63,766 bases of DNA from an uncultured Syntrophaceae bacterium (lineage in GTDB: Bacteria > Desulfobacterota > BSN033 > UBA1163): assembly GCA_964390545.1 (NCBI GenBank), contig CAYMJV010000005.1, positions 1 to 63,766 on the forward strand. Reading direction: 5' to 3'. Within the stretch, counting starts at the first letter, position 1. The number at the start of each line of letters is the position of its first letter. The notes beneath the pieces are model-generated. The model saw nothing but the letters and a program-made list of their open reading frames with translations, ran no database searches and had not been told where the DNA came from. A program made the translations under genes and the position numbers. Below are positions 1 through 63,766 of the stretch, one piece after another.

Positions 1-181
1 ACCGGTAGGAACTCGCTTCATCGATATCCTCCTGGATCTCCTCAAAACGTTTGATCCGAAACGATTTCCCCTGGTAGGCTGCGCAAAAAGTGCATCGATT
101 GTAAGAACAGCCCACGGTCACCTGAAGGATCAAACTGTCGGCCTCGCTGGGGGGGCGAAAGATCATCCCCTCATAGTTCAT
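1..181 (-). CDS. Radical SAM protein, N-terminal part (runs off the window edge)
   Basis: Manual translation MNYEGMIFRPPSEADSLILQVTVGCSYNRCTFCAAY contains CxxxCxxC; AGGAG lies upstream of the ATG at 181. Not in the ORF track. Confidence 0.85.
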   Translation of the reverse strand, partial: MNYEGMIFRPPSEADSLILQVTVGCSYNRCTFCAAYQGKSFRIKRFEEIQEDIDEASSYR

Positions 182-197
182 TTGGAGGGCTCCTTCT

Positions 198-397
198 ATT
201 CACGAATGATTCGAATGATAGCGAATGTATACAAACGAATCACACAAATGACATCGAATCTCACGAATAAGAATGAATTCACCCCGTAACGACGCAACCT
301 CGATTCCTTTCTCGCAAACGGTATATGATATTCGTGCTATTCGTTGCCATTCGTGTTATTTGTCATAAAATATTCGTGTCATTTGCCGTCATTCGTC
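198..397. repeat. Periodic inverted-repeat element, CGAAT/ATTCG type
   Basis: Left arm has repeated CGAAT; right arm has repeated ATTCG; sits between ftsB and the radical SAM gene. Confidence 0.75.
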
Positions 398-703
398 CTA
401 TTTGCCTTTTGAATTTTTTTTGTCGTCCGGGGAATCAAACTGATAAATGACCTCTCCCTCTTTCACCATCCCCAACTCTTTCCGGGCGATTTCTTCAATA
501 TAGCGCTTTTCATACTGTAGCCGTTTCACTTCTTCCCTTAGTTTCTGGTTCTCTTCCTCTATCTTTACATTCGCCTCTTTGATCCGGCCCCATTCCTTCT
601 GAAGACGAAGAAGATGGACAATTCCCTTGTCTCCAAAAAAAGTGAAAAATCCGAAAATTAAAAAGAGAAAAAGGACCAAAATGAGAATTCGCTTCTTGCT
701 CAT
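398..703 (-). CDS. ftsB: Septum formation initiator FtsB/DivIC family
   Basis: N-terminal TM helix, coiled coil, C-terminal IEEIARKELGMVKEGE motif. Confidence 0.85.
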   Translation of the reverse strand: MSKKRILILVLFLFLIFGFFTFFGDKGIVHLLRLQKEWGRIKEANVKIEEENQKLREEVKRLQYEKRYIEEIARKELGMVKEGEVIYQFDSPDDKKNSKGK

Positions 704-707
704 CTCG

Positions 708-1532
708 TTACTGGAGTTTAAATTTGATGGGAATCATGCCCCACTCCTCCACGGGAGGTTGATCTTTGGGCAACGGAGCGAATCGCCATTGTTTCAAATA
801 TTGGATGGCCAAGCGTTCAAGCTCTGCATCCCCTTTCACGGAAGGGATGGCACGATCGACGATCCCGCTGGGCAATACCCAAAAGGTCAATTCAATTTCT
901 GTCTCCACTCGTACCTTAATTTGCGGAAGCGGTGGCCTTTCCAAGATTTTTCGAGCGGCGAGAGGTCCCTTGATTCCCAATTGTAAGTTCTCCTCAAGAG
1001 GCTTTCCTATTGAAGGTTTTTCCCTCGAGCTCAAGAGCCCCTCAACGATCTTCTCCGTCCCCTTATCCTTTCGAGGGGGCAACTCCAAGGCCTCCTTGAG
1101 GGATGGCATCGGAGATTCTGGGTTGAAGAGATCTTCCTTCTGTTTCAAATATTCCACCAACACCTTCTCGATCTCCTTAAACTCAGGAGAATTCCTAAAA
1201 GCTTTCATCCTCTCCTCTTCCGAAGTCCCCTCCAATTTCTTCGGACGGGGATATTCTGGAACCAGGGATTTCCAATCTTGACTGGCCTTGGCCTCCTCCA
1301 TTTTCTTGAGGATGACCTCTTCCCTGATTCGTTTCTCCTCAGGAGGGATTTCTTGCTTCCCCCATCCCAATAACCTCCTGCTTTCCCTGTTCAGTGCCTC
1401 CCATCTTTCCTCCATGAAGGTCCGAAACGCAGGGGTTGACAGGAAAAGCAATGCCAGGAAACCTAGGAGAACAAGGATCAGGGCGATCAGGAGGGGAACA
1501 AACCGCCGCTCTCGCTTCGGCTTTTCTTTCAT
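708..1532 (-). CDS. Membrane-anchored protein with C-terminal TonB_C-like domain
   Basis: Basic N-terminus plus TM helix; C-terminal IELTFWVLPSGIV...LERLAIQYLKQWRFAP resembles TonB/TolA C-domains. Confidence 0.7.
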   Translation of the reverse strand: MKEKPKRERRFVPLLIALILVLLGFLALLFLSTPAFRTFMEERWEALNRESRRLLGWGKQEIPPEEKRIREEVILKKMEEAKASQDWKSLVPEYPRPKKLEGTSEEERMKAFRNSPEFKEIEKVLVEYLKQKEDLFNPESPMPSLKEALELPPRKDKGTEKIVEGLLSSREKPSIGKPLEENLQLGIKGPLAARKILERPPLPQIKVRVETEIELTFWVLPSGIVDRAIPSVKGDAELERLAIQYLKQWRFAPLPKDQPPVEEWGMIPIKFKLQ

Positions 1533-4500
1533 TGACGAGGCATTCCTTTCTGAATCTGATCGATCATCTTCTTGGCCAACTCTCTTCGATCTTCCCTCTT
1601 CGTCTTTGCAAGCAATTTCTGGTAGACCTGTTTCGCTTCGGTGAATTTTTTCTCGTCCAGATAAAGCACCCCCAATTTAAGAAGGGCTTCCTCCATTACT
1701 TCAGCCCGGTGGGGATAGAGGTAAACGACTCTTGAAAATTGAACTAAGGCCTGCTCTTTATTCTCAGCTCCGAGATGGGCCTCTCCCAATTTAAGCTGGG
1801 CCTGACTGGCGACCCCTTCCTCTTCGCTTTGAATCGCCACGGAAAGGACGGAGATGGCGTCCCCGAATTTTTTCTGGCTCAAGAAGAGAAGTCCCAACCG
1901 GAGATACCCTTCATACCTCATCTCATCATTGGGAAACTTTCCAACAAAATCCCTCATGACCTTCACCGCCTGGTCCGTCTTCCCCAGGTGCCGATATCCT
2001 TCCTCCATTCCCAGGTAAGCTCTCTTCACGATGAGATGTTGCGGATGATTCTGAATCACCCAGTCAAACTTTTCTAATGCCTTTGGATAATCTTTCAGGC
2101 TGAGATAGAGCTCGCCAGCCTCCACATAGGCTTCTACATAGAGATGGCTCTTGGGATGCTGCCTGATGAACTTCTCCATCTCCTCCGCGGATTCCGCCCA
2201 TTTTTTTTCCTGTTTGAACAGAAGGGCAATACGGAATTGGGCTTCTTCAGCTCCCTCCCCATTCGAATAAAGGTTGATCAACTCTCGATAGGTCTTCATC
2301 GCCTTCTCGCTCATCCGGTTTTGTTCATAGGAGTCTCCTAATTGAATCAGAGCTTGACCCGCCAAGGGATGTTGAGGATACCGTTTCACAAAAGACTCTA
2401 CGCGAGCCACAAAGGCCTCTCGCTTCTTCTCTTGGAGGAGAGAGAGGATGATGCCATAATCAGCCTCCGGGGCTTCTTTTGACTTAGGGTATTCCTTGAT
2501 CAGTTGAAGATAGATGTTGGTCGCTTGACCATATCGCTTGAGATTATAATATCCATCTCCCATCTTCAGTAGGGAGGACGGAACAAGAGGGCTCCGAGGA
2601 TATTGTTGGATGACGCGTTGAAACTCCCCGATCGCCTTGTCATAATTTTTCTTTCTGAAATAGGACCATGCGATCCAGTACTGGGATTCGTCCCGATAGG
2701 AACTCGAAGGATAAGAATCCAAGATCATTCGAAACCGGTCGATGGCTTCATCAAAGCGCTCTTCCCGATAGCCAATCCATCCAAGGAGATACAAAGCCTT
2801 CTCGGTGTCCCCATTCCCTTTGGCTTGAGACGTTAGACGCACTAGATGAGTCCTCGCCTGTTTATAATCATTCTGGTTCAGAAAACATTCGGCAACCATC
2901 AGGGAAATGGAAGGAGTGGACTGATATTGAGGGAATTCGTTGAGGATCTTCAGAAAATAGTGATTGGCCTCTTTCCATTCACGCCTTTGAAAATGGTACC
3001 AACCCAAACTGCTCAATCCTTTCGGATAGAAGGCAGGGTCCGCTTTCAATCGGTCCACATATCCTACACCCTTCCGATAGTCCTGTTTGCGGAGGCTTGT
3101 CTCTGCCAGCCAATAAAGGATTTCATCCTTTCCCTTATGATTCGGGTAATCCGTGAGGAGCCTTTCCCAGGATAGGATCGCCCCCTCATAATCTTTCATG
3201 AAAAAATAAGCATAACCTAACCTTAAGAAGACCCGATCCTCAAGCCTGGCCTGCCTTTTCTCTTCTAAGGCTCGACGATAAGCCTGGATGGCTGCGGCGT
3301 ACTCCTTTTGACTGAATAAAGATTCTCCCAGCATGAAATAGGCCCACTCCTGGAGGGTGCTTTCTGGATAGATCCCGAGAAATTGCCGGAACGTCGTGGT
3401 CGCCTGTGCATATTCCCCCCTCTCAAAATAGTGTTGGCCAATATCAAAAAGACTTTTTTCACCCCAAGGAGAAGAGAGAAAGTGAGAAAGAAATCTCTGG
3501 TAAAAGAGGGTTGCCCTCTCCACCTCATTGGTTCCAAGATAAGTCTTTAGAATTCCCCAGAAGGTGGGATCTGAAAGATTGCCTCTCGGGAAGGTGAGGA
3601 GAATCTCTTCAAAAGTCTTTCTCCCCTCTTCATATTGCCCAAGGGAGACCAGACTCCAGGCATAGGCGTAGCGTGCGCTCTCTTCGAGCGGATGCTGGGG
3701 GAAACGTATCCAGAAATTTCTGAAAAGATCCGCTGCCTCATTGAATTTCTGAAGCCTGAATAGGCTGGTACCCATCAGGTATTCCGCCTCTGGTCTCCAT
3801 ATCCCTTTTGGAAAGGTACGAAGCTGAGCCTCTATCTCTCGAACCGCTTGTTCATAATGATCGATCTGATAGAGACAGTAGCCAGACCAAAAGAGCGAAG
3901 GTTGGGTAATGGGGTGGGTTGGGCTTTTCTCATAAACTTGATGGAAGAAGGTAAATCCCTTCTCATAGTCACCCCTCCTGAGCTGGATCCATCCACAGGA
4001 ATAAAGAGCATAGGGATAAAATTCATTGCCTGAATCTTCATCAACCACCTTTTGAAAATAGGAGAAGGCTTCTTCCGTTTTTCCCTGGTGAAACGTCGCT
4101 TCCCCTGCCCAGTAAAAGGCAGCTCCTCTCCAGGGGCTTTGGGGATATACTCGAATCAACCTTTGGAATGTCTCAAAGGCCTCTTCAAAATCGCGATGAT
4201 AATAGTAATACCTTCCCTTTTCATAAAGGGCTTTGTCTCCTTTCACTACCCTCGTGACGCCTCGGGTGAGCCTACTGGTATAAGCACATCCCGGCTGAGT
4301 GGTTGAAGGACTCATCTTCTGGGTCGGACCGATAGACTCCTCTCCCAGATCGAAAGAACCGATATGGGGCTCTTCCTTTACCCCTTGAGCCATGAGAACG
4401 GGGAGAGGGATTTCTCTCTTCTCCGTCCACTTAGTTTCCTCTTTCCCCAGGAAAATGATTTCTGGGGTTCCGGCGCGCTCTGGCTGCTGGCTCTCACTTT

Positions 4501-4585
4501 GGAAAATTGGAAATGAAAAGAGGATGATGAACAGAAGAAAGAGACTGGAGATCCTCGTCACCAATTTCATTAACTTCCATCTCAT
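1529..4585 (-). CDS. Large exported tetratricopeptide-repeat protein (CpoB/BamD-like repeats)
   Basis: Signal-like N-terminus; many TPR units ending in YP/FP/HP turns over about 900 aa. Confidence 0.85.
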   Translation of the reverse strand: MRWKLMKLVTRISSLFLLFIILFSFPIFQSESQQPERAGTPEIIFLGKEETKWTEKREIPLPVLMAQGVKEEPHIGSFDLGEESIGPTQKMSPSTTQPGCAYTSRLTRGVTRVVKGDKALYEKGRYYYYHRDFEEAFETFQRLIRVYPQSPWRGAAFYWAGEATFHQGKTEEAFSYFQKVVDEDSGNEFYPYALYSCGWIQLRRGDYEKGFTFFHQVYEKSPTHPITQPSLFWSGYCLYQIDHYEQAVREIEAQLRTFPKGIWRPEAEYLMGTSLFRLQKFNEAADLFRNFWIRFPQHPLEESARYAYAWSLVSLGQYEEGRKTFEEILLTFPRGNLSDPTFWGILKTYLGTNEVERATLFYQRFLSHFLSSPWGEKSLFDIGQHYFERGEYAQATTTFRQFLGIYPESTLQEWAYFMLGESLFSQKEYAAAIQAYRRALEEKRQARLEDRVFLRLGYAYFFMKDYEGAILSWERLLTDYPNHKGKDEILYWLAETSLRKQDYRKGVGYVDRLKADPAFYPKGLSSLGWYHFQRREWKEANHYFLKILNEFPQYQSTPSISLMVAECFLNQNDYKQARTHLVRLTSQAKGNGDTEKALYLLGWIGYREERFDEAIDRFRMILDSYPSSSYRDESQYWIAWSYFRKKNYDKAIGEFQRVIQQYPRSPLVPSSLLKMGDGYYNLKRYGQATNIYLQLIKEYPKSKEAPEADYGIILSLLQEKKREAFVARVESFVKRYPQHPLAGQALIQLGDSYEQNRMSEKAMKTYRELINLYSNGEGAEEAQFRIALLFKQEKKWAESAEEMEKFIRQHPKSHLYVEAYVEAGELYLSLKDYPKALEKFDWVIQNHPQHLIVKRAYLGMEEGYRHLGKTDQAVKVMRDFVGKFPNDEMRYEGYLRLGLLFLSQKKFGDAISVLSVAIQSEEEGVASQAQLKLGEAHLGAENKEQALVQFSRVVYLYPHRAEVMEEALLKLGVLYLDEKKFTEAKQVYQKLLAKTKREDRRELAKKMIDQIQKGMPRQ

Positions 4586-4593
4586 AATCTTCT

Positions 4594-4623
4594 AAGGTAG
4601 CAGAAACATTCGAGGAATGTCAA
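4594..4623 (-). promoter_or_regulatory. Sigma-70-type promoter of the TPR-tonB-ftsB operon
   Basis: TTGACA-N18-TACCTT with extended TG; the -10 box ends 8 nt before the ATG. Confidence 0.55.
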
Positions 4624-4822
4624 GGATTGACCAGCTACAAGCACCACACCGAAGATAATCGAGAGGATACCGCCGAGGATAAGCGCCCATCCGTTGCTTA
4701 TCTCCTTACGCAAGCGTATGGCAGTAACAATCTCGAAGATGCCCTAAATGATTGCCCACACCACGATTAAGTAGAGCAACGCGATGGCGGTGAAGCCAGG
4801 GTAGATGAATGTGAAAATACCG
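4624..4822 (-). pseudogene. HdeD/DUF308-like membrane protein fragment with in-frame TAG
   Basis: Manual translation [58 protein letters not shown]; stop at 4744-4746; no start codon or N-terminal half. Confidence 0.7.
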
Positions 4823-4830
4823 ACCGATCA

Positions 4831-5130
4831 TCACTTAAATTTTGCGGTAGCGCTATCGAAGGCTTTCTTTAGTTCGGTCCAGGCACTTTCGACCCCTTTT
4901 CTCAATTCTCCAGATGCGGCGTCGCCCGCTTTCTTCAATTCCTCCAGCTTCTTTTGTGCTTCATCCATCTTAGTGCGTAAGGCGGCAACCTCATTGTCGA
5001 GTTTGACCTTCGCTTTGGTCTTGGCCTTGCCCGCCTTAGCCCTGAATTTCTCGAGATCGATGCCCCATTCTTTCATTTGAGTTTCTAACGTCTCTACCTT
5101 AACTTGAGCTTCTTTCTTTTCCTCTTCCAT
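4831..5130 (-). CDS. Small coiled-coil protein, sll1863-like stress protein
   Basis: Typical C-terminal ELRKGVESAWTELKKAFDSA pattern; GGAG RBS. Confidence 0.6.
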   Translation of the reverse strand: MEEEKKEAQVKVETLETQMKEWGIDLEKFRAKAGKAKTKAKVKLDNEVAALRTKMDEAQKKLEELKKAGDAASGELRKGVESAWTELKKAFDSATAKFK

Positions 5131-5233
5131 GGATTCTCCTCCTGTGGTTGTTAGTCAGGGATGGTACTGAACTCCGATTTTGGAGTCAACGAATTATTGG
5201 AACATCCCTTTTCTCAATGCTATTTCTTGCACT

Positions 5234-5344
5234 TTATGCACCGAGCGTAACTTGTTTACCCGTATCCATTGCCACTCGAACAACATTTTGAATCAAACAA
5301 AGGATGGCCGGGTTCAAAGGTTCATAGAGATGGTTTACCAAATC
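5234..5344 (-). pseudogene. Fragment of PTS Enzyme I (PtsI/PtsP) C-terminal domain
   Basis: Manual translation DLVNHLYEPLNPAILCLIQNVVRVAMDTGKQVTLGA* resembles the EI motif VxxLYxPxxPAvLRLIxxV...GkxVxxCGE. Confidence 0.55.
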
Positions 5345-5345
5345 G

Positions 5346-8300
5346 TTATCCCGATGGATTTGTCTCAGCTCCCTTGGCCACTTCACGTTTCGTGTGTTTG
5401 CCAAAGGTTTTTTGGATCATCACATAGAAGAGCGGCGCAAAGATGGTCACCAGGAAGGTGGAGGTAACCACTCCCCCCAGCACCGCAGTGCCGATGGCCT
5501 TTTGGGCGCCTGCGCCCGCCCCGGTGGCAAACGCCATCGGCATCACGCCGAATCCGAAGGCCAAAGAAGTCATGATGATGGGACGCAGCCTCAGCTTCGC
5601 CGCTTCCACTGTAGCCTCGATCAGCCCCATTCCTTCTTCCACCCGGGCCTTTGCGAACTGCACGATCAGGATGGCGTTCTTGGTGGTCAGGCCGAGAGTG
5701 GTCAACAGCCCGATCTGGAAATAGACGTCATTGGGCAACCCCCGTAGAGTCGAACCGATCACGCCGCCGATGGCTCCCAGGGGCAGGGCCATCAGGATCG
5801 AAATGGGGATAGGCCAGCTCTCATACAGGGCCGCCAGGCACAGGAAGATTACCAGAATGGAAAAGGCATAGAGGGGGACTGTCTGAGCGCCAGCCTGCCG
5901 TTCCTGATAGGAAAGCCCGGTCCAGTCAGACCCGATCCCCTGCGGCAATTTCTTGACGAAGCCTTCCATGGCTTGCATCGCCTCGCCGGAACTTCTCCCC
6001 GGAGCCGATTCGCCCAAAATGTTTATAGATGGAAAGCCGTTGAAGCGCTCTAGCTTCGGAGAACCGGAAGTCCAGTGCCCGGACGCAAAGGAAGAAAAAG
6101 GAACCATCTTGCCCGCGTTGTTGCGCACATGAAGTCTTTTCAGATCCTCGGGCAACATGCGGTAGGGGGCGTCGGCCTGGGCATACACCCTCTTCACACG
6201 TCCGCCTTGAATGAAGTCATTGATATAGGCGCTGCCGAAGGCCGCCGAGATTGTGTTGTGGATGGAGGTGATGGGTACTCCCAACGCGCCAGCTTTCTCC
6301 CAATCCACGTCAATCCGATACTCGGGCATGTCTTCCAGTCCGTTGGGCCGGACCTTGGTCAAGACCGGGTCTTTCGCCGCCATGCCGAGAAGCTGGTTGC
6401 GAGCTGCCATCAGCTCGGCGTGGCCTAGACCACCCCGGTCCAACAACTGAAAATCAAACCCCTTGGACATGCTCAGTTCGACGACGGCTGGCGGCGGAAA
6501 GACAAACACCATGGCATTGCGGATTTTTGAAAATTTCCCCATTGCTCTTCCGGCCACGGCACCAACCTTGAGCTCCGGCCGGTTGCGGAGTTCCCAGTCC
6601 TTGAGCTTGACGAATGACATACCCGTATTCTGTCCCCGGGCGCCGAAGCTAGCCCCGGAAAGCGTCATGCACGATGCCACCGCATCTTTCTCGTCCTTCA
6701 GAAAATAGTCTTTGACCGCCTCCATGACCTTTTCGGTCTGCTCCAGGGTCGAGTTCGCCGGAAGCAAGACCTGTACTAACAGGGTTCCCTGATCTTCATC
6801 CGGGAGATAGGCGGTAGGCATCCGACTAAACAGGAAGCCTCCCGCTGCCACGATCAGAATAAATATAATCACATAGCGGATCTTCTTGGCAAGGGATTGA
6901 CCCACCAGTTGCAGATATTGATCTCTGGCCCGAAAAAAGAGGTGGTCAAACCATCTGAAGAACGGTCGCAGAAACCAGATGCCCCCCTCTGTGGCTTCAT
7001 GCCCCTTGGGCACCGGCTTGAGAAAGGATGCGCACAACACCGGCGTCAGGATCAAGGCCACCACCACCGAAAGAAGCATGGAGGCGATGATGGTTACGGA
7101 GAACTGGCGGTAGATGACCCCCGTGGACCCTGCGAAAAAAGCCATTGGGCCGAAGACTGCCGAGAGCACTAACCCAATGCCGATCAGCGCGCTGGTGATC
7201 TGGTCCATGGACTTGCGGGTGGCTTCTTTTGGCGAAAGGCCTTCCTCGCCCATGATGCGTTCCACGTTTTCCACCACCACGATGGCGTCGTCCACCAGGA
7301 GGCCGATTGCCAAGACCATGGCGAACATGGTCAGCATGTTGACGGAGAACCCGAAAAGCCCCAGCACCGCAAAAGTCCCCAGGAGCACCACCGGCACCGC
7401 AATGGTCGGAATCAGGGTGGCCCGCATGTTCCCCATGAACAGGTACATCACCAGAAAAACCAGCAGGATCGCCTCTAAAAGGGTCTTAACCACCTCGATG
7501 ATCGCCGCCCTGACAAAGGGCGTGGTGTCAAAGGGATAAATGACCTTCATTCCGGTGGGAAAGAAATGGCTCATCTCTTCCATCTTGGCCCTGATGGCCT
7601 TCGACGTATCCAGGGCATTGGCGCCGGCCGCCTGCCGAATGGCCAGCGCGGCGGCGGGTTTGCCATCGTATTTTGCGTTCATATCATAGAACTCAGTCCC
7701 CAGCTCTGTCCGCCCCACATCCTTGACCCGCACGATGGAGCCATCCGGGTTGGTGCGCAGCGGGATCGCGGCAAACTCTCCGGGTGTCTTGAGCAGGGTC
7801 TGGACATTGATGCTGGCATTCAAGCGCTGTCCTTCCACCGCCGGCGCCCCCCCAAACTGCCCTGCTGAGACTTCCACGTTGTAGGCCCGAAGTGCCGTAA
7901 TCACATCTTGAACCGTCATCTGGTAATCGGTCAACTTGTCGGGGTTCAGCCAAATTCGCATCGCATACTGGCTGCCGAACGTCTCCACCTCGCCTACCCC
8001 CGGCACTCGCGAAAGCACCTTCTCCAGGTTGGACTGGGCATAGTCCATTAGGTCACTGCTGTCCATACTGCCATCTTCTGAAATCAAGCCCACCATCACC
8101 AGGTAGTTTCGGGTTGACTTGCTCACCTTCACGCCTTGGCGCTGCACCACCTCCGGCAAACTCGCCATGGCGAGCTGGAGCTTGTTTTGCACCTGGGCCC
8201 AGGCCAGGTCCGGATCGGTGCCCGGGGCAAAGGTCAGCTCAACGCGGGAAGCACCGGACGAATCACTGCTAGAGGAAAGATACAGCATCTTGTCGAAGCC

Positions 8301-8513
8301 GGTCATCTTTTGCTCGATGAGCTGGGTTACGCTGTTTTCAACTGTTTCCGCTGACGCTCCCGGATAAAAGGCGGTGATGGCGATGGAAGGAGGAGCGATG
8401 GGTGGGTACTGCGATATGGGCAACCTATAGATCGCCATGGCACCCGCCACCATCAAAATAATGGCGATGACCCAGGCAAAGACCGGACGATTCAGAAAAA
8501 ATCTCGATAACAT
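5346..8513 (-). CDS. acrB: RND efflux permease, HAE1 (AcrB/MexB) family
   Basis: 1055 aa; MLSRFFLNRPVFAWV start; GLLVDDAIVVVENVER and KNAILIVQFAK proton-relay motifs. Confidence 0.95.
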   Translation of the reverse strand: MLSRFFLNRPVFAWVIAIILMVAGAMAIYRLPISQYPPIAPPSIAITAFYPGASAETVENSVTQLIEQKMTGFDKMLYLSSSSDSSGASRVELTFAPGTDPDLAWAQVQNKLQLAMASLPEVVQRQGVKVSKSTRNYLVMVGLISEDGSMDSSDLMDYAQSNLEKVLSRVPGVGEVETFGSQYAMRIWLNPDKLTDYQMTVQDVITALRAYNVEVSAGQFGGAPAVEGQRLNASINVQTLLKTPGEFAAIPLRTNPDGSIVRVKDVGRTELGTEFYDMNAKYDGKPAAALAIRQAAGANALDTSKAIRAKMEEMSHFFPTGMKVIYPFDTTPFVRAAIIEVVKTLLEAILLVFLVMYLFMGNMRATLIPTIAVPVVLLGTFAVLGLFGFSVNMLTMFAMVLAIGLLVDDAIVVVENVERIMGEEGLSPKEATRKSMDQITSALIGIGLVLSAVFGPMAFFAGSTGVIYRQFSVTIIASMLLSVVVALILTPVLCASFLKPVPKGHEATEGGIWFLRPFFRWFDHLFFRARDQYLQLVGQSLAKKIRYVIIFILIVAAGGFLFSRMPTAYLPDEDQGTLLVQVLLPANSTLEQTEKVMEAVKDYFLKDEKDAVASCMTLSGASFGARGQNTGMSFVKLKDWELRNRPELKVGAVAGRAMGKFSKIRNAMVFVFPPPAVVELSMSKGFDFQLLDRGGLGHAELMAARNQLLGMAAKDPVLTKVRPNGLEDMPEYRIDVDWEKAGALGVPITSIHNTISAAFGSAYINDFIQGGRVKRVYAQADAPYRMLPEDLKRLHVRNNAGKMVPFSSFASGHWTSGSPKLERFNGFPSINILGESAPGRSSGEAMQAMEGFVKKLPQGIGSDWTGLSYQERQAGAQTVPLYAFSILVIFLCLAALYESWPIPISILMALPLGAIGGVIGSTLRGLPNDVYFQIGLLTTLGLTTKNAILIVQFAKARVEEGMGLIEATVEAAKLRLRPIIMTSLAFGFGVMPMAFATGAGAGAQKAIGTAVLGGVVTSTFLVTIFAPLFYVMIQKTFGKHTKREVAKGAETNPSG

Positions 8514-8525
8514 CGTACGCCTCCG

Positions 8526-9863
8526 TTAATTCGATTTTTTGGCCGGCTGGGCCGTCTCTTTGGGTGCTGTACCACTTGTTCCACGATCCTGAAACGGGAG
8601 AACCTTTACAGAGGTGCCGGGCCGCACTTTTTGGACACCCTCAACGATCACCTGCTCGCCGGGCTTGAGACCTGAGGAAACAAGCCATTTGTCACCGATG
8701 GCTCGATCGACCGTGATCATCCGCTGTTGGACTTTGCTCGAGTCATCCACAATCAGGGCGACGGCATTCCCCTTCGGGTCGCGGGAGACTCCTTGCTGGG
8801 GGACAACAATTGCTCTATCGATCTCCCCTTCCTGTACAACGGCACGCACGTACATGCCAGGCAAGAGAATCTGTTTTGGGTTCGGAAAGATCATCCGGAG
8901 GATAAAGGATCCGGTGCTTGGATCAACCGTGACCTCGGAGAACTTCAGGGCTCCTTCCAGCGGATAGGGCGTGCCGTCTTCAAGAAGTAACTTCACTCGT
9001 GCCCGGTCGGTACCGGTGCCTTTGATCCGACCAGATGCCATGTTCCGTTTGACCTGCAGCAGGGTGGCACTTGACTGTGTCGCGTCCACATAAATCGGAT
9101 CCAGCTGTTGGATGGTTGCGAAGGCGGAATCTTGAAACGCTTTTGCGAGAGCGCCTACGGTCACGTTGGATTTTCCGATTCGCCCACTAATCGGGGCTGT
9201 GATCCGGGTGTATTCCACATTGATCTGAGCCGTCTTTAGCGCCGCTTCCGCCTGTGGGATGGCAGCTTCGGCCGCGGCCACTGCTTCCCGGTCGTTCTGT
9301 ACCTGTGCCTCTGCGACCCGTAGTGCAGCCTCGGCTACTTCGGCCTCGGTTACGGCCTGGTCACGCTGGCTGGCGGAGACGGATTTGCCCTTGAACAGCT
9401 CCTCGAAGCGCCAGCGGTTTGTCCGGGCAAGCTCCAGGGTGGCCCGCTGCCGCGTGACACTCGCAATGCTCGCTTCCAGTGACGCCCGCGCACGGTCTGG
9501 AGCCTTCTTCACGACAGCAAGGTTTGCGGCTGCATTGTCGTACGCCGCTTGAAAGGCGGCGGGGTCGATTTGATAGAGGACTTGACCAGCTTTCACATCA
9601 GAGCCTTCGTCGAATAGCCGTTTCTGAATGATGCCATTCACTTGAGGACGGATCTCCGCAACAAAGTAGGCGGATGTGCGACCTGGCAATTCGGTGGTTA
9701 GCACGACCCGTTCCGGCTGGACTGTCGCAATGGAAACCTCGGGGATGGCAGGCGGCGGAGCAGCCTGCTTCGAGCCACAACCAGACGTTATCAGTCCCAA
9801 GACAAGTAACCCCATGGCGGCAATTCGTTTGATCCTGTCATTGATTTTCATATAACACCTCAT
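8526..9863 (-). CDS. acrA: RND periplasmic adaptor (AcrA family), lipoprotein
   Basis: Lipobox ITSGC; EIRPQVNGII and ITAPISGRIG motifs; long alpha hairpin. Confidence 0.92.
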   Translation of the reverse strand: MRCYMKINDRIKRIAAMGLLVLGLITSGCGSKQAAPPPAIPEVSIATVQPERVVLTTELPGRTSAYFVAEIRPQVNGIIQKRLFDEGSDVKAGQVLYQIDPAAFQAAYDNAAANLAVVKKAPDRARASLEASIASVTRQRATLELARTNRWRFEELFKGKSVSASQRDQAVTEAEVAEAALRVAEAQVQNDREAVAAAEAAIPQAEAALKTAQINVEYTRITAPISGRIGKSNVTVGALAKAFQDSAFATIQQLDPIYVDATQSSATLLQVKRNMASGRIKGTGTDRARVKLLLEDGTPYPLEGALKFSEVTVDPSTGSFILRMIFPNPKQILLPGMYVRAVVQEGEIDRAIVVPQQGVSRDPKGNAVALIVDDSSKVQQRMITVDRAIGDKWLVSSGLKPGEQVIVEGVQKVRPGTSVKVLPFQDRGTSGTAPKETAQPAKKSN

Positions 9864-9963
9864 AACCGTGTATGGATTTCTTTGATTATTCTGTTTTTCT
9901 TAGCACCCAAAGCTCCTGCAGGTCAGCGATTTCTCGTCCTGCCTGAACCATCACTTCTCAAGC

Positions 9964-10311
9964 TCAAATAACATCCATGTGCCGGGGTCTGGAGTTCCCA
10001 TAACTGGGAGGGAATTCCAGGGCCGATGTCTCAACCCATAGTGAATGATTCAGAAGTCCCAGATTCCTTAAGGCAGAACAAAACCTTAGCCCGAGAGGAC
10101 TTTTATTCTGACTCCCCGGTTCTGATTTCCAATAGATGTGGATGCTCAAATCAGTCTCTACCACGAAATGATGATATATCCTTATTTCTACCAAATGCTT
10201 TGACGTATCGGTCGGCAAATTAGACTCACTTACCCCTTTCAGAAGTTCATCCACGAATTGTGTATTAATGTTTGCAGGCGAACGCAAAGTGATAATCTCA
10301 ACCCATCTCAT
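9964..10311 (-). CDS. Hypothetical protein, first gene of the RND operon (start reassigned to MRWVEII)
   Basis: GAAGGAGG RBS before the ATG at 10311; the longer ORF-track start would overlap the sigma-54 promoter. Confidence 0.65.
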   Translation of the reverse strand: MRWVEIITLRSPANINTQFVDELLKGVSESNLPTDTSKHLVEIRIYHHFVVETDLSIHIYWKSEPGSQNKSPLGLRFCSALRNLGLLNHSLWVETSALEFPPSYGNSRPRHMDVI

Positions 10312-10346
10312 GGCAATCCCTCCTTCGATATTCATTATTTTATTTA

Positions 10347-10362
10347 GCCAATATCGTGCCAA
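10347..10362 (-). promoter_or_regulatory. Sigma-54 (-24/-12) promoter
   Basis: TTGGCACGATATTGGC on the minus strand gives GG-N10-GC, one mismatch to TGGCACG-N4-TTGC; divergent from a sigma-54 activator. Confidence 0.8.
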
Positions 10363-10380
10363 AATATTAATATCTTTAGA

Positions 10381-10393
10381 AATCAACTAGTTA
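10381..10393 (+). promoter_or_regulatory. IHF binding site
   Basis: AATCAACTAGTTA matches WATCAANNNNTTR exactly, about 20 bp upstream of the -24 box. Confidence 0.65.
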
Positions 10394-10537
10394 CATAAAA
10401 GTCATTTGTTAATCTTTACCCAATAGGGTAAAATATGTTATGCTATGGTGTAATTCTACTCCACAGAATAAACTGGAATGCTTATACGCAGGGGAAGTTA
10501 CGAGCGGCAGTTTTTCCCGCTGCGAAATCCGAAAGGC

Positions 10538-10586
10538 ACCCCCACCCAAACCCTCCCCCTTGAGGGGGAGGGGTGGGTGGGGGGGA
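10538..10586. repeat. GC-rich REP-like hairpin (CCCTCCCCCT..AGGGGGAGGG family)
   Basis: Palindrome; related copies near 48084-48125 and 59051-59080. Confidence 0.6.
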
Positions 10587-10598
10587 AAAGAGGATAAA

Positions 10599-12173
10599 AT
10601 GATGAACGCGGATGAAAATGCTTTTTTTCGCCAGGCAACCTTACGCATATGCAGTAGCCTCGACATCGAAACGGCTCTGAAGCGCTGTTTTGAATACATA
10701 AGAGCTTTCATCCCTGTAATCCGAATGAGCCTGCATATATTGGATGCTGATCTCAATGTCTTACGATTCGTGGCATCGGTTGGTGCCGACCTACCGGAAG
10801 GTATTGAACGAGTCCTTCGTTTGCCCGAGAAAGGCCGGAATGAAAGAGCGGCCTTATTGAAAAATGGAGAAATAATTCGAATTATGAACCAGCCGGACCC
10901 GAAATTAGGATTGAAAGAGATGCAAAAAAGACTTGGGCTCAAACCTAATATCTCACTTATGCACATGGCTCTGAAGCTTGAAGGGAATTGGATTGGTGAC
11001 CTCGGATTAGCCGCGGATGGTCTGAATCAATATACGGATGAACACGCTCGGTTGCTTCAACTGCTCCATGAACCTTTTGCCATTGCCATGTCCAACGCAC
11101 TAAAACATCAGGAAGTCATTCGATTCAAGGACATGCTGGCCGATGACAACCGGTATCTTTTTGACGAACTGCGGTCAGTCTTGAGCAATGAGATCATTGG
11201 TTTGGATTTTGGTCTGAAGGGGGTGATGGAAATGGTTCGGCAGGTGGCGCCCCTCGACAGCCCTGTGCTGTTGCTGGGAGAGACGGGCACAGGAAAAGAG
11301 GTCATCGCCAATGCGATTCATTATTCTTCACCTCGCAAGGACGGGCCGTTTATCAAGGTGAACTGCGGCGCGATCCCCGAGACCCTTCTCGACAGTGAAC
11401 TCTTCGGTCATGAGAAGGGAGCTTTCACCGGGGCCATCAGCCAAAGGAGGGGGCGATTCGAACGGGCCGATAAAGGTACTATCTTTTTGGACGAAATTGG
11501 GGAGCTTCCAGCCCAGGCCCAGGTCAGGCTGCTGCATGTCCTTCAAAAGAAAGAGATCGAGCGCGTGGGAGGAACAAGTTCCATACCGGTTGACATTCGT
11601 ATTATATCGGCCACACATAGAAATCTTGAAGAGATGATCGCATCGGGGCGATTTCGAGAAGACCTCTGGTTCCGGCTCAATGTCTTTCCCATCATGATTC
11701 CGCCACTCAGGCAGAGAAAAGAAGATATCCCGGCCCTGGTGCATCACTTCATCGACCGTAAATCCATGGAGCTTAAGCTCACTGAGAGACCTGTGCTGGC
11801 CCCGGGCGCCATCGACAGGCTTATCGCCTATGCCTGGCCTGGCAACGTGCGGGAACTCGAAAACATGATCGAACGGGCCTTGATCCAGCACCAGGGGGGT
11901 GTTCTTTCATTTGAAATGCTTTTGCCCCTGGCGGTCTCCGGAGGTCGCGAAGTGGTTGAGGAGGCAGGGCGAAATCAAGTTCTGTCTTCGTTGGACGAGA
12001 TCAATGCCCGGCACATTAGGCGAGCCTTGGAGATGGCCGGTGGCAAAATCAACGGACCAGGAGGAGCCGCACAAACCCTAGGGGTTCATCCGAATACTCT
12101 TAGGAGGCGGATGAACAAACTGGGAATTCCGTATGGAAGGAGAAGCTGGCAACTTTCGAGCGGTCAGACATGA
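10599..12173 (+). CDS. Sigma-54-dependent transcriptional activator (GAF-like input, AAA+, Fis-type HTH)
   Basis: GETGTGKE Walker A, GAFTGA loop, FLDEIGE Walker B, WPGNVRELEN, C-terminal HTH. Start moved to MMNADE because the longer ORF runs through a repeat. Confidence 0.93.
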   Translation: MMNADENAFFRQATLRICSSLDIETALKRCFEYIRAFIPVIRMSLHILDADLNVLRFVASVGADLPEGIERVLRLPEKGRNERAALLKNGEIIRIMNQPDPKLGLKEMQKRLGLKPNISLMHMALKLEGNWIGDLGLAADGLNQYTDEHARLLQLLHEPFAIAMSNALKHQEVIRFKDMLADDNRYLFDELRSVLSNEIIGLDFGLKGVMEMVRQVAPLDSPVLLLGETGTGKEVIANAIHYSSPRKDGPFIKVNCGAIPETLLDSELFGHEKGAFTGAISQRRGRFERADKGTIFLDEIGELPAQAQVRLLHVLQKKEIERVGGTSSIPVDIRIISATHRNLEEMIASGRFREDLWFRLNVFPIMIPPLRQRKEDIPALVHHFIDRKSMELKLTERPVLAPGAIDRLIAYAWPGNVRELENMIERALIQHQGGVLSFEMLLPLAVSGGREVVEEAGRNQVLSSLDEINARHIRRALEMAGGKINGPGGAAQTLGVHPNTLRRRMNKLGIPYGRRSWQLSSGQT

Positions 12174-12319
12174 GAAACTTGCCAGCTGAAGGAAGATCAG
12201 TCTGATGGCTAACTGCTGCAACGGAAAGTAAGCCCGGGCGGCTTGTCCTGAGCGCAGTCAAAGGATCGGACCGAGGAGTCGAAGGATTGACAAGATTTTA
12301 ACGACTATGATACTTTTAC

Positions 12320-12422
12320 CCTGCAGTTGATGTTGATCAGATTCCATTGATAAAAAGCCCCCGTATTCCACTCGATGTTCGATTGAGTTCACATCGCACA
12401 ATTAGGTCAACAACAGGGTTGA
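12320..12422 (+). ncRNA. Candidate structured RNA or 5' leader upstream of pcm
   Basis: Starts just after TTGACA...TGaTACTTT; ACCCTG pairs with terminal CAGGGT, GTTGATC with GGTCAAC, internal CGATGT/ACATCG hairpin. No family assigned. Confidence 0.3.
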
Positions 12423-12427
12423 CAAAC

Positions 12428-13168
12428 ATGAAAAACAAGCTGCTTGCCATCATCCTCGTTTTCATTTTCTTACTTTTCCTTGCTCATTGCACGGAAAGGA
12501 AAAGGGCCTCCGACTCAAGCCCTAAAGGAGATTATAAAACCATGCGGGAAGGGATGGTTGAGACACAGATAAGGGCGAGGGGAGTGAAAGAGCCCCGTGT
12601 TCTTGCGGCCATGCTCAAGGTGGAGCGCCACCTTTTCGTTCCCAAAGATCTTCATCCCAGTGCCTATTCAGATCAACCGCTTCCTATCGGAGAAGGTCAG
12701 ACCATCTCCCAACCCTATATCGTCGCCTTGATGACGGAGCTTCTGGACCTTAAGGAAGAGGAGAGGGTTCTGGAGGTAGGAACCGGATCAGGTTATCAGG
12801 CGGCCATTCTCGCTGAACTGGCCAAAGAAGTTTACACCATCGAAATCATCAAAAAGCTCGCCACCTCTGCCGAAAAACTACTTCTCGATCTGGGTTATAA
12901 GAACATCAAAGTGAAGGCGGGAGATGGATATCTGGGGTGGCCTGAAGCAGCCCCCTTCGACGCCATCATCGTCACCTGTGCGCCAGACCATATCCCAAGG
13001 CCTCTGATGGACCAGTTGAGGGAAGGAGGTCGGATGGTGATTCCGGTCGGAGAATTTAACCAGGAGTTAAAAAAGATTGTCAAACGGGGCGGAAAACTTG
13101 AAACAACGAATGTCATCCCAGTCATCTTCGTTCCCATGACCGGGGAGGGAGTGAAGAAGAAAGAGTGA
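12428..13168 (+). CDS. pcm: Protein-L-isoaspartate O-methyltransferase with N-terminal signal-like extension
   Basis: GQTISQPYIV, VLEVGTGSGYQAA and APFDAIIVT motifs. Confidence 0.93.
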   Translation: MKNKLLAIILVFIFLLFLAHCTERKRASDSSPKGDYKTMREGMVETQIRARGVKEPRVLAAMLKVERHLFVPKDLHPSAYSDQPLPIGEGQTISQPYIVALMTELLDLKEEERVLEVGTGSGYQAAILAELAKEVYTIEIIKKLATSAEKLLLDLGYKNIKVKAGDGYLGWPEAAPFDAIIVTCAPDHIPRPLMDQLREGGRMVIPVGEFNQELKKIVKRGGKLETTNVIPVIFVPMTGEGVKKKE

Positions 13169-13169
13169 T

Positions 13170-13310
13170 GGGGAGATAGGGAGAATAAAACAGAATGCAG
13201 TAGGCAGTATGCAGAAGATAGAGAACAGAAGGCAGGACGCAGGAGAGAGAAGATACAAAGCAGAAAGCAATAGGCAGTAAGCAGCAAGCCTCAGCCTAAA
13301 CCTTAACCTT
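13170..13310. repeat. Two facing half-elements: purine-rich AGCAG/AGGCAG arm and AGGTT-type arm
   Basis: Roughly 7-nt periodic array directly after the pcm stop, and TAAGGTTAAGGTTTAGGCTGAGG directly after the rarA stop on the minus strand. Confidence 0.65.
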
Positions 13311-14658
13311 ATTCTTTTTTGTTATTCCTCTTTTTTCTCCAATATTCCAACCTTTTCTTAATCTCTATTTCAAACCCTTGATTGGATGGACGGTAGTAGA
13401 TTCTTCCTCTGAGGTTTTCGGGAAGGTATTCCTCTTCGACGAAATGTTCTGGATAATTATGAGGATATTTATATCCTTCCCCATAACCCAACTCCTCCAT
13501 TAACGACGTAGGAGCATTTCTTATATGAAGAGGAACAGGCAAGTTCTCAACTTCCCTCACATCTTTCTGAACTCCCTGGAATGCAGTATAAAGAGCATTC
13601 GACTTCGGGGCAGTGGCCAGATAGACGGCAGCCTCAGCAAGGGCTAAATTGCCTTCTGGCAACCCAATAAAGTGAAACGCCTCCATTGCGGAGATGGCAA
13701 CCTGTAAGGCCTGCGGGTCTGCCATCCCCACATCTTCGGAGGCAAACCGGATCATCCGCCGAGCAATATAAAGGGGGTCCTCTCCAGCCTCCAGCATCCT
13801 CCCCATCCAGTAGAGGGCTGCATCGGGATCACTTCCTCTCAGGCTTTTATGTAAAGCAGAAATGAGATTATAATGCTCCTCACCCGACTTATCGTAAAGG
13901 AAGGCCTTTCTCTGGAGGACCTCTTCCAGATTCTTCTTTTGGATATGACGAATTCCCTTGGAATCGGGGGGAGTCGTCAGAACAACCATTTCAAGAGTAT
14001 TGAGCCCTACCCTCGCATCACCATTGGCCACCAAGCAGATTCCCTGAAAAATTTCCGGTTCCGCCACTGTCGGGTATATTCCTAACCCCCTCTCCTTATC
14101 TTCGAGACCCCGTTTCAGAATCCCCTCGATCTCTTTCTCGGTCAATGCATTGAGGGTAAAAACTTTGCTACGGGAAAGCAGAGGGGAGATCACTTCGAAA
14201 GAAGGGTTTTCTGTAGTGGCGCCGATGAGGATGATCGTCCCCTTCTCCACGTGGGGGAGGAATGCATCCTGCTGAGCCTTATTGAACCGGTGGATTTCGT
14301 CCACGAAGAGGATGGTTCTCCTCTTCTGATACTTCCATTCTTCATTTGCCTCCTGGACTACTTCCCTGATCTCCTTTACCCCGGAGAGGACTGCGCTGAA
14401 GCTGGCGAAGTAAGCTCCCGTCATCGAGGCAATGATCATGGCAAGCGTTGTCTTGCCTGACCCAGGAGGTCCCCATAAGATCATGGAGGGAAGATGATCG
14501 CTTTCAATAGCCTGCCGTAGGACTTTCCCTGTTCCAAGAAGGTGATCCTGGCCTACGAATTCATCCAGTGTCCTCGGCCTCATTCGGTCGGCGAGAGGAG
14601 CCTCTCTCTGGAGTAATTCCTTCCCGTTCTTATCAAAAAGACCGGACTGTTTTTTCAA
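13309..14658 (-). CDS. rarA: Replication-associated recombination protein A (RarA/MgsA)
   Basis: PLADRMRP, GPPGSGKTT, FVDEIHRFNKAQQD, SALHKSLRGSDPDA motifs. Confidence 0.96.
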   Translation of the reverse strand: MKKQSGLFDKNGKELLQREAPLADRMRPRTLDEFVGQDHLLGTGKVLRQAIESDHLPSMILWGPPGSGKTTLAMIIASMTGAYFASFSAVLSGVKEIREVVQEANEEWKYQKRRTILFVDEIHRFNKAQQDAFLPHVEKGTIILIGATTENPSFEVISPLLSRSKVFTLNALTEKEIEGILKRGLEDKERGLGIYPTVAEPEIFQGICLVANGDARVGLNTLEMVVLTTPPDSKGIRHIQKKNLEEVLQRKAFLYDKSGEEHYNLISALHKSLRGSDPDAALYWMGRMLEAGEDPLYIARRMIRFASEDVGMADPQALQVAISAMEAFHFIGLPEGNLALAEAAVYLATAPKSNALYTAFQGVQKDVREVENLPVPLHIRNAPTSLMEELGYGEGYKYPHNYPEHFVEEEYLPENLRGRIYYRPSNQGFEIEIKKRLEYWRKKRNNKKE

Positions 14659-14702
14659 ATTCTTTGTTCCTCTCGATGATTCTATCCATATCCCTTAAAA
14701 AC

Positions 14703-14760
14703 GTAGGGTTCGCTCGCCGAGCGAACCGGTTTATCCGCCTGTTCGGGGAACAGGCCCTAC
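14703..14760. repeat. GTAG-class REP doublet (REPIN-like)
   Basis: GTAG-GGTTCGCTCGCCGAGCGAACC ... GCCTGTTCGGGGAACAGGC-CCTAC: two hairpins with an outward GTAG/CTAC tetranucleotide. Confidence 0.65.
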
Positions 14761-14773
14761 ATAAATCTTTGCC

Positions 14774-15562
14774 CTATGGCTTGTTCTGAGCCACTTCCCG
14801 AATGACTTGGAGCATCTCATCGTGAATCCACCCGTTGGAGGCAAGGATCTCTTCGTCATAGATGCTGAAATTCCCCCCCTTAAAATCGGTGACCTTTCCC
14901 CCAGCTTCGGTAACCATCAAGCCCCCCGCCGCCACATCCCAAGAATGGATTTTCAATTCCCAATATCCATCGCAACGGCCCGCGGCCACATAACAGAGGT
15001 CAAGAGCTGCAGAACCCGGTCTGCGGATGGCAATACTCTTCACCATAAACTGACGGAAAAAGCGAAGATAAAAATCGGCATGCTTCCGGATGTCGTATGG
15101 GAAACCCGTCGTGAGAAAGCTGAGGTCTAACTCTTTCATTCTGGAGACAGAGATTCGATTCCCATTAAGAAATGCCCCCTTTCCAGTTTCTGCTTGAAAG
15201 AGTTCATCGAAGAGAGGATCATAGACGACCCCCAGTTTTATCTCTCCCTCTATTTCCAAGGCAATGGAGACGCAGAAAAATGGGAACCCATGAATATAGT
15301 TCGTCGTTCCGTCGATGGGGTCAATGACCCACTTAAATGGAGAACCCTTCCCATGGAAGGCGCTCTCCTCAGTGAGGAGATCATGATCCGGGAATGCGTC
15401 AAGAATGATTTGGTTAATCGCCTTCTCGCAGAGCTTATCCACCTCGCTGACGGGGTTGATCTCCCCCTTGAAATCCACTTTGTGAAGATCAGCGAGGTGT
15501 ACCTTCTGAATCCGACCCGCCTCCCTGGCGGCTGCAATGGCCACTTCTGAATATTTATCCAC
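14774..15562 (-). CDS. suhB: Inositol monophosphatase family protein
   Basis: WVIDPIDGTTNY and WDVAAGGL motifs. Confidence 0.93.
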   Translation of the reverse strand: MDKYSEVAIAAAREAGRIQKVHLADLHKVDFKGEINPVSEVDKLCEKAINQIILDAFPDHDLLTEESAFHGKGSPFKWVIDPIDGTTNYIHGFPFFCVSIALEIEGEIKLGVVYDPLFDELFQAETGKGAFLNGNRISVSRMKELDLSFLTTGFPYDIRKHADFYLRFFRQFMVKSIAIRRPGSAALDLCYVAAGRCDGYWELKIHSWDVAAGGLMVTEAGGKVTDFKGGNFSIYDEEILASNGWIHDEMLQVIREVAQNKP

Positions 15563-15663
15563 CCGTCCTCACCAGTTGACAATCCTTTCATCGAAACTAT
15601 ATGATAGCTGTATGGTCAAGTCAACCGATGATTCGGTGTTTGGGATGGGATCGGAGTGGTGAG

Positions 15664-16083
15664 ATGAAATTGGAATCGAATGGCAATTGTTTTGTTTGCG
15701 GGAAAAATAACCCCAATGGCTTACGCCTGAGCTTTGAGATCGACAAAGAGAAGCAGACACTCAAAACCACGTTCGTCGCCAGCCCTACCTACCAAGGCTG
15801 GGACGGGATCGTTCATGGAGGAATCCTCAGCACCCTTTTGGATGAAGCCATGGCCAATTTGGTCTATGAACTCGGCTATCAAACCGTCACCGCTTCGATC
15901 GAAATCAGGTTTAGGAAACCCGCCCCCATTCTTGAACCTTTGCTGGTCTATGGAGAGGTCACGGAGGTGAGCAAACGATTGATTAGGGCCAAGGCCCATA
16001 TTGCTAAAGAGGATGGAACGATTCTGGCTGTAGGGACATCTACGTTTATGAAACAGCGGGACTCAGCTACCGATTCTCTCTGA
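15664..16083 (+). CDS. PaaI family (hotdog) thioesterase
   Basis: CFVCGKNNPNGL, HGGILSTLLDEAM motifs. Confidence 0.88.
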   Translation: MKLESNGNCFVCGKNNPNGLRLSFEIDKEKQTLKTTFVASPTYQGWDGIVHGGILSTLLDEAMANLVYELGYQTVTASIEIRFRKPAPILEPLLVYGEVTEVSKRLIRAKAHIAKEDGTILAVGTSTFMKQRDSATDSL

Positions 16084-16833
16084 AGTTTTTCTCCGATCGC
16101 ACATCCATTGGGCAAAATCAGGATCAAAGCCAAATTGAACTAACAGGGTTCGGTTTCTCAACAACTCTTCCATAGGAAGGTCTTCCACCTTTCTTCCTTC
16201 CCGAAGCAGAATGGCCCTCTTGCAGAGCTCAATGGCCACGGCCAGATGATGCGTGACGATCACCTTGGTCTGAGGAATTGACTGGATTCGCTCAACCAAC
16301 AAGCGGCTTCCGGCTGGATCCAGGTTATCGGTAGGCTCATCGAAAACCAAAACTTCGGAATTCATGGATAGAACCGTTGCCAAAGCCACCCGCTTCTTCT
16401 CTCCCTCACTCAAATGGTGAGCTGATCGCCCTTCGAATCCTTTCAACCCCACCATTTCAAGAGCCCTGTCCACCTCACGCCGAACGCTCCCCATCTCCAG
16501 CCCCATATTGAGCGGACCAAACGCCACATCATCAAAGACTGTCGGGCAGAAGAGTTGATCCTCTGGGTTTTGGAACACGACGCCTACTCTTCTCCTAATT
16601 TCCCTCAGGTTCCCCTTCTCCACGGGTAGACCTAAGATGATGACGCTCCCGTCTCCCATCAACGTGCCGTTGAGATGATAAAGGAGTGTGGACTTGCCCG
16701 CTCCATTGGGTCCGAGTACCGCAACGGATTCACGGTCCCAGACCTCTAAATCGATATCTTTTAAAGCAGCTGTCCCGTCTGGGTAATGATAGGAGAGATG
16801 ATGGATTTCAATGACCTTATGTGACTTCATCAT
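16063..16833 (-). CDS. cbiO: ECF transporter ATPase, CbiO/NikO type
   Basis: GPNGAGKST, LSEGEKKRVALA, VFDEPT; start reassigned to MMKSHK because the upstream ORF extension is repeat-derived. Confidence 0.9.
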   Translation of the reverse strand: MMKSHKVIEIHHLSYHYPDGTAALKDIDLEVWDRESVAVLGPNGAGKSTLLYHLNGTLMGDGSVIILGLPVEKGNLREIRRRVGVVFQNPEDQLFCPTVFDDVAFGPLNMGLEMGSVRREVDRALEMVGLKGFEGRSAHHLSEGEKKRVALATVLSMNSEVLVFDEPTDNLDPAGSRLLVERIQSIPQTKVIVTHHLAVAIELCKRAILLREGRKVEDLPMEELLRNRTLLVQFGFDPDFAQWMCDRRKTSERIGS

Positions 16834-16852
16834 CGAGTCCGTAACGAGCTTG

Positions 16853-17032
16853 CAAAATGTCAAATGCCAAAATCCCTGCCTACCGGCAGGCAGGCAAATG
16901 CCCAATGAATGTCAAATTTCAAAATCCAAAGTTTTTCATATTTGAACTTTGGATTTGATTTGAACTCTGATCTTTGACATTTGGCATTTTCAGAAGCAGC
17001 AAATTCGATATTCGAATTTCGTATCTCCAAAT
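16853..17032. repeat. Periodic inverted-repeat element, CAAAT/TTTG type, carrying a 20-nt palindromic insert
   Basis: CAAA-nnn heptamers versus TTTG-nnn heptamers; CCTGCCTACCGGCAGGCAGG inserted at 16875-16894. Confidence 0.85.
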
Positions 17033-17037
17033 CCTGC

Positions 17038-17805
17038 TCATCTCAGATAGATCCTCAGGAAGACGAAGACCGGGACGAGCGTGAGGAGAAGCAGTTCCCC
17101 CCACCCAAATCTTCCGGCGGTCGTTTCAGGCATCGTTCCCTGATAACCTCTGGAAAGCATGGCCAGATAGACCCGTTCCCCGCGGTTAAAACTCCTCAAG
17201 AAGAGCCATCCCACCATGTGACCAATGACCTTCGAGTGCCAGAGCCACTTCCCTCCGAAGCACCTCGAATCCCTTGCCCTTTTCATCCGATGGATTTCAT
17301 CGATGAGAATGAACGAGTAACGGTACATGAAGGAGATAAGAATGGTAAAAATTCTGGGAGTTCTCAGTCTCTCCATTCCCTTGATCAACTGGGGAAAAGA
17401 GGTCGTGGAGGAGAGAAGAATGATGGCAAAGACCCCCAGACAAGACTTGACAACCACATTCCACAGGATCCAAAGGCCGCTCTGAGAGACGGAAAGTCCT
17501 CCAAGGCCCAGATTGTAGCCTCCCCCTAAGGTATCCTTCTTCATAAAAGGAATAGAAAGGCTCACCAGAAAGAGAAAGGGAAGAATGACCACGATCTTCC
17601 TCGCCAAATGGCCCAAAGGAAGCCTTGCAAGGAGGGCGATGCTGATGAGGGCCAGGGTCAGAAGGCCAAAGAGAAGAAAGGAGGAGGGCTGAGAACTGAC
17701 CCCCACTAGAATCAAAGAGAAGAAGACAATGATCTTTGCTCTGGCGTCCAAGTGGTGGATTGGACTTTCGACACCGCTGTGATGATCTAAAAAGGCATGC
17801 CTCAT
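17038..17805 (-). CDS. cbiQ: ECF transporter transmembrane T component CbiQ
   Basis: IHHLDARAKI, FMYRYSFILIDE, RARDSR and AMLSRGY motifs. Confidence 0.9.
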   Translation of the reverse strand: MRHAFLDHHSGVESPIHHLDARAKIIVFFSLILVGVSSQPSSFLLFGLLTLALISIALLARLPLGHLARKIVVILPFLFLVSLSIPFMKKDTLGGGYNLGLGGLSVSQSGLWILWNVVVKSCLGVFAIILLSSTTSFPQLIKGMERLRTPRIFTILISFMYRYSFILIDEIHRMKRARDSRCFGGKWLWHSKVIGHMVGWLFLRSFNRGERVYLAMLSRGYQGTMPETTAGRFGWGELLLLTLVPVFVFLRIYLR

Positions 17806-17816
17806 TTATCCGTCCT

Positions 17817-18659
17817 TCAGTCCAATGCCAGCAAGCTTGATAAATTAAGCCCCAGGATCTTTCTCTGATCTTCTTTTGACAGACCCGAGTCTTCCAGTTC
17901 TCGAAAATATTTTCGAGGGGAAAGGAGAGGAAAGTCCGTCCCGAAGAGGATCTTCTTAACTCCAACGATCTCACTTACTACCGCGTAGATCTTCTTAGAA
18001 TAAAGATAGGGAGAGGCGGCCGTATCGTAATAGACGTTGGCCATGCCTTTTGCGACCTCTGGCATCATTTCATAAAAAGGGAGCCCGCCACCCCAGTGAG
18101 CCAGCACGATGGGCAGGTTTGGAAAAGAGAGAATGAGATCATAAAAACGCTCAAGAGGGGTTCTCCCTTTCCCGGGATAAGAATGGCCGAGCGTTTCATT
18201 CACATGAAGGAGCAAGGGGATTCCCTTCTTTCCCATCTGGGTGAGAATGGGCTTCACGGCCCCGATGTCCTGGGGAGTCATCTCCCGACGGTAGAAGGCT
18301 ATCTCCCCTACCCCTCTTACCCCCTCTTTCAAGTAAACCTCCAGTTCTTTCTCTGACCAACCGGGGTCTGAGAAGAGAAGGATGATGAAGACGATCAAAC
18401 GATGGGGATACCGCGAGGCTGACTCTATCAGATATCGATTATGGAGGGAGCACAGATCCGCTTCGCTCCAGGGAAATCCGCAGATGATCGATCGCTCTAT
18501 ACCATATTCATCCATCGAAGCGATGAGGTCTTCGACCCCTGCCATTCTCGCCTTTGAATCTTTATAGATAGAAGAAAATCCCTGATCCCTTTTGCAGTAA
18601 GCCTGCCGGTCCTTTCTCACTTCGTCTGGGAAGATATGGGTGTGACAGTCTATAATCAT
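17817..18659 (-). CDS. Amidohydrolase family protein
   Basis: IIDCHTH, VLAHWGG, YDTAA, LFGTDFP motifs. Confidence 0.9.
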   Translation of the reverse strand: MIIDCHTHIFPDEVRKDRQAYCKRDQGFSSIYKDSKARMAGVEDLIASMDEYGIERSIICGFPWSEADLCSLHNRYLIESASRYPHRLIVFIILLFSDPGWSEKELEVYLKEGVRGVGEIAFYRREMTPQDIGAVKPILTQMGKKGIPLLLHVNETLGHSYPGKGRTPLERFYDLILSFPNLPIVLAHWGGGLPFYEMMPEVAKGMANVYYDTAASPYLYSKKIYAVVSEIVGVKKILFGTDFPLLSPRKYFRELEDSGLSKEDQRKILGLNLSSLLALD

Positions 18660-18693
18660 GAGTTACCTTTTATCCCGCCCACTCGATGAAAGA

Positions 18694-18840
18694 AATGGAA
18701 TATTGGAAAAATGGAATGATGTAGAAGTAAGAGGTTAAGGTTAAGGCTAAGGGTTAGGTTAATTTTCAGAATTTCTCAACCTCAACCTAAGCCTCAACCT
18801 CCCGGTTTTCCAGTTTTCCATTACTCCATGATTCCCATGG
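18694..18840. repeat. Nested periodic inverted repeat: outer GGAAT/ATTCC arms enclosing inner AGGTT/AACCT arms
   Basis: Outer arms about 18694-18720 and 18806-18840; inner arms about 18731-18759 and 18777-18803. Confidence 0.8.
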
Positions 18841-18843
18841 GTC

Positions 18844-19413
18844 TCAAGGTTTGCCTTTTGTGAACCCATAATGGCCGAGGATCTTACCCAGGTTCCAATA
18901 TTCCTGGGCCCCAGGACAGAAGACAACGGGATGGGCTTTGGAAATATCAATTCGGCCTTTCTCTTTCTGAACCTCTTCTTTGACATGAAGCGCCACAATC
19001 TGCCCGAGAAAGAGATCGTGGCTTCCCAGAGGGAGGATGTCTTTCACCTGACATTCGAGTTGAACCGGACACTCGTCGATCAGCGGAGGTTTGACCTTTT
19101 CTGCCGGCACCGGTTTCCATCCCATGGCGGCGAATTTGTCCGTCTCCTTTCCCGAGAGGACGCCACAGGCGTCCACCTTCCGCACCATCTCCTCGGTTGG
19201 AAGGTTCACCACAAATTCTTTCGCTTTTTTTACACAGGCATGCGAGTATCGTCCAGGGCGAATCGATATGCCAACCATGGGAGGTTCGGAGTTGATCACT
19301 CCCACCCAGGCCAAGGTAATGATATTCGGCCTCCCTTCCTCATTCACACAGGTGATTAACACGACCGGGGTGGGAAAAAGCATGGTCGTGGGTGAAAGGC
19401 TTTTTCTTCCCAT
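18844..19413 (-). CDS. Flavin reductase family protein
   Basis: PTPVVLIT, PNIITLAW, GSHDLFLGQI motifs. Confidence 0.9.
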   Translation of the reverse strand: MGRKSLSPTTMLFPTPVVLITCVNEEGRPNIITLAWVGVINSEPPMVGISIRPGRYSHACVKKAKEFVVNLPTEEMVRKVDACGVLSGKETDKFAAMGWKPVPAEKVKPPLIDECPVQLECQVKDILPLGSHDLFLGQIVALHVKEEVQKEKGRIDISKAHPVVFCPGAQEYWNLGKILGHYGFTKGKP

Positions 19414-19428
19414 TCTCTTTCTCCTTTT

Positions 19429-20037
19429 TTACAGAAAAAGGTTCACCTCTCCTTTCCCTTTTCGGATCACCTTTGGAAGATCATCGGAAAGGTCGATAAT
19501 GCTGGAGTGCTCTGCAACAATCACTTCTCCATCGATCACGAGGTCCAACTGTTTTCCGAACCGCTCTTCAATCTCGTCCGGGTCATTGTAAAGGCTCTCA
19601 TCGGGTTTATAGACACTCGTGCTGATGATGGGATGTCCCAATTCCTTCACCAAGGCAAGGCATATTTTATTATCAGGAATTCGAATCCCTACCGTCTTCT
19701 GTTTCGTCAAGGCGATCTTGGGGACCAATTTGGTGGCTTTCAGAATGAAGGTGTAAGCCCCCGGGAGGAGGCGCTTCATCGTCTTATACGCATAATTTGA
19801 AACATAAGCATATCGGCTGATATCTTTTAAATCGGAACAGATGAAACTGAGGGGCTTATTCCCATCGGTCTTTTTCAGTCGATGAATCTTCTTGATGGCC
19901 TCAGGGTTGAAAAGGTCGCAGCCCACCCCGTAGATGGTGTCCGTAGGATACCCAATCACCCCTCCCTCCTTCAAAACATCCACAACCTTCCTGATCAGCC
20001 TCTTTTGCGGATTCTTGGGATTGATGGTGATGATCAT
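19429..20037 (-). CDS. Sua5/YciO/YrdC family protein
   Basis: YPTDTIYG, KPLSFIC, VGIRIPD, IISTS; start MIITINPKNPQ after GGAGG. Confidence 0.9.
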   Translation of the reverse strand: MIITINPKNPQKRLIRKVVDVLKEGGVIGYPTDTIYGVGCDLFNPEAIKKIHRLKKTDGNKPLSFICSDLKDISRYAYVSNYAYKTMKRLLPGAYTFILKATKLVPKIALTKQKTVGIRIPDNKICLALVKELGHPIISTSVYKPDESLYNDPDEIEERFGKQLDLVIDGEVIVAEHSSIIDLSDDLPKVIRKGKGEVNLFL

Positions 20038-20202
20038 TTCCTTTCCTCCTTCCAAAAACGATACCCCCCACCCTTCCACAAAATGGAACACGTGAGGGGC
20101 GGGGGGAGATATTTCTTACGCTCAATATGCCATTTATTTTTTTATACAAGACTTATATTCAGAAGTCAAACGAGCTCTAAGGGACAATTACGAAAATGCT
20201 GC

Positions 20203-20365
20203 AGAATGCCCCACCGTGCCTGTCCCGTCCTAACGGGATGGGCGGGCATGGATGAATGTGGCGATTTCAAAAAACCGATAGGCCGGACATTCTTGTCCGG
20301 CCACCGCATTTTCGCCGAGACTGGAAAGTCTCGGCTATCCGTGAAGTCCCCCCTGCGTGCAGGGA
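20203..20365. repeat. Composite multi-hairpin repeat; inverted paralog at 45398-45545
   Basis: GATAGGCCGGACATTCTTGTCCGGC..GCATTTTCGCCGAGACTGGAAAGTCTCGGCTATC recurs as the reverse complement at 45451-45545. Confidence 0.85.
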
Positions 20366-20368
20366 GCT

Positions 20369-21286
20369 TTACTCTTTGATAAGGAGGATGCGAACCGTAA
20401 TACGACCTGCCTGGTCGGCCATGGGTCGTCCCATCTCTTTCTCTTTCCCCTTCCCCACAGACTCTTTTTCCTTTGCTCTGGGGGATATCCTAAACGCTCT
20501 TGGAGCCACTTGCTGGGGTGCGGCCGGCTCTGCCTTTTGGGGAGAAGTCATTCCCTCTAATTTCTTTTCAAATTCCGGATAGGAAGCAGTCGGAAGGGAA
20601 GCGAGAAGGATATGCCCTTCCTCTCTTACGATCTCCCCCCCACATTCCTCGACCAAACCTTGAAGTTGAGAGACAGCCTTCTCCTGGTCTGAGACTCTCA
20701 GAGTGATTACTTGAGAAGGTTTAGCAGCAAGGGAATGAATGGCCACCTTTCCGATTTCTTTCCCTTCTGAGAGAGGGGTTTTCTCCTGTTCCATTTCTTT
20801 CGTTCGAGGCGCCTTTGAGAGAAGGGCTATCTCCTGATTTTCCTTCTTCGCCTCTTTTTGAGCCAAATGCGTATCCGTCTTTACTTCGGACCGGGGAGTT
20901 TTTGCTACGTCAACATCCTTTTCACGGGGTGGCTCCATGGGGATCATCTTGGTAATATAAAGGGCCACAAAGACAATAGCCACCATGGCCACGGCCTGGG
21001 CCGGAAGGTTCATTCGGCTTAGCCGGTGAACCCATCCCTGTCTGCTCCCCATCCTCTTCCGGTCTTCCTTCTTCTGATAAATCTCTGTCAGAAACCCTTC
21101 GGGCGCTTCCACCTCATCAACGGAATGAAGCCAGTTCATGGTCTTTTTGAATGTTTCAAAATCTTTTTGGCACCCCAAGCATGAAGCAAGATGTTCTTTG
21201 AGGACCTTTTCCTCCGAAGGATTCAAATCTCCTTCGAGTAAGGAAGAAAACCTCTCCCGAACTTTTTCGCATTCCATTGGCTTCAC
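20369..21286 (-). CDS. Zinc-finger (zf-HC2) anti-sigma factor, membrane-anchored
   Basis: HLASCLGC (HxxxCxxC), one TM helix, charged periplasmic part; downstream of an ECF sigma gene. Confidence 0.85.
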   Translation of the reverse strand: MKPMECEKVRERFSSLLEGDLNPSEEKVLKEHLASCLGCQKDFETFKKTMNWLHSVDEVEAPEGFLTEIYQKKEDRKRMGSRQGWVHRLSRMNLPAQAVAMVAIVFVALYITKMIPMEPPREKDVDVAKTPRSEVKTDTHLAQKEAKKENQEIALLSKAPRTKEMEQEKTPLSEGKEIGKVAIHSLAAKPSQVITLRVSDQEKAVSQLQGLVEECGGEIVREEGHILLASLPTASYPEFEKKLEGMTSPQKAEPAAPQQVAPRAFRISPRAKEKESVGKGKEKEMGRPMADQAGRITVRILLIKE

Positions 21287-21316
21287 TCCCTTTCAGCCCC
21301 GGCTTTGCCGGAGAAA

Positions 21317-21460
21317 TTTCGAAATCCGAATATCGAAATCCGAAACAATTTCAAAATTCGAATGACCAAATTTTCAAACCTATTATTTTTTTCGTTTGAA
21401 ACATTTTGATTTTGAACATTCGGATTTGTTTCGAGTTTCGAGTTTCGTGCTTCGAATTTA
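21317..21460. repeat. Periodic inverted-repeat element, CGAAA/TTTCG type
   Basis: CGAAATC CGAATAT CGAAATC... versus ...TTCGAGT TTCGAGT TTCGTGC TTCGAAT; between sigma and anti-sigma genes. Confidence 0.85.
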
Positions 21461-21520
21461 TGATCTGCGCCACGAGAGATTACCGACGTTCTTAGCAATA
21501 TTCAACTGCAAAAGAATAAT

Positions 21521-22111
21521 CTAATGAGTCATTCTCTCCAATTGTTCTTTGAGATCCATCCTTGCCCTGTGAATCTTTGATTTGACCGTCCCCTCCGGAA
21601 GGGAAAATAACTTCCCAATCTCCTCGTAAGAGAACCCCTGGAGGTCCCTTAAAACAATCAATTCTCTCTGCTCTTCCTTCAGTTGCAGAAGCCCTCTCTG
21701 GATCAGATCTTGAATCATCTTCTTCTCCAAAAGGGTTTCAGGATTATCCGAAGGGTCATAAACTTGCCTTGGTATTTCTCCGTCCTCAGTGTCAATCGGA
21801 TCATCCAGCGAATCCGATTGGAAGTATTTCCTTCTTTTGAGATATTTCCACCGGTTTCGGCAGTGGTTTACGGTGATTTGAATCAGCCAGGGTTCGAACT
21901 TCACCTCTTCCCTTAAGTTTTTAATCGATTCAAAAACGGAGAGAAAAACCTCCTGAGCCAGATCCTTTGCCTCCTCCTTGTTACCCAGCATGCGATAGGC
22001 AATATTGTACACTCTCCTCTGATAGGCAAGGACGACCTCTCCGAAGGCCTTTTCATCACCGGCCTTACAGGAGTCAATCACCTCTTTTTCAATCTTTGGA
22101 GAAGCCTGCAT
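21521..22111 (-). CDS. ECF RNA polymerase sigma factor (sigma-70 family)
   Basis: AKDLAQEVFL region 2; GFSYEEIGKLFSLPEGTVKSKIHRAR region 4. Confidence 0.93.
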   Translation of the reverse strand: MQASPKIEKEVIDSCKAGDEKAFGEVVLAYQRRVYNIAYRMLGNKEEAKDLAQEVFLSVFESIKNLREEVKFEPWLIQITVNHCRNRWKYLKRRKYFQSDSLDDPIDTEDGEIPRQVYDPSDNPETLLEKKMIQDLIQRGLLQLKEEQRELIVLRDLQGFSYEEIGKLFSLPEGTVKSKIHRARMDLKEQLERMTH

Positions 22112-22187
22112 GGAAATCTGTTCTTCCCCTATATATTAAGACAACAGAAAACTATTTTAGTTCCAAGAGTTTCAATAAATCGTTCGC

Positions 22188-22751
22188 TCACTTCTTTCCA
22201 AAGATCTTGAGATACTTCCTCGATTTCTCATAGGCCTCGGCCAATTGTTCCTCCGATCTCTTTCGATCCTTTTCGTCAAGGGTCTTGACCACCTTTGCCG
22301 GAATTCCCAAGACGAGTGAATCATCAGGAATCTTCATCCCCGGCGGAACAACGCATCCGCCTCCGACGATCGAATGTCTTCCCACTTCCGCTCCATCTAA
22401 AACGATGGCCCCGATTCCAACAATGGCCCCCTCTTTCACGAGACATCCATGAAGGATGACCCCATGGCTGATGAGCACATTCTTTTCGATCGTGACAGGA
22501 TGATCCTTGGGGGATTCGACCAATACCTTATCCAGAAGAACAGATCGGTCTCCTACCACAATTCGGTTGCTATCCGCCCTGAGGACAGTCAAGGGCCATA
22601 CGCTTACATCTGGCCCAAGAACTACATCTCCGATCAACCTGGCGGTGGGATCGATAAAGACGCTTTCGTCAAACTGAGGGGATTTTCCTTCAAATGGGGT
22701 GATGTGTGAGAGGGGAGGAGGTTTACCTCTCCGGTTAGAGCTGGAAGTCAT
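22188..22751 (-). CDS. Gamma carbonic anhydrase family (hexapeptide repeat) protein
   Basis: Left-handed beta-helix hexapeptide repeats; LVLGIPAKVVK C-terminal motif. Confidence 0.85.
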   Translation of the reverse strand: MTSSSNRRGKPPPLSHITPFEGKSPQFDESVFIDPTARLIGDVVLGPDVSVWPLTVLRADSNRIVVGDRSVLLDKVLVESPKDHPVTIEKNVLISHGVILHGCLVKEGAIVGIGAIVLDGAEVGRHSIVGGGCVVPPGMKIPDDSLVLGIPAKVVKTLDEKDRKRSEEQLAEAYEKSRKYLKIFGKK

Positions 22752-22787
22752 ACCGGATCACCTCCTCCTATTGATAAGACAAACGGA

Positions 22788-22880
22788 ATTATTCGAATGA
22801 TAACAAATTGGGCGAACAGTGCTGATTCTGATTATTCGCATTCGGCTAATTCGCTGCCATTCGTTTCATTTGCAAATGAT
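22788..22880. repeat. Degenerate periodic inverted-repeat element, CGAAT/ATTCG type
   Basis: CGAAT-containing left part and ATTCG-repeated right part, similar to 198-397. Confidence 0.55.
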
Positions 22881-23212
22881 ATTTTTTCAGAGATGGCTGT
22901 CTCGGCATAGGTCAACCAGTTGATCTCCAAAAATCTCCACTGTTCCACGGAAGGACCTTAACGTCTATTTTCCCCTTTTTTTATACCATCAGACTTTTTT
23001 ATTCAATCTTTTTATTGAAAGAAAACCATGCGATACCTCGACGGCGCCAAACCCCGACTTCCGACCGCCATAGGCGAAGGGATGAACTGGTTCAGATACA
23101 TATGAGACAGAAGTGAGTTAAGGTAGAAGGGGAGATTGAGTACAAAGGGTTGATTTTTTTAACAAAGATGTCTATAATTATTTTATATTGTTTATAAGGA
23201 GGTAAACCTGAG

Positions 23213-23503
23213 ATGAAGAGAGCAATATCGGCCATCCTGTCATTTGCCATGATCAGTCTGTTCGTCGTCGCCTTGGTCGGATGTGGAGCCGACATCAAAG
23301 CCGAAAATGAAAAACTGAAGGCAGAGAATACCAGTATTAAGTCAGACAACGATAAACTGAAGCTTGAAGTTCAGAAATTGAAGGAAGAGATCCAGAAGGC
23401 AGCCGAGAAGGACGCAACCATCGGTTCCCTGAATGCAGAGAATGAGGCTCTCAAGAAACAAGTCGAGGACCTCAAGACCCATTTGACCAAGAAGAAAAAG
23501 TAA
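23213..23503 (+). CDS. Small coiled-coil lipoprotein
   Basis: Lipobox LVGC, then heptad coiled coil; GGAGG RBS. Confidence 0.75.
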   Translation: MKRAISAILSFAMISLFVVALVGCGADIKAENEKLKAENTSIKSDNDKLKLEVQKLKEEIQKAAEKDATIGSLNAENEALKKQVEDLKTHLTKKKK

Positions 23504-23521
23504 CCCAGAGTGGGTACAAAA

Positions 23522-23563
23522 CAAAAAAGGGAGGACCCGATCACGGGGGGTTTTCCCTTTTTT
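23522..23563 (+). terminator. Rho-independent terminator
   Basis: AAAAAAGGGAGGACCC...GGGGGGTTTTCCCTTTTTT stem-loop with T tract after the lipoprotein stop. Confidence 0.7.
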
Positions 23564-23567
23564 GATG

Positions 23568-23674
23568 CTTCGACGGCACCAAACCCCGATTTTTAAGTCG
23601 GGGTAAGAAGCGCCGCTCAGTATCAACCCTGAGCATACCTCGGGTTTTAGACCGGGGAGTCGAATGGGTTGATT
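23568..23674. repeat. About 107-bp multi-hairpin repeat, uninterrupted form
   Basis: Reverse complement aligns end to end with 43125-43328 once three inserts are removed; partial copy begins near 23037. Confidence 0.85.
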
Positions 23675-23693
23675 CCTCCCCCATTTCAATCCC

Positions 23694-26150
23694 ATGGAAA
23701 GGCAGAACCAATTGGCAAGAAAGAGAGGTAAGAAAGGATGGGTGTATTACCTCCTTTATACCTTTATCCTCTCGACTCTCCTCTTTCTACTGTGTGGAGC
23801 TTTCCTCTTTTTCTATTACTCCCATCAACTCCCTGATTTTAAGCCTCTCAAGGATCGACATCTCAATGCCTACTCCACTGTCTACTCTGAAGAAGACGAG
23901 GCGGTCGGTAAATTCCTAATGGATAATCGAATTCCCGTCCCTTACGAACGGGTTCCAAAAACCCTGGTGGACGCGTTCATCGCTGCGGAGGATGCAGAAT
24001 TTTTTAGGCACAAAGGAATCGACTTCAAGGGAATCACCCGCGCGATGATCAAAAACCTCATGGCAGGGAGAATTGTCCAGGGAGGAAGCACGATCACCCA
24101 GCAGGTAACGAAGATCTTCTTTCTGACCCCCAAGAGAAGCCTCCTGCGGAAATTGAAGGAAGTAGCCTATGCCTTTGGACTGGAGAGGAACTTGAGCAAA
24201 GAGGAGATCCTCGCCCTCTATCTCAACAATATCTACCTAGGGAACGGAGCCTATGGCGTGGAGGCCGCGGCTGAAAGTTATTTCAATAAGCGGACAGAGC
24301 AGCTCAATCTGGCGGAGATGGCTATGATGGCCGGCCTGGTGAAAGCCCCGAGCCGCTATTCACCAATCAATAGCCTAAAAAAGGCGAAGGAGCGTCAGGT
24401 CTATGTCCTGACACGGATGACCGATTTAGGATTCATCTCCCAAGAGCAAAAAGAAAAGGCTCAGCAGACACCCTTAAAAATTCAATCGCGGGAGAGTGCC
24501 TATTTTAGCAAAGCACCTTACTTCACCGAATTCATCAGGCAACTGGTGGAGAGGAAATACGGTAAAGAGAAACTCTATCAGGAAGGACTTAGGATCTACA
24601 CCACCCTCGATCTTTCCCTCCAGAGAGCGGCGCAGAAAAATGTAGAAATGGGGCTCAGGGACCTGGACAAGAGGCAGGGGTTTCGGGGTCCCATCCAAAC
24701 CCTCTCCCAAAAGGAGATGAAAGATCTTCAGAATAAGAAGAAAGGGAGCTTGAACCCTCTCCTCCAGAATGAGATCTATGAAGGGGTCATCCTCTCCAAA
24801 GAAGATTCAAAGAAACATTTTACGGTCTGGGTGGAAGATCGGAAGGGAATTCTTCCTTATTCAGAATCAACGTGGGCCCTTCAGATCAAACCCAGCTCTA
24901 CCTACAAGCCACAAAAGGTAAAGAATCCCGGGGACCTTCTCAACCCAGGAGATGTGGTTCATGTGAGGGTGAAAGAACTTCCTGCCAAAAAGGACCAGGC
25001 TCCAATCCTTTCTCTTGAGCAGCAACCTCTCATCCAGGGAGCGCTGCTCTGTCTCGATCCCAAAACGGGTTATGTAAAGACCATTGTGGGAGGTCGGGAT
25101 TTCAGCGAAAGCCAATTTAACCGCGCCCTCCATTCCCGAAGACAACCTGGTTCCGCCTTCAAACCCATCATCTACGCAGCCGCACTGGAGAAAGGCTATA
25201 ACCCTTCCACGATCATTATGGACTCCCCCGTGGAATATGAAGATTATGACGAAGGAACCTATTGGGCTCCAAAGAATTATGATAAGAATTTCATGGGACC
25301 GATCACCTTTCGAAATGCCTTAGCCCATTCCAGAAATGTGGTGACCGTAAAGATCCTCGAAGATATTGGTGTGGGTTATGTTCTCAGATTCATCAAACGA
25401 TTAGGGATCGAATCACCCATCAAGAGGGATCTCTCCGTTGCCCTGGGAACTTCTGGCGTCTCCATGCTCGAATTGGCTCAGGCCTTTGGGGCCTTCGCGA
25501 ACGGAGGGGAACGGGTCAAACCGATTTTTATCAAAAAGATCGTCACCCTGAAGGGGGAAGTGCTTGAGGAGAATTATCCTTATGTGGAATTGGAGGAGAA
25601 GGAAGAGGAGGAGGAAGGAAATGGGGAGGCCTCGTCCCCTGTGTTAAGAGAACGCGTGATCTCTCCCCAACACGCCTTCATCATGACCCATCTTCTTGAA
25701 GGCGTCGTTCAACATGGAACCGGTCAGAGAGCCAAAGTTCTTAATAGACACATCGCAGGAAAGACCGGTACCTCGAGCGACTATACGGATGCTTGGTTCG
25801 TCGGATACTCCCCCTCCCTTCTCACGGCGGTTTGGGTAGGTTTCGACGAAAAGACTTCTATTGGGAAGGACGAAACAGGGGCCCGTGCAGCTCTTCCCAT
25901 CTGGATCGCCTTTATGAGTAAGGCCCTGGCGGAAAGCCCCGCAGAAGAGTTCAAGGCACCCGCAGGAATTGTCATGAAGAAAGTTAATATCGAAACGGGC
26001 CTGCCCACTCATGAAGAGTCCAACGAGACGATCCTCGAAGCTTTCGTTGAGGGAATGCTGCCGGAAGAGAAAGAGGGTGAAAGAAAAGAAGAGTCTCCCT
26101 CTTCACCCGCTATCAGAGACATGCTTCCCAAGGAGAGTCCAAGTTACTGA
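23694..26150 (+). CDS. mrcA: Penicillin-binding protein 1A (transglycosylase, OB insert, transpeptidase)
   Basis: AAED, GGSTITQQ, RKLKE, YLNNIYLG TG motifs; GSAFK (SxxK), SRN, KTG TP motifs. Confidence 0.95.
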   Translation: MERQNQLARKRGKKGWVYYLLYTFILSTLLFLLCGAFLFFYYSHQLPDFKPLKDRHLNAYSTVYSEEDEAVGKFLMDNRIPVPYERVPKTLVDAFIAAEDAEFFRHKGIDFKGITRAMIKNLMAGRIVQGGSTITQQVTKIFFLTPKRSLLRKLKEVAYAFGLERNLSKEEILALYLNNIYLGNGAYGVEAAAESYFNKRTEQLNLAEMAMMAGLVKAPSRYSPINSLKKAKERQVYVLTRMTDLGFISQEQKEKAQQTPLKIQSRESAYFSKAPYFTEFIRQLVERKYGKEKLYQEGLRIYTTLDLSLQRAAQKNVEMGLRDLDKRQGFRGPIQTLSQKEMKDLQNKKKGSLNPLLQNEIYEGVILSKEDSKKHFTVWVEDRKGILPYSESTWALQIKPSSTYKPQKVKNPGDLLNPGDVVHVRVKELPAKKDQAPILSLEQQPLIQGALLCLDPKTGYVKTIVGGRDFSESQFNRALHSRRQPGSAFKPIIYAAALEKGYNPSTIIMDSPVEYEDYDEGTYWAPKNYDKNFMGPITFRNALAHSRNVVTVKILEDIGVGYVLRFIKRLGIESPIKRDLSVALGTSGVSMLELAQAFGAFANGGERVKPIFIKKIVTLKGEVLEENYPYVELEEKEEEEEGNGEASSPVLRERVISPQHAFIMTHLLEGVVQHGTGQRAKVLNRHIAGKTGTSSDYTDAWFVGYSPSLLTAVWVGFDEKTSIGKDETGARAALPIWIAFMSKALAESPAEEFKAPAGIVMKKVNIETGLPTHEESNETILEAFVEGMLPEEKEGERKEESPSSPAIRDMLPKESPSY

Positions 26151-26174
26151 AGCGGGAGGAGTGAGGGGGAATCA

Positions 26175-26579
26175 ATGAAAGACGAAGAGATAAAAAATAC
26201 ACTTCGAACATGCAAGACCGTCGCCGTGGTGGGCATTTCGCCCAAAGAGGATCGGCCCAGTTATGGGGTTGCATCCTATCTGAAATCGAAAGGCTATCGC
26301 ATCATTCCTGTCCGGCCGGAGGGGGACGAGATCTTAGGCGAGAAGGTTTATCATAGCCTCACGGAAATTCCCAGAGGAATTGAAATCGATGTGGTCGACA
26401 TCTTCAGAAAATCAGAGGACGTCCCTCCCGTGGTGGAGGAGGCCATCCGTCGGGGAGCGAAGGTCGTTTGGATGCAGGAAGGGATTATCAACCAGGAAGC
26501 CTGTGCAAAGGCTAAAAAGGCCGGCTTAAAGGTGGTCATGGACCTCTGCATGAAGAAAGAACATCAAAGGCTTCTTTAA
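26175..26579 (+). CDS. CoA-binding domain protein (YccU-like)
   Basis: VAVVGIS..DRPS, IDVVDIFR, VWMQEG motifs. Confidence 0.9.
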   Translation: MKDEEIKNTLRTCKTVAVVGISPKEDRPSYGVASYLKSKGYRIIPVRPEGDEILGEKVYHSLTEIPRGIEIDVVDIFRKSEDVPPVVEEAIRRGAKVVWMQEGIINQEACAKAKKAGLKVVMDLCMKKEHQRLL

Positions 26580-26715
26580 ATCCCAAACCACAAATACCAA
26601 ATTCCAAATAAATTCCAAATGCCAATTTTCAAATGACCAAAACGATTTTGTTTGGAATTTTGAAATTTGAACATTGTAGATTGTTTGTTATTTGGTGCTT
26701 GGAATTTGGTGCTTG
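26578..26715. repeat. Periodic inverted-repeat element, CAAAT/TTTG type
   Basis: CAAACCA CAAATAC CAAATTC CAAATAA... versus ...TTTGGTG CTTGGAA TTTGGTG; between convergent genes. Confidence 0.85.
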
Positions 26716-26719
26716 CATT

Positions 26720-27829
26720 CTAGGTTCCTAGAATGGTTCTTCTTCCATTATACCGTTCTGTATCATATTCAGTCTTGACATCCACGAGATTCAATTTCCC
26801 AATCGCCTTCTGCAGCGGGACCGCAGTGATCTTCCCATTCCTATAACTGACCATCTTCCCAAAATCCCCTTTCACGATTAGGTCAACGGCAGCGATCCCG
26901 AAATACCTTCCCATCCGGCGGTCATAGGCACAGGGAGACCCTCCGCGTTGTAAATGACTCAGCGTGATGCTCCGGGTCTCTATCTTTGTCGCCTGTGTAA
27001 TCTCCCTGGCCAGGAATTCCCCGATCCCCCCAAGCGTTTTATGACCAAAACCATCGACGCCTTCCTCTTTCGTAATCTCAGGGGACCCGGAGGGTTTTGC
27101 CCCCTCAGCTATCACAAGGATGTCGTAGCGGGCTCCTTTTCTGCGTCCTTCAATCATTAATTGGTTCACCTTCTCTAATTCAAAATCGTATTCAGGGATG
27201 AGAATAATATAGGCACCGCTCGACTCCCCTCCCTCCAGCGCCAGCCAACCTGCATGCCTTCCCATCGTCTCGACGATAAAGATTCTTCTGTGAGATCCAG
27301 CGGTCGTCCGGAGCCGATCGATCTCTTCGGTAATGACGTTGACTGCCGTCTCAAATCCGAGGGTATAATCGGTTCCAGAGAGATCCTTATCGATCGTTTT
27401 GGGAATGCCTACTACGTTCGCCCCTTCAAGACAGAGTTTGTGGGCTACGCCAAGCGTGTCCTCCCCTCCTATCGCAACGATAAAATCGAGTTGATAACGT
27501 TCAATATTTCCAAGGACGACTTTCGATCGGTTATTTTTGGGATCATAGGGATTGGTTCTCGAAGTCCCCAAGTTTGTCCCTCCGTACCGGTCCCATGTTC
27601 TTACCATCTCTTCCGTCAAGGTGCTGATTCTCGGCCCCCGAAAATCTTGGTCGCCTTCAGGTTGCACCAATCCTTTCCAGCCCTCACGAATTCCAAGAAC
27701 CTCATAGTCGATCTTTCTCGTCCTCCGGAGCCGCTCATCCAAGGCCGTCTTCACTACCCATTTAATCGCTGGGTTCAGTCCAGCACAATCCCCTCCACCC
27801 GTAAGAACGCCAATCCTCTTCTTTTCCAT
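26720..27829 (-). CDS. pfkA: 6-phosphofructokinase, group III (mixed-substrate) type
   Basis: GVLTGGGDC, GGEDT, PKTIDKD, ETMGRHAGW; start reassigned to MEKKRIG. Confidence 0.92.
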   Translation of the reverse strand: MEKKRIGVLTGGGDCAGLNPAIKWVVKTALDERLRRTRKIDYEVLGIREGWKGLVQPEGDQDFRGPRISTLTEEMVRTWDRYGGTNLGTSRTNPYDPKNNRSKVVLGNIERYQLDFIVAIGGEDTLGVAHKLCLEGANVVGIPKTIDKDLSGTDYTLGFETAVNVITEEIDRLRTTAGSHRRIFIVETMGRHAGWLALEGGESSGAYIILIPEYDFELEKVNQLMIEGRRKGARYDILVIAEGAKPSGSPEITKEEGVDGFGHKTLGGIGEFLAREITQATKIETRSITLSHLQRGGSPCAYDRRMGRYFGIAAVDLIVKGDFGKMVSYRNGKITAVPLQKAIGKLNLVDVKTEYDTERYNGRRTILGT

Positions 27830-28054
27830 TCTCTCCTCCCTATCTTCAAGGCAATCAACTATCGCCGACTCATCACCCCTGCCTACCGCACGTAGGCGCA
27901 AACAATGCAAATTTCTAATCCCCCCTTTAGCAAAGGGAGGTTGAGGGGATTTGAAAACTATTTTCTCAAACTGAATCCTCCCTCGCCTTGAAGGCGAGGG
28001 GTTCGAAAAACATGTCGACTTCAAGTCGACTTCGGTCCTAATTCCCTCTTCGTC

Positions 28055-28132
28055 GTCATTCCTGCGAAGGCAGGAATCCAGAAGAGAATCTGGAAGAAGA
28101 ACCCACTGGATACCCGCTTTCGCGGGTATGAC
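28055..28132. repeat. REP doublet, GTCATTCCYGCG..GCRGGAATCCAG family (copy 1)
   Basis: Two inverted units around a spacer; same layout at 30094-30162 and 46556-46624. Confidence 0.85.
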
Positions 28133-28177
28133 GATACGGTCGGGTTCGCTTCCGTATTTGGCTCATGTTTAGTTTGT

Positions 28178-28714
28178 TCACATTTTGCCTATTTTCGCTT
28201 CGCCTGAAGGCGAGGGGTTTTTACCATCCCCGATGGTGACACTAATTTTCTTGCAAAATGTGATCCGATCATTCCCGGGGTGATAATAATCAGGAACCCT
28301 TGCCACTTCTTGAAACCCATGCCGAGAGTAAAACTTTTGAGTCTTCTCATATTGAGGGATGGAAGAAGTATCGATGAGAATCATTCTTCCCTTTCTCTCT
28401 CTTACGACTTCTTCCAAAAAACGGAGAAGTTTGGAACCGACGCCTTGTCCCTGGGACCGAGGGTCGACGACGATCCAGTAAAGGTCAAACGTCCCCTGGG
28501 TCATGGGGACAGACCCATAACAGACATAACCGATGGCTTGATCTTCTTCGTTTGCCATACAATCAATCCTATAATCTTCTTGATTCGGGTCTTTTAATAC
28601 AGTATCGATCAACTCCATTGCTACTTCGATCTCTTCACCGGTAAAGACCTGGGTCTCTAAGAGCATCGAATACAACTTCTCTCGATCTCTCTGCGCTAAA
28701 GCACGGATCTTCAT
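28178..28714 (-). CDS. GNAT family N-acetyltransferase
   Basis: FDLYWIVVDP..QGQGVGSKLL acetyl-CoA motif. Confidence 0.88.
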   Translation of the reverse strand: MKIRALAQRDREKLYSMLLETQVFTGEEIEVAMELIDTVLKDPNQEDYRIDCMANEEDQAIGYVCYGSVPMTQGTFDLYWIVVDPRSQGQGVGSKLLRFLEEVVRERKGRMILIDTSSIPQYEKTQKFYSRHGFQEVARVPDYYHPGNDRITFCKKISVTIGDGKNPSPSGEAKIGKM

Positions 28715-28811
28715 CTTCCATTCCTCGTCAACAGGGTTAATATCGCTTGAAATCTTATCACAAGGTCATGAGGAGAACAATTTCTTTTAGTGAAAGGAAA
28801 GATCGCTGAAA

Positions 28812-29900
28812 TTATTTTTCATTTGGGACGAGATTGAAAAAGCCCCCTTCTTCGTAAACCGGTTTCCTATAAAAGGCTTCCAAGCCCAGAGCGATAAATG
28901 GCAGGGTGAGGATGATCTTCTGGTTTTCGTCTGTGCTGTAGCCTAAAATCTTCAACATCATGCTATAAGGTTTTGTGCCCGGTCGATATCTTCTTTCCTC
29001 TAGAGTGACCTTTCTTAATAAGGCTCTGATGTCTTGGAAATGTCTTGAGTCCAATATCTTTCTCCCCGTCGCATCGCCAAGAGGATGGTAATATTCCATC
29101 AACTGGCCCCTCAATTCCTCAACGTCTGAACTCTTTGGCCATCGATCAAGTTCCTCTCTGAAGTTCCTTAAGGTGGATTCCAGCTTCAATAGCCGTTTGT
29201 CTGCCTCACCATCCAACGGTGTTTCCCCATCCCAGAAAACAGGTTTTCCCCCGTCAATCCCGTGCTTCTCCGGGTCAAGGTAGACCATGGTATTACTCTT
29301 GAAATTTATATAATAAAGCGAGATGTGTAAGTGGGGTGGCTGAACCCATCGATATTCCATGGGACCCAAGCCGGAGTTGCCGGAAAGGGCGACAATCTCG
29401 CCCCTTCCTAGCGCTCGAACCCCTTCTCCCAGGTATTTCATCACGTCTCCTGAGATGAGGAACTTCTCGTTAACAAATGTATCCTCTAAATGGGCATAAA
29501 CAACTCGATAGGCCGGATTGAAAACATCGGCTAACATGACATAAAGAGTCTCTTTCCAGTCCCTCGTCCTCTGTCTCAAATAAGAAGGCGTCATTGGCAC
29601 GATAGGGGTGAACATAGGGACATCATAATCCACCCCAGGGGAGGCGTTTCCTCGAATATGCCCTTGAAAGTCCCCCGGCCCTCCATATCTCGAAAACCAT
29701 TGAATGGGAGGGCCAAAAATGGGGTCCCAGTCCTTTGTAAGGGTGGCATAGTAGTCACGATTCAAGACTTCATCCAGACTTTGTTTGCCTTTTCGAAGGC
29801 CGGTGCATCCTGAAAAGAGGGAACTCCCGATCCCTGTGGCAAGAGCGAATTTAAACCCCATCTCCAAAACATTCCTTCTCGTATACCCTGCCATCTTCAT
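28812..29900 (-). CDS. Tat-signal lipoprotein with divergent M23 peptidase-like domain
   Basis: TRRNVL twin arginine, FSGC lipobox, H..(x)..GVDYD and PHLHIS metal-binding-like motifs. Confidence 0.6.
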   Translation of the reverse strand: MKMAGYTRRNVLEMGFKFALATGIGSSLFSGCTGLRKGKQSLDEVLNRDYYATLTKDWDPIFGPPIQWFSRYGGPGDFQGHIRGNASPGVDYDVPMFTPIVPMTPSYLRQRTRDWKETLYVMLADVFNPAYRVVYAHLEDTFVNEKFLISGDVMKYLGEGVRALGRGEIVALSGNSGLGPMEYRWVQPPHLHISLYYINFKSNTMVYLDPEKHGIDGGKPVFWDGETPLDGEADKRLLKLESTLRNFREELDRWPKSSDVEELRGQLMEYYHPLGDATGRKILDSRHFQDIRALLRKVTLEERRYRPGTKPYSMMLKILGYSTDENQKIILTLPFIALGLEAFYRKPVYEEGGFFNLVPNEK

Positions 29901-29969
29901 AAAACCTTTCTCCTCCTGTTAAAAGAATATCATACAAAATCTTCAAATTTTCCAGGTGAGGAGACTTTT
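29901..29969. repeat. Direct repeat copy 1 of a promoter-like segment (copy 2 at 32381-32451)
   Basis: AAAAGAATATCATACAAAATCTTCAAA..TGAGGAGACTTT is shared; homology resumes at about 30213-30250 versus 32450-32487. Confidence 0.85.
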
Positions 29970-30093
29970 TTATTAAAAGCGCACCTGAAAACCCCGTTCT
30001 GTGCCTATCTGCCTTTAGGCAGGGACGGGGGTGAAAGATGTGTCCGCCGAAAGCGAAATGGTTTAGCGAGTTGCTGAGAAACCCTAAATCACT

Positions 30094-30162
30094 GTCACTC
30101 CCGAGAAAGCGGGAGTCCAGATAAGCTTGTAAGGACTGGATTCCTGCTTCCGCAGGAATGAC
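30094..30162. repeat. REP doublet, GTCATTCC family (copy 2)
   Basis: GTCACTCCCGAGAAAGCGGGAGTCCAG ... CTGGATTCCTGCTTCCGCAGGAATGAC. Confidence 0.8.
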
Positions 30163-30341
30163 AACATGGAAATAGGTTTTGAATTTTAAAGCCCTGCCCT
30201 GTGGGCGGAGTTCTTTACTTTTAATGTCTGAGAGGACTGAACTCTGTAATTGACACGTTTCACTCAAAGATGTAGATTTCAATTGGTAGTAGAGAGGCTC
30301 CGAATCTTGTTAGGTGAGGTTCAATATTTAAATCTTGTGAA

Positions 30342-31193
30342 ATGGAGGTTTGGTTGAAGGCCGTATACACGATTACGCCGAGCTACCTGATCAAAAAGAA
30401 GAGAGACTTCACGGCCGGCGTAAAGAACCTGGAGAAGCTGGGGTTTAAAGTCATCAATAAGAGACCGGTAACCAACCTGCCCTCCATCCGCAGAAAAGTT
30501 GCGCAGGTCCACGCTGCTTTTTTGAATAAAAAGGTTGAAATCATCCTTGCCCAGAGAGGCGGATACAGTTGCATGAAGCTCCTACCCCATCTGGATTTCA
30601 ACCTCATCCGCAACAACCCCAAGATCCTGGCCGGGTTCAGCGATCTCAGCGCCCTGCTCAATGTCATCTGTGAGCGGACCGGTCTGATCACGCTCCACTC
30701 GCCCATGGTCATAAACTTTTCCCCGCCTTCCAGGTTCACGATCCGCTCGTTCCTAAACGCCGTGAATGGGTTCCCCAACAGAAACCTGTTTGAAGGGGTG
30801 CCGGTGAAGGTGCACCGCTCCGGAATTGCCCGGGGGCGCCTGAAAGGGGGAAATCTGATCACCCTCACCGCCCTCATCGGCACGGAATGGGAAATGGACA
30901 CGGACGGGACAATTTTATTCCTAGAGGACGTTGACGAGAAACTGTACGAAGTCGATCGGTATCTTACCCAGTGGATCCATGCTGGCAAGCTGCGAAGAGT
31001 GAAGGGGCTGATCCTGGGCGATTTCAGAGGGATCAAAGACCGAGATGTTTACCATATTTTATCCAGCCAGATGAAGATCGACTTCCCGCTGGTAAGTTCT
31101 CCCTATATTGGACACGTTAGGAACAAGATCACCCTGCCCGTCGGCGCCCGGGTGGAACTCAACACGATGAAGAAAGCGCTCACCCTTCTATGA
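30342..31193 (+). CDS. ldcA: LD-carboxypeptidase (peptidase S66)
   Basis: RGGY, GFSDLSAL (Ser), FLEDVDE (Glu), IGHV (His) triad motifs. Confidence 0.88.
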   Translation: MEVWLKAVYTITPSYLIKKKRDFTAGVKNLEKLGFKVINKRPVTNLPSIRRKVAQVHAAFLNKKVEIILAQRGGYSCMKLLPHLDFNLIRNNPKILAGFSDLSALLNVICERTGLITLHSPMVINFSPPSRFTIRSFLNAVNGFPNRNLFEGVPVKVHRSGIARGRLKGGNLITLTALIGTEWEMDTDGTILFLEDVDEKLYEVDRYLTQWIHAGKLRRVKGLILGDFRGIKDRDVYHILSSQMKIDFPLVSSPYIGHVRNKITLPVGARVELNTMKKALTLL

Positions 31194-31765
31194 ATACGGT
31201 TTGGATCTTGCTGATGGCGACAAGCGTTCTCTTTTCCTTCCTAAACGGTAGACTGGATGCGTTTACGAAGTCCATTTTCGAAGGGGCGAAATCAGCGGTC
31301 GAGGTCTCTCTTTTCCTTCTGGGCATCGTTTGTCTTTGGCTGGGGATCACCAAGGTCATTGAAGATTCGGGGCTGATCAACCGCCTCTCCGGCTTCTTTC
31401 AATATTTTGTGAGGCGGCTCTTCAGAAATATTCCCCCGGAACATCCCGCTATCACTTCCATCACCTTGAACTTCCTGGCCAACCTTTTCGGGCTCGGGAA
31501 TGCTGCCACCCCTCTCGGAATCAAGGCCATGCAGGACCTTAAGACTCTGCATCCGGATGGGGAAACCATCACCTTTGAGATGATGGTTTTCATCGTGGTG
31601 AATACCGCCAGCATTCAACTGATCCCTTTCACTGTGATCGGCATCCTTGCGGATTACGGATCCAAAGACCCGTCGGCCATTGTCCTGCCCACCCTACTGG
31701 CAACTTTCCTATCGGCCCTCGTTGCTCTCGGGCTCCTGTTCGCGGTCAGGAGGATCCTTAAATGA
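31190..31765 (+). CDS. spmA: SpmA-like membrane protein (nucleoside-recognition Gate domain)
   Basis: ANLFGLGNAATPLGIKAM and NTASIQLIP motifs; overlaps the ldcA stop. Confidence 0.9.
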   Translation: MNTVWILLMATSVLFSFLNGRLDAFTKSIFEGAKSAVEVSLFLLGIVCLWLGITKVIEDSGLINRLSGFFQYFVRRLFRNIPPEHPAITSITLNFLANLFGLGNAATPLGIKAMQDLKTLHPDGETITFEMMVFIVVNTASIQLIPFTVIGILADYGSKDPSAIVLPTLLATFLSALVALGLLFAVRRILK

Positions 31766-32298
31766 AAACGGTCAGCTTGATTTCGCAGCTCATCATTCCG
31801 CTCTTCATCCTGTTTGCGATTCTTTATGGGTGGGCCAAGAAGGTTAGGGTTTACGATTGTTTCGTCTCTGGCGCAAAAGGCGGGGTGGGCGTCGTGGTCA
31901 GGGTTTTCCCGTACCTCCTGGCGATCTTCGTGGCGGTCAAAGGTTTTCAAGCCTCCGGGGCCTTTGAATTTGCCCAGGAGCTGCTACGGGGGCCCCTGGG
32001 GGTCTTCCATGTTCCCATCGACGTGGTATCGATTGCCCTCATCAAACCCTTGTCCGGAAGTGCTTCGCTAGGCGTGTTCACAAATATCGTCAGAACCAAT
32101 GGTCCGGATTCCCTGGCCAGCCTGATTTCTGCGGTCATCATGGGGAGCGCGGAAACGACCTTTTACGTACTGGCAGTTTACCTGGGTGCGGTGGGGATTA
32201 AGAGGACAAGATATCTGGTTCCGGTCTGCGTTCTCGCCGACCTCGTCGGGATCATCATCGCAATCAGCATCGTGAAATTCTTTTTTCATTTGGGCTGA
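31762..32298 (+). CDS. spmB: SpmB-like membrane protein
   Basis: VYDCFVSGAKGG, KPLSGSAS, MGSAETTFYVLAVY motifs. Confidence 0.9.
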   Translation: MKTVSLISQLIIPLFILFAILYGWAKKVRVYDCFVSGAKGGVGVVVRVFPYLLAIFVAVKGFQASGAFEFAQELLRGPLGVFHVPIDVVSIALIKPLSGSASLGVFTNIVRTNGPDSLASLISAVIMGSAETTFYVLAVYLGAVGIKRTRYLVPVCVLADLVGIIIAISIVKFFFHLG

Positions 32299-32380
32299 TG
32301 GACTCAAGATGTGGAGGATGCCTGGTTTGAAGAACTTCGTTTTTCGAAGACACAGGGAGATCCTGGAAAATTTCTTCCTG

Positions 32381-32487
32381 AAAACCTCTCCCCGCCCCTT
32401 TTAAAAGAATATCATACAAAATCTTCAAACTTACAAGTTGAGGAGACTTTCTTATTTTTGATGTCTGAGAGGGCTCGCTGAGTAATG
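32381..32487. repeat. Direct repeat copy 2 (uninterrupted)
   Basis: See 29901-29969. Confidence 0.8.
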
Positions 32488-32536
32488 GTAGGTTTAATCC
32501 TTTTCCCTTTTAAATAGGACCCTAAAGCCTCATCAA

Positions 32537-33043
32537 TTACTTCCGTTTCGGCAGATAAACAGAAGGCACAGTTCCGGCCCATATCCAAAGAAGGCCATAT
32601 TCCTTCGATGGGCTTCCTGTTAGTGTAAAGGTTTTTCCATCTATTTCTGAATCTATGCCTGTCAGTGTTGCTATGATTACTACTTCCTCAGGCCCCAGAG
32701 TAACAACGGTTATTGAACTGATCTTGTTAGTAGACATGCTTGCACCCAAGCTGGTTTTGATGTCCTCCATGGTATGAAGAGAAGGGAGGAATGAGTTTGC
32801 TTCTTGATGATATGCTGCTATCTCAGCAGCGACGTTGCTCATATAATTGGTTATCTCCGTCAATTTCTCAATCCTAGTATTCTCACTTCTCTTAAACTGT
32901 CGAAGTATATCATCAAAACCTTTATAAGCCTCATTTTCCGTTTGTTTGATGATAGTCAATCCAAAAAACAATCCAGCAGTCAAACAAATCACCACAACTA
33001 AGAAAATCAATACATTTCTTACCTTGATAAACTTCTTATCCAT
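32537..33043 (-). CDS. Hypothetical membrane-anchored protein
   Basis: One N-terminal TM helix; GGAG RBS; no recognised family. Confidence 0.6.
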   Translation of the reverse strand: MDKKFIKVRNVLIFLVVVICLTAGLFFGLTIIKQTENEAYKGFDDILRQFKRSENTRIEKLTEITNYMSNVAAEIAAYHQEANSFLPSLHTMEDIKTSLGASMSTNKISSITVVTLGPEEVVIIATLTGIDSEIDGKTFTLTGSPSKEYGLLWIWAGTVPSVYLPKRK

Positions 33044-33566
33044 CTCCTTGGGAAAATAGTGGGAAGCATGGGGGGCTTTGGGGGGTACCGGCTGGTTGAT
33101 TCAGATTATATGTGAAATAGAAACTCTCCCCCCCCCAAAAAAATTTGGTGGTTATATAAAGGCAGGGAATAGGTAAGGATGAAACCAAGCAAATCTTTTG
33201 TTGAGACGCATCCTGGCGATTAACAAAGTCAAAAATAAATCTTAGAGAGCAGCTAAGGGGGGAGGGGTCGATAAGGCTTCTCCCCTTCTTGTTTTCTTCC
33301 TGAAACTATCTGTTCCCTAATTTTAGCCAAAAGTGTATATTACAACTGCAAATGAACAACGCGGATGTGTCTCGATCCCTTTGAATAATTCATTCTGAAA
33401 TTAACTCGTTTCTATATAATATTGTGTAAAACCATCTTTTCTGGAAAAATAGTATGATATTCAAGCCTTTTGAATAAAAGAGAGCCTTTAATGGTTTAAG
33501 ATTTAATAAAAACATAGAAGCAGCTTAATAAATAAGTTAGGCGGTCAGTAAGGAAGGAATTCAATT

Positions 33567-34313
33567 ATGAATGATTTAGAAAAATACTTCATAGAAAATA
33601 CAGGAAGACTGATTGAGAAATGGAAACACTATTTTGAAATTTATGATCGACACTTTTCGCGTTATAGGGGTACTGATGTTCACATTATTGAATTCGGTGT
33701 ATATCAAGGCGGTTCTTTGCAGATGTGGAAACAATATTTTGGGCCTAATTCCAAAATATTTGGGATAGACATCAATCCACATTGCAAGAAGCTAGAAGAG
33801 GAACAGATTGAAATATTCATAGGTGATCAGGAAGATAGAAGATTCCTGAAAGCGCTAGCAGAAAAGATTCCAAGAATAGATATCTTGATTGATGATGGCG
33901 GTCATACAATGAAGCAGCAAATAAACACCTTTGAGGAGCTTTTCTCTTACATTGATGAGAATGGTGTGTATCTATGCGAAGACATACATACCTCTTATTG
34001 GCTGAGGTGGGGCGGAGGCTATAAGAAACGCGGCACGTTTATAGAGTACAGTAAAAACTTTATCGACTATATAAATGCTTGGCATTCTACCCGAACAAGC
34101 AGGTTAAGCGTCACAGAATTCACTAGATCGGTTCACTCATTGCATTATTACGATAGTGTTCTTGTGATTGAGAAGCGACCAATTGAAAAGCCATTGCACC
34201 TGGAAACTGGAACACCAGAAATTCCAAATTTTGATCCGCCAAAGAGCTTATTGAAACGCCTCAATGGACAGTTGAAACGAGAAATAGACCACCTAACAAG
34301 GCGCTCCACCTGA
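33567..34313 (+). CDS. Class I SAM-dependent methyltransferase (cassette gene)
   Basis: IIEFGVYQGGS, FGIDI, DILIDDGGH, YLCED motifs; AT-rich relative to neighbours. Confidence 0.85.
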   Translation: MNDLEKYFIENTGRLIEKWKHYFEIYDRHFSRYRGTDVHIIEFGVYQGGSLQMWKQYFGPNSKIFGIDINPHCKKLEEEQIEIFIGDQEDRRFLKALAEKIPRIDILIDDGGHTMKQQINTFEELFSYIDENGVYLCEDIHTSYWLRWGGGYKKRGTFIEYSKNFIDYINAWHSTRTSRLSVTEFTRSVHSLHYYDSVLVIEKRPIEKPLHLETGTPEIPNFDPPKSLLKRLNGQLKREIDHLTRRST

Positions 34314-34362
34314 CCGCTTTTCCGCTGCGCTTCAAAGCGGCCGGTGAGCTTTATGGTTATAC
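34291..34362 (+). other. attC recombination site (72 bp)
   Basis: R'' ACCTAAC, 5-nt spacer, L'' GCTCCACC pairing with L' GGTGAGC with one extrahelical C, CCGCTTT/AAAGCGG stem, R' GTTATAC. Confidence 0.9.
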
Positions 34363-34640
34363 TCTCTTTCTAAGGGAAATCATCAACCTCTAATGTAGAC
34401 TAATCCTCACTCTTTGTAGGTGCTATACGTAACATATTCTGCTTTTTCTTTTGATATTAGTTAGTTATACACCGTTTCCCAAGAATATTCTCGCTGACTT
34501 CTCCATTCAACCCATATATACTGCCATCAAGATTTAGGCCTTCCGCTCGTTCTTTGAGTCAACTTAACAATACAACCTTTAACCTTTTGGAGTGAACTAT
34601 TGGGGGGATTCCAAAAGGTGCCTAATAAAGACTAAAGATT

Positions 34641-35159
34641 ATGAAACAGATTACCCTGGCGATAATTTTCGTCGTACTTATGTTTGGGATTTCCTTCGCT
34701 TTTGATTGCCCAAAATGCAAGATAGAGATGGTGGAGAAGGATGGCATAGCTACTTGCCCGAAGTGCGGTTTTTCAGCTAAAATTGGCCGGACTAAAATTT
34801 ATAAAGAGCCAACAGTCGAAGAAAAGATGAGAACGATTGAACAAGAAAAGGAGGTGAAACTCAAAAACCTTGACGAGAATCTCATAAGGGACGTCAGCAA
34901 AGTTAAGAAGGATGGGGAATATGACTCAAAGATTGAAAGAATAAATGAGCTTAAAAACAGGATAGAACGGTTAGAGGGAGAATTGAGAATAGTAGAAAAT
35001 GAAATGAAGAAGATCGACTGGGAAAGAAATATGTCGACTGGAAGATTACCATATAATTTGAGCTATAGATATGCTGGACTGAGGGGAGAACAGGAAGCTA
35101 TCAAGGATTGGATTAGAAGGTATGAATTTGAAATTGAAACAATTAAAAGAAGTTTATGA
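34641..35159 (+). CDS. Hypothetical exported protein with two CxxC motifs and a coiled coil
   Basis: Signal peptide ending SFA; CPKC-x12-CPKC; charged helical C-terminus. Confidence 0.65.
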   Translation: MKQITLAIIFVVLMFGISFAFDCPKCKIEMVEKDGIATCPKCGFSAKIGRTKIYKEPTVEEKMRTIEQEKEVKLKNLDENLIRDVSKVKKDGEYDSKIERINELKNRIERLEGELRIVENEMKKIDWERNMSTGRLPYNLSYRYAGLRGEQEAIKDWIRRYEFEIETIKRSL

Positions 35160-35364
35160 ATAGTTACTAAAACGTAACCAACCAACTTCACGGGTTACTT
35201 TCGGCGAAATCCTCAAAAAAAGAAACTCAAGATTAAGTTCTCAAAAAGCAAAGGCAGGGTCAGAGAAATGACCCTGCTCCTCAACCATGGAAGGAGACAA
35301 TGTTGACTCAGCTTCAACCCCATTTCTGAAAAGCGAATGGGGTTTTTTGTTCGGAAGGAGATTT

Positions 35365-35697
35365 GTGAAGAGAGCAATTCTTATTATAATTCCATTTCTA
35401 ATTCTCACCCTCTCTCTTTCTGTTTCGCATGCCCAAACTTACAAAGTGAAGCGGGTCATTGACGGCGACGCCCTCCTCCTTACCAACGGTGAATATGTCC
35501 GCTTGATCGGTGTTGATACTCCCGAAACAAAGCATCCACAAAAGCCTGTTGAGTATTTTGGAAAGGAAGCCTGTCAATTCACCAAGCGAATGGTAGAAGG
35601 AAAGGAAGTCAGGCTTGAATATGACCAGACCAGGTCCATATCTAAGTATCCCCCTGACACAAAGGTCATACATTACCCCCAATGCCCCATTGCTTGA
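35365..35697 (+). pseudogene. Truncated thermonuclease (SNase-like)
   Basis: VKRVIDGD..VRLIGVDTPE motifs present; similarity breaks after RLEYDQT and the C-terminal half is absent. Confidence 0.7.
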
Positions 35698-35766
35698 TTT
35701 TCGAGGTGGAGGCGTTATAATACCCAGGGCGTTTCAAATATCTTCAGCTTCCAGAGGAGGTGTGTT

Positions 35767-36504
35767 ATGAAGACATTGTTATTGTTAAGCAATCTGCTCC
35801 CCGTGATCATTGCAGTTTCTTCCTTCGCCCAGGAGAAATTCGAGACAGATATCATCAAGACATCGGCGGGTGACCTGAAGATCACCTTCATCGGCCACGG
35901 CACGTTGATGTTCAATTTTGGGGGAAAGGTGACCCATGTGGATCCCTACAGCAATTTGGCCGATTATAACACCCTCCCCAAGGCCGACCTGATCCTCTTG
36001 ACCCATGACCACCCGGACCACCTCGATCTGAAGGCCTTGAATGTAGTACGAACAGGCAAGACGATCGTGGTGTTGACCGAGGCCTGTGGAAAACAGGTGC
36101 AGGGAGGCATTGTGATGATGAACGGCGATGTGAACACATTGGAAGGGTTAAAGATCGAGGCTGTGCCCGCCTACAATATTGTCCAAAAACGGGACACCGG
36201 TCAGCCTTTTCACCCGAAGGGAGTTGGCAACGGCTACATCATCACCTTCGGTGACAAGCGGGTCTATGTGGCTGGCGATACTGAGAACATCCCAGAGATG
36301 AAACGCCTGAAGAACATTGACATTGCATTCCTGTCCATGAATCTCCCCTACACAATGACACCCGAGATGGTGGCTGATGGGGCAAAGGTCTTCAAACCTA
36401 AGATCCTCTATCCCTATCACTTTGGTGAAACGGATACGTCGAAGGTGGTGAGCTTGCTTAAGGAAACTCCGGAGATTGAGGTCCGCATCCGAAAAATGAA
36501 ATAG
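35767..36504 (+). CDS. MBL-fold metallo-hydrolase, exported
   Basis: THDHPDHLD, YVAGDT, PYHFG motifs; signal peptide. Confidence 0.88.
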   Translation: MKTLLLLSNLLPVIIAVSSFAQEKFETDIIKTSAGDLKITFIGHGTLMFNFGGKVTHVDPYSNLADYNTLPKADLILLTHDHPDHLDLKALNVVRTGKTIVVLTEACGKQVQGGIVMMNGDVNTLEGLKIEAVPAYNIVQKRDTGQPFHPKGVGNGYIITFGDKRVYVAGDTENIPEMKRLKNIDIAFLSMNLPYTMTPEMVADGAKVFKPKILYPYHFGETDTSKVVSLLKETPEIEVRIRKMK

Positions 36505-36552
36505 AGGGATTTTTGTGTAGGGTCATAATGAAATGGAAGGAGGAAAAAGATA

Positions 36553-36699
36553 ATGTGCTTCGCTGGACAGAAAAGCGGATGTCAGTTCCCTGATCAGTTA
36601 AAGGGGAAACCTAAAGACTGCACTCCCAAACAGATTAAGGAGTGCCATGGGTCTATAAAAAGGCACCCTTGCCTTCCTAAAAGGAATAAAAAGAAATAG
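36553..36699 (+). CDS. Small Cys-rich protein (48 aa), below the ORF-track cutoff
   Basis: MCFAGQKSGCQFPDQLKGKPKDCTPKQIKECHGSIKRHPCLPKRNKKK; GGAGG RBS upstream. Confidence 0.6.
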   Translation: MCFAGQKSGCQFPDQLKGKPKDCTPKQIKECHGSIKRHPCLPKRNKKK

Positions 36700-37051
36700 T
36701 TATGAATCAGAGGGAAAGAAAACGGTAGTCAAATCCCCTTTCGTTCCTTTAAACAATCAACCTTAGGGGTAGACATGGATAAGCATTGCATTAAACCCCA
36801 TTTCTGAAAACGGAATGAGGTTTTGTTTTCCTAACCTTTAGGGATACAAGAGTTAAGAAATTCCAAAGTGGGTGGATGATATGAGAAAGATGATGACAAG
36901 ACTACGGTTGGCTTCTGTGTCGGATCAGACCTTGATTTGTCCCAAGCCGGACTTGATCGAAAAATTGATCCTCAATAGTGGGAAAAGATGAGATTTCAAA
37001 ACCTACCCAATTACCTACCGTTTAAAACCTCCAGAGTTTTCAAGAAGTTTC

Positions 37052-37126
<75 letters not shown>

Positions 37127-37195
37127 CTTTTTAGACATTGTTTCTTTTTTTACCATGTTTTAGAATAGTCGTCAATCAAGAACGGGGGCATTCGT

Positions 37196-38173
37196 TTGAA
37201 AAGATTCCTCATCTCCTTACTTGTTACCTGCATCATCCTTTTCATCCTATTTACCCAGATCTCCCTGAAAGGTCTCTTTACCCTTTTAATACAGATCGAT
37301 CCTTTTTGGGCGACGTTGGGATCCGCAGGTTACTTCCTGGCCACTCTCTTTCGTGCCCTTCGATTTCGATGGCTGATCCATTCGAAGGACATTTCAATCG
37401 ATGAACTCTTTCGAATCTCTGTATTCTATCATTTATCCCTCATGGTCCTTCCTTCCAAACTCGGAGAACTCTCTTATCCCTATCTCCTAAATAGAATCGG
37501 TGGGATCAGCATGACCGAAGGGCTGGCTTCCCTGATTGCTTCGAGGGTCTATGATTTTTTCATCATCCTGGTGATCTTTCTGTTCTCCTCTCTCGCATTT
37601 CAGAACCTTTTCAAGGTCAACCTTCTCTTTGTCCTTCTCCTTACCCTTCTCTTGATCCTTCTGATTCTCGCCGCCTTCTTCTATATGAATCGTCTCTTGA
37701 TCTTGATCTCTAATGTCTGCGGATGCATATTCAAGATTCTCCGAAAAGAAGAGAGCAAAACGGCCCTATGGGTCCAAAAAACAATTCATGAAATGTCAGA
37801 AGACTTCTATGCCATTCGAGCTAAAAAGACCTACCTCGCCGTTACTCTGACCAGCATCCTTTCCTGGTTTATGATTTTCTTAACGTTTGAAGCTTTTCTC
37901 TTGGGATTCGGGGTCGAAATCTCTTTCCTTAAAGTGCTCTTTGGTTCAACCGTTGCTGTTATTGCAAACGCCTTACCCATTGGGGGCATTGGCAACTGGG
38001 GAACACTTGAGGTGGGATGGGCTGCTGGGTTTCTGATGACCGGACTTCCCAAAGAGCAGGCGATTGCCACAGGATTCGGCGTTCACATCCTGATATTTAT
38101 CACCTGTGCTCTACTTGGACTGCTCAGTTGGGTGACTTTGAAAAAGAAAAAAGCCCCTCTCCGAACCTCTTGA
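37196..38173 (+). CDS. Lysylphosphatidylglycerol-synthase TM domain (flippase-like, UPF0104) protein
   Basis: Multi-TM; RALRFRWLI, PSKLGEL, LPIGGIGNWGTLE motifs. Confidence 0.8.
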   Translation: MKRFLISLLVTCIILFILFTQISLKGLFTLLIQIDPFWATLGSAGYFLATLFRALRFRWLIHSKDISIDELFRISVFYHLSLMVLPSKLGELSYPYLLNRIGGISMTEGLASLIASRVYDFFIILVIFLFSSLAFQNLFKVNLLFVLLLTLLLILLILAAFFYMNRLLILISNVCGCIFKILRKEESKTALWVQKTIHEMSEDFYAIRAKKTYLAVTLTSILSWFMIFLTFEAFLLGFGVEISFLKVLFGSTVAVIANALPIGGIGNWGTLEVGWAAGFLMTGLPKEQAIATGFGVHILIFITCALLGLLSWVTLKKKKAPLRTS

Positions 38174-38229
38174 AATCGAGAAACCACCGGAGAAGGGCTT
38201 CAATGGAGTGTGTCTAATAGAGGATCTTT

Positions 38230-38517
38230 TCAAACCTTTTGGGCAACATTTCGTTTCGAAGCCTTGAGAGGGTTCAATTTGAAGGTATCCTCTTTTACCT
38301 CTTTCTTCACGTGGGTGGCGAAATTGCAAGCTCCCTTTGCCCATTTGATAGAAGGCTCACAATAGGTCTTACAATAGGAACCCACCTCATAAGTCACCAC
38401 ACGGTCACATCCCTTGCAGGCTTCCACGATGGGATAGCATCTCCCACCGTTGTAGGAACAGCCATTCTTCTTCATGAAGATGCATTCCGTTCCTACTTTG
38501 ACAGTTTGACAAACCAT
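38230..38517 (-). CDS. PxxKW family cysteine-rich protein
   Basis: Cys-rich; EPSIKW motif and CNFATHVK; GGAGG RBS before MVCQ. Confidence 0.85.
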   Translation of the reverse strand: MVCQTVKVGTECIFMKKNGCSYNGGRCYPIVEACKGCDRVVTYEVGSYCKTYCEPSIKWAKGACNFATHVKKEVKEDTFKLNPLKASKRNVAQKV

Positions 38518-38777
38518 GGCAATCAACCTCCCCTCTTTATGGATTAATTTTGTAACTAGTTGAAATAATTAATTATTACAATTTCCAAAAAGAGCATAAA
38601 AAAAAGAGCTACCGACTAGGTAACCCATTTTGGTAAAAACCAAAACGTATTTAATTAATCTAGTATAATTTATGAAATTTGTCAAGAGAAATTGTTGAGA
38701 AATTTTTGACAGCTGAAAAACTACCTCACGCTCTCTCCAAAGATTTCTGGGCTTTTTCAGAAATCGAAAAGGGTTCC

Positions 38778-38805
38778 TTGACAATTCTCTGAAAACGGAT
38801 AGAAT
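38778..38805 (+). promoter_or_regulatory. Sigma-70 promoter of the SDR-spt-GNAT operon
   Basis: TTGACA-N16-TAGAAT. Confidence 0.6.
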
Positions 38806-38831
38806 TTTAAAATTTGAACAGGGAGAGATCT

Positions 38832-39812
38832 TTGAAATCATTGGTCACCGGAGCCACAGGTTTTATTGGAAGCCATCTCGTAGAGGCTCTCTTACAACGA
38901 GGGGATCAAGTCCGATGCCTCGTCCGGAACTTGAGCGATTTGAAGTGGCTGGAAGGTCTGCCCATTGAGGCGGTTCAGGGTAATTGTAATGACAAAAGTT
39001 CCTTGAAAGGCGCTGTCGCAGGAGTGGACCAGTTGTTCCATCTGGCAGGTGTGACCAAGACTGTTGATAAAAGAACTTATTTCGAAGTCAATGCCTATGG
39101 AACGGAAAACCTCATCCGGGCCTGCCTTGAACATAATCCTTCCCTCCAAAAATTTATTTATCTTTCAAGCCAGGCCGCAGCAGGACCTTGCCAGAATGGA
39201 GGGCAGAAGAAAGAGACGGATCTGTGCGAACCTGTCTCTCCTTACGGCCAGAGCAAGCGGATGGGAGAGGACCTGGCCCTCGCCCACACACACGAGTTGC
39301 CCCTTCTCATCCTCCGCCCTTCTGCAGTCTATGGTCCGAGAGATCGGGATATCTACACTTTCTTCAAACTCCTCTCTAAAAAGATCAGACCCTGTTTCTA
39401 CAGCCAAGAGCAACATATCAGCTTATGTTTTGTCGGGGATATTGTCCAAGCCATCCTCCTGGCTTCCGATAAGAAAGAAGGGAGCGGAGAAATATTCTTC
39501 CTCTCCGACGGGCAGGATTATCGAATGGAGGAAGTCAGCGATATTTTTGCCTCCGTCATGGGGGTGAATCCGGTCTGTATTCGACTTCCAGAATGGATGA
39601 TATACGGAGTGGCTTCTTTATCTGAATATCTCTCCAAGCTTACGGGGAAACCTGCTCTCCTCAGTCGAGGGAAGGTCGAAGAGATGGTTCAGAAAAACTG
39701 GGTCTGTGATATCACAAAAGCCAGAACGGTCTTGGGTTTCAAACCCGTTGTCTCTCTTGCCGAGGGAGCTCGATTGACCTTTGAATGGTACAAGAAAGAG
39801 AATTGGCTATAG
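38832..39812 (+). CDS. Extended SDR NAD(P)-dependent epimerase/reductase; candidate ceramide or 3-ketosphinganine reductase
   Basis: TGATGFIG Rossmann motif, YGQSK (YxxxK); the specific role is inferred from context only. Confidence 0.8.
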   Translation: MKSLVTGATGFIGSHLVEALLQRGDQVRCLVRNLSDLKWLEGLPIEAVQGNCNDKSSLKGAVAGVDQLFHLAGVTKTVDKRTYFEVNAYGTENLIRACLEHNPSLQKFIYLSSQAAAGPCQNGGQKKETDLCEPVSPYGQSKRMGEDLALAHTHELPLLILRPSAVYGPRDRDIYTFFKLLSKKIRPCFYSQEQHISLCFVGDIVQAILLASDKKEGSGEIFFLSDGQDYRMEEVSDIFASVMGVNPVCIRLPEWMIYGVASLSEYLSKLTGKPALLSRGKVEEMVQKNWVCDITKARTVLGFKPVVSLAEGARLTFEWYKKENWL

Positions 39813-39832
39813 CTAAAAAAGCGAGGTGGCCT

Positions 39833-41014
39833 ATGGACGTCTTTGAAAAATGCGACAAGGTCAATGAACAAATTAGAGAGGTGGTTGAAAGGGGTTACTA
39901 TTTTTACTTCCGCAAGCTCGAATCGCCCCAAGATGCCGAGGTGGTGGTGAATGGAAAAAGAGTCATCATGATTGGCTCGAACAATTACCTCGGTCTAACG
40001 AACCACCCTCGCGTCAAGCAGGCTGCCATCAAAGCCATTGAAAAGTTCGGATGTGGTTGTGCCGGGTCGAGATTTCTCAACGGGACGCTTGAAATCCACG
40101 TTGAACTCGAAAACAAACTGGCCCGCTTTTTCCGCAAGGAAGCAGCCCTCGTCTTTGCCACTGGGTACCAAACCAATCTGGGAGCCATTTCGGCTCTGGT
40201 GGGACGAAATGATGTGGCGATCATTGATAAATACGATCATGCGAGCATCATTGATGGGTGTCGTCTCTCTTTTGGAAAGGTGAAGAAATATCGACATAAC
40301 GACATGAAGGATCTGGCACGTACCCTCGAAGCAACCAAAGACAAAGGGAAATTGATTATCGTCGATGGCGTCTTCAGCATGGAGGGTGATATTGCTGATC
40401 TCCCGAATATCGTCAAATTGGCCAAGACTTATGGGGCCAGGGTGATGGTAGACGACGCCCATGCTATAGGCGTCTTAGGGGAAGGTGGAAGAGGGACTGC
40501 TGAGCATTTCGGTCTGGAGAATGAAGTCGACCTCATTATGGGGACCTATAGCAAATCACTCGCTGCCATCGGTGGGTTTGTTGTGGGGGCACAGGATGTC
40601 ATTAATTTTATCAAACATACTGGCCGCTCCATGATCTTCAGTGCCAGCCTCCCACCTGCTCTCGTGGCGTCCGTCAGTGAAGCCCTTGACATCATCGAGG
40701 AACAGCCACAGCTCAGGACCCAGCTCTGGAAGAATACTCACAGGATGCTCAAAGGTTACAAGGAGCTCGGCTATGATACGGGCACAAGCGAAACCCCTAT
40801 CGTGCCGGTTATCATCAAGGACAACTGGAAAACCTATGAGATGTGCAAACGTCTCTTTGAAGAGGGTGTCTTTGTCAATGCTGTCGTCAGCCCGGCGGTC
40901 CCTCCCGGAAGGGAACTGCTCCGCACGAGTTATATGGCTACCCATACCGAAAGCCAGTTGAATCGAGTTCTGGAGGCCTTCCAAAAGGTTGGAAAAGAGA
41001 TGAGACTGATCTGA
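39833..41014 (+). CDS. spt: Serine palmitoyltransferase (PLP-dependent alpha-oxoamine synthase)
   Basis: GSNNYLGL, GSRFLNGT, DDAHAIG, GTYSKSLAAIGGF, IFSASLPPA; these match SPT rather than BioF or KBL variants. Confidence 0.8.
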   Translation: MDVFEKCDKVNEQIREVVERGYYFYFRKLESPQDAEVVVNGKRVIMIGSNNYLGLTNHPRVKQAAIKAIEKFGCGCAGSRFLNGTLEIHVELENKLARFFRKEAALVFATGYQTNLGAISALVGRNDVAIIDKYDHASIIDGCRLSFGKVKKYRHNDMKDLARTLEATKDKGKLIIVDGVFSMEGDIADLPNIVKLAKTYGARVMVDDAHAIGVLGEGGRGTAEHFGLENEVDLIMGTYSKSLAAIGGFVVGAQDVINFIKHTGRSMIFSASLPPALVASVSEALDIIEEQPQLRTQLWKNTHRMLKGYKELGYDTGTSETPIVPVIIKDNWKTYEMCKRLFEEGVFVNAVVSPAVPPGRELLRTSYMATHTESQLNRVLEAFQKVGKEMRLI

Positions 41015-42153
41015 TGGATACCGATCGAATGTCAAACCAGGAACTCCATATTGAAGAGGTAAGAAATCGTCAGGATTTGATGACTTTTATCCGATTTCCC
41101 TGGAGGATCTATCAGGGAGATCGCTACTGGGTCCCTCCCCTCATCAAAGATCAACTCCAGAAATTTAGCCCAAACCATCCTTTCCGTTCTCATTCAGAGA
41201 TGACCCTCCTTCTCGCCTACCGAGGAGAGGAGGTCGCGGGAAGGATTGCAGGGATCGTTGACCACAGCTTTATAGAGTTTCATCAGGAGAAGACGGGTTT
41301 CTTCGGATTTTTCGAATCAATTCAAGACGCTCAAGTAACCGGACTCCTTCTGTCCAGCGCGAAAGACTGGCTCAGGGGGCATGGGATGGAGAAAATGATA
41401 GGGCCGATGAATCCCTCCACCAATGATGAATGTGGCCTCCTGATCGATGGGTTCGATTCCTCTCCTCGTCTCATGATGCCATACAACCCTGTCTACTATA
41501 ACGCCTTGCTTGAAGGGGCCGGTTTGAAGAAGGCCAAGGACCTCTATGCTTTCTTTATTGAGCAATCGACTTTCATTGCGGGACGTCTGAGCCGGATCGC
41601 TGCTAAATTGATAAAGAAAGAACCGGGCCTTCGGGTTCGCCCCATCAATCTCCGCCGCTTGGGCCAGGAATTAATGATCGTCAAGGATATCTATAATCAT
41701 GCCTGGAGTAGAAACTGGGGATTCGTCCCCCTGACCGAGGCCGAGATCGATGACCTTGCAAAAAATCTGAAGCCCCTGTTGGTCCCCGATTTAGTGCTCT
41801 TTGCCTATTGGCAGGATGAACCCGTCGGGTTCTCCGTCTCCCTTCCAGACTATAATGAAGTTCTCAAAAGGTTGAATGGGAAATTGGGCCCCCTTGGATT
41901 CCTCAAATTCCTCTATTTCTCGAGGAGGATCGACACCGTTCGGGTCATGCTTCTGGGCGTGAAACATGCCTTCCAAAAGAGAGGAGTGGAGGGGCTCCTC
42001 TATTACGAGACCTTTAAACGAGGAACTAGAAAAGGTTATTTCAGGGCAGAATGCTCCTGGATTCTCGAAGATAATCTCCTGATGCAGCACGGTATTGAAG
42101 CCATGGGAGGAAAACGTTATAAGACGTACCGAATCTACGAAAGCACTCTGTAA
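41014..42153 (+). CDS. GNAT-fold N-acyltransferase; candidate bacterial ceramide synthase
   Basis: FIRFPWRIY..WVPPL, GFFGFFE, GPMNPSTNDECG, AWSRNWGFVP, ECSWILEDN; TGATG overlap with spt. Confidence 0.7.
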   Translation: MDTDRMSNQELHIEEVRNRQDLMTFIRFPWRIYQGDRYWVPPLIKDQLQKFSPNHPFRSHSEMTLLLAYRGEEVAGRIAGIVDHSFIEFHQEKTGFFGFFESIQDAQVTGLLLSSAKDWLRGHGMEKMIGPMNPSTNDECGLLIDGFDSSPRLMMPYNPVYYNALLEGAGLKKAKDLYAFFIEQSTFIAGRLSRIAAKLIKKEPGLRVRPINLRRLGQELMIVKDIYNHAWSRNWGFVPLTEAEIDDLAKNLKPLLVPDLVLFAYWQDEPVGFSVSLPDYNEVLKRLNGKLGPLGFLKFLYFSRRIDTVRVMLLGVKHAFQKRGVEGLLYYETFKRGTRKGYFRAECSWILEDNLLMQHGIEAMGGKRYKTYRIYESTL

Positions 42154-42222
42154 AAGGACTGAGTGAGAAGCTATGAGGGATGAGTCGGACATTTGAATGA
42201 GTTATTGCTCAGTCCTCAGATC

Positions 42223-43089
42223 TTAGTACTCGTCACCTTTTTTGGGGTTCCACCCTCTGTACAGTTGAGGCGCGATGATCAATGACGCGATGGCAAACGC
42301 AACACCGGCAAAAAGATCAATGACATAGTGGTACCTCAGATAGACCGTCGAGAGGATCAACCCACAGATGATCGGAAAGAAAAGACAAGAAAGCAATTTT
42401 TCGTAGCGGTAGGCCAGATAAAGGACCATGAGCACAATCTGAGTATGGCCACTGGGCATGCAATCGCGTTTGTTATGTTCCAGGGCATTCAAAGTATTTC
42501 TCACAAAATCGGTAATCCATGTTCCCTCCAGGGGCACAGAGTGAAATGAGGTTAATGTAAATCGGGGTCCAATCGCTGGAAAGAGAATGTACCCGATAAA
42601 GGAGGCATAGTATCCAAAGGTTAATACAAAGATCGATTCATTGAATTCCAGCTTTCGGTTTTTTATGTAAAGGACAACCACGAGGGTGAGGGGAAGGAAA
42701 TAGTAACTCAAATAGGCCAAGGACATGACATCCGTAAACCAGGGAACAACCCACCTCTCCATCCAAACCGTAGGATGCACGCCAAACAGGAAGAGGTCGA
42801 TTTGTATTAGCCAGGAGTCGATATCCCGTCGGAGATACTGAATCAGATCACCGAGCGACTCGTAAATAAGGATGATGAATATCAGCGGTGAGAAATCGTT
42901 GAAGAAGGCCCCTCCTTTCCCCTTGCGATCAGAGGATATTTTCATCACAAAGAGAAGGGCCATCAACATCAGGTAGCGGAGGAGGAGGGAGTGCCAGAGC
43001 GGAATGTGCCCTTTAAAGATGAGTGTGAGGAGAATCAATCCAATCAAAAAGAAAAAGGTCAGTCCGTGAACGGGAGTAATTTTTCTCAT
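42223..43089 (-). CDS. PAP2 superfamily membrane protein, Aur1/IPC-synthase-like
   Basis: PAIGPR, MPSGH and LRYHYVIDL motifs; N-terminal IDxxLFG..P segment. Confidence 0.75.
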   Translation of the reverse strand: MRKITPVHGLTFFFLIGLILLTLIFKGHIPLWHSLLLRYLMLMALLFVMKISSDRKGKGGAFFNDFSPLIFIILIYESLGDLIQYLRRDIDSWLIQIDLFLFGVHPTVWMERWVVPWFTDVMSLAYLSYYFLPLTLVVVLYIKNRKLEFNESIFVLTFGYYASFIGYILFPAIGPRFTLTSFHSVPLEGTWITDFVRNTLNALEHNKRDCMPSGHTQIVLMVLYLAYRYEKLLSCLFFPIICGLILSTVYLRYHYVIDLFAGVAFAIASLIIAPQLYRGWNPKKGDEY

Positions 43090-43124
43090 AGGTGAAAAAA
43101 CTTTATATATTAGGTATAAAGAAA

Positions 43125-43328
43125 AATCAACCCTTCGACTATCCCTGGTCTAATCCTTCGACCCCGCTCAGGACGAGCACCCGGGGTTTGCCGCTCGTCC
43201 AGAGACTTCGGCGTGAGCTCAGTCGAACGCTCCGGCCGAAGGCTCAGCCTGCCTGCCGGTAGGCAGGGGTTGATACTGAGCGGCGTTTTTAGCTCCATCC
43301 TAAAAAGCGAGGGTTGTCGCCGTCGAAG
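43125..43328. repeat. Expanded copy of the 23568-23674 repeat with three nested inserts
   Basis: Shared ends AATCAACCC..TTCGACT and GGTTGATACTGAGCGGCG..CCGTCGAAG. Confidence 0.85.
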
Positions 43329-43380
43329 TATCAAGTAGTCAAAAAAGATCGATGATTCAAACCGTTCTGGAGGAGTGAGC

Positions 43381-45123
43381 ATGCGGTATTCGCAATATTT
43401 TCTTCCTACCTTGAAAGAAGTCCCTTCTGAAGCAGAGGTTCCCAGTCATCAATTGATGTTCCGGGCAGGGATGATTCGGAAACTGGCGTCGGGGATCTAC
43501 TCCTATCTTCCCTTTGGACTCCGGGCTATTCAAAAGGTGGAGTCTATCGTCCGGGAAGAGATGAACCGGGCGGGTGCCATTGAAGTCTTGCTCCCCTTTG
43601 TCCAACCAGCTGAGATTTGGCAGGAAAGCCATCGGTGGGAGGAATATGGAAAAGAACTCTTAAGGTTGAAAGATCGCCACAATCGGGACTGCTGTCTAGG
43701 ACCTACCCATGAGGAAGTGATGGCGGATATTGCTCGGAAGGAAATCCGATCGTATCGTCAGATGCCTCTCAATCTTTACCAGATCCAGACCAAATTTAGG
43801 GATGAGATCCGACCCCGCTTCGGGGTGATGAGAGCGCGAGAATTTATCATGAAGGATGCTTATACCTTTGATATTGATGAAAAGGGACTGGATGAAAGTT
43901 ATCGAAAGATGGTCGATGCCTACACACGCATCTTCAAACGCTGTGGTTTAAAATTCAAAATGGTCGAAGCCGAATCGGGCGTGATCGGAGGATCCTATTC
44001 TCATGAATTCATGGTCCTGGCCGAAACAGGAGAGGAAACGATTGTCAGTTGCACCCTTTGCTCCTATGCGGCGAATATCGAAAAGGCAGGATTCAAAAGG
44101 GTCGAGCCAAAAGGCCTCCTCCGTGACGCAGGACAGCTGAAGCCCGTTCAAAAAGTTCTCACACCGGATCAGCGGACCGTCGAAGAAGTCACCCAATTTC
44201 TCCATGTCTCTCCGCAGGATTTGGTCAAAACCCTTATCTTTGAAACCGATAAGGGGTGTATGGCTGCGCTGGTCCGGGGAGATCATGAGATCAATGAAAA
44301 AAAGTTAAAAGTGGCTTCAGGAACGGAGAACCTCCAGCTCGCGGGAGAAAGGACTGTTGAAGAGATCACCCATGCTCCAAAAGGATTTGCTGGCCCGATA
44401 GGGCTTTCTATCCCCATGATCGCTGACCTGGACCTTCAGAATATGGTCAACTTCGTCGCCGGCGCCAATGAAAAGGACGCCCACCTGATCAACGTCAATA
44501 TTGGACGAGACTTTCAAGTGAGTCAATTCGCCGATCTTCGGAGATTCGTTCCGGGAGATCGTTGCCCTCTTTGTGAAGGAGAGACAAGACTCGATAAGGG
44601 AATCGAGGTTGGTCATACTTTTAAACTCGGAACCAAATATAGTCAACCCATGGGCGCCACCTATCTCGATGACCAGGGGAAGGAAAAGGAAATTGTCATG
44701 GGGTCTTATGGAATCGGTGTCGGAAGGACCGTGGCTGCAGCAATTGAACAGTATTTCGACGACAATGGGATCGTCTTTCCTGTCCCGATTGCTCCTTTCC
44801 ACGTACTCATCCTCCCCGTCAATATTAATATCGATCTTCTCAGGGAGACGGCAGAACAACTCTACCAAAGTTTATTGAAAGAACGGATAGAAGTCCTGTA
44901 TGACGACCGGGAAGAAACTCCAGGAGTCAAATTCAAGGATGCCGATCTCATCGGGATTCCCTTGAGGGTGACTTTAGGTGAGAAGAATTTGAAGAAAGGT
45001 TTGGTGGAGATCAAGAAAAGGAGAACGGGAGAGACCTCTCTAGTGAAGAAGGAGGAGGCAATATCGGAGATCAAAAAATTGATCGATCAAGAGCTGAAGG
45101 CTGTCGTTCCAAATCTTTCTTGA
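43381..45123 (+). CDS. proS: Proline--tRNA ligase (with INS editing domain)
   Basis: LGPTHEE, QIQTKFRDEIRPRFG, GIEVGHTFKLG, GSYGIGVGR motifs. Confidence 0.97.
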   Translation: MRYSQYFLPTLKEVPSEAEVPSHQLMFRAGMIRKLASGIYSYLPFGLRAIQKVESIVREEMNRAGAIEVLLPFVQPAEIWQESHRWEEYGKELLRLKDRHNRDCCLGPTHEEVMADIARKEIRSYRQMPLNLYQIQTKFRDEIRPRFGVMRAREFIMKDAYTFDIDEKGLDESYRKMVDAYTRIFKRCGLKFKMVEAESGVIGGSYSHEFMVLAETGEETIVSCTLCSYAANIEKAGFKRVEPKGLLRDAGQLKPVQKVLTPDQRTVEEVTQFLHVSPQDLVKTLIFETDKGCMAALVRGDHEINEKKLKVASGTENLQLAGERTVEEITHAPKGFAGPIGLSIPMIADLDLQNMVNFVAGANEKDAHLINVNIGRDFQVSQFADLRRFVPGDRCPLCEGETRLDKGIEVGHTFKLGTKYSQPMGATYLDDQGKEKEIVMGSYGIGVGRTVAAAIEQYFDDNGIVFPVPIAPFHVLILPVNINIDLLRETAEQLYQSLLKERIEVLYDDREETPGVKFKDADLIGIPLRVTLGEKNLKKGLVEIKKRRTGETSLVKKEEAISEIKKLIDQELKAVVPNLS

Positions 45124-45356
45124 ATCACGCGATTGAAGCGTGGCCGATAGATTAATTCAAAGGTCTCCTCCTTTTCAGGAAAAAAAGCGCAGGCCACGCG
45201 TTTCACATCTTCCACAACCTTCAACACCTCTCCGAGGGAAACATCGCCCTGCTGTATCGAAACGATGGAGAAATCCACTAGAAATCGGAGATACCGGATC
45301 TTGCGGTTCTCCTGTTTCACTTCTTCTGAATTTCTCATTTCCATCTCCTTCATCAA
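45087..45356 (-). CDS. Small hypothetical helical protein
   Basis: Plausible RBS; overlaps the proS 3' end convergently; no function assigned. Confidence 0.6.
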   Translation of the reverse strand: MMKEMEMRNSEEVKQENRKIRYLRFLVDFSIVSIQQGDVSLGEVLKVVEDVKRVACAFFPEKEETFELIYRPRFNRVIQERFGTTAFSS

Positions 45357-45397
45357 TAAGTCTTCCCCACTTTTTATAGCAGGGGGGTTGCCTTTTG

Positions 45398-45545
45398 TAA
45401 AGAGGGAAGCTCATCGCGCATCCCGTTGGGACGGGACAAACACCGTGGGGTTTCACCGATAGCCGAGACTTTCGTTCGACTGAGCTCACGACGAAGTCCA
45501 GTCTCGGCGAAAATGCGCTCGCCGGACAAGAATGTCCGGCCTATC
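45398..45545. repeat. Inverted paralog of the 20203-20365 repeat with hairpin inserts
   Basis: Insert of about 25 nt at 45473-45497 inside the CCGAGACT/AGTCTCGG loop. Confidence 0.85.
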
Positions 45546-45548
45546 TCT

Positions 45549-45650
45549 CTTGATTACTCAGATTTCAAAATAGGATTACACGGATTTTCCTTATGTTTCA
45601 ACGCATTTCCTGTCGGTGTAATCGGTCCTTAATCAGTGTAATCAGAGATT
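45549..45650. repeat. Periodic inverted-repeat element, GATTAC/GTAATC type
   Basis: GATTAC twice on the left and GTAATC twice on the right. Confidence 0.55.
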
Positions 45651-45727
45651 TCTGGTCTTTTTCAGAAATCTCAAAATTATTCATTGACACTTTCTTTCAA
45701 ACCTTTATATGATAAAGCCATTCCAAT

Positions 45728-46471
45728 ATGGGGAAAGCCCTCATGAGCCCTCCTCCCAGCAAAGATCCCAAGGAAAAGATCATTTTTGCCCTCGATGTTG
45801 AACACTTCTCAGAGGCCCAGCGCTGGGTGAACCTCCTGAAAGACCATATCGGAATGTTTAAAGTGGGGAAGCAACTCTTCACGCATGCTGGCCCCAAGGT
45901 TATCGATATGATCCGGAAAAAGGGTCAAAAGGTTTTTCTCGACCTCAAATACCATGACATTCCAAACACGGTGGCCAAGGCAGGAGCGGAAGCGACAAAA
46001 TTGGAAGTCTCCATGTTCAACCTTCACGCCTTGGGGGGTTTGGAAATGATGAAGAAAACGGTTGAGGCGTCCAAGGCCGTTGCCAAAGATCTCGGCATCC
46101 CCAGACCCCTCATCCTGGCCATCACCGTCCTCACCAGCATGGATGAGGAGGGAATAAAGGAAGTAGGAATACACGGGCCGATCCCGGAGGAGGTGGGACG
46201 CCTCGCGCTTCTCTCTATGAAGGCAGGGATAGATGGGGTGGTGGCTTCCCCGAAAGAGATTGGGATCATCCGGGACCGATGTGGAGAAAAATTCCTGATC
46301 GTCACTCCCGGGATTCGTCATCCCTCAGACAAAAAAGATGACCAGAAAAGGACTCTTTCCCCTAGGGAAGCTATCTCCGCCGGGGCAGACTATCTTGTCA
46401 TCGGTCGTCCAATCAAGGAAGCCAAAGATCCCTTAGAAGCCGTTGAGAGAATTATCGAAGATATTTCATAA
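45728..46471 (+). CDS. pyrF: Orotidine-5'-phosphate decarboxylase
   Basis: FALDV, FLDLKYHDIPNTV, VTPGIR, VIGRPI motifs. Confidence 0.97.
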   Translation: MGKALMSPPPSKDPKEKIIFALDVEHFSEAQRWVNLLKDHIGMFKVGKQLFTHAGPKVIDMIRKKGQKVFLDLKYHDIPNTVAKAGAEATKLEVSMFNLHALGGLEMMKKTVEASKAVAKDLGIPRPLILAITVLTSMDEEGIKEVGIHGPIPEEVGRLALLSMKAGIDGVVASPKEIGIIRDRCGEKFLIVTPGIRHPSDKKDDQKRTLSPREAISAGADYLVIGRPIKEAKDPLEAVERIIEDIS

Positions 46472-46555
46472 AATAAAATTCTTAATCCCAAACATCAATA
46501 ACCAAACAGATTTTACGTGAGGGATTCGTCACCGGCGAATCATGAAAATAAAGGT

Positions 46556-46624
46556 GTCATTCCCGCGCAGGCGGGAATCCAGCATAATATGGAAGAAATG
46601 GATTTCTGCTTTCGCAGGAATGAC
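46556..46624. repeat. REP doublet, GTCATTCC family (copy 3)
   Basis: GTCATTCCCGCGCAGGCGGGAATCCAG ... GGATTTCTGCTTTCGCAGGAATGAC. Confidence 0.85.
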
Positions 46625-46674
46625 AAAAAAGGCACTTTTTATTTTCTACGTAATTGCTTATTGTAGCTTCTAAT

Positions 46675-47460
46675 ATGTCTCAAATCATCTATGGGATTCA
46701 TCCAGTTGAAGAAGCCTTAAAATCACCCCACATTCAACTCGAGAAGATTCTGATCGCCACGCAGAAACCTACTCCCCCCCTTCAGTCCATCCTTCACCTG
46801 GCCAGCCAAAGAAAAATTCCGGTCACCTATTCCCAGAAGGAAACTCTTGAACAAATGGCCAGGGGTGGCCTCCATCAAAATGTCGTAGCCATCACAAAAG
46901 AAATCTCTTACGCAGATCTGGAAGAAATTCTTTCTCGTTGGAAAGAAGAGGAGGCCAGGGCCCTTTTTCTCATTCTGGATGGAATTCAGGATCCTCAAAA
47001 TTTCGGATCTCTCATTCGCACGGCGCTGGGATGTGGCGTACACGGGATCATCATCCCAAAAGACAGGGCTGTAGGAATCACGCCCACCGTAATCAAAGCC
47101 TCGGCAGGAGCCACTGCCCATCTGCCTATCGTTAAAGTGACCAACCTTTCGAGGACCATCGAAACCTTACAGAAGGTGGGGATCTGGGTGTACGGTGCTT
47201 CAGGGGACGCAAAAGAAAAGGTCTATGAACTCGATCTAAGCATGGATGTTGCGATCGTCATCGGTGCAGAAGGAAAAGGAATCCGTCTCTTAGTAAAGAA
47301 AAAATGCGACCGTCTTTTCTCCATTCCAATGAAAGGACCCCTCACCTCTTTCAATGCCTCTGTCTCAGGTGGGATGATCCTTTATGAAGTGATGCGACAA
47401 CGCCACGGGAAGGAAGGCTCCCCCTCCCAAGCTTTAGCGAAGGAGGAAAGACAGAAATGA
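46675..47460 (+). CDS. rlmB: 23S rRNA Gm2251 2'-O-methyltransferase
   Basis: IYGIHPV, LDGIQDPQNFG, IGAEGKG, SFNASVS SPOUT motifs. Confidence 0.93.
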   Translation: MSQIIYGIHPVEEALKSPHIQLEKILIATQKPTPPLQSILHLASQRKIPVTYSQKETLEQMARGGLHQNVVAITKEISYADLEEILSRWKEEEARALFLILDGIQDPQNFGSLIRTALGCGVHGIIIPKDRAVGITPTVIKASAGATAHLPIVKVTNLSRTIETLQKVGIWVYGASGDAKEKVYELDLSMDVAIVIGAEGKGIRLLVKKKCDRLFSIPMKGPLTSFNASVSGGMILYEVMRQRHGKEGSPSQALAKEERQK

Positions 47461-47927
47461 TCATCCTCCAAAGACCCGGACGAAATCCCCTGGAGATTGA
47501 GTTTATCCTTCTGAACTTCGAGGGAACCCTTGCCACAGACCGCCGAATCCATCCTAAGGCAAAGGATAAGCTCAACCTCCTATCCAAACGGACGAACATT
47601 TTTATTCTGACTCGAGGAAATAAGGAAGTCGTATCAGAGGTCTTGAAAAAAGTGAACGCAGAGGTAATTTATTTTAAAGAGGCAGAGGCTTCTGAAAAGA
47701 AATTAGAATTCGTTCGACGGCTCGGGGGAACCCGAACGGTTGCCATCGGGAATGGATTCGACGATGTGTTGATGATGGAGGAGGCCGGTTTAGGAATCTG
47801 TGTCATTGGGAAAGAGGGAGCGTCTGCAGAAACCATGGGAAAAGCGGATGTGGTCGTCACAGATATCCTCGATGCCCTTGACTTCCTCTTAAAACCCCTT
47901 CGCCATAGGGCAGCCCTTGGTATTTGA
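47457..47927 (+). CDS. HAD-superfamily (soluble P-type ATPase-like) protein
   Basis: AIGNGFDD and GKEGAS motifs; motif I reads NFEGT. Confidence 0.75.
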   Translation: MIILQRPGRNPLEIEFILLNFEGTLATDRRIHPKAKDKLNLLSKRTNIFILTRGNKEVVSEVLKKVNAEVIYFKEAEASEKKLEFVRRLGGTRTVAIGNGFDDVLMMEEAGLGICVIGKEGASAETMGKADVVVTDILDALDFLLKPLRHRAALGI

Positions 47928-48131
47928 AAATGCAGTTCGGAGTGATTTGTTCGGAGTTCGGAGCAAATAATCACGAAAATAATCGCAAGAAAATCGGAAT
48001 AGGGTTGACCGGTTTGAGGCTGCCATTTAATGGGTGCGGTCACCCTCTCTCCGTCCCCTTATCTCCCCATCTCAAAACCATTGCTCCCCCACCCGCACCC
48101 TCCCCCATCAAGGGGGAGGGGAGCGGAAGGG

Positions 48132-49328
48132 TTAAGATCGATACGAGGCATTGATTTTAACATAGTCGATAGAGAGGTCTGTGGTAAAGATTGAGAATTG
48201 GCTTTTTCCCCGATGGAGGTGAACGGTCACCTTGAAGGATTTATTCTTGATAACCTCGGCAGCTTTTTCTTCAAGCTGGCCACCTACTCCCATCCCATTT
48301 TTCACGATGGGCATCCTGTCAAAGAAAACGTCGATTCGATTCGGGTCTACCCGAATTCCTGAATGGCCGATGGCGCATAAAATCCTTCCCCAATTCGCAT
48401 CCATTCCAAAAAAAGCAGTCTTTACAAGCGGAGAATGGGCAATGGCATAGGCAGCGCGTCTACCATCCTCTCGGTTTCGTGCGCCTTTCACGCGAATTTC
48501 GACAAATTTCGTCGCTCCTTCCCCATCCCTGACGACGCTTTTCGCCAGCTTCTGGCAGACTTCCAGAAGCTTCAACTGAAAGAGCGCTCCGTCTCGATCC
48601 ATTCTGCTTATCGGCGGGTGACCAGACTTTCCATTCGCTAATAGGAGTACGGTATCATTCGTGCTGGTCTCGCCATCGATCGTGATCCTGTTGTAGGAGT
48701 CCTGTGCTACCTTATCCAATATCTGCTGAAGAAGGGCAGCCTTAATATTGGCATCGGTAACAACGAAAGAAAGCATAGTAGCCAGGTTCGGTCGAATCAT
48801 CCCCGCCCCCTTCACCATCCCGCAAATTTTGACGCTTTTCCCTTTCATCCGGCAGGTGACCATTTCGACCTTCGGAAAGGTGTCAGTGGTCATGATCGCT
48901 TCGACGGTATCCATCCACCCGTCCGGAGAGATAGCATCGATCAACTTGGGAATTCCTTCTTCGATTTTTTCCATAGGAAGAGGAGTTCCGATAACACCCG
49001 TCGAGGAGGGGATTATTAATCTCTCCTCAGTTCCTAATCCTTTCGCCACCCAAGAGGAGATCCGTTTCGCATCTTCTAGCCCTCGGTTTCCAGTACATGC
49101 ATTGGCATTCCCGCTATTGATGATCACGGCCTGACAGAGGCCCTTTTTGATCCTTTTCATCCCTAATTGAACAGGAGCCGCCTTCACCGCATTGGTAGTA
49201 AAGAGTCCAGCCACCTGGGCTGGGACTTCAGAGTAGATCAACCCCAGATCCTTTTTCCCGTCTTTTTTGATTCCTGCTGAAATCCCTGAGAAGAGAAAAC
49301 CATTAACCCTAAAATCAAAAGGTCTCAT
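48132..49328 (-). CDS. argJ: Bifunctional glutamate N-acetyltransferase/amino-acid acetyltransferase
   Basis: NSGNANACTG, KGAGMIRPNLATML, DGETSTND, DGEGATK motifs. Confidence 0.97.
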   Translation of the reverse strand: MRPFDFRVNGFLFSGISAGIKKDGKKDLGLIYSEVPAQVAGLFTTNAVKAAPVQLGMKRIKKGLCQAVIINSGNANACTGNRGLEDAKRISSWVAKGLGTEERLIIPSSTGVIGTPLPMEKIEEGIPKLIDAISPDGWMDTVEAIMTTDTFPKVEMVTCRMKGKSVKICGMVKGAGMIRPNLATMLSFVVTDANIKAALLQQILDKVAQDSYNRITIDGETSTNDTVLLLANGKSGHPPISRMDRDGALFQLKLLEVCQKLAKSVVRDGEGATKFVEIRVKGARNREDGRRAAYAIAHSPLVKTAFFGMDANWGRILCAIGHSGIRVDPNRIDVFFDRMPIVKNGMGVGGQLEEKAAEVIKNKSFKVTVHLHRGKSQFSIFTTDLSIDYVKINASYRS

Positions 49329-49400
49329 ATCATAGCCTCGCCTCTAATCCTTTTATCAACTGCAATATGAACTTGGAGAAATATTGAATGGTGGCTTGAC

Positions 49401-49535
49401 CTAATGCCAAATGCCAAAGTTCAAATGTCAAATGAATGCCAAAATGATTCAATGTCAAAAGTCTTCTTGTCAAATTTTGTCATTTGAGCTTTGGATTTGA
49501 TTTGAACTTTGAGCTTTGACATTTGGAATTTCTAA
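49401..49535. repeat. Periodic inverted-repeat element, CAAAT/TTTG type
   Basis: CAAATGC CAAAGTT CAAATGT CAAATGAA... versus TTTGAGC TTTGGAT TTGA TTTGAAC TTTGAGC TTTGACA. Confidence 0.85.
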
Positions 49536-49537
49536 TT

Positions 49538-52216
49538 TTAGGCTCTTGCCTGTGTTTCTTTAGGGAGGCAGCATTTTTTGTACTTCTTCCCGCTTCCGCA
49601 GGGGCACGGATCATTCCGGCCCACCTTCTTTCCATCCCGGCGTACGGTCACACCCTTTCCACTCTCGGTCTCTCCGCCTGCGGTGACAGCGGGTTCTGCT
49701 CCTCGGCTCAGGAAAAAGGTTTGCCTTTTGGGCAACTTCATCTCTTTGACTTCTTCATCCCTAGCGATTTGAACAGCAAAGAGCTTTTCGATCGTATCCT
49801 TCTTAATGCGGTCTAACATGTCAAGAAACATTTGATAGGCTTCTTTTTGATATTCAATGCGCGGGTCTTTCTGGGCATACCCTCGTAATCCGATCCCTTC
49901 CTTCAACTGATCAATGGCAAAGAGATGATCCTTCCAGTGATGATCGACCGATTGCAGCATGATCACTTTTTCCAGGTATCGAAGCGTGCCTTCGCCAAAT
50001 TCTTCCTCCTTCTTCTGGTAAAGATCCTTTCCTTTCTGCAGAATCATCTCTTTCAGACGATCCCGATTGAGTCCATCTTCCTCCCCTGAGGAAGGTGCCC
50101 ATCGGAAAGAGAACTGCTGGTAAACGGCGTCGGCGAGTCCCTTCAGGTCCCAATCCTCTGGGTGGAGCTTTTCATCTGCATAGAGATCGACAAGCCCTTC
50201 TGTCTGTTCCTCAATCATCTCCATGACAGATTCTTTCAAATCGTCACTCCCCAGAACCTCTCTTCTCTGAGAGTAAATGACTTCTCTCTGCTGGTTCATG
50301 ACATTGTCATACTCCAGAAGTTGCTTCCGGATCTCAAAATTATGGCCCTCCACCCTCCTCTGGGCATTTTCGATAGCTTTGGTAACAAGATTATGTTCGA
50401 TAGGTTGGTCTTCCTCAATTCCCAATCGATCCATGATGCTGGAGATTCTCTCGGAGCCAAAAATTCTTAAGAGGTCATCCTCGAGAGAGAGATAAAAGCG
50501 GGAAGATCCTGGATCACCTTGCCTTCCGGACCGGCCCCTCAATTGATTGTCGATACGCCGGGCTTCATGCCTTTCGGTTCCAATGACATGAAGGCCTCCC
50601 AACTGGGCCACGCTCTCCTTATCCTTTTGAACAATAGCCAGAGCCTTCCCATAGGCTTTCTTCATCGCCTCTTCTGTGGGCTCTCCTTCAACCATGGGTT
50701 TGGACAAGAATTTTGGATTCCCACCCAGAAGGATATCTGTCCCCCTTCCTGCCATATTGGTTGAGAGGGTGACGGCGCCTCCCCTTCCCGCCTGGGCGAT
50801 GATCTCAGCCTCTTGCTCATGATGTTTGGCATTGAGGACATTGTGGGGAATCCCCCGCTTCTTCAACATCTGGCTCAATCGCTCTGATTTCTCGATGGAA
50901 ATGGTCCCGATCAGCGCCGGACGCCCTATTCGATGGAGTTCTTCAATCTCGCGGACAACCGCACGGAACTTCTCGTTCTCCGTTTTATAGATGACATCGG
51001 AATGATTCGTTCGCATCAACGGCATGTTAGTAGGAATGACCACCACGTCGAGGTTGTAAGTCTTCCGAAATTCAGCTGCTTCCGTGTCCGCCGTGCCCGT
51101 CATCCCTGCCAACTTCTTATACATCCGAAAGTAGTTCTGAAAAGTGATCGTGGCCAGGGTTTGATTCTCGTTTTCTATTCGAACATTCTCTTTCGCTTCC
51201 ACCGCCTGATGGAGGCCATCGCTCCACCTCCTCCCGGGCATGAGCCTCCCGGTAAATTCATCTACGATCACCACCTCGCCTTCCTTCACCACATAGTCTA
51301 CATCCCTTTTGAATAAGGTATGAGCTCTCAAAGCTTGATTCACATGATGGAGGGTCTCAATATTTCTGGGGTCATAGAGATTCTCAACATGAATTAGCTT
51401 TTCGACATGACCGACACCCTCTTCCGTCAGAAAGGCTGTGTGACTCTTCTCCTCCAACTGATAATCCTTCCCCTGCTTCAGGGAGGGGATGATGCGGTTG
51501 ATCTTGTAATACTTATCCGTGGACTCCTCGGCCGGGCCGGAGATGATCAGGGGCGTCCTCGCCTCATCGATCAGGATGCTATCCACCTCATCGACAATGG
51601 CATAGTTCAAATCCCTCTGGACATAATCTTCGATGCTGAACTTCATGTTGTCCCGGAGGTAATCAAATCCGAATTCATTGTTCGTCCCGTAGGCGATATC
51701 ACAACCGTAGGCCTTCTTTCTCTCCTGGTCATTTAACTCGTGGAGGATCACTCCCACCGAGAGGCCTAGAAACCTGTAGATCGCTCCCATCCATTCACTA
51801 TCTCTTTTTGCCAGGTAGTCATTCACCGTCACAATATGGACGCCTTCCCCCTTGAGCCCGTTCAAATAAGCAGGAAGGGTGGACACCAAGGTTTTACCTT
51901 CTCCAGTCGCCATTTCGGAAATCTTGCCTTCGTGAAGGACAATCCCTCCGATGAGCTGCACATCGTAGTGCCGCTCACCCAGCGTCCTTCTGGCTGCCTC
52001 GCGAACGACAGCGAAAGCCTCAGGGAGGATCTCCTCCAGTGATTCCCCTCGATCGATCCGTTCTTTTAATTCCGAGGTTTTGGTCCGGAGTTGACCATCC
52101 GTCAAAGGCCGCACCTGGGGCTCCAGTGCATTGATCCGTTGAATCATCGGTCGGATCCTCTTCAACTCCCTCTCGTTCTTACTTCCCACAATCTTTTTAA
52201 TCAGTGACCCAATCAT
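49538..52216 (-). CDS. secA: Preprotein translocase ATPase SecA
   Basis: [33 protein letters not shown]-terminal SEC-C motif [17 protein letters not shown]; start reassigned to MIGSLIK. Confidence 0.98.
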
Positions 52217-52233
52217 GAAACCCTTCACCCTGA

Positions 52234-52318
52234 TCATTGGAATGATGGAATATTGGAAGGGTGGAATCATGGGGCTATATTCGACAAACCCAAAATTCCA
52301 TTCATCCACTATTCTGGA
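52234..52318. repeat. Periodic inverted-repeat element, GGAAT/ATTCC type
   Basis: TTGGAAT GATGGAA TATTGGAA GGGTGGAATC versus ATTCCATTCATCCACTATTC. Confidence 0.7.
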
Positions 52319-52354
52319 AAATTATATAACTTAAGAGATTTTGTTTCAACTAAC

Positions 52355-52400
52355 AAAAAAGCCCGACAAAGAAAAACTCTATCGGGCTTTACTCTTTTTT
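52355..52400 (-). terminator. Probable intrinsic terminator
   Basis: AAAGCCCGA...TCGGGCTTT stem flanked by A/T tracts after the M23 gene. Confidence 0.55.
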
Positions 52401-52428
52401 GAATTCTTAACGATCCGTGCCCAGGGAA

Positions 52429-53343
52429 CTAATTCAAAATATATCGCGCGGGATTGATCGGAATGCTATTAATCTTAACTTCGTAGTGGAGATGAGGGCC
52501 GGTTGTCTTTCCGGTCATTCCCACCTCCGCAATCTTATCTCCCCGTTTCACCCTCTGCCCAGTCTTTACAAGAACCTTGCTCAGGTGGCCGTAGCGGGAG
52601 GTCATACCAAATCCATGGAAGATCACGACAACCTTTCCGACGGCGACATCATTTCCGACGTCCGAAACGATTCCGTTCGAGGGAGCGATCACAGGGGTTC
52701 CTATCCGATTTGAAATATCAAGACCCTCATGCATCTGAGTTAAACCCGTAAAGGGGTTTGTACGATACCCGAAACCCGATGTCACCCAACCCTGCACCGG
52801 CCAGACGGATGGGGTATGGGCTAACATCTCCCTCTTCACCTGCAAAAGTTTCTCGAGTTCAGAAAGGCTATCCTCCCGGGACACAGCCTCGGATTGGAGG
52901 CGCTCGACATCGCTTTTCATCTGTTGAACCAGTCCGGCATCATCTTTCTCTTTTTTCAATTTATCCCGAATGTCAGATGGAGATGGACCCCCCATTCCCA
53001 AGGAAGGGGTGGTTTCCTGTCCTCTCTCGAGATTAGCAATGATTCGAATTTTCTTGTCGAATTCTTTCAGTTTGGAGAGTTGTTTCTCCAGATCTTCAAT
53101 TCTTGCTGAGAAGAATTGAATCTGAGACCTCTGGTTTTGGGTCTCCTGACGGAGACGGCTCAATTCAAAGGCCTTCTTTTTAACCTGAATGTAATCGCAA
53201 AAGAAGAATGTTGTAGAAAGAAGGGCGAAACCAATCAGATAGAATGAAATCTTTACGGTCTTTTTCCGTATCTTAAGATGGCGGGTCTTCGCGGCCTTGT
53301 GGCCAAAGATAAGAATATTAAAGTATTCTTTATCCAAGGTCAC
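52429..53343 (-). CDS. M23 family metallopeptidase (coiled coil plus LytM domain)
   Basis: MHEGLDI, YGHL, TGPHLHYEV motifs; N-terminal TM and coiled coil. Confidence 0.93.
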   Translation of the reverse strand: MTLDKEYFNILIFGHKAAKTRHLKIRKKTVKISFYLIGFALLSTTFFFCDYIQVKKKAFELSRLRQETQNQRSQIQFFSARIEDLEKQLSKLKEFDKKIRIIANLERGQETTPSLGMGGPSPSDIRDKLKKEKDDAGLVQQMKSDVERLQSEAVSREDSLSELEKLLQVKREMLAHTPSVWPVQGWVTSGFGYRTNPFTGLTQMHEGLDISNRIGTPVIAPSNGIVSDVGNDVAVGKVVVIFHGFGMTSRYGHLSKVLVKTGQRVKRGDKIAEVGMTGKTTGPHLHYEVKINSIPINPARYILN

Positions 53344-53615
53344 TCCTCCCTTTTCCTAAGGTAAGATAATCCAATTTAACACCCGTTAGATAACAAAGTA
53401 AGGGTTTTTCTGTCAAGCTTTTTTTACAGACTTCTTTACACAGCAATTATTATACCAATTGTTTTTCAAAACTGGTTAAAACGAATAAAGTTGTTAATAT
53501 TTCAAGGAAAAAAGAGAGAACAGCTGTTAATTCTGGAAACATGATTTCGGCAATTTTATTTAAAATTTTCAGGCTAATTGGACAAATTATCACCTGCGAC
53601 GGCCAAAAATGTTCG

Positions 53616-55013
53616 TTAAATTCCGCTAATTTTCAACCGTCTCACAAGAAGGCTCGGAGAGCCAATCCCTCCGATGAATCGAAAATCTTCCCCTATCCCT
53701 ACCACATCCTGAAAAAGTTGGAAAAGATTCCCAGCTACTGCCACCGATTTGACCGGGTGGACCAGCTTCCCTTTATCGACCCATTTCCCCGAGCAACCGA
53801 GGGAGAAGTCCCCTGAGATAGGATCGACGGTATGAAGGCCCATCACCTCCTCCAGCAACACTCCTTGATAAAGGTCGCTCAGTAGAGCGGAAAAGGGGAG
53901 CGTCCCGGGCTCAATAAGGAAGTTCGAAGTTCCTATTCCAGGGGGCGACTTGATACCTGATCTTCGACTGTTTCCTGTGGATCTAACGGTTGGTCCTGAC
54001 GAGGCGCTTTCCCGATTGGCCCAGTAACGGTCATAGAGATAACCGGATAACTCTCCTTGGACGACTAAAGCTGTCCGTTGACTTCGCGTCCCCTCTCCGT
54101 CTATCGGGGCAGTGAAAATCCCTTTCGGGTGAAGTCCATTATCTTCAATCGTGATCAAAGGAGAGAAATATCTCTCCCCCTTTTTTCCTTTCAGAGGGGA
54201 TTTCCCTTTCTGAATCTGTTCGCTTTTGAAGGAATGCGCAAGAAGGGACAAAAATTCCGAAGCGACGCTATGGTGGATAAGGACAGGATAGACTCCAGAG
54301 GGAATTTTCCTCCCCCCGAGACTCTCCAGCGCCTTCCGGCTGGCCTCCCTCCCTACGCTTTTTACATCGAGGTCACTCTGAAAATGGCTGGCATCAAAAT
54401 CCCATCCCACTTCTGCTTCTTCCGCCTCCTCGGCCACTGCAGTCACACTGACGGAGCAGAAAGTGGACAGATACGAAAATTGAAGTCCATTGGAATTGAT
54501 CAGTGTTCGATGAGCAATGCCCTCTTGATAGGATGCCTTTCTCACTTTTTGAATCTTTTTCGGATCAACGGATCGAGCCGCCTTCTCCAGCTCTTTTGCT
54601 TTTTCGATCTTTACCTTTTCTGAAGTTCCTTCCAATGTTTCGTCAAAAATCGGAGGTGAAGGAGGGGCCTCCTTCAGAGGAGGGGCAAAGTCATAACAGG
54701 GGTCAGAAGCGGTGTCCCCAGCGCTGGCAATCGCGTCATCAATGACCTGTTCCAATTCGCCCAAAGGATTCTTTGACTCAACCTGAAAGACGCCTGAAAA
54801 AGTGGTGTAGGAAAATCCGATACGCTGACGGTTCAGAATACGAAATGCCATCCCCAAGGAATGGGAAACCTGGAAGGTATCGATCCCACCGTCCTTAGAT
54901 TCCACATCAAAATGGGAGGACTGATCGAGATAAATCTCATACCCATCAATTGGCTTTCTACGCAGAATTGCCAGAGTTTGAGCAATGATTTCGTCGGGAC
55001 GATTCATACTCAA
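53616..55013 (-). CDS. pmbA: TldD/PmbA family protein, PmbA (TldE)-like
   Basis: DGEGTRSQRT, SGDFSLG, AVAGN motifs; lacks the HExxxH of TldD. Confidence 0.85.
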   Translation of the reverse strand: MSMNRPDEIIAQTLAILRRKPIDGYEIYLDQSSHFDVESKDGGIDTFQVSHSLGMAFRILNRQRIGFSYTTFSGVFQVESKNPLGELEQVIDDAIASAGDTASDPCYDFAPPLKEAPPSPPIFDETLEGTSEKVKIEKAKELEKAARSVDPKKIQKVRKASYQEGIAHRTLINSNGLQFSYLSTFCSVSVTAVAEEAEEAEVGWDFDASHFQSDLDVKSVGREASRKALESLGGRKIPSGVYPVLIHHSVASEFLSLLAHSFKSEQIQKGKSPLKGKKGERYFSPLITIEDNGLHPKGIFTAPIDGEGTRSQRTALVVQGELSGYLYDRYWANRESASSGPTVRSTGNSRRSGIKSPPGIGTSNFLIEPGTLPFSALLSDLYQGVLLEEVMGLHTVDPISGDFSLGCSGKWVDKGKLVHPVKSVAVAGNLFQLFQDVVGIGEDFRFIGGIGSPSLLVRRLKISGI

Positions 55014-55026
55014 GGATTAATTAAGC

Positions 55027-55231
55027 TCCAATAACCAAATTCCAATAGCCAAATAATCACCAATGACCAAATAACCAATAGCCAACCGATTATCTGTGAT
55101 TTACAAAACGAGTTTGATTATTGGCCATTGAAATTTTGGTTATTGTTTGATTATTGCCTGCCCCGCACCGCTCTGGTGCGGGGGTGCTTGCCCTGCACCA
55201 TGTTAGGTGCAGGGCTTGGAATTTGGTTATT
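55027..55231. repeat. Periodic inverted-repeat element, CCAAT/ATTGG type, with two GC-rich hairpin inserts in the right arm
   Basis: Inserts GCCCCGCACCGCTCTGGTGCGGGG and GCCCTGCACCATGTTAGGTGCAGGGC interrupt the TTGG heptamer array. Confidence 0.8.
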
Positions 55232-55240
55232 GCCATATCC

Positions 55241-56272
55241 TTACCATCTGATCAGGCTGCTTCCCCAAGTGAGGCCTCCACCGAAAGCGGTGAGGATGAT
55301 CAGGTCTCCTTTGCAAATGGATCCGTTTCGCACGGCCTCGTCCAGGGCGATCGCCACCGTGGCGGATGAGATGTTCCCGTACTTTTCGATGGTAAGATAA
55401 ACTTTCTCGATAGGGACGTTCAGTCGCTTTGCCACCTGCTGAAGCATACGTAGATTGGCCTGATGGGGAATCACCCATTTCACATCGGAAAGATGGATGT
55501 GGTTATAAGAAGCTGCTTCTTCGGCAGCCTCTGCAAATCGTTTGACAGCCATGCGAACCGATTCATTGGCTTTAATCATTCTCAGAGTATGGAGTTTCTT
55601 GTCCACGCTTTCATAGCTAATGGGAGTGGTCTTCGACCCGCCCCCCGGAAGAAGGAGGTTTTGACCATTTGCGCCGTCCGTATGGATGTGAACGGAAAGG
55701 ATTTCGCTGACCTCCTTTTCCTTATGCTGCACCGACTGATGTCTTCCGGATGAATCAAAGGCCTGAAGCACGGCCGCCCCTGCTCCATCTCCCCAGAGAA
55801 TACAACTCTCCCGATCTGTCCAATCGAGGGTTCGACTCATGATCTCGACAGCAACGACCAGTGCGGTTTTGAATGTTCCACATTTGAGATATTGTTCGGC
55901 CACAGAAAGGCCAAAAATGAATCCACAACAAGCCGCGGTCACATCGAAGGAGACCGCCTTCTCTGCTCCTAATTTTGCTTCTAGCCAATTCGATCCCGCA
56001 GGACAGGCCGTATCCGGCGTCATGGTGGCCATAACGATGAGGTCCAAATCCTTGGCCGAAACCCCCGCCATCTCTATGGCCCGCAACGAGGCCTCCTTCG
56101 CAAGATCGGACGCGTTCACATTCGGCGCTGCAATCCTCCTCTCCTTAATCCCCGTCCGTTTAAAAATCCATTCGTCATCCGTATTCAGGATCTTCTCCAG
56201 ATCGAAATTCGAGAGGATTCTTTCCGGAAGAAAGGAACCGGTTCCTAATATCCCGATCCTTCTGCCATCCAT
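55241..56272 (-). CDS. fabH: 3-oxoacyl-ACP synthase III
   Basis: TAACCGF (Cys), PHQAN (His), GNISSA (Asn), FGGGLTWG. Confidence 0.93.
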   Translation of the reverse strand: MDGRRIGILGTGSFLPERILSNFDLEKILNTDDEWIFKRTGIKERRIAAPNVNASDLAKEASLRAIEMAGVSAKDLDLIVMATMTPDTACPAGSNWLEAKLGAEKAVSFDVTAACCGFIFGLSVAEQYLKCGTFKTALVVAVEIMSRTLDWTDRESCILWGDGAGAAVLQAFDSSGRHQSVQHKEKEVSEILSVHIHTDGANGQNLLLPGGGSKTTPISYESVDKKLHTLRMIKANESVRMAVKRFAEAAEEAASYNHIHLSDVKWVIPHQANLRMLQQVAKRLNVPIEKVYLTIEKYGNISSATVAIALDEAVRNGSICKGDLIILTAFGGGLTWGSSLIRW

Positions 56273-56353
56273 CAGCAAACTCCTTCTCAAAGATTTAAGA
56301 TTATTAATCAGTCCATAATAATAACTACATTGTTTTATAAAATCCCTCCTCAC

Positions 56354-56415
56354 CTCCCTTTTCCAAAGGGAGGAACAATACCCCTCTTTGGAAAAGAGGG
56401 GTTAGGGGAGATTTT
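56354..56415. repeat. REP-like hairpin cluster (CCCCTCTTTGGAAAAGAGGGG family)
   Basis: Related to 27916-27952, 59949-59988 and 63590-63640. Confidence 0.6.
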
Positions 56416-56513
56416 CAGAAGAATAAGTCTCCTCTATTATAGACTGATTAATATGTCTTACCCTTTCGCCCCTTCTTCTAAATCCTCAATGATCAATTAT
56501 CAATGATCATTGT

Positions 56514-57986
56514 TCATTGCCCATTGGTCGTTTGAGGGGGGTTGGGAGGATGAGTACCAGACCATCGGAGATGAAAGGGCAGGTAGAAAATCCTGAGATC
56601 AAAAGACTCCCCATCCCTCCGATACAAAAACAGCCCTTTCAGAAGAGAGACGCTCTTCACTCCATTCCATTTTTTAACACCGATCAGGTGAGCGACCTCC
56701 CAGTAGTCCAATCCCTCTTTCTCCATCTTTATGTACAATCCCCAAAGGAGATTGGTGGAAATCCCTTTCGGAGGATCCTTCTCCCAGCGGTAGATTCGAA
56801 ACAGGGGAAAAAAATTCCTTTCAAGCCCTTCTTCCTTAAATGGGAAAAGATAGAAGACGTTGAGGATCTCGTGACCCCCTTCTTCCCTTTCATAATCATA
56901 GATGGGCCAGATTCGAATGGATTCCCCTTTCTCTCTTCCCTGAGGACCCTCGCCCGTTCGTATGCGGCTGAATAAGATGCGATAGGTCGTCTCATGGAAA
57001 TCTGTCAGCCAGTCCTCCTCATATTGATAGAAGGGATAGAGGATGAAGACCCTCTTCGACTCTCCCTCTCTCACCTTATAACCATAAAAAAGGAAGAATC
57101 TCTTCCCGTAGAGGTTTTCCCCTTTGAAGGTCCGAAAAAGAGGCCAGGGCAGATCCCACTGTTCGAAACCTGTGCGCTCCTCTTTGGCATGGGAGAAGAG
57201 TGGCCACAGAATGGTCTTGCTGTAGAAATATTTGGATTCCTTTGAAATATAAAAGGGAAAAACCATCCATTCATCCGTCGGATCATCTGTATCCAATCCT
57301 TTTGTCTTTTTCACGAAGATGGGCCACAAAAGAAAGGCTTGCGTTGAAACCCCAACCTCCTCCTTTCTCCCGTAGATGGGCCAGATTCGGTACCCTTTCT
57401 TCTTCTCGCCGCTCGTGGAGGAGACAAAGGGCCAAAGGAAGTTTTGGGTACGAACGCCTTCTGAGAGCGAATCCGAATAGAGGGGCCAGAGATAAAAATG
57501 GATTTCATCCTTACCATATCGTTTCAGAAGTGTACCGAAAAGGGGGAAGAGACCGAAATAATCTTCTCTCTCTTCCGTCTCTCCAATAAAGAAAGGGAAG
57601 AATTGAAAATCCCATTTCTCCTTTCCATCGAACGTCTGATCCCTGTAGGAAGAAAGCGGGAAGAGGTATCCCTTTTCATCATCGCCCTTGATTTGATATT
57701 TTCCGAATGGATAAAGAAACTCTAATCTCTTCAGACCCTCGTCTTCATCCCTCGTCCAGTAAAAAAAGGGACGAAACCCCCACCCCCTTCGACCCGATTC
57801 CTTTTTCAAGTGGAAGAGAGGACCTAATCCCTCGGCCTCACTTATTCCTTCCACCGGGTCAGACGTATAATGGAAAAAGGGCCAGAAATTGATCGTGACC
57901 GGTCTCTCGCCTGCTAGGGAAGGAAAAGGGATGACGGAAAGAAAGAGGATTACCGTCAACAAGAAAAATTGCTTTCGGATTATCAT
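56514..57986 (-). CDS. Exported protein with about 19 aromatic-Pro-aromatic repeats (for example LWPLY, FFPFF)
   Basis: Signal peptide ending SLA; repeats spaced roughly 15-20 aa apart; directly downstream of mlaD. Confidence 0.8.
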   Translation of the reverse strand: MIIRKQFFLLTVILFLSVIPFPSLAGERPVTINFWPFFHYTSDPVEGISEAEGLGPLFHLKKESGRRGWGFRPFFYWTRDEDEGLKRLEFLYPFGKYQIKGDDEKGYLFPLSSYRDQTFDGKEKWDFQFFPFFIGETEEREDYFGLFPLFGTLLKRYGKDEIHFYLWPLYSDSLSEGVRTQNFLWPFVSSTSGEKKKGYRIWPIYGRKEEVGVSTQAFLLWPIFVKKTKGLDTDDPTDEWMVFPFYISKESKYFYSKTILWPLFSHAKEERTGFEQWDLPWPLFRTFKGENLYGKRFFLFYGYKVREGESKRVFILYPFYQYEEDWLTDFHETTYRILFSRIRTGEGPQGREKGESIRIWPIYDYEREEGGHEILNVFYLFPFKEEGLERNFFPLFRIYRWEKDPPKGISTNLLWGLYIKMEKEGLDYWEVAHLIGVKKWNGVKSVSLLKGLFLYRRDGESFDLRIFYLPFHLRWSGTHPPNPPQTTNGQ

Positions 57987-58001
57987 AGCTCTGAAGGGAT
58001 G

Positions 58002-59033
58002 TTAAAAGAAGATCCCGATGAGGGTCCCCAAGACGGTGATGGGCGTTTGTTCCTCAATGCTCTCAGCAGCCTTTTGAATCTTCTTCATCGTCTTCTCTGC
58101 TTCTTTCATCAACTGATCATCACTGACCAGTTTTCCCAGAGTCCCCTCCCCTTTCTCCACTTTCTCTGCAATCCCTTTCATCGACTGAATCGTGTCTTTC
58201 GCGTCTTGGTAGAGAGATTCATCCTTAACCAATTTGCCCAGAGTCCCCTCTCCCTTTTCAATCTTTTCCGAAAGATTCTTCAGGGTGTCAACAGCCTGTT
58301 TAGCAGACTCTGCTGCTTCCCTGGCCGTTTCCACTGTCTTCTTCGCTTCCTGATAGATTGTCTCGTCGGTAATCAGTTTCCCCAGGGTGCCCTCCCCTTT
58401 TTTCACCTTATCTCCGATCTCTTCAACCCTGGAGAAGGCATCTTTGGCCTTCTGGATCGTCTCTTTTGCATCCTTGCTCATGCCCGTCAACTGACTCGAA
58501 AATGTATTGAGGTTGTCAACCATCCTCTCTACTTTCTTCGGATCTACGGACTTTAATAGATCGCCTATGGGTTTTGCGATTTCTTTAATATCCTCCCGGA
58601 TGGCACCCATTTTACTCAACATCTGTTCAATATCGGTGGGGGGCTCCCCTTGCTCTATCTCCCCATTAGGCTCCACCCTTGGAAATACAGGTGTCCCAGG
58701 AGAAATTTCGACGAACTTCTCTCCCAGGAATCCTTCCGATTTAAGGTAGGCCTTTGAATCTTTATAAAGAACGATATGAGGTGGAACCCGAAACGTGACC
58801 TTCGCCCTTCCCTTTTCCAACATCACTTTCTCGACGTTCCCCACATGAACGCCAGCCACCCTGACTTCTGCACTTCGATCCAGACCAGCGCCTGAATCGA
58901 ATAAAATGTTCACCAGATATCCCCTCTCTTTTCCAATCGGAAATTTTTCAACCTTCATGGTGAGCAAGGCTAAAAGGAGGATACTGATGACGACAAATAT
59001 CCCAACCCATATCTCTGAACTTTTTTTCTTCAT
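58002..59033 (-). CDS. mlaD: MCE/MlaD family protein with extended helical C-terminus
   Basis: N-terminal TM, MCE domain (GL..SAEVRVAGVHVG, GFLGEKFVEI), three GEGTLGKL repeats. Confidence 0.9.
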   Translation of the reverse strand: MKKKSSEIWVGIFVVISILLLALLTMKVEKFPIGKERGYLVNILFDSGAGLDRSAEVRVAGVHVGNVEKVMLEKGRAKVTFRVPPHIVLYKDSKAYLKSEGFLGEKFVEISPGTPVFPRVEPNGEIEQGEPPTDIEQMLSKMGAIREDIKEIAKPIGDLLKSVDPKKVERMVDNLNTFSSQLTGMSKDAKETIQKAKDAFSRVEEIGDKVKKGEGTLGKLITDETIYQEAKKTVETAREAAESAKQAVDTLKNLSEKIEKGEGTLGKLVKDESLYQDAKDTIQSMKGIAEKVEKGEGTLGKLVSDDQLMKEAEKTMKKIQKAAESIEEQTPITVLGTLIGIFF

Positions 59034-59169
59034 CTTTATCCCCTCCTTATTCCCCTCACCCCATCCCTCTCCTCTGAGAAGGCTGTGTCATAATAGAAAA
59101 CACGAAACTTCTCATTCGACAGCCTCCAAGATGCCCAGGGGACAGGCAGGCGGCTGAGGGGAATTCAAC

Positions 59170-59943
59170 TTACAAGACCTTGATCGGGCCCTCCGATCTT
59201 CCATGGATGAATTGCTGCACAATAGGGTTCACGGAGCTTTTGATCTCCTCCGGGCTCCCGACCTCGACAATTTTCCCTTGGTAGAGCATGGCAATCCGGT
59301 CAGCAATTTTATAAGCGCTCGTCATATCGTGGGTGATGGCAATAGAGGTCATGTTCAACTGCTCTCTCATCCGTATGATCAGTTCATTGATGGCATCGGC
59401 CATCACAGGGTCGATTCCAGTTGTGGGCTCGTCGTAAAGAAGGATCTCCGGCTCCATGGCAATGGCCCTGGCCAGACTGACCCGTTTCTTCATCCCTCCG
59501 CTCAACTCTGCCGGCATGATATCCTCAATATTTCTCAATCCCAGAAGGGCCAATTTCTCAGTCGCGATCCTTCTGATCTCCTCGTCACCGAGCTTCTTGT
59601 GTTGACGGAGTCCGAAACCGACGTTCTCCCAAACGCTCAAAGAATCGAAAAGGGCGCCTCCTTGAAAGAGCATTCCAAATTTCTTCCGAACTTCATTCAA
59701 CTCCCGTTCGCTCAATGAACTGATCTCCTGCCCGTCGACATAGATCTCTCCCTCATCGGGCTGAATAAGTCCGATGACGCATTTGATCAGGACCGTTTTG
59801 CCCGAACCGCTCCCTCCAATGACCACCATGCTCTCCCCTTGCCGCACCTCTAAATTGACGCCGTGGAGAACCTCCTTCTCGGTAAAGGATTTAAAAAGAT
59901 TGACCACACGGATTTTTGGATCAGAATTCCTACCCATCATCAA
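59170..59943 (-). CDS. mlaF: MlaF-type ABC ATPase
   Basis: GGSGSGKT, FQGGALFDSL, LSGGMKKRVSLARA, YDEPTTG, THD. Confidence 0.92.
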   Translation of the reverse strand: MMMGRNSDPKIRVVNLFKSFTEKEVLHGVNLEVRQGESMVVIGGSGSGKTVLIKCVIGLIQPDEGEIYVDGQEISSLSERELNEVRKKFGMLFQGGALFDSLSVWENVGFGLRQHKKLGDEEIRRIATEKLALLGLRNIEDIMPAELSGGMKKRVSLARAIAMEPEILLYDEPTTGIDPVMADAINELIIRMREQLNMTSIAITHDMTSAYKIADRIAMLYQGKIVEVGSPEEIKSSVNPIVQQFIHGRSEGPIKVL

Positions 59944-59985
59944 TCCTAAAATCTCCCCCCCTTTGTTAAAGGGGGAGAGGGTGGA

Positions 59986-60765
59986 TTAAAACAGAAATGC
60001 TGTAATAAAATAATTTGAGATTAATATCGTTAGAGATGAGACAACAACAGCCTTGGTCGTCGCCCGGCCCACTCCTTCAGCTCCCCCTTCCGCTGAAAAT
60101 CCCTGATAGCAACTGATGGTGGCTATGATCATGCCGAACACAACAGCCTTCAGCAGGCCGCTATAAAGGTCGCTAAATTCCAGATAATTCCATGTTCTCC
60201 GAATGTAGATCGTCGGATTGGCTCCCAGAATTTGAACGCTCACCAGATACCCACCCAGAATGCCGATAACATCAGCAAAGATGACGAGCACGGGGAGCAT
60301 GATCGACGCAGCTAAGAATCTCGGAACGATCAGATATTTGATCGGGTTGGTGGCCAGCGTATAAAGGGCATCTATCTGTTCCGTCACTCGCATCGTTCCA
60401 AGTTCGGCAGCCATTGCAGAACCCACCCGGCCAGAGACCATCAATCCTGTTAAGACGGGGCCCAATTCCCTTGTGACGGACAGAGCGACGACGGTCCCTA
60501 CCATCGTCTCCGCGCCGAACCGTTTAAATCCGGTATAACTCTGTAAAGCCAGGACCATTCCTGTAAAAGCGGCCGTGATGATGACCACCGGAAAGGACCG
60601 AACACCCACCTCTTGCATCTGTTTTATTATTTCTCTCCCTTGAAGCGGAGGCCGAAAGGTCCAGCTCAGGGTCTTCGCAAAGAGGATCATGATCCGTCCT
60701 GCTTCCTCTGCGAACCGTATTGATTGAATTCCAATCCATCGAAACAGATTCAAGAGAACCCCCAT
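59986..60765 (-). CDS. mlaE: MlaE-type ABC permease
   Basis: RELGPVLTGL, AAELGTMRVTEQIDAL, GAEGVGRATT motifs. Confidence 0.95.
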   Translation of the reverse strand: MGVLLNLFRWIGIQSIRFAEEAGRIMILFAKTLSWTFRPPLQGREIIKQMQEVGVRSFPVVIITAAFTGMVLALQSYTGFKRFGAETMVGTVVALSVTRELGPVLTGLMVSGRVGSAMAAELGTMRVTEQIDALYTLATNPIKYLIVPRFLAASIMLPVLVIFADVIGILGGYLVSVQILGANPTIYIRRTWNYLEFSDLYSGLLKAVVFGMIIATISCYQGFSAEGGAEGVGRATTKAVVVSSLTILISNYFITAFLF

Positions 60766-60769
60766 CACG

Positions 60770-60895
60770 AAATGCAATGTCAAAGTCCAAAATCAAAATT
60801 CCAAATGAATGTCAAATATCAAAAATTTTCCAAATGATTTGAAATTTAAACATTTGGATTTCATTTGAACTTTGAACTTTGTCATTTGAAATTTA
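60770..60895. repeat. Periodic inverted-repeat element, CAAAT/TTTG type
   Basis: Same arm layout as 16853, 26578 and 49401; between alr and mlaE. Confidence 0.85.
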
Positions 60896-62038
60896 TAATT
60901 TTCCCTTATAGATCCTTGGAATTCTTTTCCCTATAGAACAGAACACTTCATACGAGATGGTATTCATCCTATCTGCCATCTCCTCCGCCGTGATGATCTC
61001 CTTCCCCTGGCTTCCGATCAAAACGACTTCATCTCCTAATGAAACCTTGGGAATATCTGTTACGTCCACCATGATGAAATCCATGCAAACCTTTCCCACG
61101 ACAGGGGCCCTCTTCCCCCGGACCAACACTTCTCCTCGATTGGAGAGGTAGCGACTGTACCCATCTGCATATCCAATGGGAAGGGTGGCGATGAGGCTTT
61201 CTCTCCTGGTCACAAAGGTCCCTCCATAACTGATCCTGAATCCAGAAGGGACGGACTTTAAGAAATGGATGCGAGTCCTTAGGGTCATCACGGGCTTGAG
61301 GTGAATGAGGCTCTTCAACACGGGAGAGGGATAAGCCCCATAAAGCATGATCCCTGGCCGAACCAGATTCCCGGAATAGTAAGAAGAGGTTGTGAGCAAG
61401 GCACTGCTGGCCATATGAACGTATTTGCAACGAATTCCTAATTCTTCAGCACACCTCACCGCCCCTAGAAATTGATCCCATTGATGTTTGGTATAATCTT
61501 CCTCGCTCATCATAGAAAAATGGGAGAGAATGCCTTCGACTTCAACTTTTGGGAAATGAGGGATCTCTTTTAGAAAATTGGGCCAGAGAGATAAGGGGAC
61601 GCCCAACCGCCCCATCCCTGTATCCACTTTGAGGTGAACCCTTACCTTCTTCTTTCCTCTTTGGGCTACTTTGGAGATGAACTTCAAGGCCTCCTTATGA
61701 AAAACAACAGGAGTGAGGTCGAACCGAAAAATCTTTTCAATATCTCCATCATAAATTCCACCCAGGACAAGGATCGGCGCCCTCACTCCTCCTTTTCTCA
61801 GCTCCACCCCTTCTTCCGCAATGGCAACACCCAGATACTCGACTCCTAATTTCTCCAACTTACGAGAGATCGGAACGGCTCCATGACCATAGGCATCCGC
61901 CTTTACAACGGCCAGGATTTTTACTCCTTTCGGGACCCTCTTTTGAAGTTGTCGATAGTTAAAGGCAAGGGCATCCAGGTCGATCTGTGCGATCGTTGGC
62001 CTTCCGGGCGTTAGAGATAAATTTCTCTTGAGGTTCAT
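60893..62038 (-). CDS. alr: Alanine racemase
   Basis: AVVKADAYGHG, KVDTGMGRLG, PIGYADGY motifs. Confidence 0.97.
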   Translation of the reverse strand: MNLKRNLSLTPGRPTIAQIDLDALAFNYRQLQKRVPKGVKILAVVKADAYGHGAVPISRKLEKLGVEYLGVAIAEEGVELRKGGVRAPILVLGGIYDGDIEKIFRFDLTPVVFHKEALKFISKVAQRGKKKVRVHLKVDTGMGRLGVPLSLWPNFLKEIPHFPKVEVEGILSHFSMMSEEDYTKHQWDQFLGAVRCAEELGIRCKYVHMASSALLTTSSYYSGNLVRPGIMLYGAYPSPVLKSLIHLKPVMTLRTRIHFLKSVPSGFRISYGGTFVTRRESLIATLPIGYADGYSRYLSNRGEVLVRGKRAPVVGKVCMDFIMVDVTDIPKVSLGDEVVLIGSQGKEIITAEEMADRMNTISYEVFCSIGKRIPRIYKGKL

Positions 62039-62173
62039 AACTTTCTGAATAAAAAAAGAAACTTTAATTTCATAACATCGACACTTCCAAAAGTCAATTG
62101 AAACCTGTCAGAGCTCCGAAAAAACTACTCTAAACTCTCTTGGGAATTCTGGCCTTTCTCAGAAATCTCCATA

Positions 62174-62202
62174 TTGACAATCCAACCTTAATCCAGTAAC
62201 CT
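62174..62202 (+). promoter_or_regulatory. Sigma-70 promoter of thiF
   Basis: TTGACA-N17-TAACCT; predicted start site falls at the GTG codon. Confidence 0.6.
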
Positions 62203-62209
62203 GAGCCAT

Positions 62210-63049
62210 GTGAAAGAAAACGCTTCATCGATTGACATTAAAGTCAATGAGAAAGAGGTTTCTGTCTCTTCCAAGACGACCCTTCACCAATTGAAAAAAA
62301 GGTTCAACCCGAAGGCCGACGTCATCATCTATAACGGCTTCCCCCTGACCTCAGATCATATCCTCACAGCGGGTGATGAGATCGTCTTCATTCAAAAGGG
62401 TCACCTTCCCTCTCCCGAACAATTTGAATGCCTTCTCCTCGCAAGGCATACCCCGGGGGTCCACCAAAAAATAAAGGGATCGGTCGTTGGGATTGCCGGA
62501 CTGGGTGGCCTCGGGTCGGCGGTAGCCATTGCCTTAACTCGCATAGGCGTGGGGACCCTTATTCTTGTTGATTTCGACGTGGTAGAGCCCTCCAATTTGA
62601 ATCGTCAGCAGTATTTCACCCATCAGGTCGGGATGCCTAAGGTCGAAGCCCTCCGTGAAAATCTCTCGAGAATCAACCCCTATGTAAGAATCCAAACCTA
62701 CCCTGAGAAGCTGGACCGGAATAACGTGGAGCGCATCTTCAAGAAAGCCATGGTGGTCGTGGAGGCCTTCGATCGGGCTGAAGAGAAAGCCATGCTGATC
62801 AACGTCCTGTCCGAGAAAATGCCAGAGACATACATTGTGGCGGCCTCCGGCGTGGCTGGTTACGGGGATAATAATGAGATTAGAACGACCCGGTTTTCTT
62901 CAAAGATATTCATCGTGGGAGATCAGAGGACGGCCGCTCAGCCGGGGGTGGGGCTCATGGCGCCGAGAGTAGGCATCGCTGCTCATCATCAAGCGAACCT
63001 TGTTTTGAGAATCCTATTGGGGGAAGAAAAGAACAATAATTCGGAGTAA
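62210..63049 (+). CDS. thiF: ThiF-family adenylyltransferase with N-terminal ThiS-like domain
   Basis: GIAGLGGLGS, DFDVVEPSNLNRQ, VEAFD motifs; ubiquitin-like N-terminal segment. Confidence 0.88.
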   Translation: MKENASSIDIKVNEKEVSVSSKTTLHQLKKRFNPKADVIIYNGFPLTSDHILTAGDEIVFIQKGHLPSPEQFECLLLARHTPGVHQKIKGSVVGIAGLGGLGSAVAIALTRIGVGTLILVDFDVVEPSNLNRQQYFTHQVGMPKVEALRENLSRINPYVRIQTYPEKLDRNNVERIFKKAMVVVEAFDRAEEKAMLINVLSEKMPETYIVAASGVAGYGDNNEIRTTRFSSKIFIVGDQRTAAQPGVGLMAPRVGIAAHHQANLVLRILLGEEKNNNSE

Positions 63050-63125
63050 TTAGTTAGGAGTTAGGAGTCATCATTTGAAAGTTTCGTTTGAATCTCCGAA
63101 CTCTGAACTCCGAACTCATTACTGC
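63041..63125. repeat. Periodic inverted-repeat element, GGAGT/ACTC type
   Basis: GGAGTAA TTAGTTA GGAGTTA GGAGTCA versus CCGAACT CTGAACT CCGAACT CATTACT. Confidence 0.7.
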
Positions 63126-63128
63126 TAT

Positions 63129-63581
63129 TTAATCTAGTTCCTTCACCAGTGCGATTTCGTCGCAGTCTGGAAATTTGACACATTTAAGGCAGTCCGTCCA
63201 GATCTTATGGGGAAGGACAGCCTTATCCACCTTCTTAAAACCCAATCGTTCAAAAAAGGCAGGTTCATAGGTCAAGGCAAAAACCCTTTTGATTCGAAGG
63301 GTATTGGCTTCCGCCAGACAGGCTTTCACGAGTTTGGCGCCTATCCCTTTCTTCCGATCCTCTTCCTGGACAGCTAAAGATCGAATCTCTGCCAGATCCT
63401 CCCAGCAGAGGTGAAGCGCACAGATCCCTATGACCTTTCGATTCCTCGTATAAACGAAAAAATCCCGGAGATGGTCGTAGAGTTCACTGAGAGATCTTGG
63501 AAGAATACCTCCTCTTGTTGAATACTGTTTGATTAATTTCTGGATTTCCTTCACATCGTCCAGTATCGGTTTTCGAATCAT
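63129..63581 (-). CDS. argA: Short GNAT N-acetyltransferase, ArgA-like amino-acid acetyltransferase
   Basis: LPRSLSELY, LAEIRSLAV, LPHKIWTDCLKC motifs; the argA name is family-level. Confidence 0.75.
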   Translation of the reverse strand: MIRKPILDDVKEIQKLIKQYSTRGGILPRSLSELYDHLRDFFVYTRNRKVIGICALHLCWEDLAEIRSLAVQEEDRKKGIGAKLVKACLAEANTLRIKRVFALTYEPAFFERLGFKKVDKAVLPHKIWTDCLKCVKFPDCDEIALVKELD

Positions 63582-63641
63582 CTCTCCCTTCCCCCTAATC
63601 CCCCCAACCCCCCTTTAGCAAAGGGGGGAAAGGGGGGATTC

Positions 63642-63764
63642 TTATGACTTCCTGGCATTCTCCATCATCTCCTGGGCATGCGCTCGGGTCTTCTCGGTCA
63701 CTTTGACTCCCCCCAACATTCTTGCAATCTCTTCGACTCTGGCGTCCTTTTCCAGAGGATCGAC
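63642..63764 (-). CDS. recN: DNA repair protein RecN, C-terminal end (partial)
   Basis: Manual translation [26 protein letters not shown]. Confidence 0.88.
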
Positions 63765-63766
63765 AA

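Follow-up and report, generated by a model that had tools for sequence, protein, structure and literature searches.

What are the seven-nucleotide repeats that face one another across gene junctions in the genome of an uncultured Syntrophaceae bacterium? Brief mentions of inverted heptamer pairs exist for Geobacter, Xanthomonas and cyanobacteria. Among the long simple repeats of prokaryotes, heptamer arrays are the most frequent (Mrazek 2007, cited in PMC4679880). The window analysed here is the whole stretch of 63,766 nucleotides, and its closest protein matches come from Syntrophaceae/Thermodesulfobacteriota MAGs at no more than 78% identity; look-ups of exact protein sequences gave no record. 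Its heptamer-repeat hairpins are a genuine dispersed family with fast turnover, not slippage noise.

Sixteen tracts of the window have a lag-7 self-match of at least 60%, compared with 1.9 in Markov shuffles, about 8-fold above chance expectation. Lag-14 tracts number 15 against 1.55 in shuffles, and the remaining enriched lags are multiples of 3 and represent coding periodicity. TRF reports period-7 or period-14 arrays at 13257, 21315-21459, 26591, 49403/49483, 55027-55085, 56486, 60781/60837 and 63052/63094. An earlier note on this DNA had counted about 15 intergenic heptamer elements with cores that differ between copies. The lag-7 excess over shuffles bears this out, the window copies do differ in core, and 15 of 15 sites are intergenic, flanked by ORFs with Pfam-supported housekeeping functions. 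In a wider sample of 80 related genome loci (L-numbered), with a compositional control for array pairing, heptamer arrays with a reverse-complement partner within 260 nt and a score of at least 16 were found 35 times, against none in the control.

Elements measure about 100-200 bases. Roughly 10 of the 15 sites form long imperfect hairpins with the A/purine-rich arm leading, on A/T-rich stems of 30-60 bp that are only about 70-80% Watson-Crick paired; fold strength is given below as the RNA-fold z-score against dinucleotide shuffles. The paired-arm architecture described earlier does not extend to 13170 and 47933, which are one-armed arrays; the period is 8-9 nt at site 198, and the 45549 hairpin has no clear 7-nt periodicity. 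The purine/A-rich arm leads in 12 of 13 two-armed window copies, as had been claimed, and in only 19 of 25 in the wider loci, with the exceptions in distant lineages. Nine of the 15 sites, of GGAAT, GGAGT, GGTTAAG, GCAGNAG, GATTAC, CGAAT and CAATGAT types, have no detectable homology to the CGAAAT profile introduced below (nhmmer). They are as follows, no strand being assigned:

202-396: CGAAT-type inverted arrays with a left arm at 202-269, a right arm at 329-396, a 59-nt centre and a period of 8-9 nt; fold z -2.8 (222-371), 50/67 Watson-Crick; downstream of a DivIC-like gene at 398-703 on the minus strand.
13178-13308: one-armed array of about 17 GCAGNAG-type heptamers, complementary arm absent, a short CCTTAAC-type tract following the heptamers; between convergent PCMT and MgsA genes.
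18697-18835: nested hairpin with outer GGAAT/ATTCC and inner GGTTAAG/CTCAACC arms; fold z -7.1 (18690-18835); between flavin reductase and amidohydrolase genes, an unrelated spacer standing there in L002, L004 and L009.
22787-22870: short, weak CGAAT-type inverted arrays; fold z -1.2 (22783-22880), 21/30 Watson-Crick; upstream of a hexapeptide transferase gene.
45546-45648: GATTAC/GTAATC hairpin with unclear 7-periodicity; fold z -4.3 (45545-45650); between divergent genes.
47936-47963: one-armed GTTCGGA array of about 3 units; after the gene at 47457-47927, stable in conspecific contigs.
52236-52314: short GGAAT/ATTCC inverted arrays; weak fold, z -1.9 (52232-52312); upstream of SecA.
56487-56526: short CAATGAT/ATCATTG palindromic heptamer array; weak fold, z -1.6 (56480-56530).
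63038-63130: GGAGT/ACTCC hairpin; fold z -3.0 (63038-63122); between convergent ThiF-like and acetyltransferase genes.

Over 101 nt the 45546-45648 hairpin shares 80% identity with a copy in L028; where that copy stands with respect to the anchor gene suggests that the two sites are not orthologous.

The remaining six sites (16853, 21317, 26578, 49401, 55027 and 60770) are homologous in sequence. An nhmmer profile built from foreign copies only detects all of them in the window, with E values from 5e-33 to 3e-3 (strand given where assigned):

21314-21460, minus strand: canonical CGAAAT-type element; E 5e-33, fold z -4.2 (21314-21462); between ECF sigma and anti-sigma genes, missing in five conspecific contigs; reads on the minus strand as AAATTCGAAGCACGAAAC...TTGTTTCGGATTTCGATATTCGGATTTCG in family orientation.
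26578-26714, minus strand: CCAAAT-type element; E 2e-12, fold z -3.2 (26580-26716); between convergent PFK and CoA-binding genes, with three alleles in conspecific strains.
16854-17026: CAAAT-type hairpin; E 6e-5, fold z -5.3 (16848-16995); between CbiQ and ABC ATPase genes, with a residual CGAA-type outer arm at 17003-17026.
49403-49530: CAAAT-type hairpin; E 1e-4, fold z -4.5 (49398-49536); between SecA and ArgJ, stable in 8 conspecific contigs.
55029-55235: CCAAT/CCAAAT-type hairpin with arms at 55029-55059 and 55115-55145; E 1.5e-3, fold z -6.3 (55024-55150); its right flank holds two nested GC-rich hairpins (about 55157-55222) and then a last ATTTGGTTATTG unit.
60776-60893: CAAAT-type hairpin; E 3e-3, fold z -3.3 (60768-60903); between alanine racemase and MlaE genes, stable in 10 conspecific contigs, one with a 1-nt indel.

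The CGAAAT type recurs as a conserved element of about 140 nt in more than 120 metagenome contigs among the matches listed, at 35-66% GC. Its outer arms are retained across this range, including the 33-nt left outer arm; the search pattern fixes the right arm and leaves the left arm free. Variation is found in the inner arms, the outer ones being conserved, and the arms lie 75-125 nt apart in 49 of 59 copies. The 26578 copy is homologous to the CGAAAT type over its full length, every outer unit of one arm having C in place of G and those of the opposite arm G in place of C, and a hybrid copy in L130 joins a CCAA left arm to a TTCGG right arm. The 49401 copy is paralogous to 16853 and 60770, its right arm being 87% identical to that of 16853 over 63 nt. 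Full-length blastn matches join non-orthologous sites both within and between genomes, and ordered, irregular sequences of 115-150 nt are common to unlinked sites and to different genomes; two copies 550 nt apart in L161 have their loop in common. An orthologous copy in L012 retains 84% identity, compared with 49% at the third codon positions of the flanking gene, and by this measure element conservation is far above neutral. No published description of the CGAAAT element was found in a literature search. Blastn of the element against plasmids gave no match, in a search where the low-complexity filter may mask the query, and viral contigs gave only 4 matches.

These homologies revise the view that shape and register are conserved rather than sequence, a view that does not hold for the family's core. 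The phase break proposed for the five best copies is present in all five left arms, as one 10-11-nt C[ACG]AA spacing among spacings of 6-8 nt. In the right arms, the 4-5-nt TT[TCG]G spacing occurs in 16853, 21317, 26578 and 49401 and is absent from 60770, whose spacings are 15, 1, 10, 7, 7 and 7. The break belongs to the inherited sequence: it is the CGAAACAA/TTGTTTCG junction, which does not vary among the copies chosen for alignment A2, and AATGAATG in three close paralogues. Because nine sites lack detectable homology to the CGAAAT profile, a single origin for all types would follow from architecture only.

Comparison of orthologous loci, as the earlier note had proposed, reveals empty, filled and replaced sites among relatives and strains. 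In related species the genes at the same junctions overlap or lie 5-19 nt apart, with no element between them. This is the arrangement of sigma/anti-sigma and cbiQ/ABC-ATPase in most relatives, and the elements do split these normally adjacent partners; an empty site is also seen in L030. Of 11 element-bearing sites, 4 hold different elements in conspecific strains whose flanks are 99-99.9% identical, while about eight element-free spacers of the same contigs are unchanged except for one 15-nt indel. A single junction can hold different core types, as in L026, L027 and L028 and likewise in L012 and L013. At the 63038 junction, a 176-nt GGAAT-type nested hairpin replaces the window element in 9 of the 9 conspecific contigs that span it (the tenth, L105, starts downstream of the junction). 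Smaller changes also occur: conspecific contig L001 has one extra heptamer (TTACTGC) in the 13178-13308 array, and in the spacer of L002 the ancestral 12-nt spacer recurs in inverted form, TGACAAAAAC...GTTTTTGTCA. The population is recombinogenic, as its mosaic SecA indicates, and some allele swaps could therefore be imports by homologous recombination; at the three swapped sites checked, no clustering of SNPs was found in the flanks at the boundaries, which argues against import as the cause there.

A further layer of polymorphism is formed by nested palindromes of 20-27 nt:

16875-16894, no strand assigned: 20-nt palindrome CCTGCCTACCGGCAGGCAGG, nested in the left arm of 16854-17026.
43248-43267, no strand assigned: second exact copy of the 20-nt palindrome, CCTGCCTGCCGGTAGGCAGG (sequence match), within a GCTCAG...CTGAGC hairpin in a divergent intergenic region.

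The first is present in the window, L001 and L007 and cleanly missing in L002 and L003, and a related CCCTGCCT...AGGCAGG insert occupies the same unit position in L023, L138 and L198. A 27-nt hairpin-in-loop insertion is likewise polymorphic.

On balance, the elements are probably members of a widespread class of REP/MITE-like non-autonomous DNA repeats, and their heptad arrays are probably recognised by a putative trans-acting protein, a reading favoured with moderate confidence. Spread in trans and periodic protein-binding sites, both raised by the earlier note, are still the best readings; its structured-RNA alternative is unsupported. REP/BIME, REPIN and MITE families (Correia, RUP, Nezha) are short, non-coding, hairpin-forming, intergenic and multi-copy. 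The window elements resemble them in copy number, lineage-specific subfamilies, presence/absence polymorphism and contig breaks at copies. As in MITEs, which are of comparable size at about 100-400 bp, conserved terminal inverted repeats surround a variable non-coding interior and orthologous sites are polymorphic; unlike MITEs, the elements have neither target-site duplication nor sharp ends. Comparison of filled with empty junctions revealed no duplication of TA or any other target, flanking dinucleotides are heterogeneous and unit number is variable, which leaves the ends fuzzy. REPINs consist of two discrete REP palindromes, whereas the long intergenic hairpins here have arms built of heptad arrays with a variable number of units. 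No conserved GTAG-type REP head is found in the elements, and no Y1_Tnp-like (RAYT) gene in the window. No transposase is encoded in the window, and none recurs beside 124 foreign copies among the matches listed, where the only recurrent neighbour protein families are generic. A search for long copies enclosing an ORF or a Y1 or GIY-YIG gene, as the earlier note had suggested, covered the window, related loci totalling about 1.2 Mb and 0.7 Mb of sequence beside foreign copies, and found no autonomous transposase-encoding relative. Long copies are rare and limited to versions of 317-419 nt, and L053 has an ORF of 126 aa, lacking a Pfam match, that lies between inverted arrays. Integron attC sites were considered and rejected given the housekeeping-gene neighbours and the lack of an integrase and of GTTRRRY ends.

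An alternative that we consider unlikely is that the elements are double-stranded chromosomal sites bound by a nucleoid-associated protein or global regulator of the host. Each heptad would take one dimer, the arrays would be kept in dyad arrangement for function, and the hairpin would be a by-product of the dyad. What is conserved is indeed sequence and not pairing, with strand symmetry and neither orientation nor G·U bias; stems are only partly complementary, and the L130 hybrid tolerates one mismatch per unit. Binding of contiguous 7-bp units in direct and inverted orientation is known from parS of pSM19035, where omega/ParB occupies mixed-orientation heptad arrays and function needs at least 4 contiguous heptads (PMC9499535). 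This is an analogy of architecture only, since parS is a plasmid partition site with an RHH protein and a WATCACW core, whereas the window elements are chromosomal and dispersed. IHF/HU-type binding was also proposed, as putative, for the analogous pairs of G. metallireducens (Aklujkar et al. 2009, PMC2700814). However, regulatory sites are expected to be stable in position, yet these junctions are empty in most relatives and swapped between strains. Many cores in one genome would demand many proteins or very loose recognition, and one type spanning contigs of 35-66% GC is easier to reconcile with a travelling element than with a host regulon.

Action at the RNA level is also doubtful, and rather improbable as the main role. 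Intercistronic or 3′-end stem-loops would stabilise upstream mRNA, direct processing or terminate transcription bidirectionally, an A-rich 5′ arm with a U-rich 3′ arm resembling a bidirectional terminator. REP elements are known to stabilise upstream mRNA, and the long stable folds, the siting mostly between tandem or convergent genes (48 copies between tandem genes, 11 convergent, only 4 divergent) and the leading A/purine-rich arm on either strand in the window lineage would suit such a role. Substitutions between the diverged alleles L098 and L099 keep pairing through G·U on one strand (10 kept, 4 broken) and not on the other (3 kept, 9 broken), a pattern that may reflect constraint on RNA or on a single strand, for this element at least. 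On the other hand, inner arms are no more complementary within a copy than between copies, so that no copy-specific compensatory covariation appears. The sense strand lacks an excess of G·U over A·C (27 versus 19; 77 versus 74), orientation relative to genes is unbiased (28 versus 20), and no element has an Rfam match at E≤1. RNAalifold covariation over 35 CGAAAT copies is uninformative because the 13 predicted pairs are invariant through copy selection. Intrinsic termination was likewise discarded: a consensus scan called no element as a canonical terminator, although it called canonical sites nearby, and the long A/T-rich stems differ from the short G+C-rich stem-loop plus T run of such a terminator. 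Elements also separate sigma from anti-sigma and cbiQ from ATPase, gene pairs whose translation is normally coupled.

Independent microsatellites, born by replication slippage in place followed by inverted duplication and having neither kinship nor function, are highly improbable: heptanucleotide repeats are common (Mrazek 2007, via PMC4679880) and one-unit indels, the one-armed arrays 13170 and 47933 and the inverted spacer copy of L002 all fit slippage, but arms complementary by type, a common phase break and abundant presence/absence and replacement polymorphism, the opposite of what the earlier note had named as signs of microsatellites, together with ordered sequences common to unlinked sites and genomes, conservation far above neutral and ready-made different types at one junction in near-identical strains contradict this origin for the six homologous copies and leave it possible only for the one-armed and short arrays.

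Closest among described systems to these REP/MITE-like repeats are the paired sites of G. metallireducens, the GGGAATC inverted pairs of Xanthomonas and the cyanobacterial STRR/SDR elements. The G. metallireducens class 1-3 "putative global regulator binding sites" are intergenic and consist of 3-5 tandem repeats of 7-9 nt, paired on opposite strands at a distance of 75-115 bp; one species has tens of copies in its genome and its relative has none (Aklujkar et al. 2009, PMC2700814). Both systems place paired, opposite-strand, multicopy tandem arrays in intergenic positions between genes that are adjacent elsewhere (proBA in that case). The class-3 heptamer ATTCTGA/CTCCTGA (MTYCTGA) is the motif found in L028, L053 and L066, whereas the window cores match no class consensus (GTTGCTYN, TCTCCGTS[Y], MTYCTGA). 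A Geobacter class keeps to a single core, whereas in the present elements many cores occur side by side and take each other's place at one site; the arms here have more units (5-9) and run directly into a short loop. The Geobacter account (PMC2700814) does not describe replacement between strains, palindromes nested in elements or a type conserved across taxa, all of which are seen here. In Xanthomonas, GGGAATC heptamers form 70-75 intergenic repeats per genome as convergent inverted pairs (Rehm et al. 2015, PMC4692102). These pairs too can form stem-loops or cruciforms, and their length varies between species while the type is kept. Their single G-rich core has been studied as a G-quadruplex former, whereas the window cores are A/T-rich without G-tracts; 83% of the Xanthomonas repeats are conserved in position between two species, whereas the window elements turn over rapidly.

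For cyanobacteria, Mazel is said to have described STRR heptamer arrays in intergenic DNA in 1990, and Elhai et al. reportedly found in 2008 very small mobile SDR elements within tandem heptameric repeats, as palindromic insertions of about 20-27 nt, mutually nested and variable between close strains. The STRR consensus sequences of heterocystous cyanobacteria are CCCCAGT, TTGGTCA and CAACAGT. SDRs are comparable to two inserts seen here, the 20-nt CCTGCC...GGCAGG palindrome and the hairpin-in-loop insert of 27 nt. A cyanobacterial origin of the window was rejected on its closest protein matches, and so was identity with STRR, as the window belongs to a Syntrophaceae/Thermodesulfobacteriota relative in a different phylum and its cores differ, and the STRR/SDR comparison may serve as a lead, not a test.

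How could such non-autonomous repeats work? The elements consist of paired inverted arrays of degenerate heptads, mostly NNN-C[A/G/C]AA and its complement, around a short centre, and on this reading they are copied into, lost from and exchanged at intergenic spaces at the DNA level. The constrained feature would be the heptad arrays rather than the hairpin itself, most likely as iterated sites for a candidate protein, either a mobilising enzyme or a nucleoid or regulatory factor. This reading has precedents in the omega/ParB-bound heptads of parS and in the paired arrays of G. metallireducens, and the lack of orientation bias, G·U excess and copy-specific covariation also counts in its favour. 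For new core types, slippage or unequal exchange may carry a point change along one arm, after which intra-hairpin template switching would pass it to the opposite arm. The full-length alignment of CCAAAT to the CGAAAT profile, with its per-unit G-to-C change, and the L130 hybrid point to concerted core change. Extrusion of the hairpin or cruciform may render spacers fragile, which would account for replacement of whole spacers and for the insertion of small palindromes into arm units and the tips of loops. Effects on mRNA, such as insulation or stabilisation between cistrons, would be secondary.

More tentatively, the CGAAAT hairpin with its CCAAAT and CAAAT derivatives may be an undescribed, cross-phylum kind of very small mobile DNA, a "cassette" system with a candidate trans-acting enzyme. 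If so, movement would proceed without target duplication, directed by hairpin or heptad; elements would preferentially land in or replace resident hairpins exactly between stop and start codons; and the recognition core could be rewritten concertedly in both arms.

The window and the strain-level contigs together define a searchable family, an element of about 140 nt of CGAAAT type in more than 100 contigs of very different base composition. They give direct evidence for wholesale exchange of elements at fixed gene junctions on a time scale of 0.1-1% sequence divergence, and the intermediates (the hybrid-arm copy, one-unit indels and nested palindromes) make the mechanism testable. The elements break metagenome assemblies, as a third of copies lie at contig ends (44 of 122 among the matches listed). 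By altering the ends of genes and separating partners of an operon, they also matter for the annotation of uncultured anaerobes.

All 15 sites of the dispersed, 7-nt-periodic elements described in the earlier note lie between ORFs, and the periodicity is confirmed over the whole window: 16 lag-7 tracts were observed against 1.9 expected and 15 lag-14 tracts against 1.55, while the remaining enriched lags are multiples of three. At 10 of the 15 sites (designated by start position) a long imperfect hairpin scores better than dinucleotide-shuffled sequence (z between -2.8 and -7.1); at three short sites the advantage is weak, and 13170 and 47933 are one-armed arrays. Among 80 related loci, a reverse-complement partner within 260 nt of a heptamer array was found in 35 cases at a score of at least 16, against none in a complement-only control; composition therefore does not account for the inverted arrangement. 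The proposed order of arms, purine-rich first, holds in 12 of 13 two-armed window copies (purine- or A-rich) but fails in 6 of 25 in distant lineages, and this property is unchanged by reverse complementation.

Several elements are related by sequence. In blastn searches 16853, 49401 and 60770 matched one another at 73-87% identity, and 26578 matched two copies in the related locus L012 (84% over 122 nt and 81% over 136 nt). Site 21317 matched copies in four other loci (L013, L024, L027, with two copies, and L066), and 45549 one copy in L028. Among the matches listed, more than 120 metagenome contigs of 35%-66% G+C contain TTGTTTCGGATTTCGRTATT, a 20-nt piece of the 21317 right arm. Nearly all of these listed copies share CAAAT-like inner arms, a short loop, the right outer arm TTGTTTCGGATTTCGATATTCGGATTTCGGATTT and the left outer arm AAATYCGAAGCACGAAATCCGAAATTCGAAACAA, the left arm having been excluded from the search pattern; in 49 of 59 copies among the matches listed the two arms stand 75-125 nt apart. 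An nhmmer profile made from foreign copies only matches six window elements:

21314-21460, profile match, E 5e-33
26578-26714, profile match, E 2e-12
16913-17026, profile match, E 6e-5
49407-49530, profile match, E 1e-4
55036-55148, profile match, E 1.5e-3
60764-60891, profile match, E 3e-3

With six copies matching this profile and CGAAAT-type arms kept in contigs of 35-66% G+C, the earlier proposal that shape and register rather than sequence are conserved gives way for the core of the family. Judged by these alignments, the elements are sequence families rather than independent microsatellites. The nine remaining sites (GGAAT, GGAGT, GGTTAAG, GCAGNAG, GATTAC, CGAAT and CAATGAT types) have no detectable homology to the foreign-copy profile, and their kinship with the CGAAAT family would be one of architecture only.

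The "interchangeable core" is a concerted change on a conserved template, because 26578 aligns full-length to the profile with G replaced by C in every outer CGAA unit and C by G in every TTCG unit. At a further locus, L130, a hybrid copy combines a left arm of CCAA type with a right arm of TTCGG type. The phase break is genuine. In the five best copies every left arm shows a single 10-11-nt spacing, and a 4-5-nt spacing is present in the right arms of 16853, 21317, 26578 and 49401 but not in that of 60770, where the computed spacings are 15, 1, 10, 7, 7 and 7. In 21317 and 26578 the break falls at the family's CGAAACAA/TTGTTTCG junction, which is invariant in alignment A2, a set of CGAAAT-type copies selected for that junction. 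In 16853, 49401 and 60770, which are close paralogues, it is a common AATGAATG segment.

The family also appears constrained. PFK of the window and of L012 is 82% identical in protein and 49% identical at third codon positions. At the orthologous PFK/CoA-binding junction the two hairpins share 84% identity. The A/T-rich element retains its sequence within 65% G+C contigs (L116 and L221), which points to sequence-level constraint or recent spread.

Several of the elements do split normally adjacent genes, the pairs concerned being overlapping or closely spaced in relatives. Sigma and anti-sigma genes overlap or stand 5-19 nt apart in 14 relatives, cbiQ and the ATPase gene overlap in nine, and the flavin-reductase and amidohydrolase genes overlap or leave 10-22 nt in sixteen. 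The occupied junctions vary in core type: that of sigma/anti-sigma carries hairpins with three cores in L026, L027 and L028 (GGTTACG, CGAAAT and CAGGAAA/CCTGATA). The PFK/CoA-binding junction is about 5 nt long in L030 and holds a CCAAAT type in L012 and a CGAAAT type in L013, a relative ~85-90% identical to L012.

Replacement extends to near-identical strains. Among conspecific metagenome contigs, which code identical proteins and have flanks 98-99.9% identical to the window, the polymorphism takes the form of whole-spacer replacement at four junctions. The CGAAAT hairpin at sigma/anti-sigma is exchanged for an unrelated 172-nt spacer in five contigs, the flavin reductase/amidohydrolase hairpin for an unrelated 181- or 208-nt spacer, and the GGAGT hairpin at ThiF/acetyltransferase for a 176-nt nested GGAAT hairpin in 9 of 9 spanning contigs. 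The PFK/CoA-binding junction has three alleles (CCAAAT, GTCAAAT and CGGAAT types), of which the GTCAAAT one matches the cbiQ/ATPase element at 78% identity along its whole length. Break points lie at stop or start codons or a few codons inside, and no SNP clustering was found in the flanks of the three swapped junctions checked. In the same contigs some eight spacers that lack an element show no change except for one 15-nt indel, and sites 49401, 47933, 45549, 52234 and 60770 are stable among the contigs compared. Since replacement alters the final one to four codons of flanking convergent genes, together with their stop codon, the elements remodel protein C-termini. PFK, which ends in ...TIL* in the window, has the ending ...TILGTSS* in L232 (window 26577-26725 vs L232, L238), and the acetyltransferase ends in ...KELD* in the window and ...KEL* in L098 (window 63031-63135). 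The population is a recombination mosaic: in contig L090, SecA is ~77-80% identical over 2.4 kb (window 49800-52200) and the adjoining ArgJ gene and hairpin are 99-100% identical.

Smaller events are seen within the arrays. The 13170 array has one extra heptamer in a conspecific contig. A 20-nt palindrome in the 16853 arm, CCTGCCTGCCGGTAGGCAGG, is present in some conspecific contigs and absent in others; a second exact copy lies at window 43248, and relatives with different centres occupy the same unit position of the arm in L023, L138 and L198. Cyanobacterial STRR arrays, a further known likeness of the elements, carry nested very small mobile SDR elements. What distinguishes the two alternative flavin-reductase/amidohydrolase spacers (L002 3037-3243 v L004 3354-3533) is a 27-nt hairpin placed precisely within the loop of the ATCCCGAA...TTCGGGAT hairpin, which looks like palindrome growth from the centre. 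The alternative spacer opens with the ancestral 12-nt spacer GTGACAAAAAC, with an inverted copy, GTTTTTGTCA, 70 nt on.

Homology, constraint, strand symmetry, fast turnover, slippage, concerted core change and nested palindromes are together best fitted by a REP/MITE-like non-autonomous DNA element in which the heptad array is the constrained feature. The arrays would be putative iterated binding sites for a protein, and the cruciform-prone spacers may act as replacement hot spots. A purely host-serving nucleoid or regulatory site is given lower weight, as is an RNA stem-loop, the RNA side of the structured element first envisaged. Within-copy complementarity of the variable inner arms does not exceed that between copies (10.5 vs 11.0), sense-strand G·T and A·C oppositions are balanced (27 v 19 in the window, 77 v 74 in 28 foreign tandem-context copies), 28 copies run in the same direction as their flanking genes and 20 in the opposite one, and no element qualified as a canonical terminator. 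Predicted pairs never vary in the alignment of CGAAAT copies, being invariant by how the copies were selected. Arms are complementary type by type, with no copy-specific covariation. The sole contrary hint is a GGAAT-type allele pair (L098 v L099 1832-2008) with flanks 99-99.7% identical, where 23 of 177 positions differ and pairing is kept through G·U on one strand only. Nearly all of these changes are of A/G kind in the purine arm or of C/T kind in the pyrimidine arm; selection that tolerates G·U, or deamination specific to one strand, could account for them. In-situ microsatellites, also of lower weight, are contradicted for the six homologous copies.

As a test of classical transposition, target duplication and sharp ends were sought at the elements and neither was found. 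The window holds no transposase genes, no recurrent neighbouring protein family surrounds 124 foreign copies among the matches listed, and the longer, ORF-enclosing copies that the earlier note proposed to look for did not appear among the CGAAAT-type copies listed. By crude ORF calls on the matches listed, the setting of foreign copies is tandem in 48 cases, convergent in 11 and divergent in 4; another 44 stand at contig ends, as multi-copy repeats would. In a Syntrophobacterales MAG (L053 6275-7127), a 126-aa ORF that has no Pfam match lies between inverted arrays of GGATTGC and TCAGGAG types. The left array and ~80 nt recur at L053 13069-13161, and a gene cassette within a hairpin element is one possibility.

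As a whole the window consists of ordinary chromosomal DNA coding for housekeeping proteins, its genes including an AcrB-type pump, a sigma-54 activator, MgsA, an ECF-transporter pair, an ECF sigma/anti-sigma pair, PBP1, PFK, ArgJ, SecA, alanine racemase and MlaEFD. Its G+C is 46-57% in most 2-kb windows and 40-42% in an island at 32-36 kb. A cyanobacterial origin was rejected, the best genomic relatives of the amidohydrolase (17817-18659) being in Syntrophaceae and "Thermodesulfobacteriota" MAGs at 78% identity or below, with gene order kept. The 18 kb at 27000-45000 lack a heptamer element and hold the lower-G+C block, with a pilin-like gene, a methyltransferase, an SNase-like gene, and a tRNA on the minus strand (37055-37126); the stretch may be a horizontally acquired island that the repeats have yet to colonise.

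Other small repeats lie nearby. G/C-rich CCCTC...GAGGG-type palindromes such as CCCCCACCCAAACCCTCCCCCTAGGGGGAGGGGTGGGTGGGGGG (window 10539-10584, 48085-48125, 56339-56415 and 63597-63640; also L001 3262-3290, L034 and L188) form a second dispersed intergenic family, at times adjoining heptamer elements. They are of the same kind as the 'class 4' multicopy sites of G. metallireducens, which resemble sequences of many genomes (Aklujkar et al. 2009, PMC2700814). An inverted pair at 46555-46625, TGTCATTCCCGCGCAGGCGGGAATCCA/TGGATTTCTGCTTTCGCAGGAATGACA, is likely to be a third small repeat of wide distribution. Its match to Rfam WsnRNA46 is weak and below threshold (32.7 bits vs a gathering score of 65.3), and its GTCATTCCCGCGCAGGCGGGAATCCAG motif also adjoins a CGAAAT element in metagenome contig L125 (about 9130-9160).

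The heptamer elements have no Rfam match, and a literature search for their characteristic strings found no paper. Their nearest described likeness is to the "class 1-3 putative global regulator binding sites" of G. metallireducens, in which tandem repeats of 7-9 nt are paired across the two strands, as happens between proBA (PMC2700814); the class-3 motif ATTCTGA/CTCCTGA also occurs in the related loci L028, L053 and L066. Next come the convergent GGGAATC heptamer pairs of Xanthomonas (Rehm et al. 2015, PMC4692102). In heptad-array architecture the window arrays resemble pSM19035 parS, whose mixed-orientation heptad arrays are a proven protein-binding architecture (PMC9499535). Paired-heptamer elements thus belong to a broader kind already known but unexplained. 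Against the literature examined, what appears new is the coexistence of many cores in one genome, their concerted rewriting, the conservation of a ~140-nt type across very different genomes, and wholesale exchange at fixed junctions between near-identical strains.

Follow-up and report, generated by a model that had tools for sequence, protein, structure and literature searches.

What do two proteins named after spore maturation, SpmA and SpmB, do in a bacterium with an outer membrane, and why are their genes coupled there to that of a putative LD-carboxypeptidase? SpmA and SpmB are kept in nearly all endospore formers, and to our knowledge no transport activity has been demonstrated for any member of the SpmAB family. 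The accessible text of a 2022 preprint calls their biochemistry unknown (10.1101/2022.02.25.481979). The locus considered here lies in a stretch of 63,766 nucleotides (the window) from an uncultured Syntrophaceae bacterium. As an earlier note on this DNA had pointed out, the organism has outer-membrane genes; those in the window encode TonB_C, AcrB with a membrane-fusion protein, MlaD/MlaE and a YfiO/BamD-like TPR protein, and the host is a diderm MAG of the Desulfobacterota type.

Three genes on the forward strand form the unit. The first (30342..31193) encodes an S66 serine LD-carboxypeptidase family protein with the Pfam S66 N- and C-terminal domains, 283 amino acids long as annotated. It is followed by genes for an SpmA-like membrane protein of 191 amino acids (31190..31765) and an SpmB-like membrane protein of 178 amino acids (31762..32298). 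Both exceed the Pfam cut-off for the Gate domain (PF07670), with 44.8 and 35.8 bits, respectively; two adjoining small membrane proteins thus each carry a Gate domain, the pattern of an SpmA/SpmB pair. The overlapping stop and start codons described in the earlier note are confirmed in the sequence, both the S66/SpmA and the SpmA/SpmB junctions being 4-base ATGA overlaps. The true start of the S66 ORF may be an in-frame TTG at 30354 instead of the annotated ATG. This codon lies five bases 3' of GGAGG (30344-30348) and yields a protein of 279 amino acids with the N-terminus MKAVYTITPS, in agreement with the N-termini of S66 orthologues. A promoter-like site, TTGACA-17-TAGATT (30250..30278, forward strand, 10/12 matches), is found 64 nt 5' of the annotated ATG, but sites of this type in the region number two against 2.4 expected from shuffles, a weak signal. 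The site falls outside the conserved cassette, as DNA homology with close relatives begins only at 30340. A divergent gene of the window, encoding a 362-aa lipoprotein, was considered as a further member and rejected: it has no Pfam or NCBIfam match, which places it outside the three-gene unit, and shows no relationship to the 362-aa gene that precedes S66 at another locus (L066).

The S66 ORF matches both Pfam domains of its family well above the cut-offs (PF02016, 5e-27, 94.8 bits, cut-off 25; PF17676, 1.5e-30, 106.7 bits, cut-off 23.7). Its GFSD serine, FLED glutamate and IGH histidine align with the same motifs of a solved S66 protein, Lmo1638, and the triad that had been judged intact from the letters alone is indeed present, Ser100, Glu195 and His258 being invariant in 18/18 S66 orthologues. 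A second Lmo1638 entry (4inj) has GFAD at the position of the catalytic serine. The protein has no signal peptide and is predicted to be cytoplasmic. Its LD-carboxypeptidase specificity is putative, since the best PDB relatives (Lmo1638, MccF-like proteins and LdcA) include MccF-like proteins. The only NCBIfam match is the LdcA equivalog NF008424, at 134.1 bits against a cut-off of 378, a score below equivalog level.

SpmA and SpmB each supply half of a Gate-domain inner-membrane protein that many other bacteria make as one fused polypeptide. The two are fused in 42/92 and 27/79 surveyed loci, and many of the 3177 SpmA relatives found at E<=0.001 among 50%-identity clusters are fusions of 400-490 aa. 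Fusions of S66 to SpmA were also sought, but the 19 SpmA relatives that are long or extended at the N-terminus contained Gate domains only. SpmA of the window shares 46% identity with its counterpart in the Brevibacillus dacB-spmA-spmB operon, in the same tree, and SpmA-bearing genomes make up 64/301, 14/121 and 44/121 of those sampled in three non-Firmicute phyla. The AlphaFold model of SpmA has eight helices (pLDDT 90). Foldseek searches with this model found nothing at E<=0.001 (best E 0.69), and VIA-align placed it closest to unrelated helical bundles (best Z 8.0), with no transporter above noise; concentrative nucleoside transporters gave Z 5.8-6.1 over 164-172 residues, inside the noise for helical models. 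SpmB matches YjiG weakly (NF007811), and a comparison with E. coli YjiG by hhalign gave a probability of 84% and E 8e-6. YjiH was rejected as an SpmA relative because its similarity to SpmA is not significant.

The gene-neighbourhood survey of spmAB that the earlier note had called for was carried out on about 250 loci, using a crude longest-ORF caller and counting related genomes without independence; a matched control was run for S66 among the wall families and for no other family. S66 stands beside spmAB in 31/171 surveyed loci, as 32 ORFs, only at positions -2, -1 or +1 and always on the spmAB strand, and not one S66 match occurs among 852 ORFs at other positions. The trio is present in 13/14 SpmA-bearing Elusimicrobiota (121 genomes sampled) and in 8/64 SpmA-bearing genomes of the phylum of the window (301 genomes; 7/63 fetched loci plus the window itself). 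Among 17 distinct trios, the ATGA overlap is kept at the S66/SpmA junction in 12 and at the SpmA/SpmB junction in 11. The S66 link is limited to some split-type SpmAB clades. None of the 69 fused loci (42 + 27) has S66, and eight Melainabacteria loci have neither S66 nor a recurrent wall-enzyme neighbour. Three genomes (97-98% complete; G289, G035 and G172) have SpmAB of the S66-linked clade and no S66 anywhere, and the second SpmAB copies of two Tissierellia-like genomes adjoin neither DacB nor S66. In two RNA runs, both from one study, contigs of ~91-93% identical relatives span the junction of S66 and spmA; this is weak evidence, as the runs cover small shares (0.06-0.10) of the stretch and contigs of relatives cannot prove one transcript.

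The trio is a self-contained, translationally coupled and horizontally mobile three-gene cassette. In a quick tree of SpmA, the S66-linked sequences fall into one clade of 30 rows (SH-aLRT 99; 24 linked to S66, six not), within which Elusimicrobiota and Desulfobacterota are interleaved. Comparison across the two phyla gives an identity of about 62-65% for each of the three proteins. When positions 20001-42000 of the window were compared by blastn with 15 trio loci, only 30340-32377 (L005, L007) or less aligned, and the flanks differed; this segment (30340..32377, forward strand) is the sole DNA common to relatives that are 85-87% identical. Movement as a unit follows from the mixed clade, these identities and the end of DNA homology at the borders of the trio. 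The S66-spmAB link also exists in three gene orders, between which S66 identity is only 32-38%. Three Tissierellia-like Firmicutes have the order spmA-spmB-S66, and MED-G177 has S13 PBP4-S66-spmA-spmB-amino-acid permease. Two S66-linked operons of other arrangements carry MurE, LysA, DapF and an M20 amidohydrolase, each scoring over its NCBIfam cut-off, which points to peptides containing mDAP. At 17 loci, position +1 is taken by an EgtC-like Ntn hydrolase whose N-terminus reads MC....

Other SpmAB lineages adjoin other wall enzymes. S11 DacB is found at -1 in 69/80 Bacilli loci; among 79 loci collected with a Legionella query (Legionellales), a divergent AmiA-like amidase, which has a signal peptide, occurs in 33 and a convergent M23 gene in 29. 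A NagZ-like GH3, an SLT and a LysM protein each stand beside SpmAB at a single locus. A decarboxylase neighbouring spmAB at L100 is a carboxynorspermidine decarboxylase and not LysA. The Pfam families of the ±1/±2 neighbours of the 69 fused loci (the second set in part) include no recurrent wall enzyme; isolated cases are one SLT, one Mur_ligase_M protein and one NagZ-like GH3, among varied housekeeping genes such as a Pyr_redox_2 gene kept in about ten Verrucomicrobiota loci. At most SpmAB loci, no wall gene adjoins.

The rest of the genome bears on what the S66 enzyme can be doing. The S66 gene of the trio is the only S66 gene in 8/8 trio genomes tested, including that of the window (G000), where it gives the one PF02016 match; these genomes measure 2-5 Mb. 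Mpl (over the cut-off), AnmK and an Amidase_2/AmpD-type amidase were each found in 0/5 trio genomes searched, of which G000 is only 85% and G290 94% complete, the rest having no figure. The S66 enzyme therefore stands without its usual upstream and downstream partners, SpmAB being its only constant companion, and an orphan of this kind requires some supply of free peptide. The recycling suggested in the earlier note is not supported in the sense of Mpl, and salvage or catabolism fits S66-SpmAB better. Three genomes (G000, G303 and G290) have an AmpG-like MFS protein with a score under the cut-off, which counts against import by SpmAB.

We tentatively propose, with confidence a little short of even, that SpmAB imports free mDAP stem peptides for trimming by S66 and subsequent salvage; substrate, direction and transport itself are all inferred. 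Periplasmic amidases and endopeptidases would release free tetrapeptides ending in mDAP-D-Ala, which SpmAB would move from the periplasm to the cytoplasm. There, the S66 enzyme would cut off the terminal D-Ala, and the trimmed products would be salvaged or degraded as a source of mDAP and lysine, not re-ligated by Mpl. The EgtC-like Ntn (class-II GATase-like) amidohydrolase that forms a fourth gene in many relatives may open the gamma-glutamyl bond. In the literature searched, no proposal of SpmAB as a stem-peptide carrier was found, nor any paper joining 'spore maturation protein' with 'peptidoglycan recycling', and searches combining spmA or 'nucleoside recognition domain' with carboxypeptidase or muropeptide terms gave no relevant paper.

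Other explanations of the adjacency have to be weighed against this proposal. That it is due to chance and has no functional meaning would suit the many SpmAB loci without S66, but this is refuted by the counts, a gene that is single-copy in genomes of 2-5 Mb flanking spmAB in 31/171 loci and matching 0/852 other ORFs. A more specific possibility is that SpmAB carries D-alanine or another small amino acid, imported after the action of an extracytoplasmic DD-carboxypeptidase or exported after that of a cytoplasmic LdcA. DacB (S11), PBP4 (S13) and S66 all release D-Ala and have each been found adjoining spmAB, and an APC amino-acid permease directly follows spmB at one locus (L164). However, the scanned neighbours of spmAB include no alr, ddl or dadA (D-amino-acid dehydrogenase) gene, and the alanine racemase gene of the window lies 29 kb from the trio. 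The amidase, M23, MurE, LysA, DapF and Ntn hydrolase neighbours, none of them a carboxypeptidase, favour peptides and mDAP over D-Ala. Moreover, DacB, PBP4 and S66 release D-Ala in different compartments, so that a single direction of transport cannot serve all of them, and the D-Ala cargo appears improbable. The earlier note had linked SpmAB to stem peptides or D-Ala alike: the association of distinct SpmAB lineages with different peptidoglycan-peptide enzymes sustains the general idea in part, and the same neighbours shift it from D-Ala towards mDAP peptides.

It is also conceivable, though unlikely, that SpmAB has no wall cargo and acts as a membrane partner, a regulator or an unrelated small-solute carrier (for an ion, nucleoside or osmolyte) co-regulated with envelope enzymes, the link being one of shared expression timing and not of a common substrate. 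The 69/69 fused loci without S66 and with varied housekeeping neighbours would be explained in this way, as would the three genomes that retain S66-clade SpmAB without any S66, and the Pfam family is common to FeoB and nucleoside carriers. Shared timing does not by itself account for 4-base overlaps kept across phyla, for the transfer of three genes as a block with borders at the trio, for an S66 link re-created in three gene orders or for the orphan state of S66. Finally, the S66 protein could be an MccF-like hydrolase that detoxifies aminoacyl-nucleotide antibiotics, with SpmAB, through its 'nucleoside recognition' Gate domain, handling the nucleoside moiety. Its best PDB relatives include MccF and MccF-like proteins (E 2e-28 to 6e-24), and nucleoside carriers share the Gate domain. 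Nevertheless, this is the sole S66 protein of the genome, its only NCBIfam match is the LdcA equivalog, and its length of 279-283 aa falls short of the 331-371 aa of the matched MccF chains, with an inter-domain stretch that lacks about 20 residues relative to Lmo1638 (query 127-146 versus chain 141-182). In other lineages, it is flanked by wall and mDAP genes and not by antibiotic clusters. A detoxifying role is very improbable.

If stem-peptide import by SpmAB held generally, SpmAB might be a widespread, unrecognised stem-peptide permease family, feeding an orphan LD-carboxypeptidase and mDAP/lysine salvage in diderms and some Firmicutes and clearing stem peptides in endospore formers; this extension is doubtful. 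In endospore formers, stem peptides trimmed by DacB and set free by the amidase CwlD would be shed as the cortex matures, and SpmAB would clear them from the closed intermembrane space. Uncleared, these osmotically active peptides could explain the wet, expanded core of spmAB-mutant spores, a phenotype whose biochemical basis is called unknown in the accessible text of the same preprint (10.1101/2022.02.25.481979). A strict, mobile operon with S66, together with the independent links to DD-carboxypeptidases, amidases and mDAP/lysine genes, turns the 'spore maturation' label into a concrete hypothesis of stem-peptide transport. If true, SpmAB would join the MFS (AmpG) and ABC (Opp, Yej) systems as a third class of carrier for peptidoglycan fragments, and a mechanism for spore core dehydration would be at hand.

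Several known systems resemble the cassette in part. Peptidoglycan recycling of the E. coli type comprises AmpG, NagZ, AmpD, LdcA, Mpl and AnmK. With E. coli LdcA, the S66 protein shares the peptidase family, the triad and a cytoplasmic location (predicted here), but it is coupled to a pair of membrane proteins that E. coli LdcA does not have, is not an equivalog (134 versus 378 bits), and belongs to genomes (5/5 searched) in which Mpl, AnmK and an AmpD-type amidase were not found. In ykfABCD of B. subtilis, an S66 enzyme likewise serves stem-peptide catabolism and not Mpl-type recycling; the link there is to a Dpp ABC transporter instead of SpmAB. Muropeptide or stem-peptide permeases described in the consulted parts of their sources include MppA-OppBCDF (PMC10622912) and YejBEF-YepA (PMC9790009). 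Like these and AmpG, SpmAB is proposed to bring wall fragments to cytoplasmic trimming enzymes, and they offer a precedent for another carrier in lineages without AmpG. However, SpmAB is neither MFS nor ABC, and consists of two Gate-domain halves with a putative carrier role. In yjiH-yjiG-iadA of E. coli, too, the genes of two small membrane proteins overlap by 4 bases, and 12 bases further on follows that of isoaspartyl dipeptidase, a peptidase acting on an unusual peptide bond. YjiG, whose function the accessible text of one source gives as unknown (PMC13311989), is a distant relative of SpmB, but peptidase family and gene order differ. Bacillus and relatives offer a parallel in gene order with their dacB-spmA-spmB operon (Popham et al., 1995, as cited in the accessible text of PMC13188902). 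In both, spmA-spmB directly follow the gene of a wall-peptide carboxypeptidase, and the reading frames overlap or abut, an arrangement confirmed in Brevibacillus and in 69/80 Bacilli loci. Upstream of spmA in the trio loci, however, S11 DacB gave no match and the gene is S66, so that a secreted S11 DD-carboxypeptidase is replaced by an unrelated, predicted cytoplasmic S66 LD-carboxypeptidase, in a diderm of the Desulfobacterota type without a known link to sporulation and with an SpmA of a separate clade.

ORF1 (S66 peptidase, 30342-31193, 283 aa), ORF2 (SpmA, 31190-31765, 191 aa) and ORF3 (SpmB, 31762-32298, 178 aa) follow one another on the forward strand, and the overlapping stop and start codons reported in the earlier note take the form of ATGA at both junctions. 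ORF1 matches both S66 domains in Pfam; its sole NCBIfam match, the E. coli LdcA equivalog, lies far under the cut-off (134 against 378 bits). Its GFSD, FLED and IGH motifs align with the same motifs in Lmo1638, a solved S66 protein (a second Lmo1638 structure entry has GFAD at the Ser position), and the triad is indeed intact, as had been claimed, with Ser100, Glu195 and His258 unchanged in 18/18 orthologues. No signal peptide was predicted for ORF1. A TTG at 30354, behind GGAGG, appears the likelier start than the annotated one, because translation then gives the orthologues' N-terminus, MKxVYxITPS. Both ORF2 and ORF3 have a Pfam Gate match. ORF2 is 46% identical to SpmA of the Brevibacillus dacB-spmA-spmB operon, and ORF3 weakly matches E. 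coli YjiG. The predicted structure of SpmA is confident (pLDDT 90), and structure searches gave no match to known structures above noise. In one study, two runs gave RNA-library contigs of relatives that span the junction of S66 and spmA, which weakly supports expression.

The host is diderm, as the earlier note's outer-membrane genes implied, since the window codes for TonB, AcrB with its fusion protein, MlaDE and a BamD-like protein. Its genome (G000) is a 3.76-Mb MAG of 425 contigs, 85% complete, whose closest named relatives are Deltaproteobacteria/Syntrophaceae MAGs. A 362-aa predicted lipoprotein bearing an LFSGC lipobox lies divergent to the S66 gene (28812-29900, minus strand); it contains SGNSG...PHLH, an M23-like motif, but has no match in Pfam or NCBIfam and is not kept beside the trio in relatives. 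Other wall genes (class A PBP, M23 peptidase, alanine racemase) lie away from the trio at 23694-26150, 52429-53343 and 60893-62038. At 17 loci, a fourth gene directly 3' of spmB, on the same strand, encodes a 233-aa class-II GATase-like Ntn hydrolase (N-terminus MC..., GATase_4; best NCBIfam match EgtC, 56 against 219 bits). It adjoins the trio in genomes G301, G303 and G312, and a search with this gene found none in G000 or G290. Low-GC DNA occupies its spot in the window; since relatives have the EgtC-like gene there, 32300-38000 is possibly an insertion or replacement. GC drops to 0.40-0.45 immediately 3' of spmB. Encoded there are a methyltransferase, SNase-like and MBL-fold proteins and, on the minus strand at 32537-33043, a pilin-like protein (Pfam Pilin score 22.2, cut-off 22).

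The window's SpmA retrieved 18 loci, nine with S66 directly 5', one ending within SpmA and eight, from Melainabacteria, with SpmA and SpmB in which S66 was not found. All three proteins of an Elusimicrobia MAG among the nine share ~62% identity with the window's. The Melainabacteria loci (L013, L015-L021) carry at -1 of spmA, on the same strand, a highly acidic low-complexity protein of 245-278 aa without a Pfam match (8/8). When the window's phylum was sampled evenly, SpmA was present in 64/301 genomes and in none of the nine others of the window's own family; seven of the remaining 63 loci have S66 at -1, on the strand of spmAB, six of them from family f37 and one from f83. Elusimicrobiota have SpmA in 14/121 genomes and the trio in 13 of these 14, the exception having a fused SpmAB. 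In one of them (L091, G312:C16, 6695-7428), just 3' of Mur-ligase genes, the S66 gene is broken into 131-aa and 107-aa ORFs by a frameshift, stop or assembly error. The 4-base overlap recurs between S66 and SpmA in 12/17 distinct trios and between SpmA and SpmB in 11/17, the other values being partly due to longest-ORF start calls.

Other wall enzymes adjoin other SpmAB lineages. A Legionella SpmA query gave 80 loci (SpmA called in 79), with a signal-peptide-bearing AmiA-like amidase (PF07313) divergent at -1 in 33/79, an M23 peptidase convergent no further than +2 in 29/79, and both together in 26/79. S66 adjoins spmAB at four of these loci, in new orders: MurE-LysA-SpmA-SpmB-S66-M20 amidohydrolase (L157), LysA-M20-SpmA-SpmB-S66-DapF (L165), MgtE-SpmA-SpmB-S66 (L160) and PBP4 (S13)-S66-SpmA-SpmB-amino-acid permease (L164). 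Across the three S66 arrangements, identity is 32-38% for S66 and 41-47% for SpmA. A query with Brevibacillus SpmA served as positive control: of its 80 loci, 69 carry DacB (S11) at -1, and none has S66. Two Tissierellia-like genomes hold a second spmA-spmB pair adjoined by neither DacB nor S66 (L268, L269); in one of them, Tissierella simiarum, it lies 13 kb from the S66-linked pair.

S66-linked SpmA forms a single clade of 30 rows (SH-aLRT 99, quick IQ-TREE tree) in which both phyla are mixed, and of window 20001-42000, searched by blastn against 15 trio loci, just 30340-32377 aligns, even in 85-87% identical relatives, the flanks differing; the three genes have therefore been inherited and moved jointly. 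Six rows of the clade lack an adjoining S66: three of their genomes (97-98% complete) have no S66 anywhere and two have it elsewhere. Family f37 carries the trio, whereas 0/9 other genomes of the G000 family carry SpmA; in G000 the trio is either a horizontally acquired cassette or on a mis-binned contig (C5; MAG contamination, 4.35%).

Over 171 loci (two pairs identical, L009 = L034 and L010 = L097), S66 matches fell 24 times at -1, five at -2 (four ORF-caller artefacts and the split gene of L091) and three at +1, and in 0/852 ORFs at other positions; adjacency by chance is scarcely conceivable. The trio's S66 gene is the only one in 8/8 trio genomes tested. Mpl above cut-off, AnmK and Amidase_2/AmpD were not found in five trio genomes (G000, G303, G301, G312, G290), and control genomes were matched by all these searches. 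The best Mpl-search matches, about 200-220 bits, look like MurC, and an AmpG-like MFS protein, under cut-off, occurs in three of the five. S66 thus stands without its usual cytoplasmic partners, so that its substrate would need to come as free peptide; its sole constant companion is SpmAB. We tentatively propose, a little short of an even chance, that SpmAB imports free mDAP-containing stem peptides, that S66 would remove the terminal D-Ala, and that the remainder would be salvaged or degraded, perhaps through the Ntn hydrolase in certain relatives and within mDAP/lysine clusters in others. D-Ala could instead be the cargo, which is rather improbable, and an MccF-like detoxification pair, set beside the MurE, LysA and DapF neighbours, is very improbable.

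Fusion in 69 surveyed loci shows that SpmA and SpmB function as one protein. None of these loci has S66 (0/42 in the first set, 0/27 in the second), and no recurrent wall enzyme was found among their ±1/±2 neighbours (Pfam; second set, hand-picked part), which are assorted housekeeping genes with an isolated SLT, a Mur_ligase_M protein and, 3' of SpmAB in one Chthoniobacteraceae locus, a NagZ-like GH3 (184 against 207 bits). One LysM protein adjoins split-type SpmAB at L054, and no wall hydrolase was found beside the gene in Bacteroides, Prevotella, Monoglobus or Vescimonas records. A Pyr_redox_2 gene is common to ~10 Verrucomicrobiota loci; in nine from Chthoniobacterales and relatives (L149, L150, L153, L159, L161, L162, L171, L183, L186; SpmAB fused in 8/9) it is a conserved 393-aa pyridine nucleotide-disulphide oxidoreductase gene 3' of SpmAB on the same strand. 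Such surroundings suit a role for SpmAB outside the wall, co-regulated with envelope enzymes, which is unlikely, though less so than the other rivals. Wall-peptide enzymes near spmAB, which the earlier note proposed to survey, recur as S66, DacB and amidase/M23 links and not in the fused and Melainabacteria loci; what the earlier note saw is confirmed, its reading of the trio is partly supported, and stem-peptide import remains the preferred one.

The dacB-spmA-spmB operon and the wet-core phenotype are established (PMC13188902, citing Popham 1995); among carboxypeptidase-spmAB operons the trio forms a new variant. Sporulation surveys from 2012 and 2022 call SpmA/SpmB biochemistry unknown, and a literature search found no paper tying SpmAB to an LD-carboxypeptidase or wall recycling; the trio supplies a testable function for this old orphan family. 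A distant parallel is E. coli yjiH-yjiG-iadA, where two small Gate-type membrane proteins likewise go with a peptidase that acts on an unusual peptide bond (iadA, isoaspartyl dipeptidase); the function of YjiG is still termed elusive in PMC13311989. In E. coli K-12 (L107, 4355-6681), yjiH and yjiG share a 4-base overlap and iadA follows 12 bases on.

Follow-up and report, generated by a model that had tools for sequence, protein, structure and literature searches.

A putative ceramide gene cluster with a recurring PAP2_3 neighbour, probably a ceramide head-group transferase

Known ceramide and head-group pathways

The bacterial ceramide pathway described in Caulobacter crescentus and Escherichia coli BL21 consists of Spt, bCerS (CC_1154 or YghO) and CerR (CC_1164) (PMC9386255, PMC11087976, PMC11324152). 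CC_1154 and YghO are listed as the N-acyltransferase needed for dihydroceramide, and the “epi” gene of E. coli BL21 is the CerR orthologue (PMC9386255). Clusters of Spt-like, bCerS and CerR genes have been found in environmental metagenome-assembled genomes (MAGs) from 40 phyla, Desulfobacterota among them (Ding et al. 2024, PMC11334938). The main text of that study does not mention PAP2, phosphoinositol or a head-group gene, and the Black Sea lipidomics implicating Desulfobacterota comprise ceramides, 1-deoxyceramides and sulfono-ceramides, with no phospho-sphingolipids (PMC11334938). Phospho-sphingolipids with PE, PG, PI and PA head groups are found in anoxic sediments, and the enzymes that produce them are not known (PMC5572230).

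The fungal IPC synthase Aur1 (PDB 9ivc, 9vj3/9vj4) has a His-His-Asp triad that has been defined and validated by mutation (PMC13133130). In Bacteroides thetaiotaomicron, the Aur1 homologue BT_1522 has been assigned by genetics as phosphoinositol dihydroceramide synthase (PMC9246714). The animal enzymes SMS1/2 and SMSr (ceramide phosphoethanolamine synthase; PDB 8ijq) move a phospho-alcohol from a glycerophospholipid to ceramide (PMC7988496).

The locus described here has homologues of all three Caulobacter and E. coli genes, and its ceramide core belongs to this known and already surveyed pathway. Both the three-gene cluster and the kind of organism match those of Ding et al. With the Desulfobacterota clusters (PMC11334938) and the Bacteroides Aur1 homologue (PMC9246714) already known, its novelty is lower than the initial annotation had assumed. 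What is added to the earlier survey (PMC11334938) is a recurring neighbour of the PAP2_3 family.

Organization of the locus

The window, meaning the whole stretch of DNA that was analysed, is 63,766 nucleotides long. The features considered are as follows.

37196-38173, plus strand: LPG_synthase_TM or “flippase-like” membrane protein (PF03706, TIGR00374)
38778-38805, plus strand: sigma-70-type promoter, TTGACA-16 nt-TAGAAT
38832-39812, plus strand: cerR-like extended SDR (Pfam Epimerase/3Beta_HSD)
39833-41014, plus strand: spt, alpha-oxoamine synthase (AOS; Aminotran_1_2)
41029-42153, plus strand: bcerS/yghO-like tandem-GNAT gene (YghO homology)
42155-42219, no strand assigned: stem-loop between the convergent GNAT and PAP2 genes (folding energy)
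42223-43089, minus strand: PAP2_3 (Aur1/SMS-like) integral membrane protein (PF14378)

An ORF check of the window confirmed the arrangement given by the initial annotation, with the SDR, spt and GNAT genes in a row and a convergent PAP2 gene, all four ORFs lying where it had placed them. The sigma-70 promoter that it had put ahead of them is also borne out. This is the best promoter-like site of the region, matching 11 of 12 consensus positions, a stringency at which the window holds 4 sites against 0.43 expected. Six relatives (L001, L002, L003, L005, L149 and L160) keep both the −35 and the −10 box, with the rest of the upstream sequence unalignable around them. Judged from sequence and tight spacing, the SDR, Spt and GNAT genes are one operon behind this conserved promoter. 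Caulobacter and E. coli differ in having bcerS as a transcription unit of its own.

Some gene starts differ from the mechanical ORF calls. The SDR probably starts at TTG 38832 rather than at 38814, since the former is conserved in 8/8 relatives. The AOS gene likely starts at ATG 39833 rather than at 39785; it is preceded by GAGGTGG and encodes 393 aa, a length shared with its relatives. The TGATG at which spt and the GNAT gene had been said to overlap is present at 41012-41016, and with the alternative GNAT start, at 41014, the gene would share bases with the spt stop codon. However, the overlap may not be real, as most homologues are 374 aa long and ATG 41029 is therefore the more conserved start. 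The stem-loop folds at −24 kcal/mol (z = −2.9 against shuffled sequences). It has no T-run after it and is thus not a canonical intrinsic terminator, but may be a two-way transcription stop.

The closest genomes, Thermodesulfobacteriota and “delta proteobacterium” MAGs, support the Desulfobacterota-like assignment of the initial annotation. Among the nearest relatives, synteny spans the entire region, in the order secA, argJ, pyrF, proS, PAP2 and ceramide cluster.

The PAP2 protein

The PSGH and RYHYxxD motifs that the initial annotation had seen in the PAP2 gene are indeed present: PSGH (the C2 motif) begins at residue 212, and STVYLRYHYVID, in the C3 region, at residue 247. Residues H215, H254 and D258 align with H255, H294 and D298 of yeast Aur1, residue for residue across the triad, and cluster-linked relatives from four phyla all keep them. 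The two proteins have in common the motifs FPAxxPxY, PS[GL]H and STxYLxxHYxxDLxxG, and the SGHT and HYxxD motifs are found in the SMS family as well. Aur1 is longer, at 401 aa compared to 288 aa for the PAP2 protein. Its Kei1 partner has, to our knowledge, no bacterial counterpart.

Bacterial PAP2 proteins are mostly phosphatases, and the protein might be a hydrolase beside a ceramide core that is as described. It would then be a phosphatase of lipid phosphates, or an enzyme resembling phospholipase C, with ceramide-1-phosphate, PGP, C55-PP or lipid A phosphate among its possible substrates, trimming or recycling phosphate and building no head group. The motifs speak against this. The phosphatase C1 motif KxxxxxxRP is absent from the PAP2 protein, as it is from Aur1, and there is no “RP” dipeptide in the whole sequence. 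In addition, STVYLRYHYVID departs from the C3 motif SRxxxxxHxxxD by carrying Thr in place of the phosphomonoesterase arginine (ST, not SR), exactly as Aur1 does; the corresponding stretch of B. subtilis PgpB in the same alignment is SRVYLGVHFVTD. The family scores point away from a hydrolase too, with PAP2_3 (PF14378; cut-off 27 bits) at 69 bits, well over the PAP2 family at 37 bits; some relatives match PAP2_C.

Sequence comparison is kinder to the hydrolase, giving weak matches to LpxE (E 5e-4) and B. subtilis PgpB (E 0.14) and no significant match to Aur1 (18% identity, E 5.6). At the level of fold, the top two PDB matches of the structural model, which is of moderate confidence (pLDDT 77.6) and low in the active-site-adjacent loops at residues 174-186 and 205-212, are the Aur1 chains 9ivc_A and 9vj4_A (TMq 0.59-0.60 over 257-265 columns; Foldseek E-value 1.5e-3). 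LpxE and PgpB are among the fold matches, but they rank behind Aur1, as does SMSr (TM 0.36), and their scores of 0.35-0.38 on the query are far below the full-length match to Aur1 (TM 0.6). Gene neighbourhood can be read both ways, as the PAP2 gene lies within ceramide operons in several phyla, while over half of its well-flanked relatives are not beside ceramide genes (see below). SMS-family enzymes, moreover, can hydrolyse phospholipids without ceramide (PMC7988496). On balance a hydrolase appears unlikely, and sequence and model together suggest that the PAP2 protein is probably a ceramide phospho-head-group transferase of a separate subfamily.

BT_1522 belongs to the same superfamily, and the same chemistry is predicted for it. 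The PAP2 protein reaches only 24 bits against NF052609, the Bacteroides PI-DHC synthase model, whose cut-off is 480, and therefore belongs to a subfamily other than that of BT_1522. The settings differ as well, since BT_1522 is encoded among inositol-lipid genes, clustered with MIPS and PIP synthase, and the PAP2 gene lies with ceramide genes. The larger ORFs of the window include no inositol-lipid gene (MIPS, PI(P) synthase), the single inositol-related one being a generic inositol-monophosphatase-family gene. Nothing in these results points to inositol, which is not supported as the head group.

The ceramide core

The AOS protein matches PF00155 (Aminotran_1_2) at 208 bits and carries the active-site PLP-lysine motif GTYSKSLAA, aligned with GTFSKSLAS of Sphingobacterium multivorum SPT. 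Its top NCBIfam family is NF047600, the CFB-type serine palmitoyltransferase (571.5 bits, under the equivalog cut-off of 640), followed by KBL at 433 and BioF at 407. Its best PDB sequence match is S. multivorum SPT (3a2b/8guh) at 457 bits and 55% identity, and the next class stands at 326 bits. In a neighbour-joining tree with bootstraps of 65-73%, the protein groups with Sphingobacterium SPT and cluster-linked AOS proteins, and E. coli Kbl and BioF fall outside; the tree was built without ALAS, which was compared by score only (277 bits). The protein thus scores best as a serine palmitoyltransferase of the Bacteroidota/delta-proteobacterial type, set apart from BioF and KBL by NCBIfam, PDB and tree alike. 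It is 42% identical to the E. coli BL21 Spt and does not belong to the Rhodobacteria subgroup.

A score under its own equivalog cut-off, together with the clear homology of the cysteate-C-fatty acyltransferase structure (275 bits), might instead indicate a sphingolipid-like product not made from serine, such as a 1-deoxyceramide (from alanine) or a capnine/sulfonolipid-type lipid (from cysteate). Lipid-MAG correlations do tie Desulfobacterota to 1-deoxy- and sulfono-1-deoxyceramides (PMC11334938). In that case the PAP2 protein would be left without a C1-OH acceptor and would need another substrate, while a recurring PAP2_3 partner makes sense only if the acceptor has a free hydroxyl. Serine is usually also a substrate of those SPTs that produce 1-deoxy bases. 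With the SPT match also far stronger than that to the cysteate enzyme, a product not derived from serine is improbable.

The GNAT protein was compared with YghO, whose equivalence to CC_1154 is taken from PMC9386255. It is 35% identical to the E. coli BL21 protein end to end, over 376 aligned positions (E 2e-76), and hhalign gives a probability of 100. The GNAT itself has no Pfam or NCBIfam match; its relatives match PF00583. Its AlphaFold model (pLDDT 92.9) has a tandem-GNAT fold, and the top PDB matches are tandem-GNAT proteins (E 7e-14). A role as ceramide synthase, previously a conjecture, now has a link to YghO and CC_1154 through full-length homology (PMC9386255). The tandem GNAT is therefore described as a putative bacterial ceramide synthase, that is, a putative N-acyltransferase.

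The SDR has GATGFIG near its N-terminus (GxxGxxG) and YGQSK aligned with YAKSK of the E. coli protein (YxxxK). Over its full length it is 29% identical to the E. coli BL21 “epi” product (E 2e-37), a level that any extended SDR may reach, and its best NCBIfam match, HpnA, is far under the HpnA cut-off. In most loci having both Spt and GNAT genes, an SDR homologue shares the locus, and this conserved co-location is the main support for naming it a putative 3-keto(dihydro)ceramide or 3-ketosphinganine reductase. No N-terminal signal-peptide-like segment was seen on the SDR, in contrast to the reported periplasmic location of Caulobacter CerR.

The E. coli cluster is flanked by a dedicated acyl carrier protein (ACP), an acyl-ACP synthetase and LptF/G paralogues, none of which is at this locus. 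In two syntenic relatives, gene calling gave no ACP within 10 kb of the cluster, in agreement with the earlier remark that the locus has no dedicated ACP.

Recurrence across genomes

Spt-GNAT(-SDR) adjacency occurs in about 58 of 80 species genomes, across more than 15 phylum-level groups, which reproduces the wide distribution reported for MAGs (PMC11334938). Natural fusions of Spt and GNAT also exist (P0248, P0277 and P0342).

Across 82 genome loci the PAP2 profile has 16 matches, each of them at a distance of 0-555 nt from a ceramide gene. In at least six phylum-level groups, relatives of the PAP2 gene adjoin the ceramide operon or form part of it, in settings whose flanking genes are unrelated, and adjacency in Nitrospirota, Acidobacteriota, Eisenbacteria, Gemmatimonadota and unclassified MAGs comes with varying gene orders and orientations. 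Same-strand operons include SDR-PAP2-GNAT-SPT in an Acidobacteriota genome (L036) and SPT-GNAT-SDR-PAP2 in an Eisenbacteria genome (L031), whose flanking genes are entirely different. In the PAP2 tree, ceramide-linked members are spread over at least seven separate clades. The linkage is looser in a query-independent metagenomic sample, where flanks of 2.5 kb or more on each side are available for 23 loci. Of these, only 10 have a ceramide gene beside the PAP2 relative and 13 are unlinked; one whole PAP2 clade adjoins truB/DHH genes instead.

That the PAP2 gene is merely a neighbour of proS, held next to the cluster by inherited synteny without functional meaning, is very improbable and largely refuted: the syntenic region from secA to the cluster in the closest relatives does mean that adjacency inside the lineage alone proves nothing, but the several phyla with differing orders, orientations and flanks and the scatter of linked members across the tree argue against it. 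The initial annotation had named PAP2-spt linkage and the grouping of the AOS enzyme as the points on which its interpretation could fall; both came out in its favour, and the interpretation is supported overall.

A proposed pathway

Taken as a whole, the locus can be read, with somewhat better than even confidence, as a self-contained pathway to a phosphosphingolipid, in which Spt, GNAT and SDR are followed by a PAP2 head-group step. From homology to genetically characterised genes, we infer the enzymology of the first three steps. Spt would form 3-ketosphinganine by condensing serine with an acyl thioester; since no dedicated ACP goes with this Spt subgroup, acyl-CoA or a housekeeping acyl-ACP is the probable acyl donor. 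The YghO/bCerS-type tandem GNAT would then N-acylate the long-chain base, and the CerR-like SDR would reduce the 3-keto group to yield dihydroceramide.

The fourth step, as suggested by fold, motifs and gene neighbourhood, would employ the His-His-Asp triad in the manner of Aur1. H254, activated by D258, would attack the phosphodiester of a glycerophospholipid donor, releasing diacylglycerol and leaving a phospho-histidine intermediate. H215 would activate the C1-OH of ceramide as acceptor of the phospho-alcohol. This is the chemistry of the SMS family. Bacteria of this kind usually have PE and PG as their main phospholipids, and for this reason phosphoethanolamine or phosphoglycerol is the candidate head group, as a guess.

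More broadly, and only tentatively, the PAP2_3 subfamily marked by D[CA][FM]PSGHT and TVYLRYHY might be the missing bacterial ceramide phosphoethanolamine/phosphoglycerol synthase. With spt, bcerS and cerR, its gene might make up a portable four-gene phosphosphingolipid module of uncultured anaerobes in at least six phyla, and the enzyme might be the source of the PE-, PG- and PI-sphingolipids of anoxic and heated sediments. The recurrence of the four-gene block across several phyla may in this way account for the phospho-sphingolipids of anoxic sediments.

By analogy with other PAP2 enzymes, the active site of the PAP2 protein is probably on the periplasmic side, and ceramide would therefore have to be flipped first. 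The LPG_synthase_TM protein encoded upstream (PF03706 at 118 bits) is a speculative candidate for this role. The flippase-like gene of the initial annotation is present, but its link to the cluster is weak, being confined to close relatives (L001-L003 and L149), so that the protein is at most a possible accessory. At locus L134, where there are no ceramide genes, an LPG_synthase_TM gene lies 1.2 kb from a PAP2 gene whose product is 58% identical to the one described here.

Gene Organization of the Ceramide Block

The four genes and the promoter that the initial annotation placed in this region are all genuine. The genes are:

38832–39812, + strand: extended short-chain dehydrogenase (SDR), matching Pfam Epimerase, 3Beta_HSD and related families
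39833–41014, + strand: PLP-dependent alpha-oxoamine synthase (AOS), PF00155
41029–42153, + strand: GNAT protein of 374–379 aa, without a Pfam or NCBIfam match
42223–43089, − strand: PAP2_3 membrane protein of 288 aa, convergent with the other three (PF14378, 69 bits; PF01569, 37 bits)

The promoter, TTGACA-16-TAGAAT at 38778–38805, is the top consensus match of the region. Sites matching the promoter consensus at 11 or more of 12 positions number four in the window compared to 0.43 expected, and all four lie directly 5′ of genes. The further three, each also at least 11/12, are:

15576, + strand: near-consensus sigma-70 site just 5′ of an ORF at 15601
45684, + strand: near-consensus sigma-70 site just 5′ of pyrF at 45728
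52349, − strand: near-consensus sigma-70 site just 5′ of secA, which ends at 52309

Both the −35 and −10 boxes of the ceramide operon are kept in six relatives, in which the DNA further upstream is unalignable. Based on the alignment of relatives, ribosome-binding sites and homologue lengths, the likely start codons are TTG 38832 for the SDR, ATG 39833 for the AOS and ATG 41029 for the GNAT protein. The TGATG overlap earlier described between spt and the GNAT gene is present in the DNA but may not be the start in use. A stable stem-loop at 42155–42219 (−24 kcal/mol, z −2.9), a long, imperfect hairpin without a T-tract, occupies the 69 nt that separate the converging GNAT and PAP2 genes.

The closest named relatives of the proteins and of the whole region are Thermodesulfobacteriota or “delta proteobacterium” MAGs, which have the secA-argJ-pyrF-proS neighbourhood in common with the window. 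The label “Desulfobacterota-like” is reasonable.

The Ceramide Core

By every comparison run, the AOS is assigned as a serine palmitoyltransferase (SPT). The NCBIfam model that it matches best is that for CFB-type SPT, with 571.5 bits (below the curated cut-off of 640), compared to 433 for KBL, 407 for BioF and 277 for ALAS. Against solved structures, the SPT of Sphingobacterium multivorum scores 457 bits, the next class 326, and a cysteate-C-fatty acyltransferase 275. The protein is 55% identical to the Sphingobacterium SPT, with the PLP-lysine motif aligned; lower identities are seen with E. coli BL21 Spt (39% and 42% in two comparisons), Kbl (37%) and BioF (29%). A small neighbour-joining tree places it within a clade that unites the Sphingobacterium SPT and the cluster-linked AOS proteins of other phyla and excludes Kbl and BioF; bootstraps for these splits are moderate (65–73%). 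Scores and tree thus agree with the initial annotation that this enzyme groups with SPT rather than with BioF or KBL, and they assign it to the Bacteroidota/delta-proteobacterial SPT subgroup. A dedicated ACP and acyl-ACP synthetase have been described for the Rhodobacteria SPT subgroup (PMC9386255). Since the window Spt lies outside that subgroup, the missing ACP is expected and leaves no gap in the pathway.

The GNAT protein has no Pfam or NCBIfam match even at E = 10, so family libraries are unable to classify it. Some of its relatives match PF00583. It belongs to a very large family, with 8,475 clusters at 50% identity (E up to 0.001). AlphaFold models it as a tandem GNAT (pLDDT 92.9), and the PDB structures closest to this model are likewise tandem-GNAT acyltransferases. 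The decisive link comes from an orthologue list in which E. coli BL21 yghO (ECD_02850) stands with Caulobacter CC_1154, an acyl-CoA N-acyltransferase needed for dihydroceramide (PMC9386255); YghO was used as the reference on this basis. The two proteins align end to end with 35% identity (E 2e-76, hhalign probability 100), which identifies the window protein by homology as a member of the bacterial ceramide synthase (bCerS)/YghO family. Compared along its whole length, the SDR shows 29% identity to BL21 “epi”, the orthologue of ceramide reductase (CerR). The BL21 cluster, which E. coli K-12 does not have, runs yghO / acyl-AMP ligase–epimerase–ACP–spt. It is flanked by a second copy each of lptF and lptG (L083/L084, 2989282–2997066), in agreement with reports of Lpt paralogues that carry sphingolipids.

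Homology and context thus show an Spt, a bCerS-type acyltransferase and a CerR-type reductase encoded in one operon, with dihydroceramide as the predicted product. For Caulobacter, it is debated whether acylation or reduction comes first (PMC11087976).

Scanning a single genome for each species with a 9-sequence GNAT alignment (a 32-sequence version was too diverse) gave 80 loci in Thermodesulfobacteriota, Nitrospirota, Zixibacteria, Ignavibacteria, Bacteroidota, Gemmatimonadota, Acidobacteriota, Calditrichia, Binatia, Planctomycetota and others. An Spt-like gene directly adjoins the GNAT gene in about 58 of the 80, usually together with the SDR. Ding et al. found Spt-like, bCerS and CerR clusters of Black Sea MAGs in 40 phyla, including Desulfobacterota (PMC11334938). 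The distribution seen here reproduces theirs, so the ceramide core adds one more member to a pathway that is known and has been surveyed before; by itself it contributes little to what earlier metagenomic surveys showed.

AOS and GNAT domains are fused in some proteins (P0248, P0277 and P0342). These natural fusions are about 780 aa long. Two further proteins, P0241 and P0276, comprise a tandem-duplicated GNAT protein of 784 aa and a PilZ–GNAT fusion of 503 aa; the PilZ fusion is a hint that c-di-GMP may regulate ceramide synthesis in some organism.

The PAP2 Partner

The core is ordinary, and the useful added element is the PAP2 partner. The PAP2 profile aligns to yeast Aur1 over residues 120–268, placing H215, H254 and D258 on Aur1 H255, H294 and D298, a triad whose mutation abolishes IPC synthesis (PMC13133130). 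The two proteins have in common the motifs FPAxxPxY, PS[GL]H and STxYLxxHYxxDLxxG. The phosphatase C1 motif KxxxxxxRP is absent, and Thr occupies the position of the C3 arginine of phosphomonoesterases, where B. subtilis PgpB has SR in the same output.

Structure was predicted from a shallow alignment, because a homologue search with the cross-phylum PAP2 profile brought back only the same Desulfobacterota-type sequences. The model is moderate (pLDDT 77.6, pTM 0.81), and two loops near the active site are weak. Its best PDB matches are two Aur1 structures (TM ~0.6 over 257–265 columns, E 1.5e-3), followed by SMSr, LpxE and PgpB at TM 0.35–0.38 on the query. The sequence similarity to Aur1 is not significant alone (E 5.6), and the model for the Bacteroides PI-DHC synthase scores 24 bits against a cut-off of 480. 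The protein thus falls below the sequence-membership thresholds of both testable families, Aur1 and BT_1522 (the Bacteroides inositol head-group enzyme). On these scores it is placed in a separate subfamily, as an orthologue of neither Aur1 nor the Bacteroides synthase.

Linkage of PAP2 and Ceramide Genes in Other Genomes

The genome loci were collected via the GNAT protein and are biased toward the cluster, not toward PAP2. Among them the PAP2 profile gives 16 matches and a truncated one in L006, every one 0–555 nt from a ceramide gene, with no match elsewhere in the flanking DNA. The arrangements differ: a same-strand operon SDR-PAP2-GNAT-SPT in Acidobacteriota (L036), a same-strand operon SPT-GNAT-SDR-PAP2 in Eisenbacteria (L031), and a convergent arrangement like that of the window in L018. 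A Nitrospiraceae locus (L007) also has the PAP2 gene. The genes flanking these blocks are mutually unrelated.

Metagenome loci were collected via the PAP2 motifs themselves. A ceramide gene is found on 28 of 80 contigs carrying the motifs; 23 contigs extend 2.5 kb or more to either side, and of these 10 have one and 13 do not. The unlinked genes adjoin truB, DHH, mur-ligase, two-component and other unrelated genes. When 94 PAP2 sequences are placed on a tree, the linked ones fall into seven clades or more. Among these is the clade of the window, in which all evaluable members except L134 are linked; one coherent clade is consistently unlinked. The association of PAP2 and spt proposed in the initial annotation therefore holds elsewhere: it recurs widely, to an extent that goes far past inherited synteny, but is not universal. 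Bacteroidota scatter their sphingolipid genes (PMC11334938), and missing adjacency is therefore no refutation of a shared pathway.

Several variants were also seen. In L134 (5767–10212) the PAP2 protein is 58% identical to that of the window, the order is LPG_synthase_TM, DUF3108, PAP2, DUF772 transposase, and no ceramide genes lie within 8 kb; the locus may have been rearranged. Eisenbacteria, Gemmatimonadota and an unclassified MAG have a second, more distant PAP2_3 subgroup with the motifs AAFPSSHV and YGG[FY]HYAxD (L031 12307–13392, L060, L021, L065, L067 and L032), encoded after SPT-GNAT-SDR on the same strand. One metagenomic clade has a CerR-like SDR and PAP2 as an adjacent same-strand pair (L098 1037–2943, L102 3258–5218, L093, L109, L117 and L122) with no Spt or GNAT gene within several kb. 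In L161 (7983–10257), a different AOS, with 37% identity to the window Spt, comes after a PAP2 relative on the same strand, and neither a GNAT nor an SDR gene is nearby.

Mechanism and Head Group

Like Aur1, BT_1522 or SMSr, the PAP2 partner would transfer a phospho-alcohol to ceramide, by way of a phospho-histidine in two steps, as has been proposed for Aur1 (PMC13133130). Counting of positive-inside charges with strict loop boundaries is not decisive for its topology. A periplasmic orientation is probable, as in other PAP2 enzymes.

An inositol (IPC-like) head group is not supported: the larger ORFs of the window include no MIPS or PI synthase. The window PAP2 gene sits with ceramide genes, not with head-group precursor genes, and no such precursor genes flank the PAP2-containing clusters of other phyla. 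PE or PG donors are favoured, on general grounds alone.

The flippase link is weak. Homologues of the LPG_synthase_TM gene (37196–38173, +) upstream of the operon, sought in all 82 genome loci, occur in only three close relatives and so give no evidence of a conserved partnership. L134, where an LPG_synthase_TM gene lies 1.2 kb from the PAP2 gene without ceramide genes, is the sole hint that the two travel together. E. coli ybhN, of the same family, adjoins the cardiolipin synthase gene clsB (L086 45535–47732). Together these neighbourhoods are suggestive at most.

Current views hold bacterial sphingolipids to be widespread in anoxic waters and sediments, with a share of the sedimentary lipidome that reaches ~20% (PMC12619533), and measurements on sediments have revealed phospho-sphingolipids with PE, PG, PI and PA head groups (PMC5572230). 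In the literature searched, BT_1522 was the only bacterial head-group transferase of PAP2/Aur1 type found; no bacterial ceramide-PE or ceramide-PG synthase was found, the PAP2 subfamily of the window was not described, and a PNAS 2024 paper on sulfate-reducer lipidomes had nothing on sphingolipids. The four-gene block with its Aur1-like partner is a concrete, clonable and directly testable candidate for this unassigned head-group step. If confirmed, the PAP2 motif pair could be used as a metagenomic marker of phosphosphingolipid producers.

Other Features of the Window

Between the flippase-like gene and the ceramide operon lies a gene for a small cysteine-rich PxxKW/DUF6811 protein of 98 aa (38230–38526, −), which shares a divergent promoter region with the operon. 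Homologues 83–95% identical are found in L001–L005, in the same gene position in L001. An AcrB-type RND pump and its membrane-fusion partner (5346–9863, −) have a G+C of 0.56–0.57 compared to ~0.48 elsewhere, and this stretch may be acquired DNA. A FabH-like ketoacyl-ACP synthase III gene is located at 55241–56353 (−). MlaD-family and ABC-transporter ATPase genes (within 55241–60783, −), 13–17 kb downstream of the ceramide genes, possibly serve Mla-type lipid transport.
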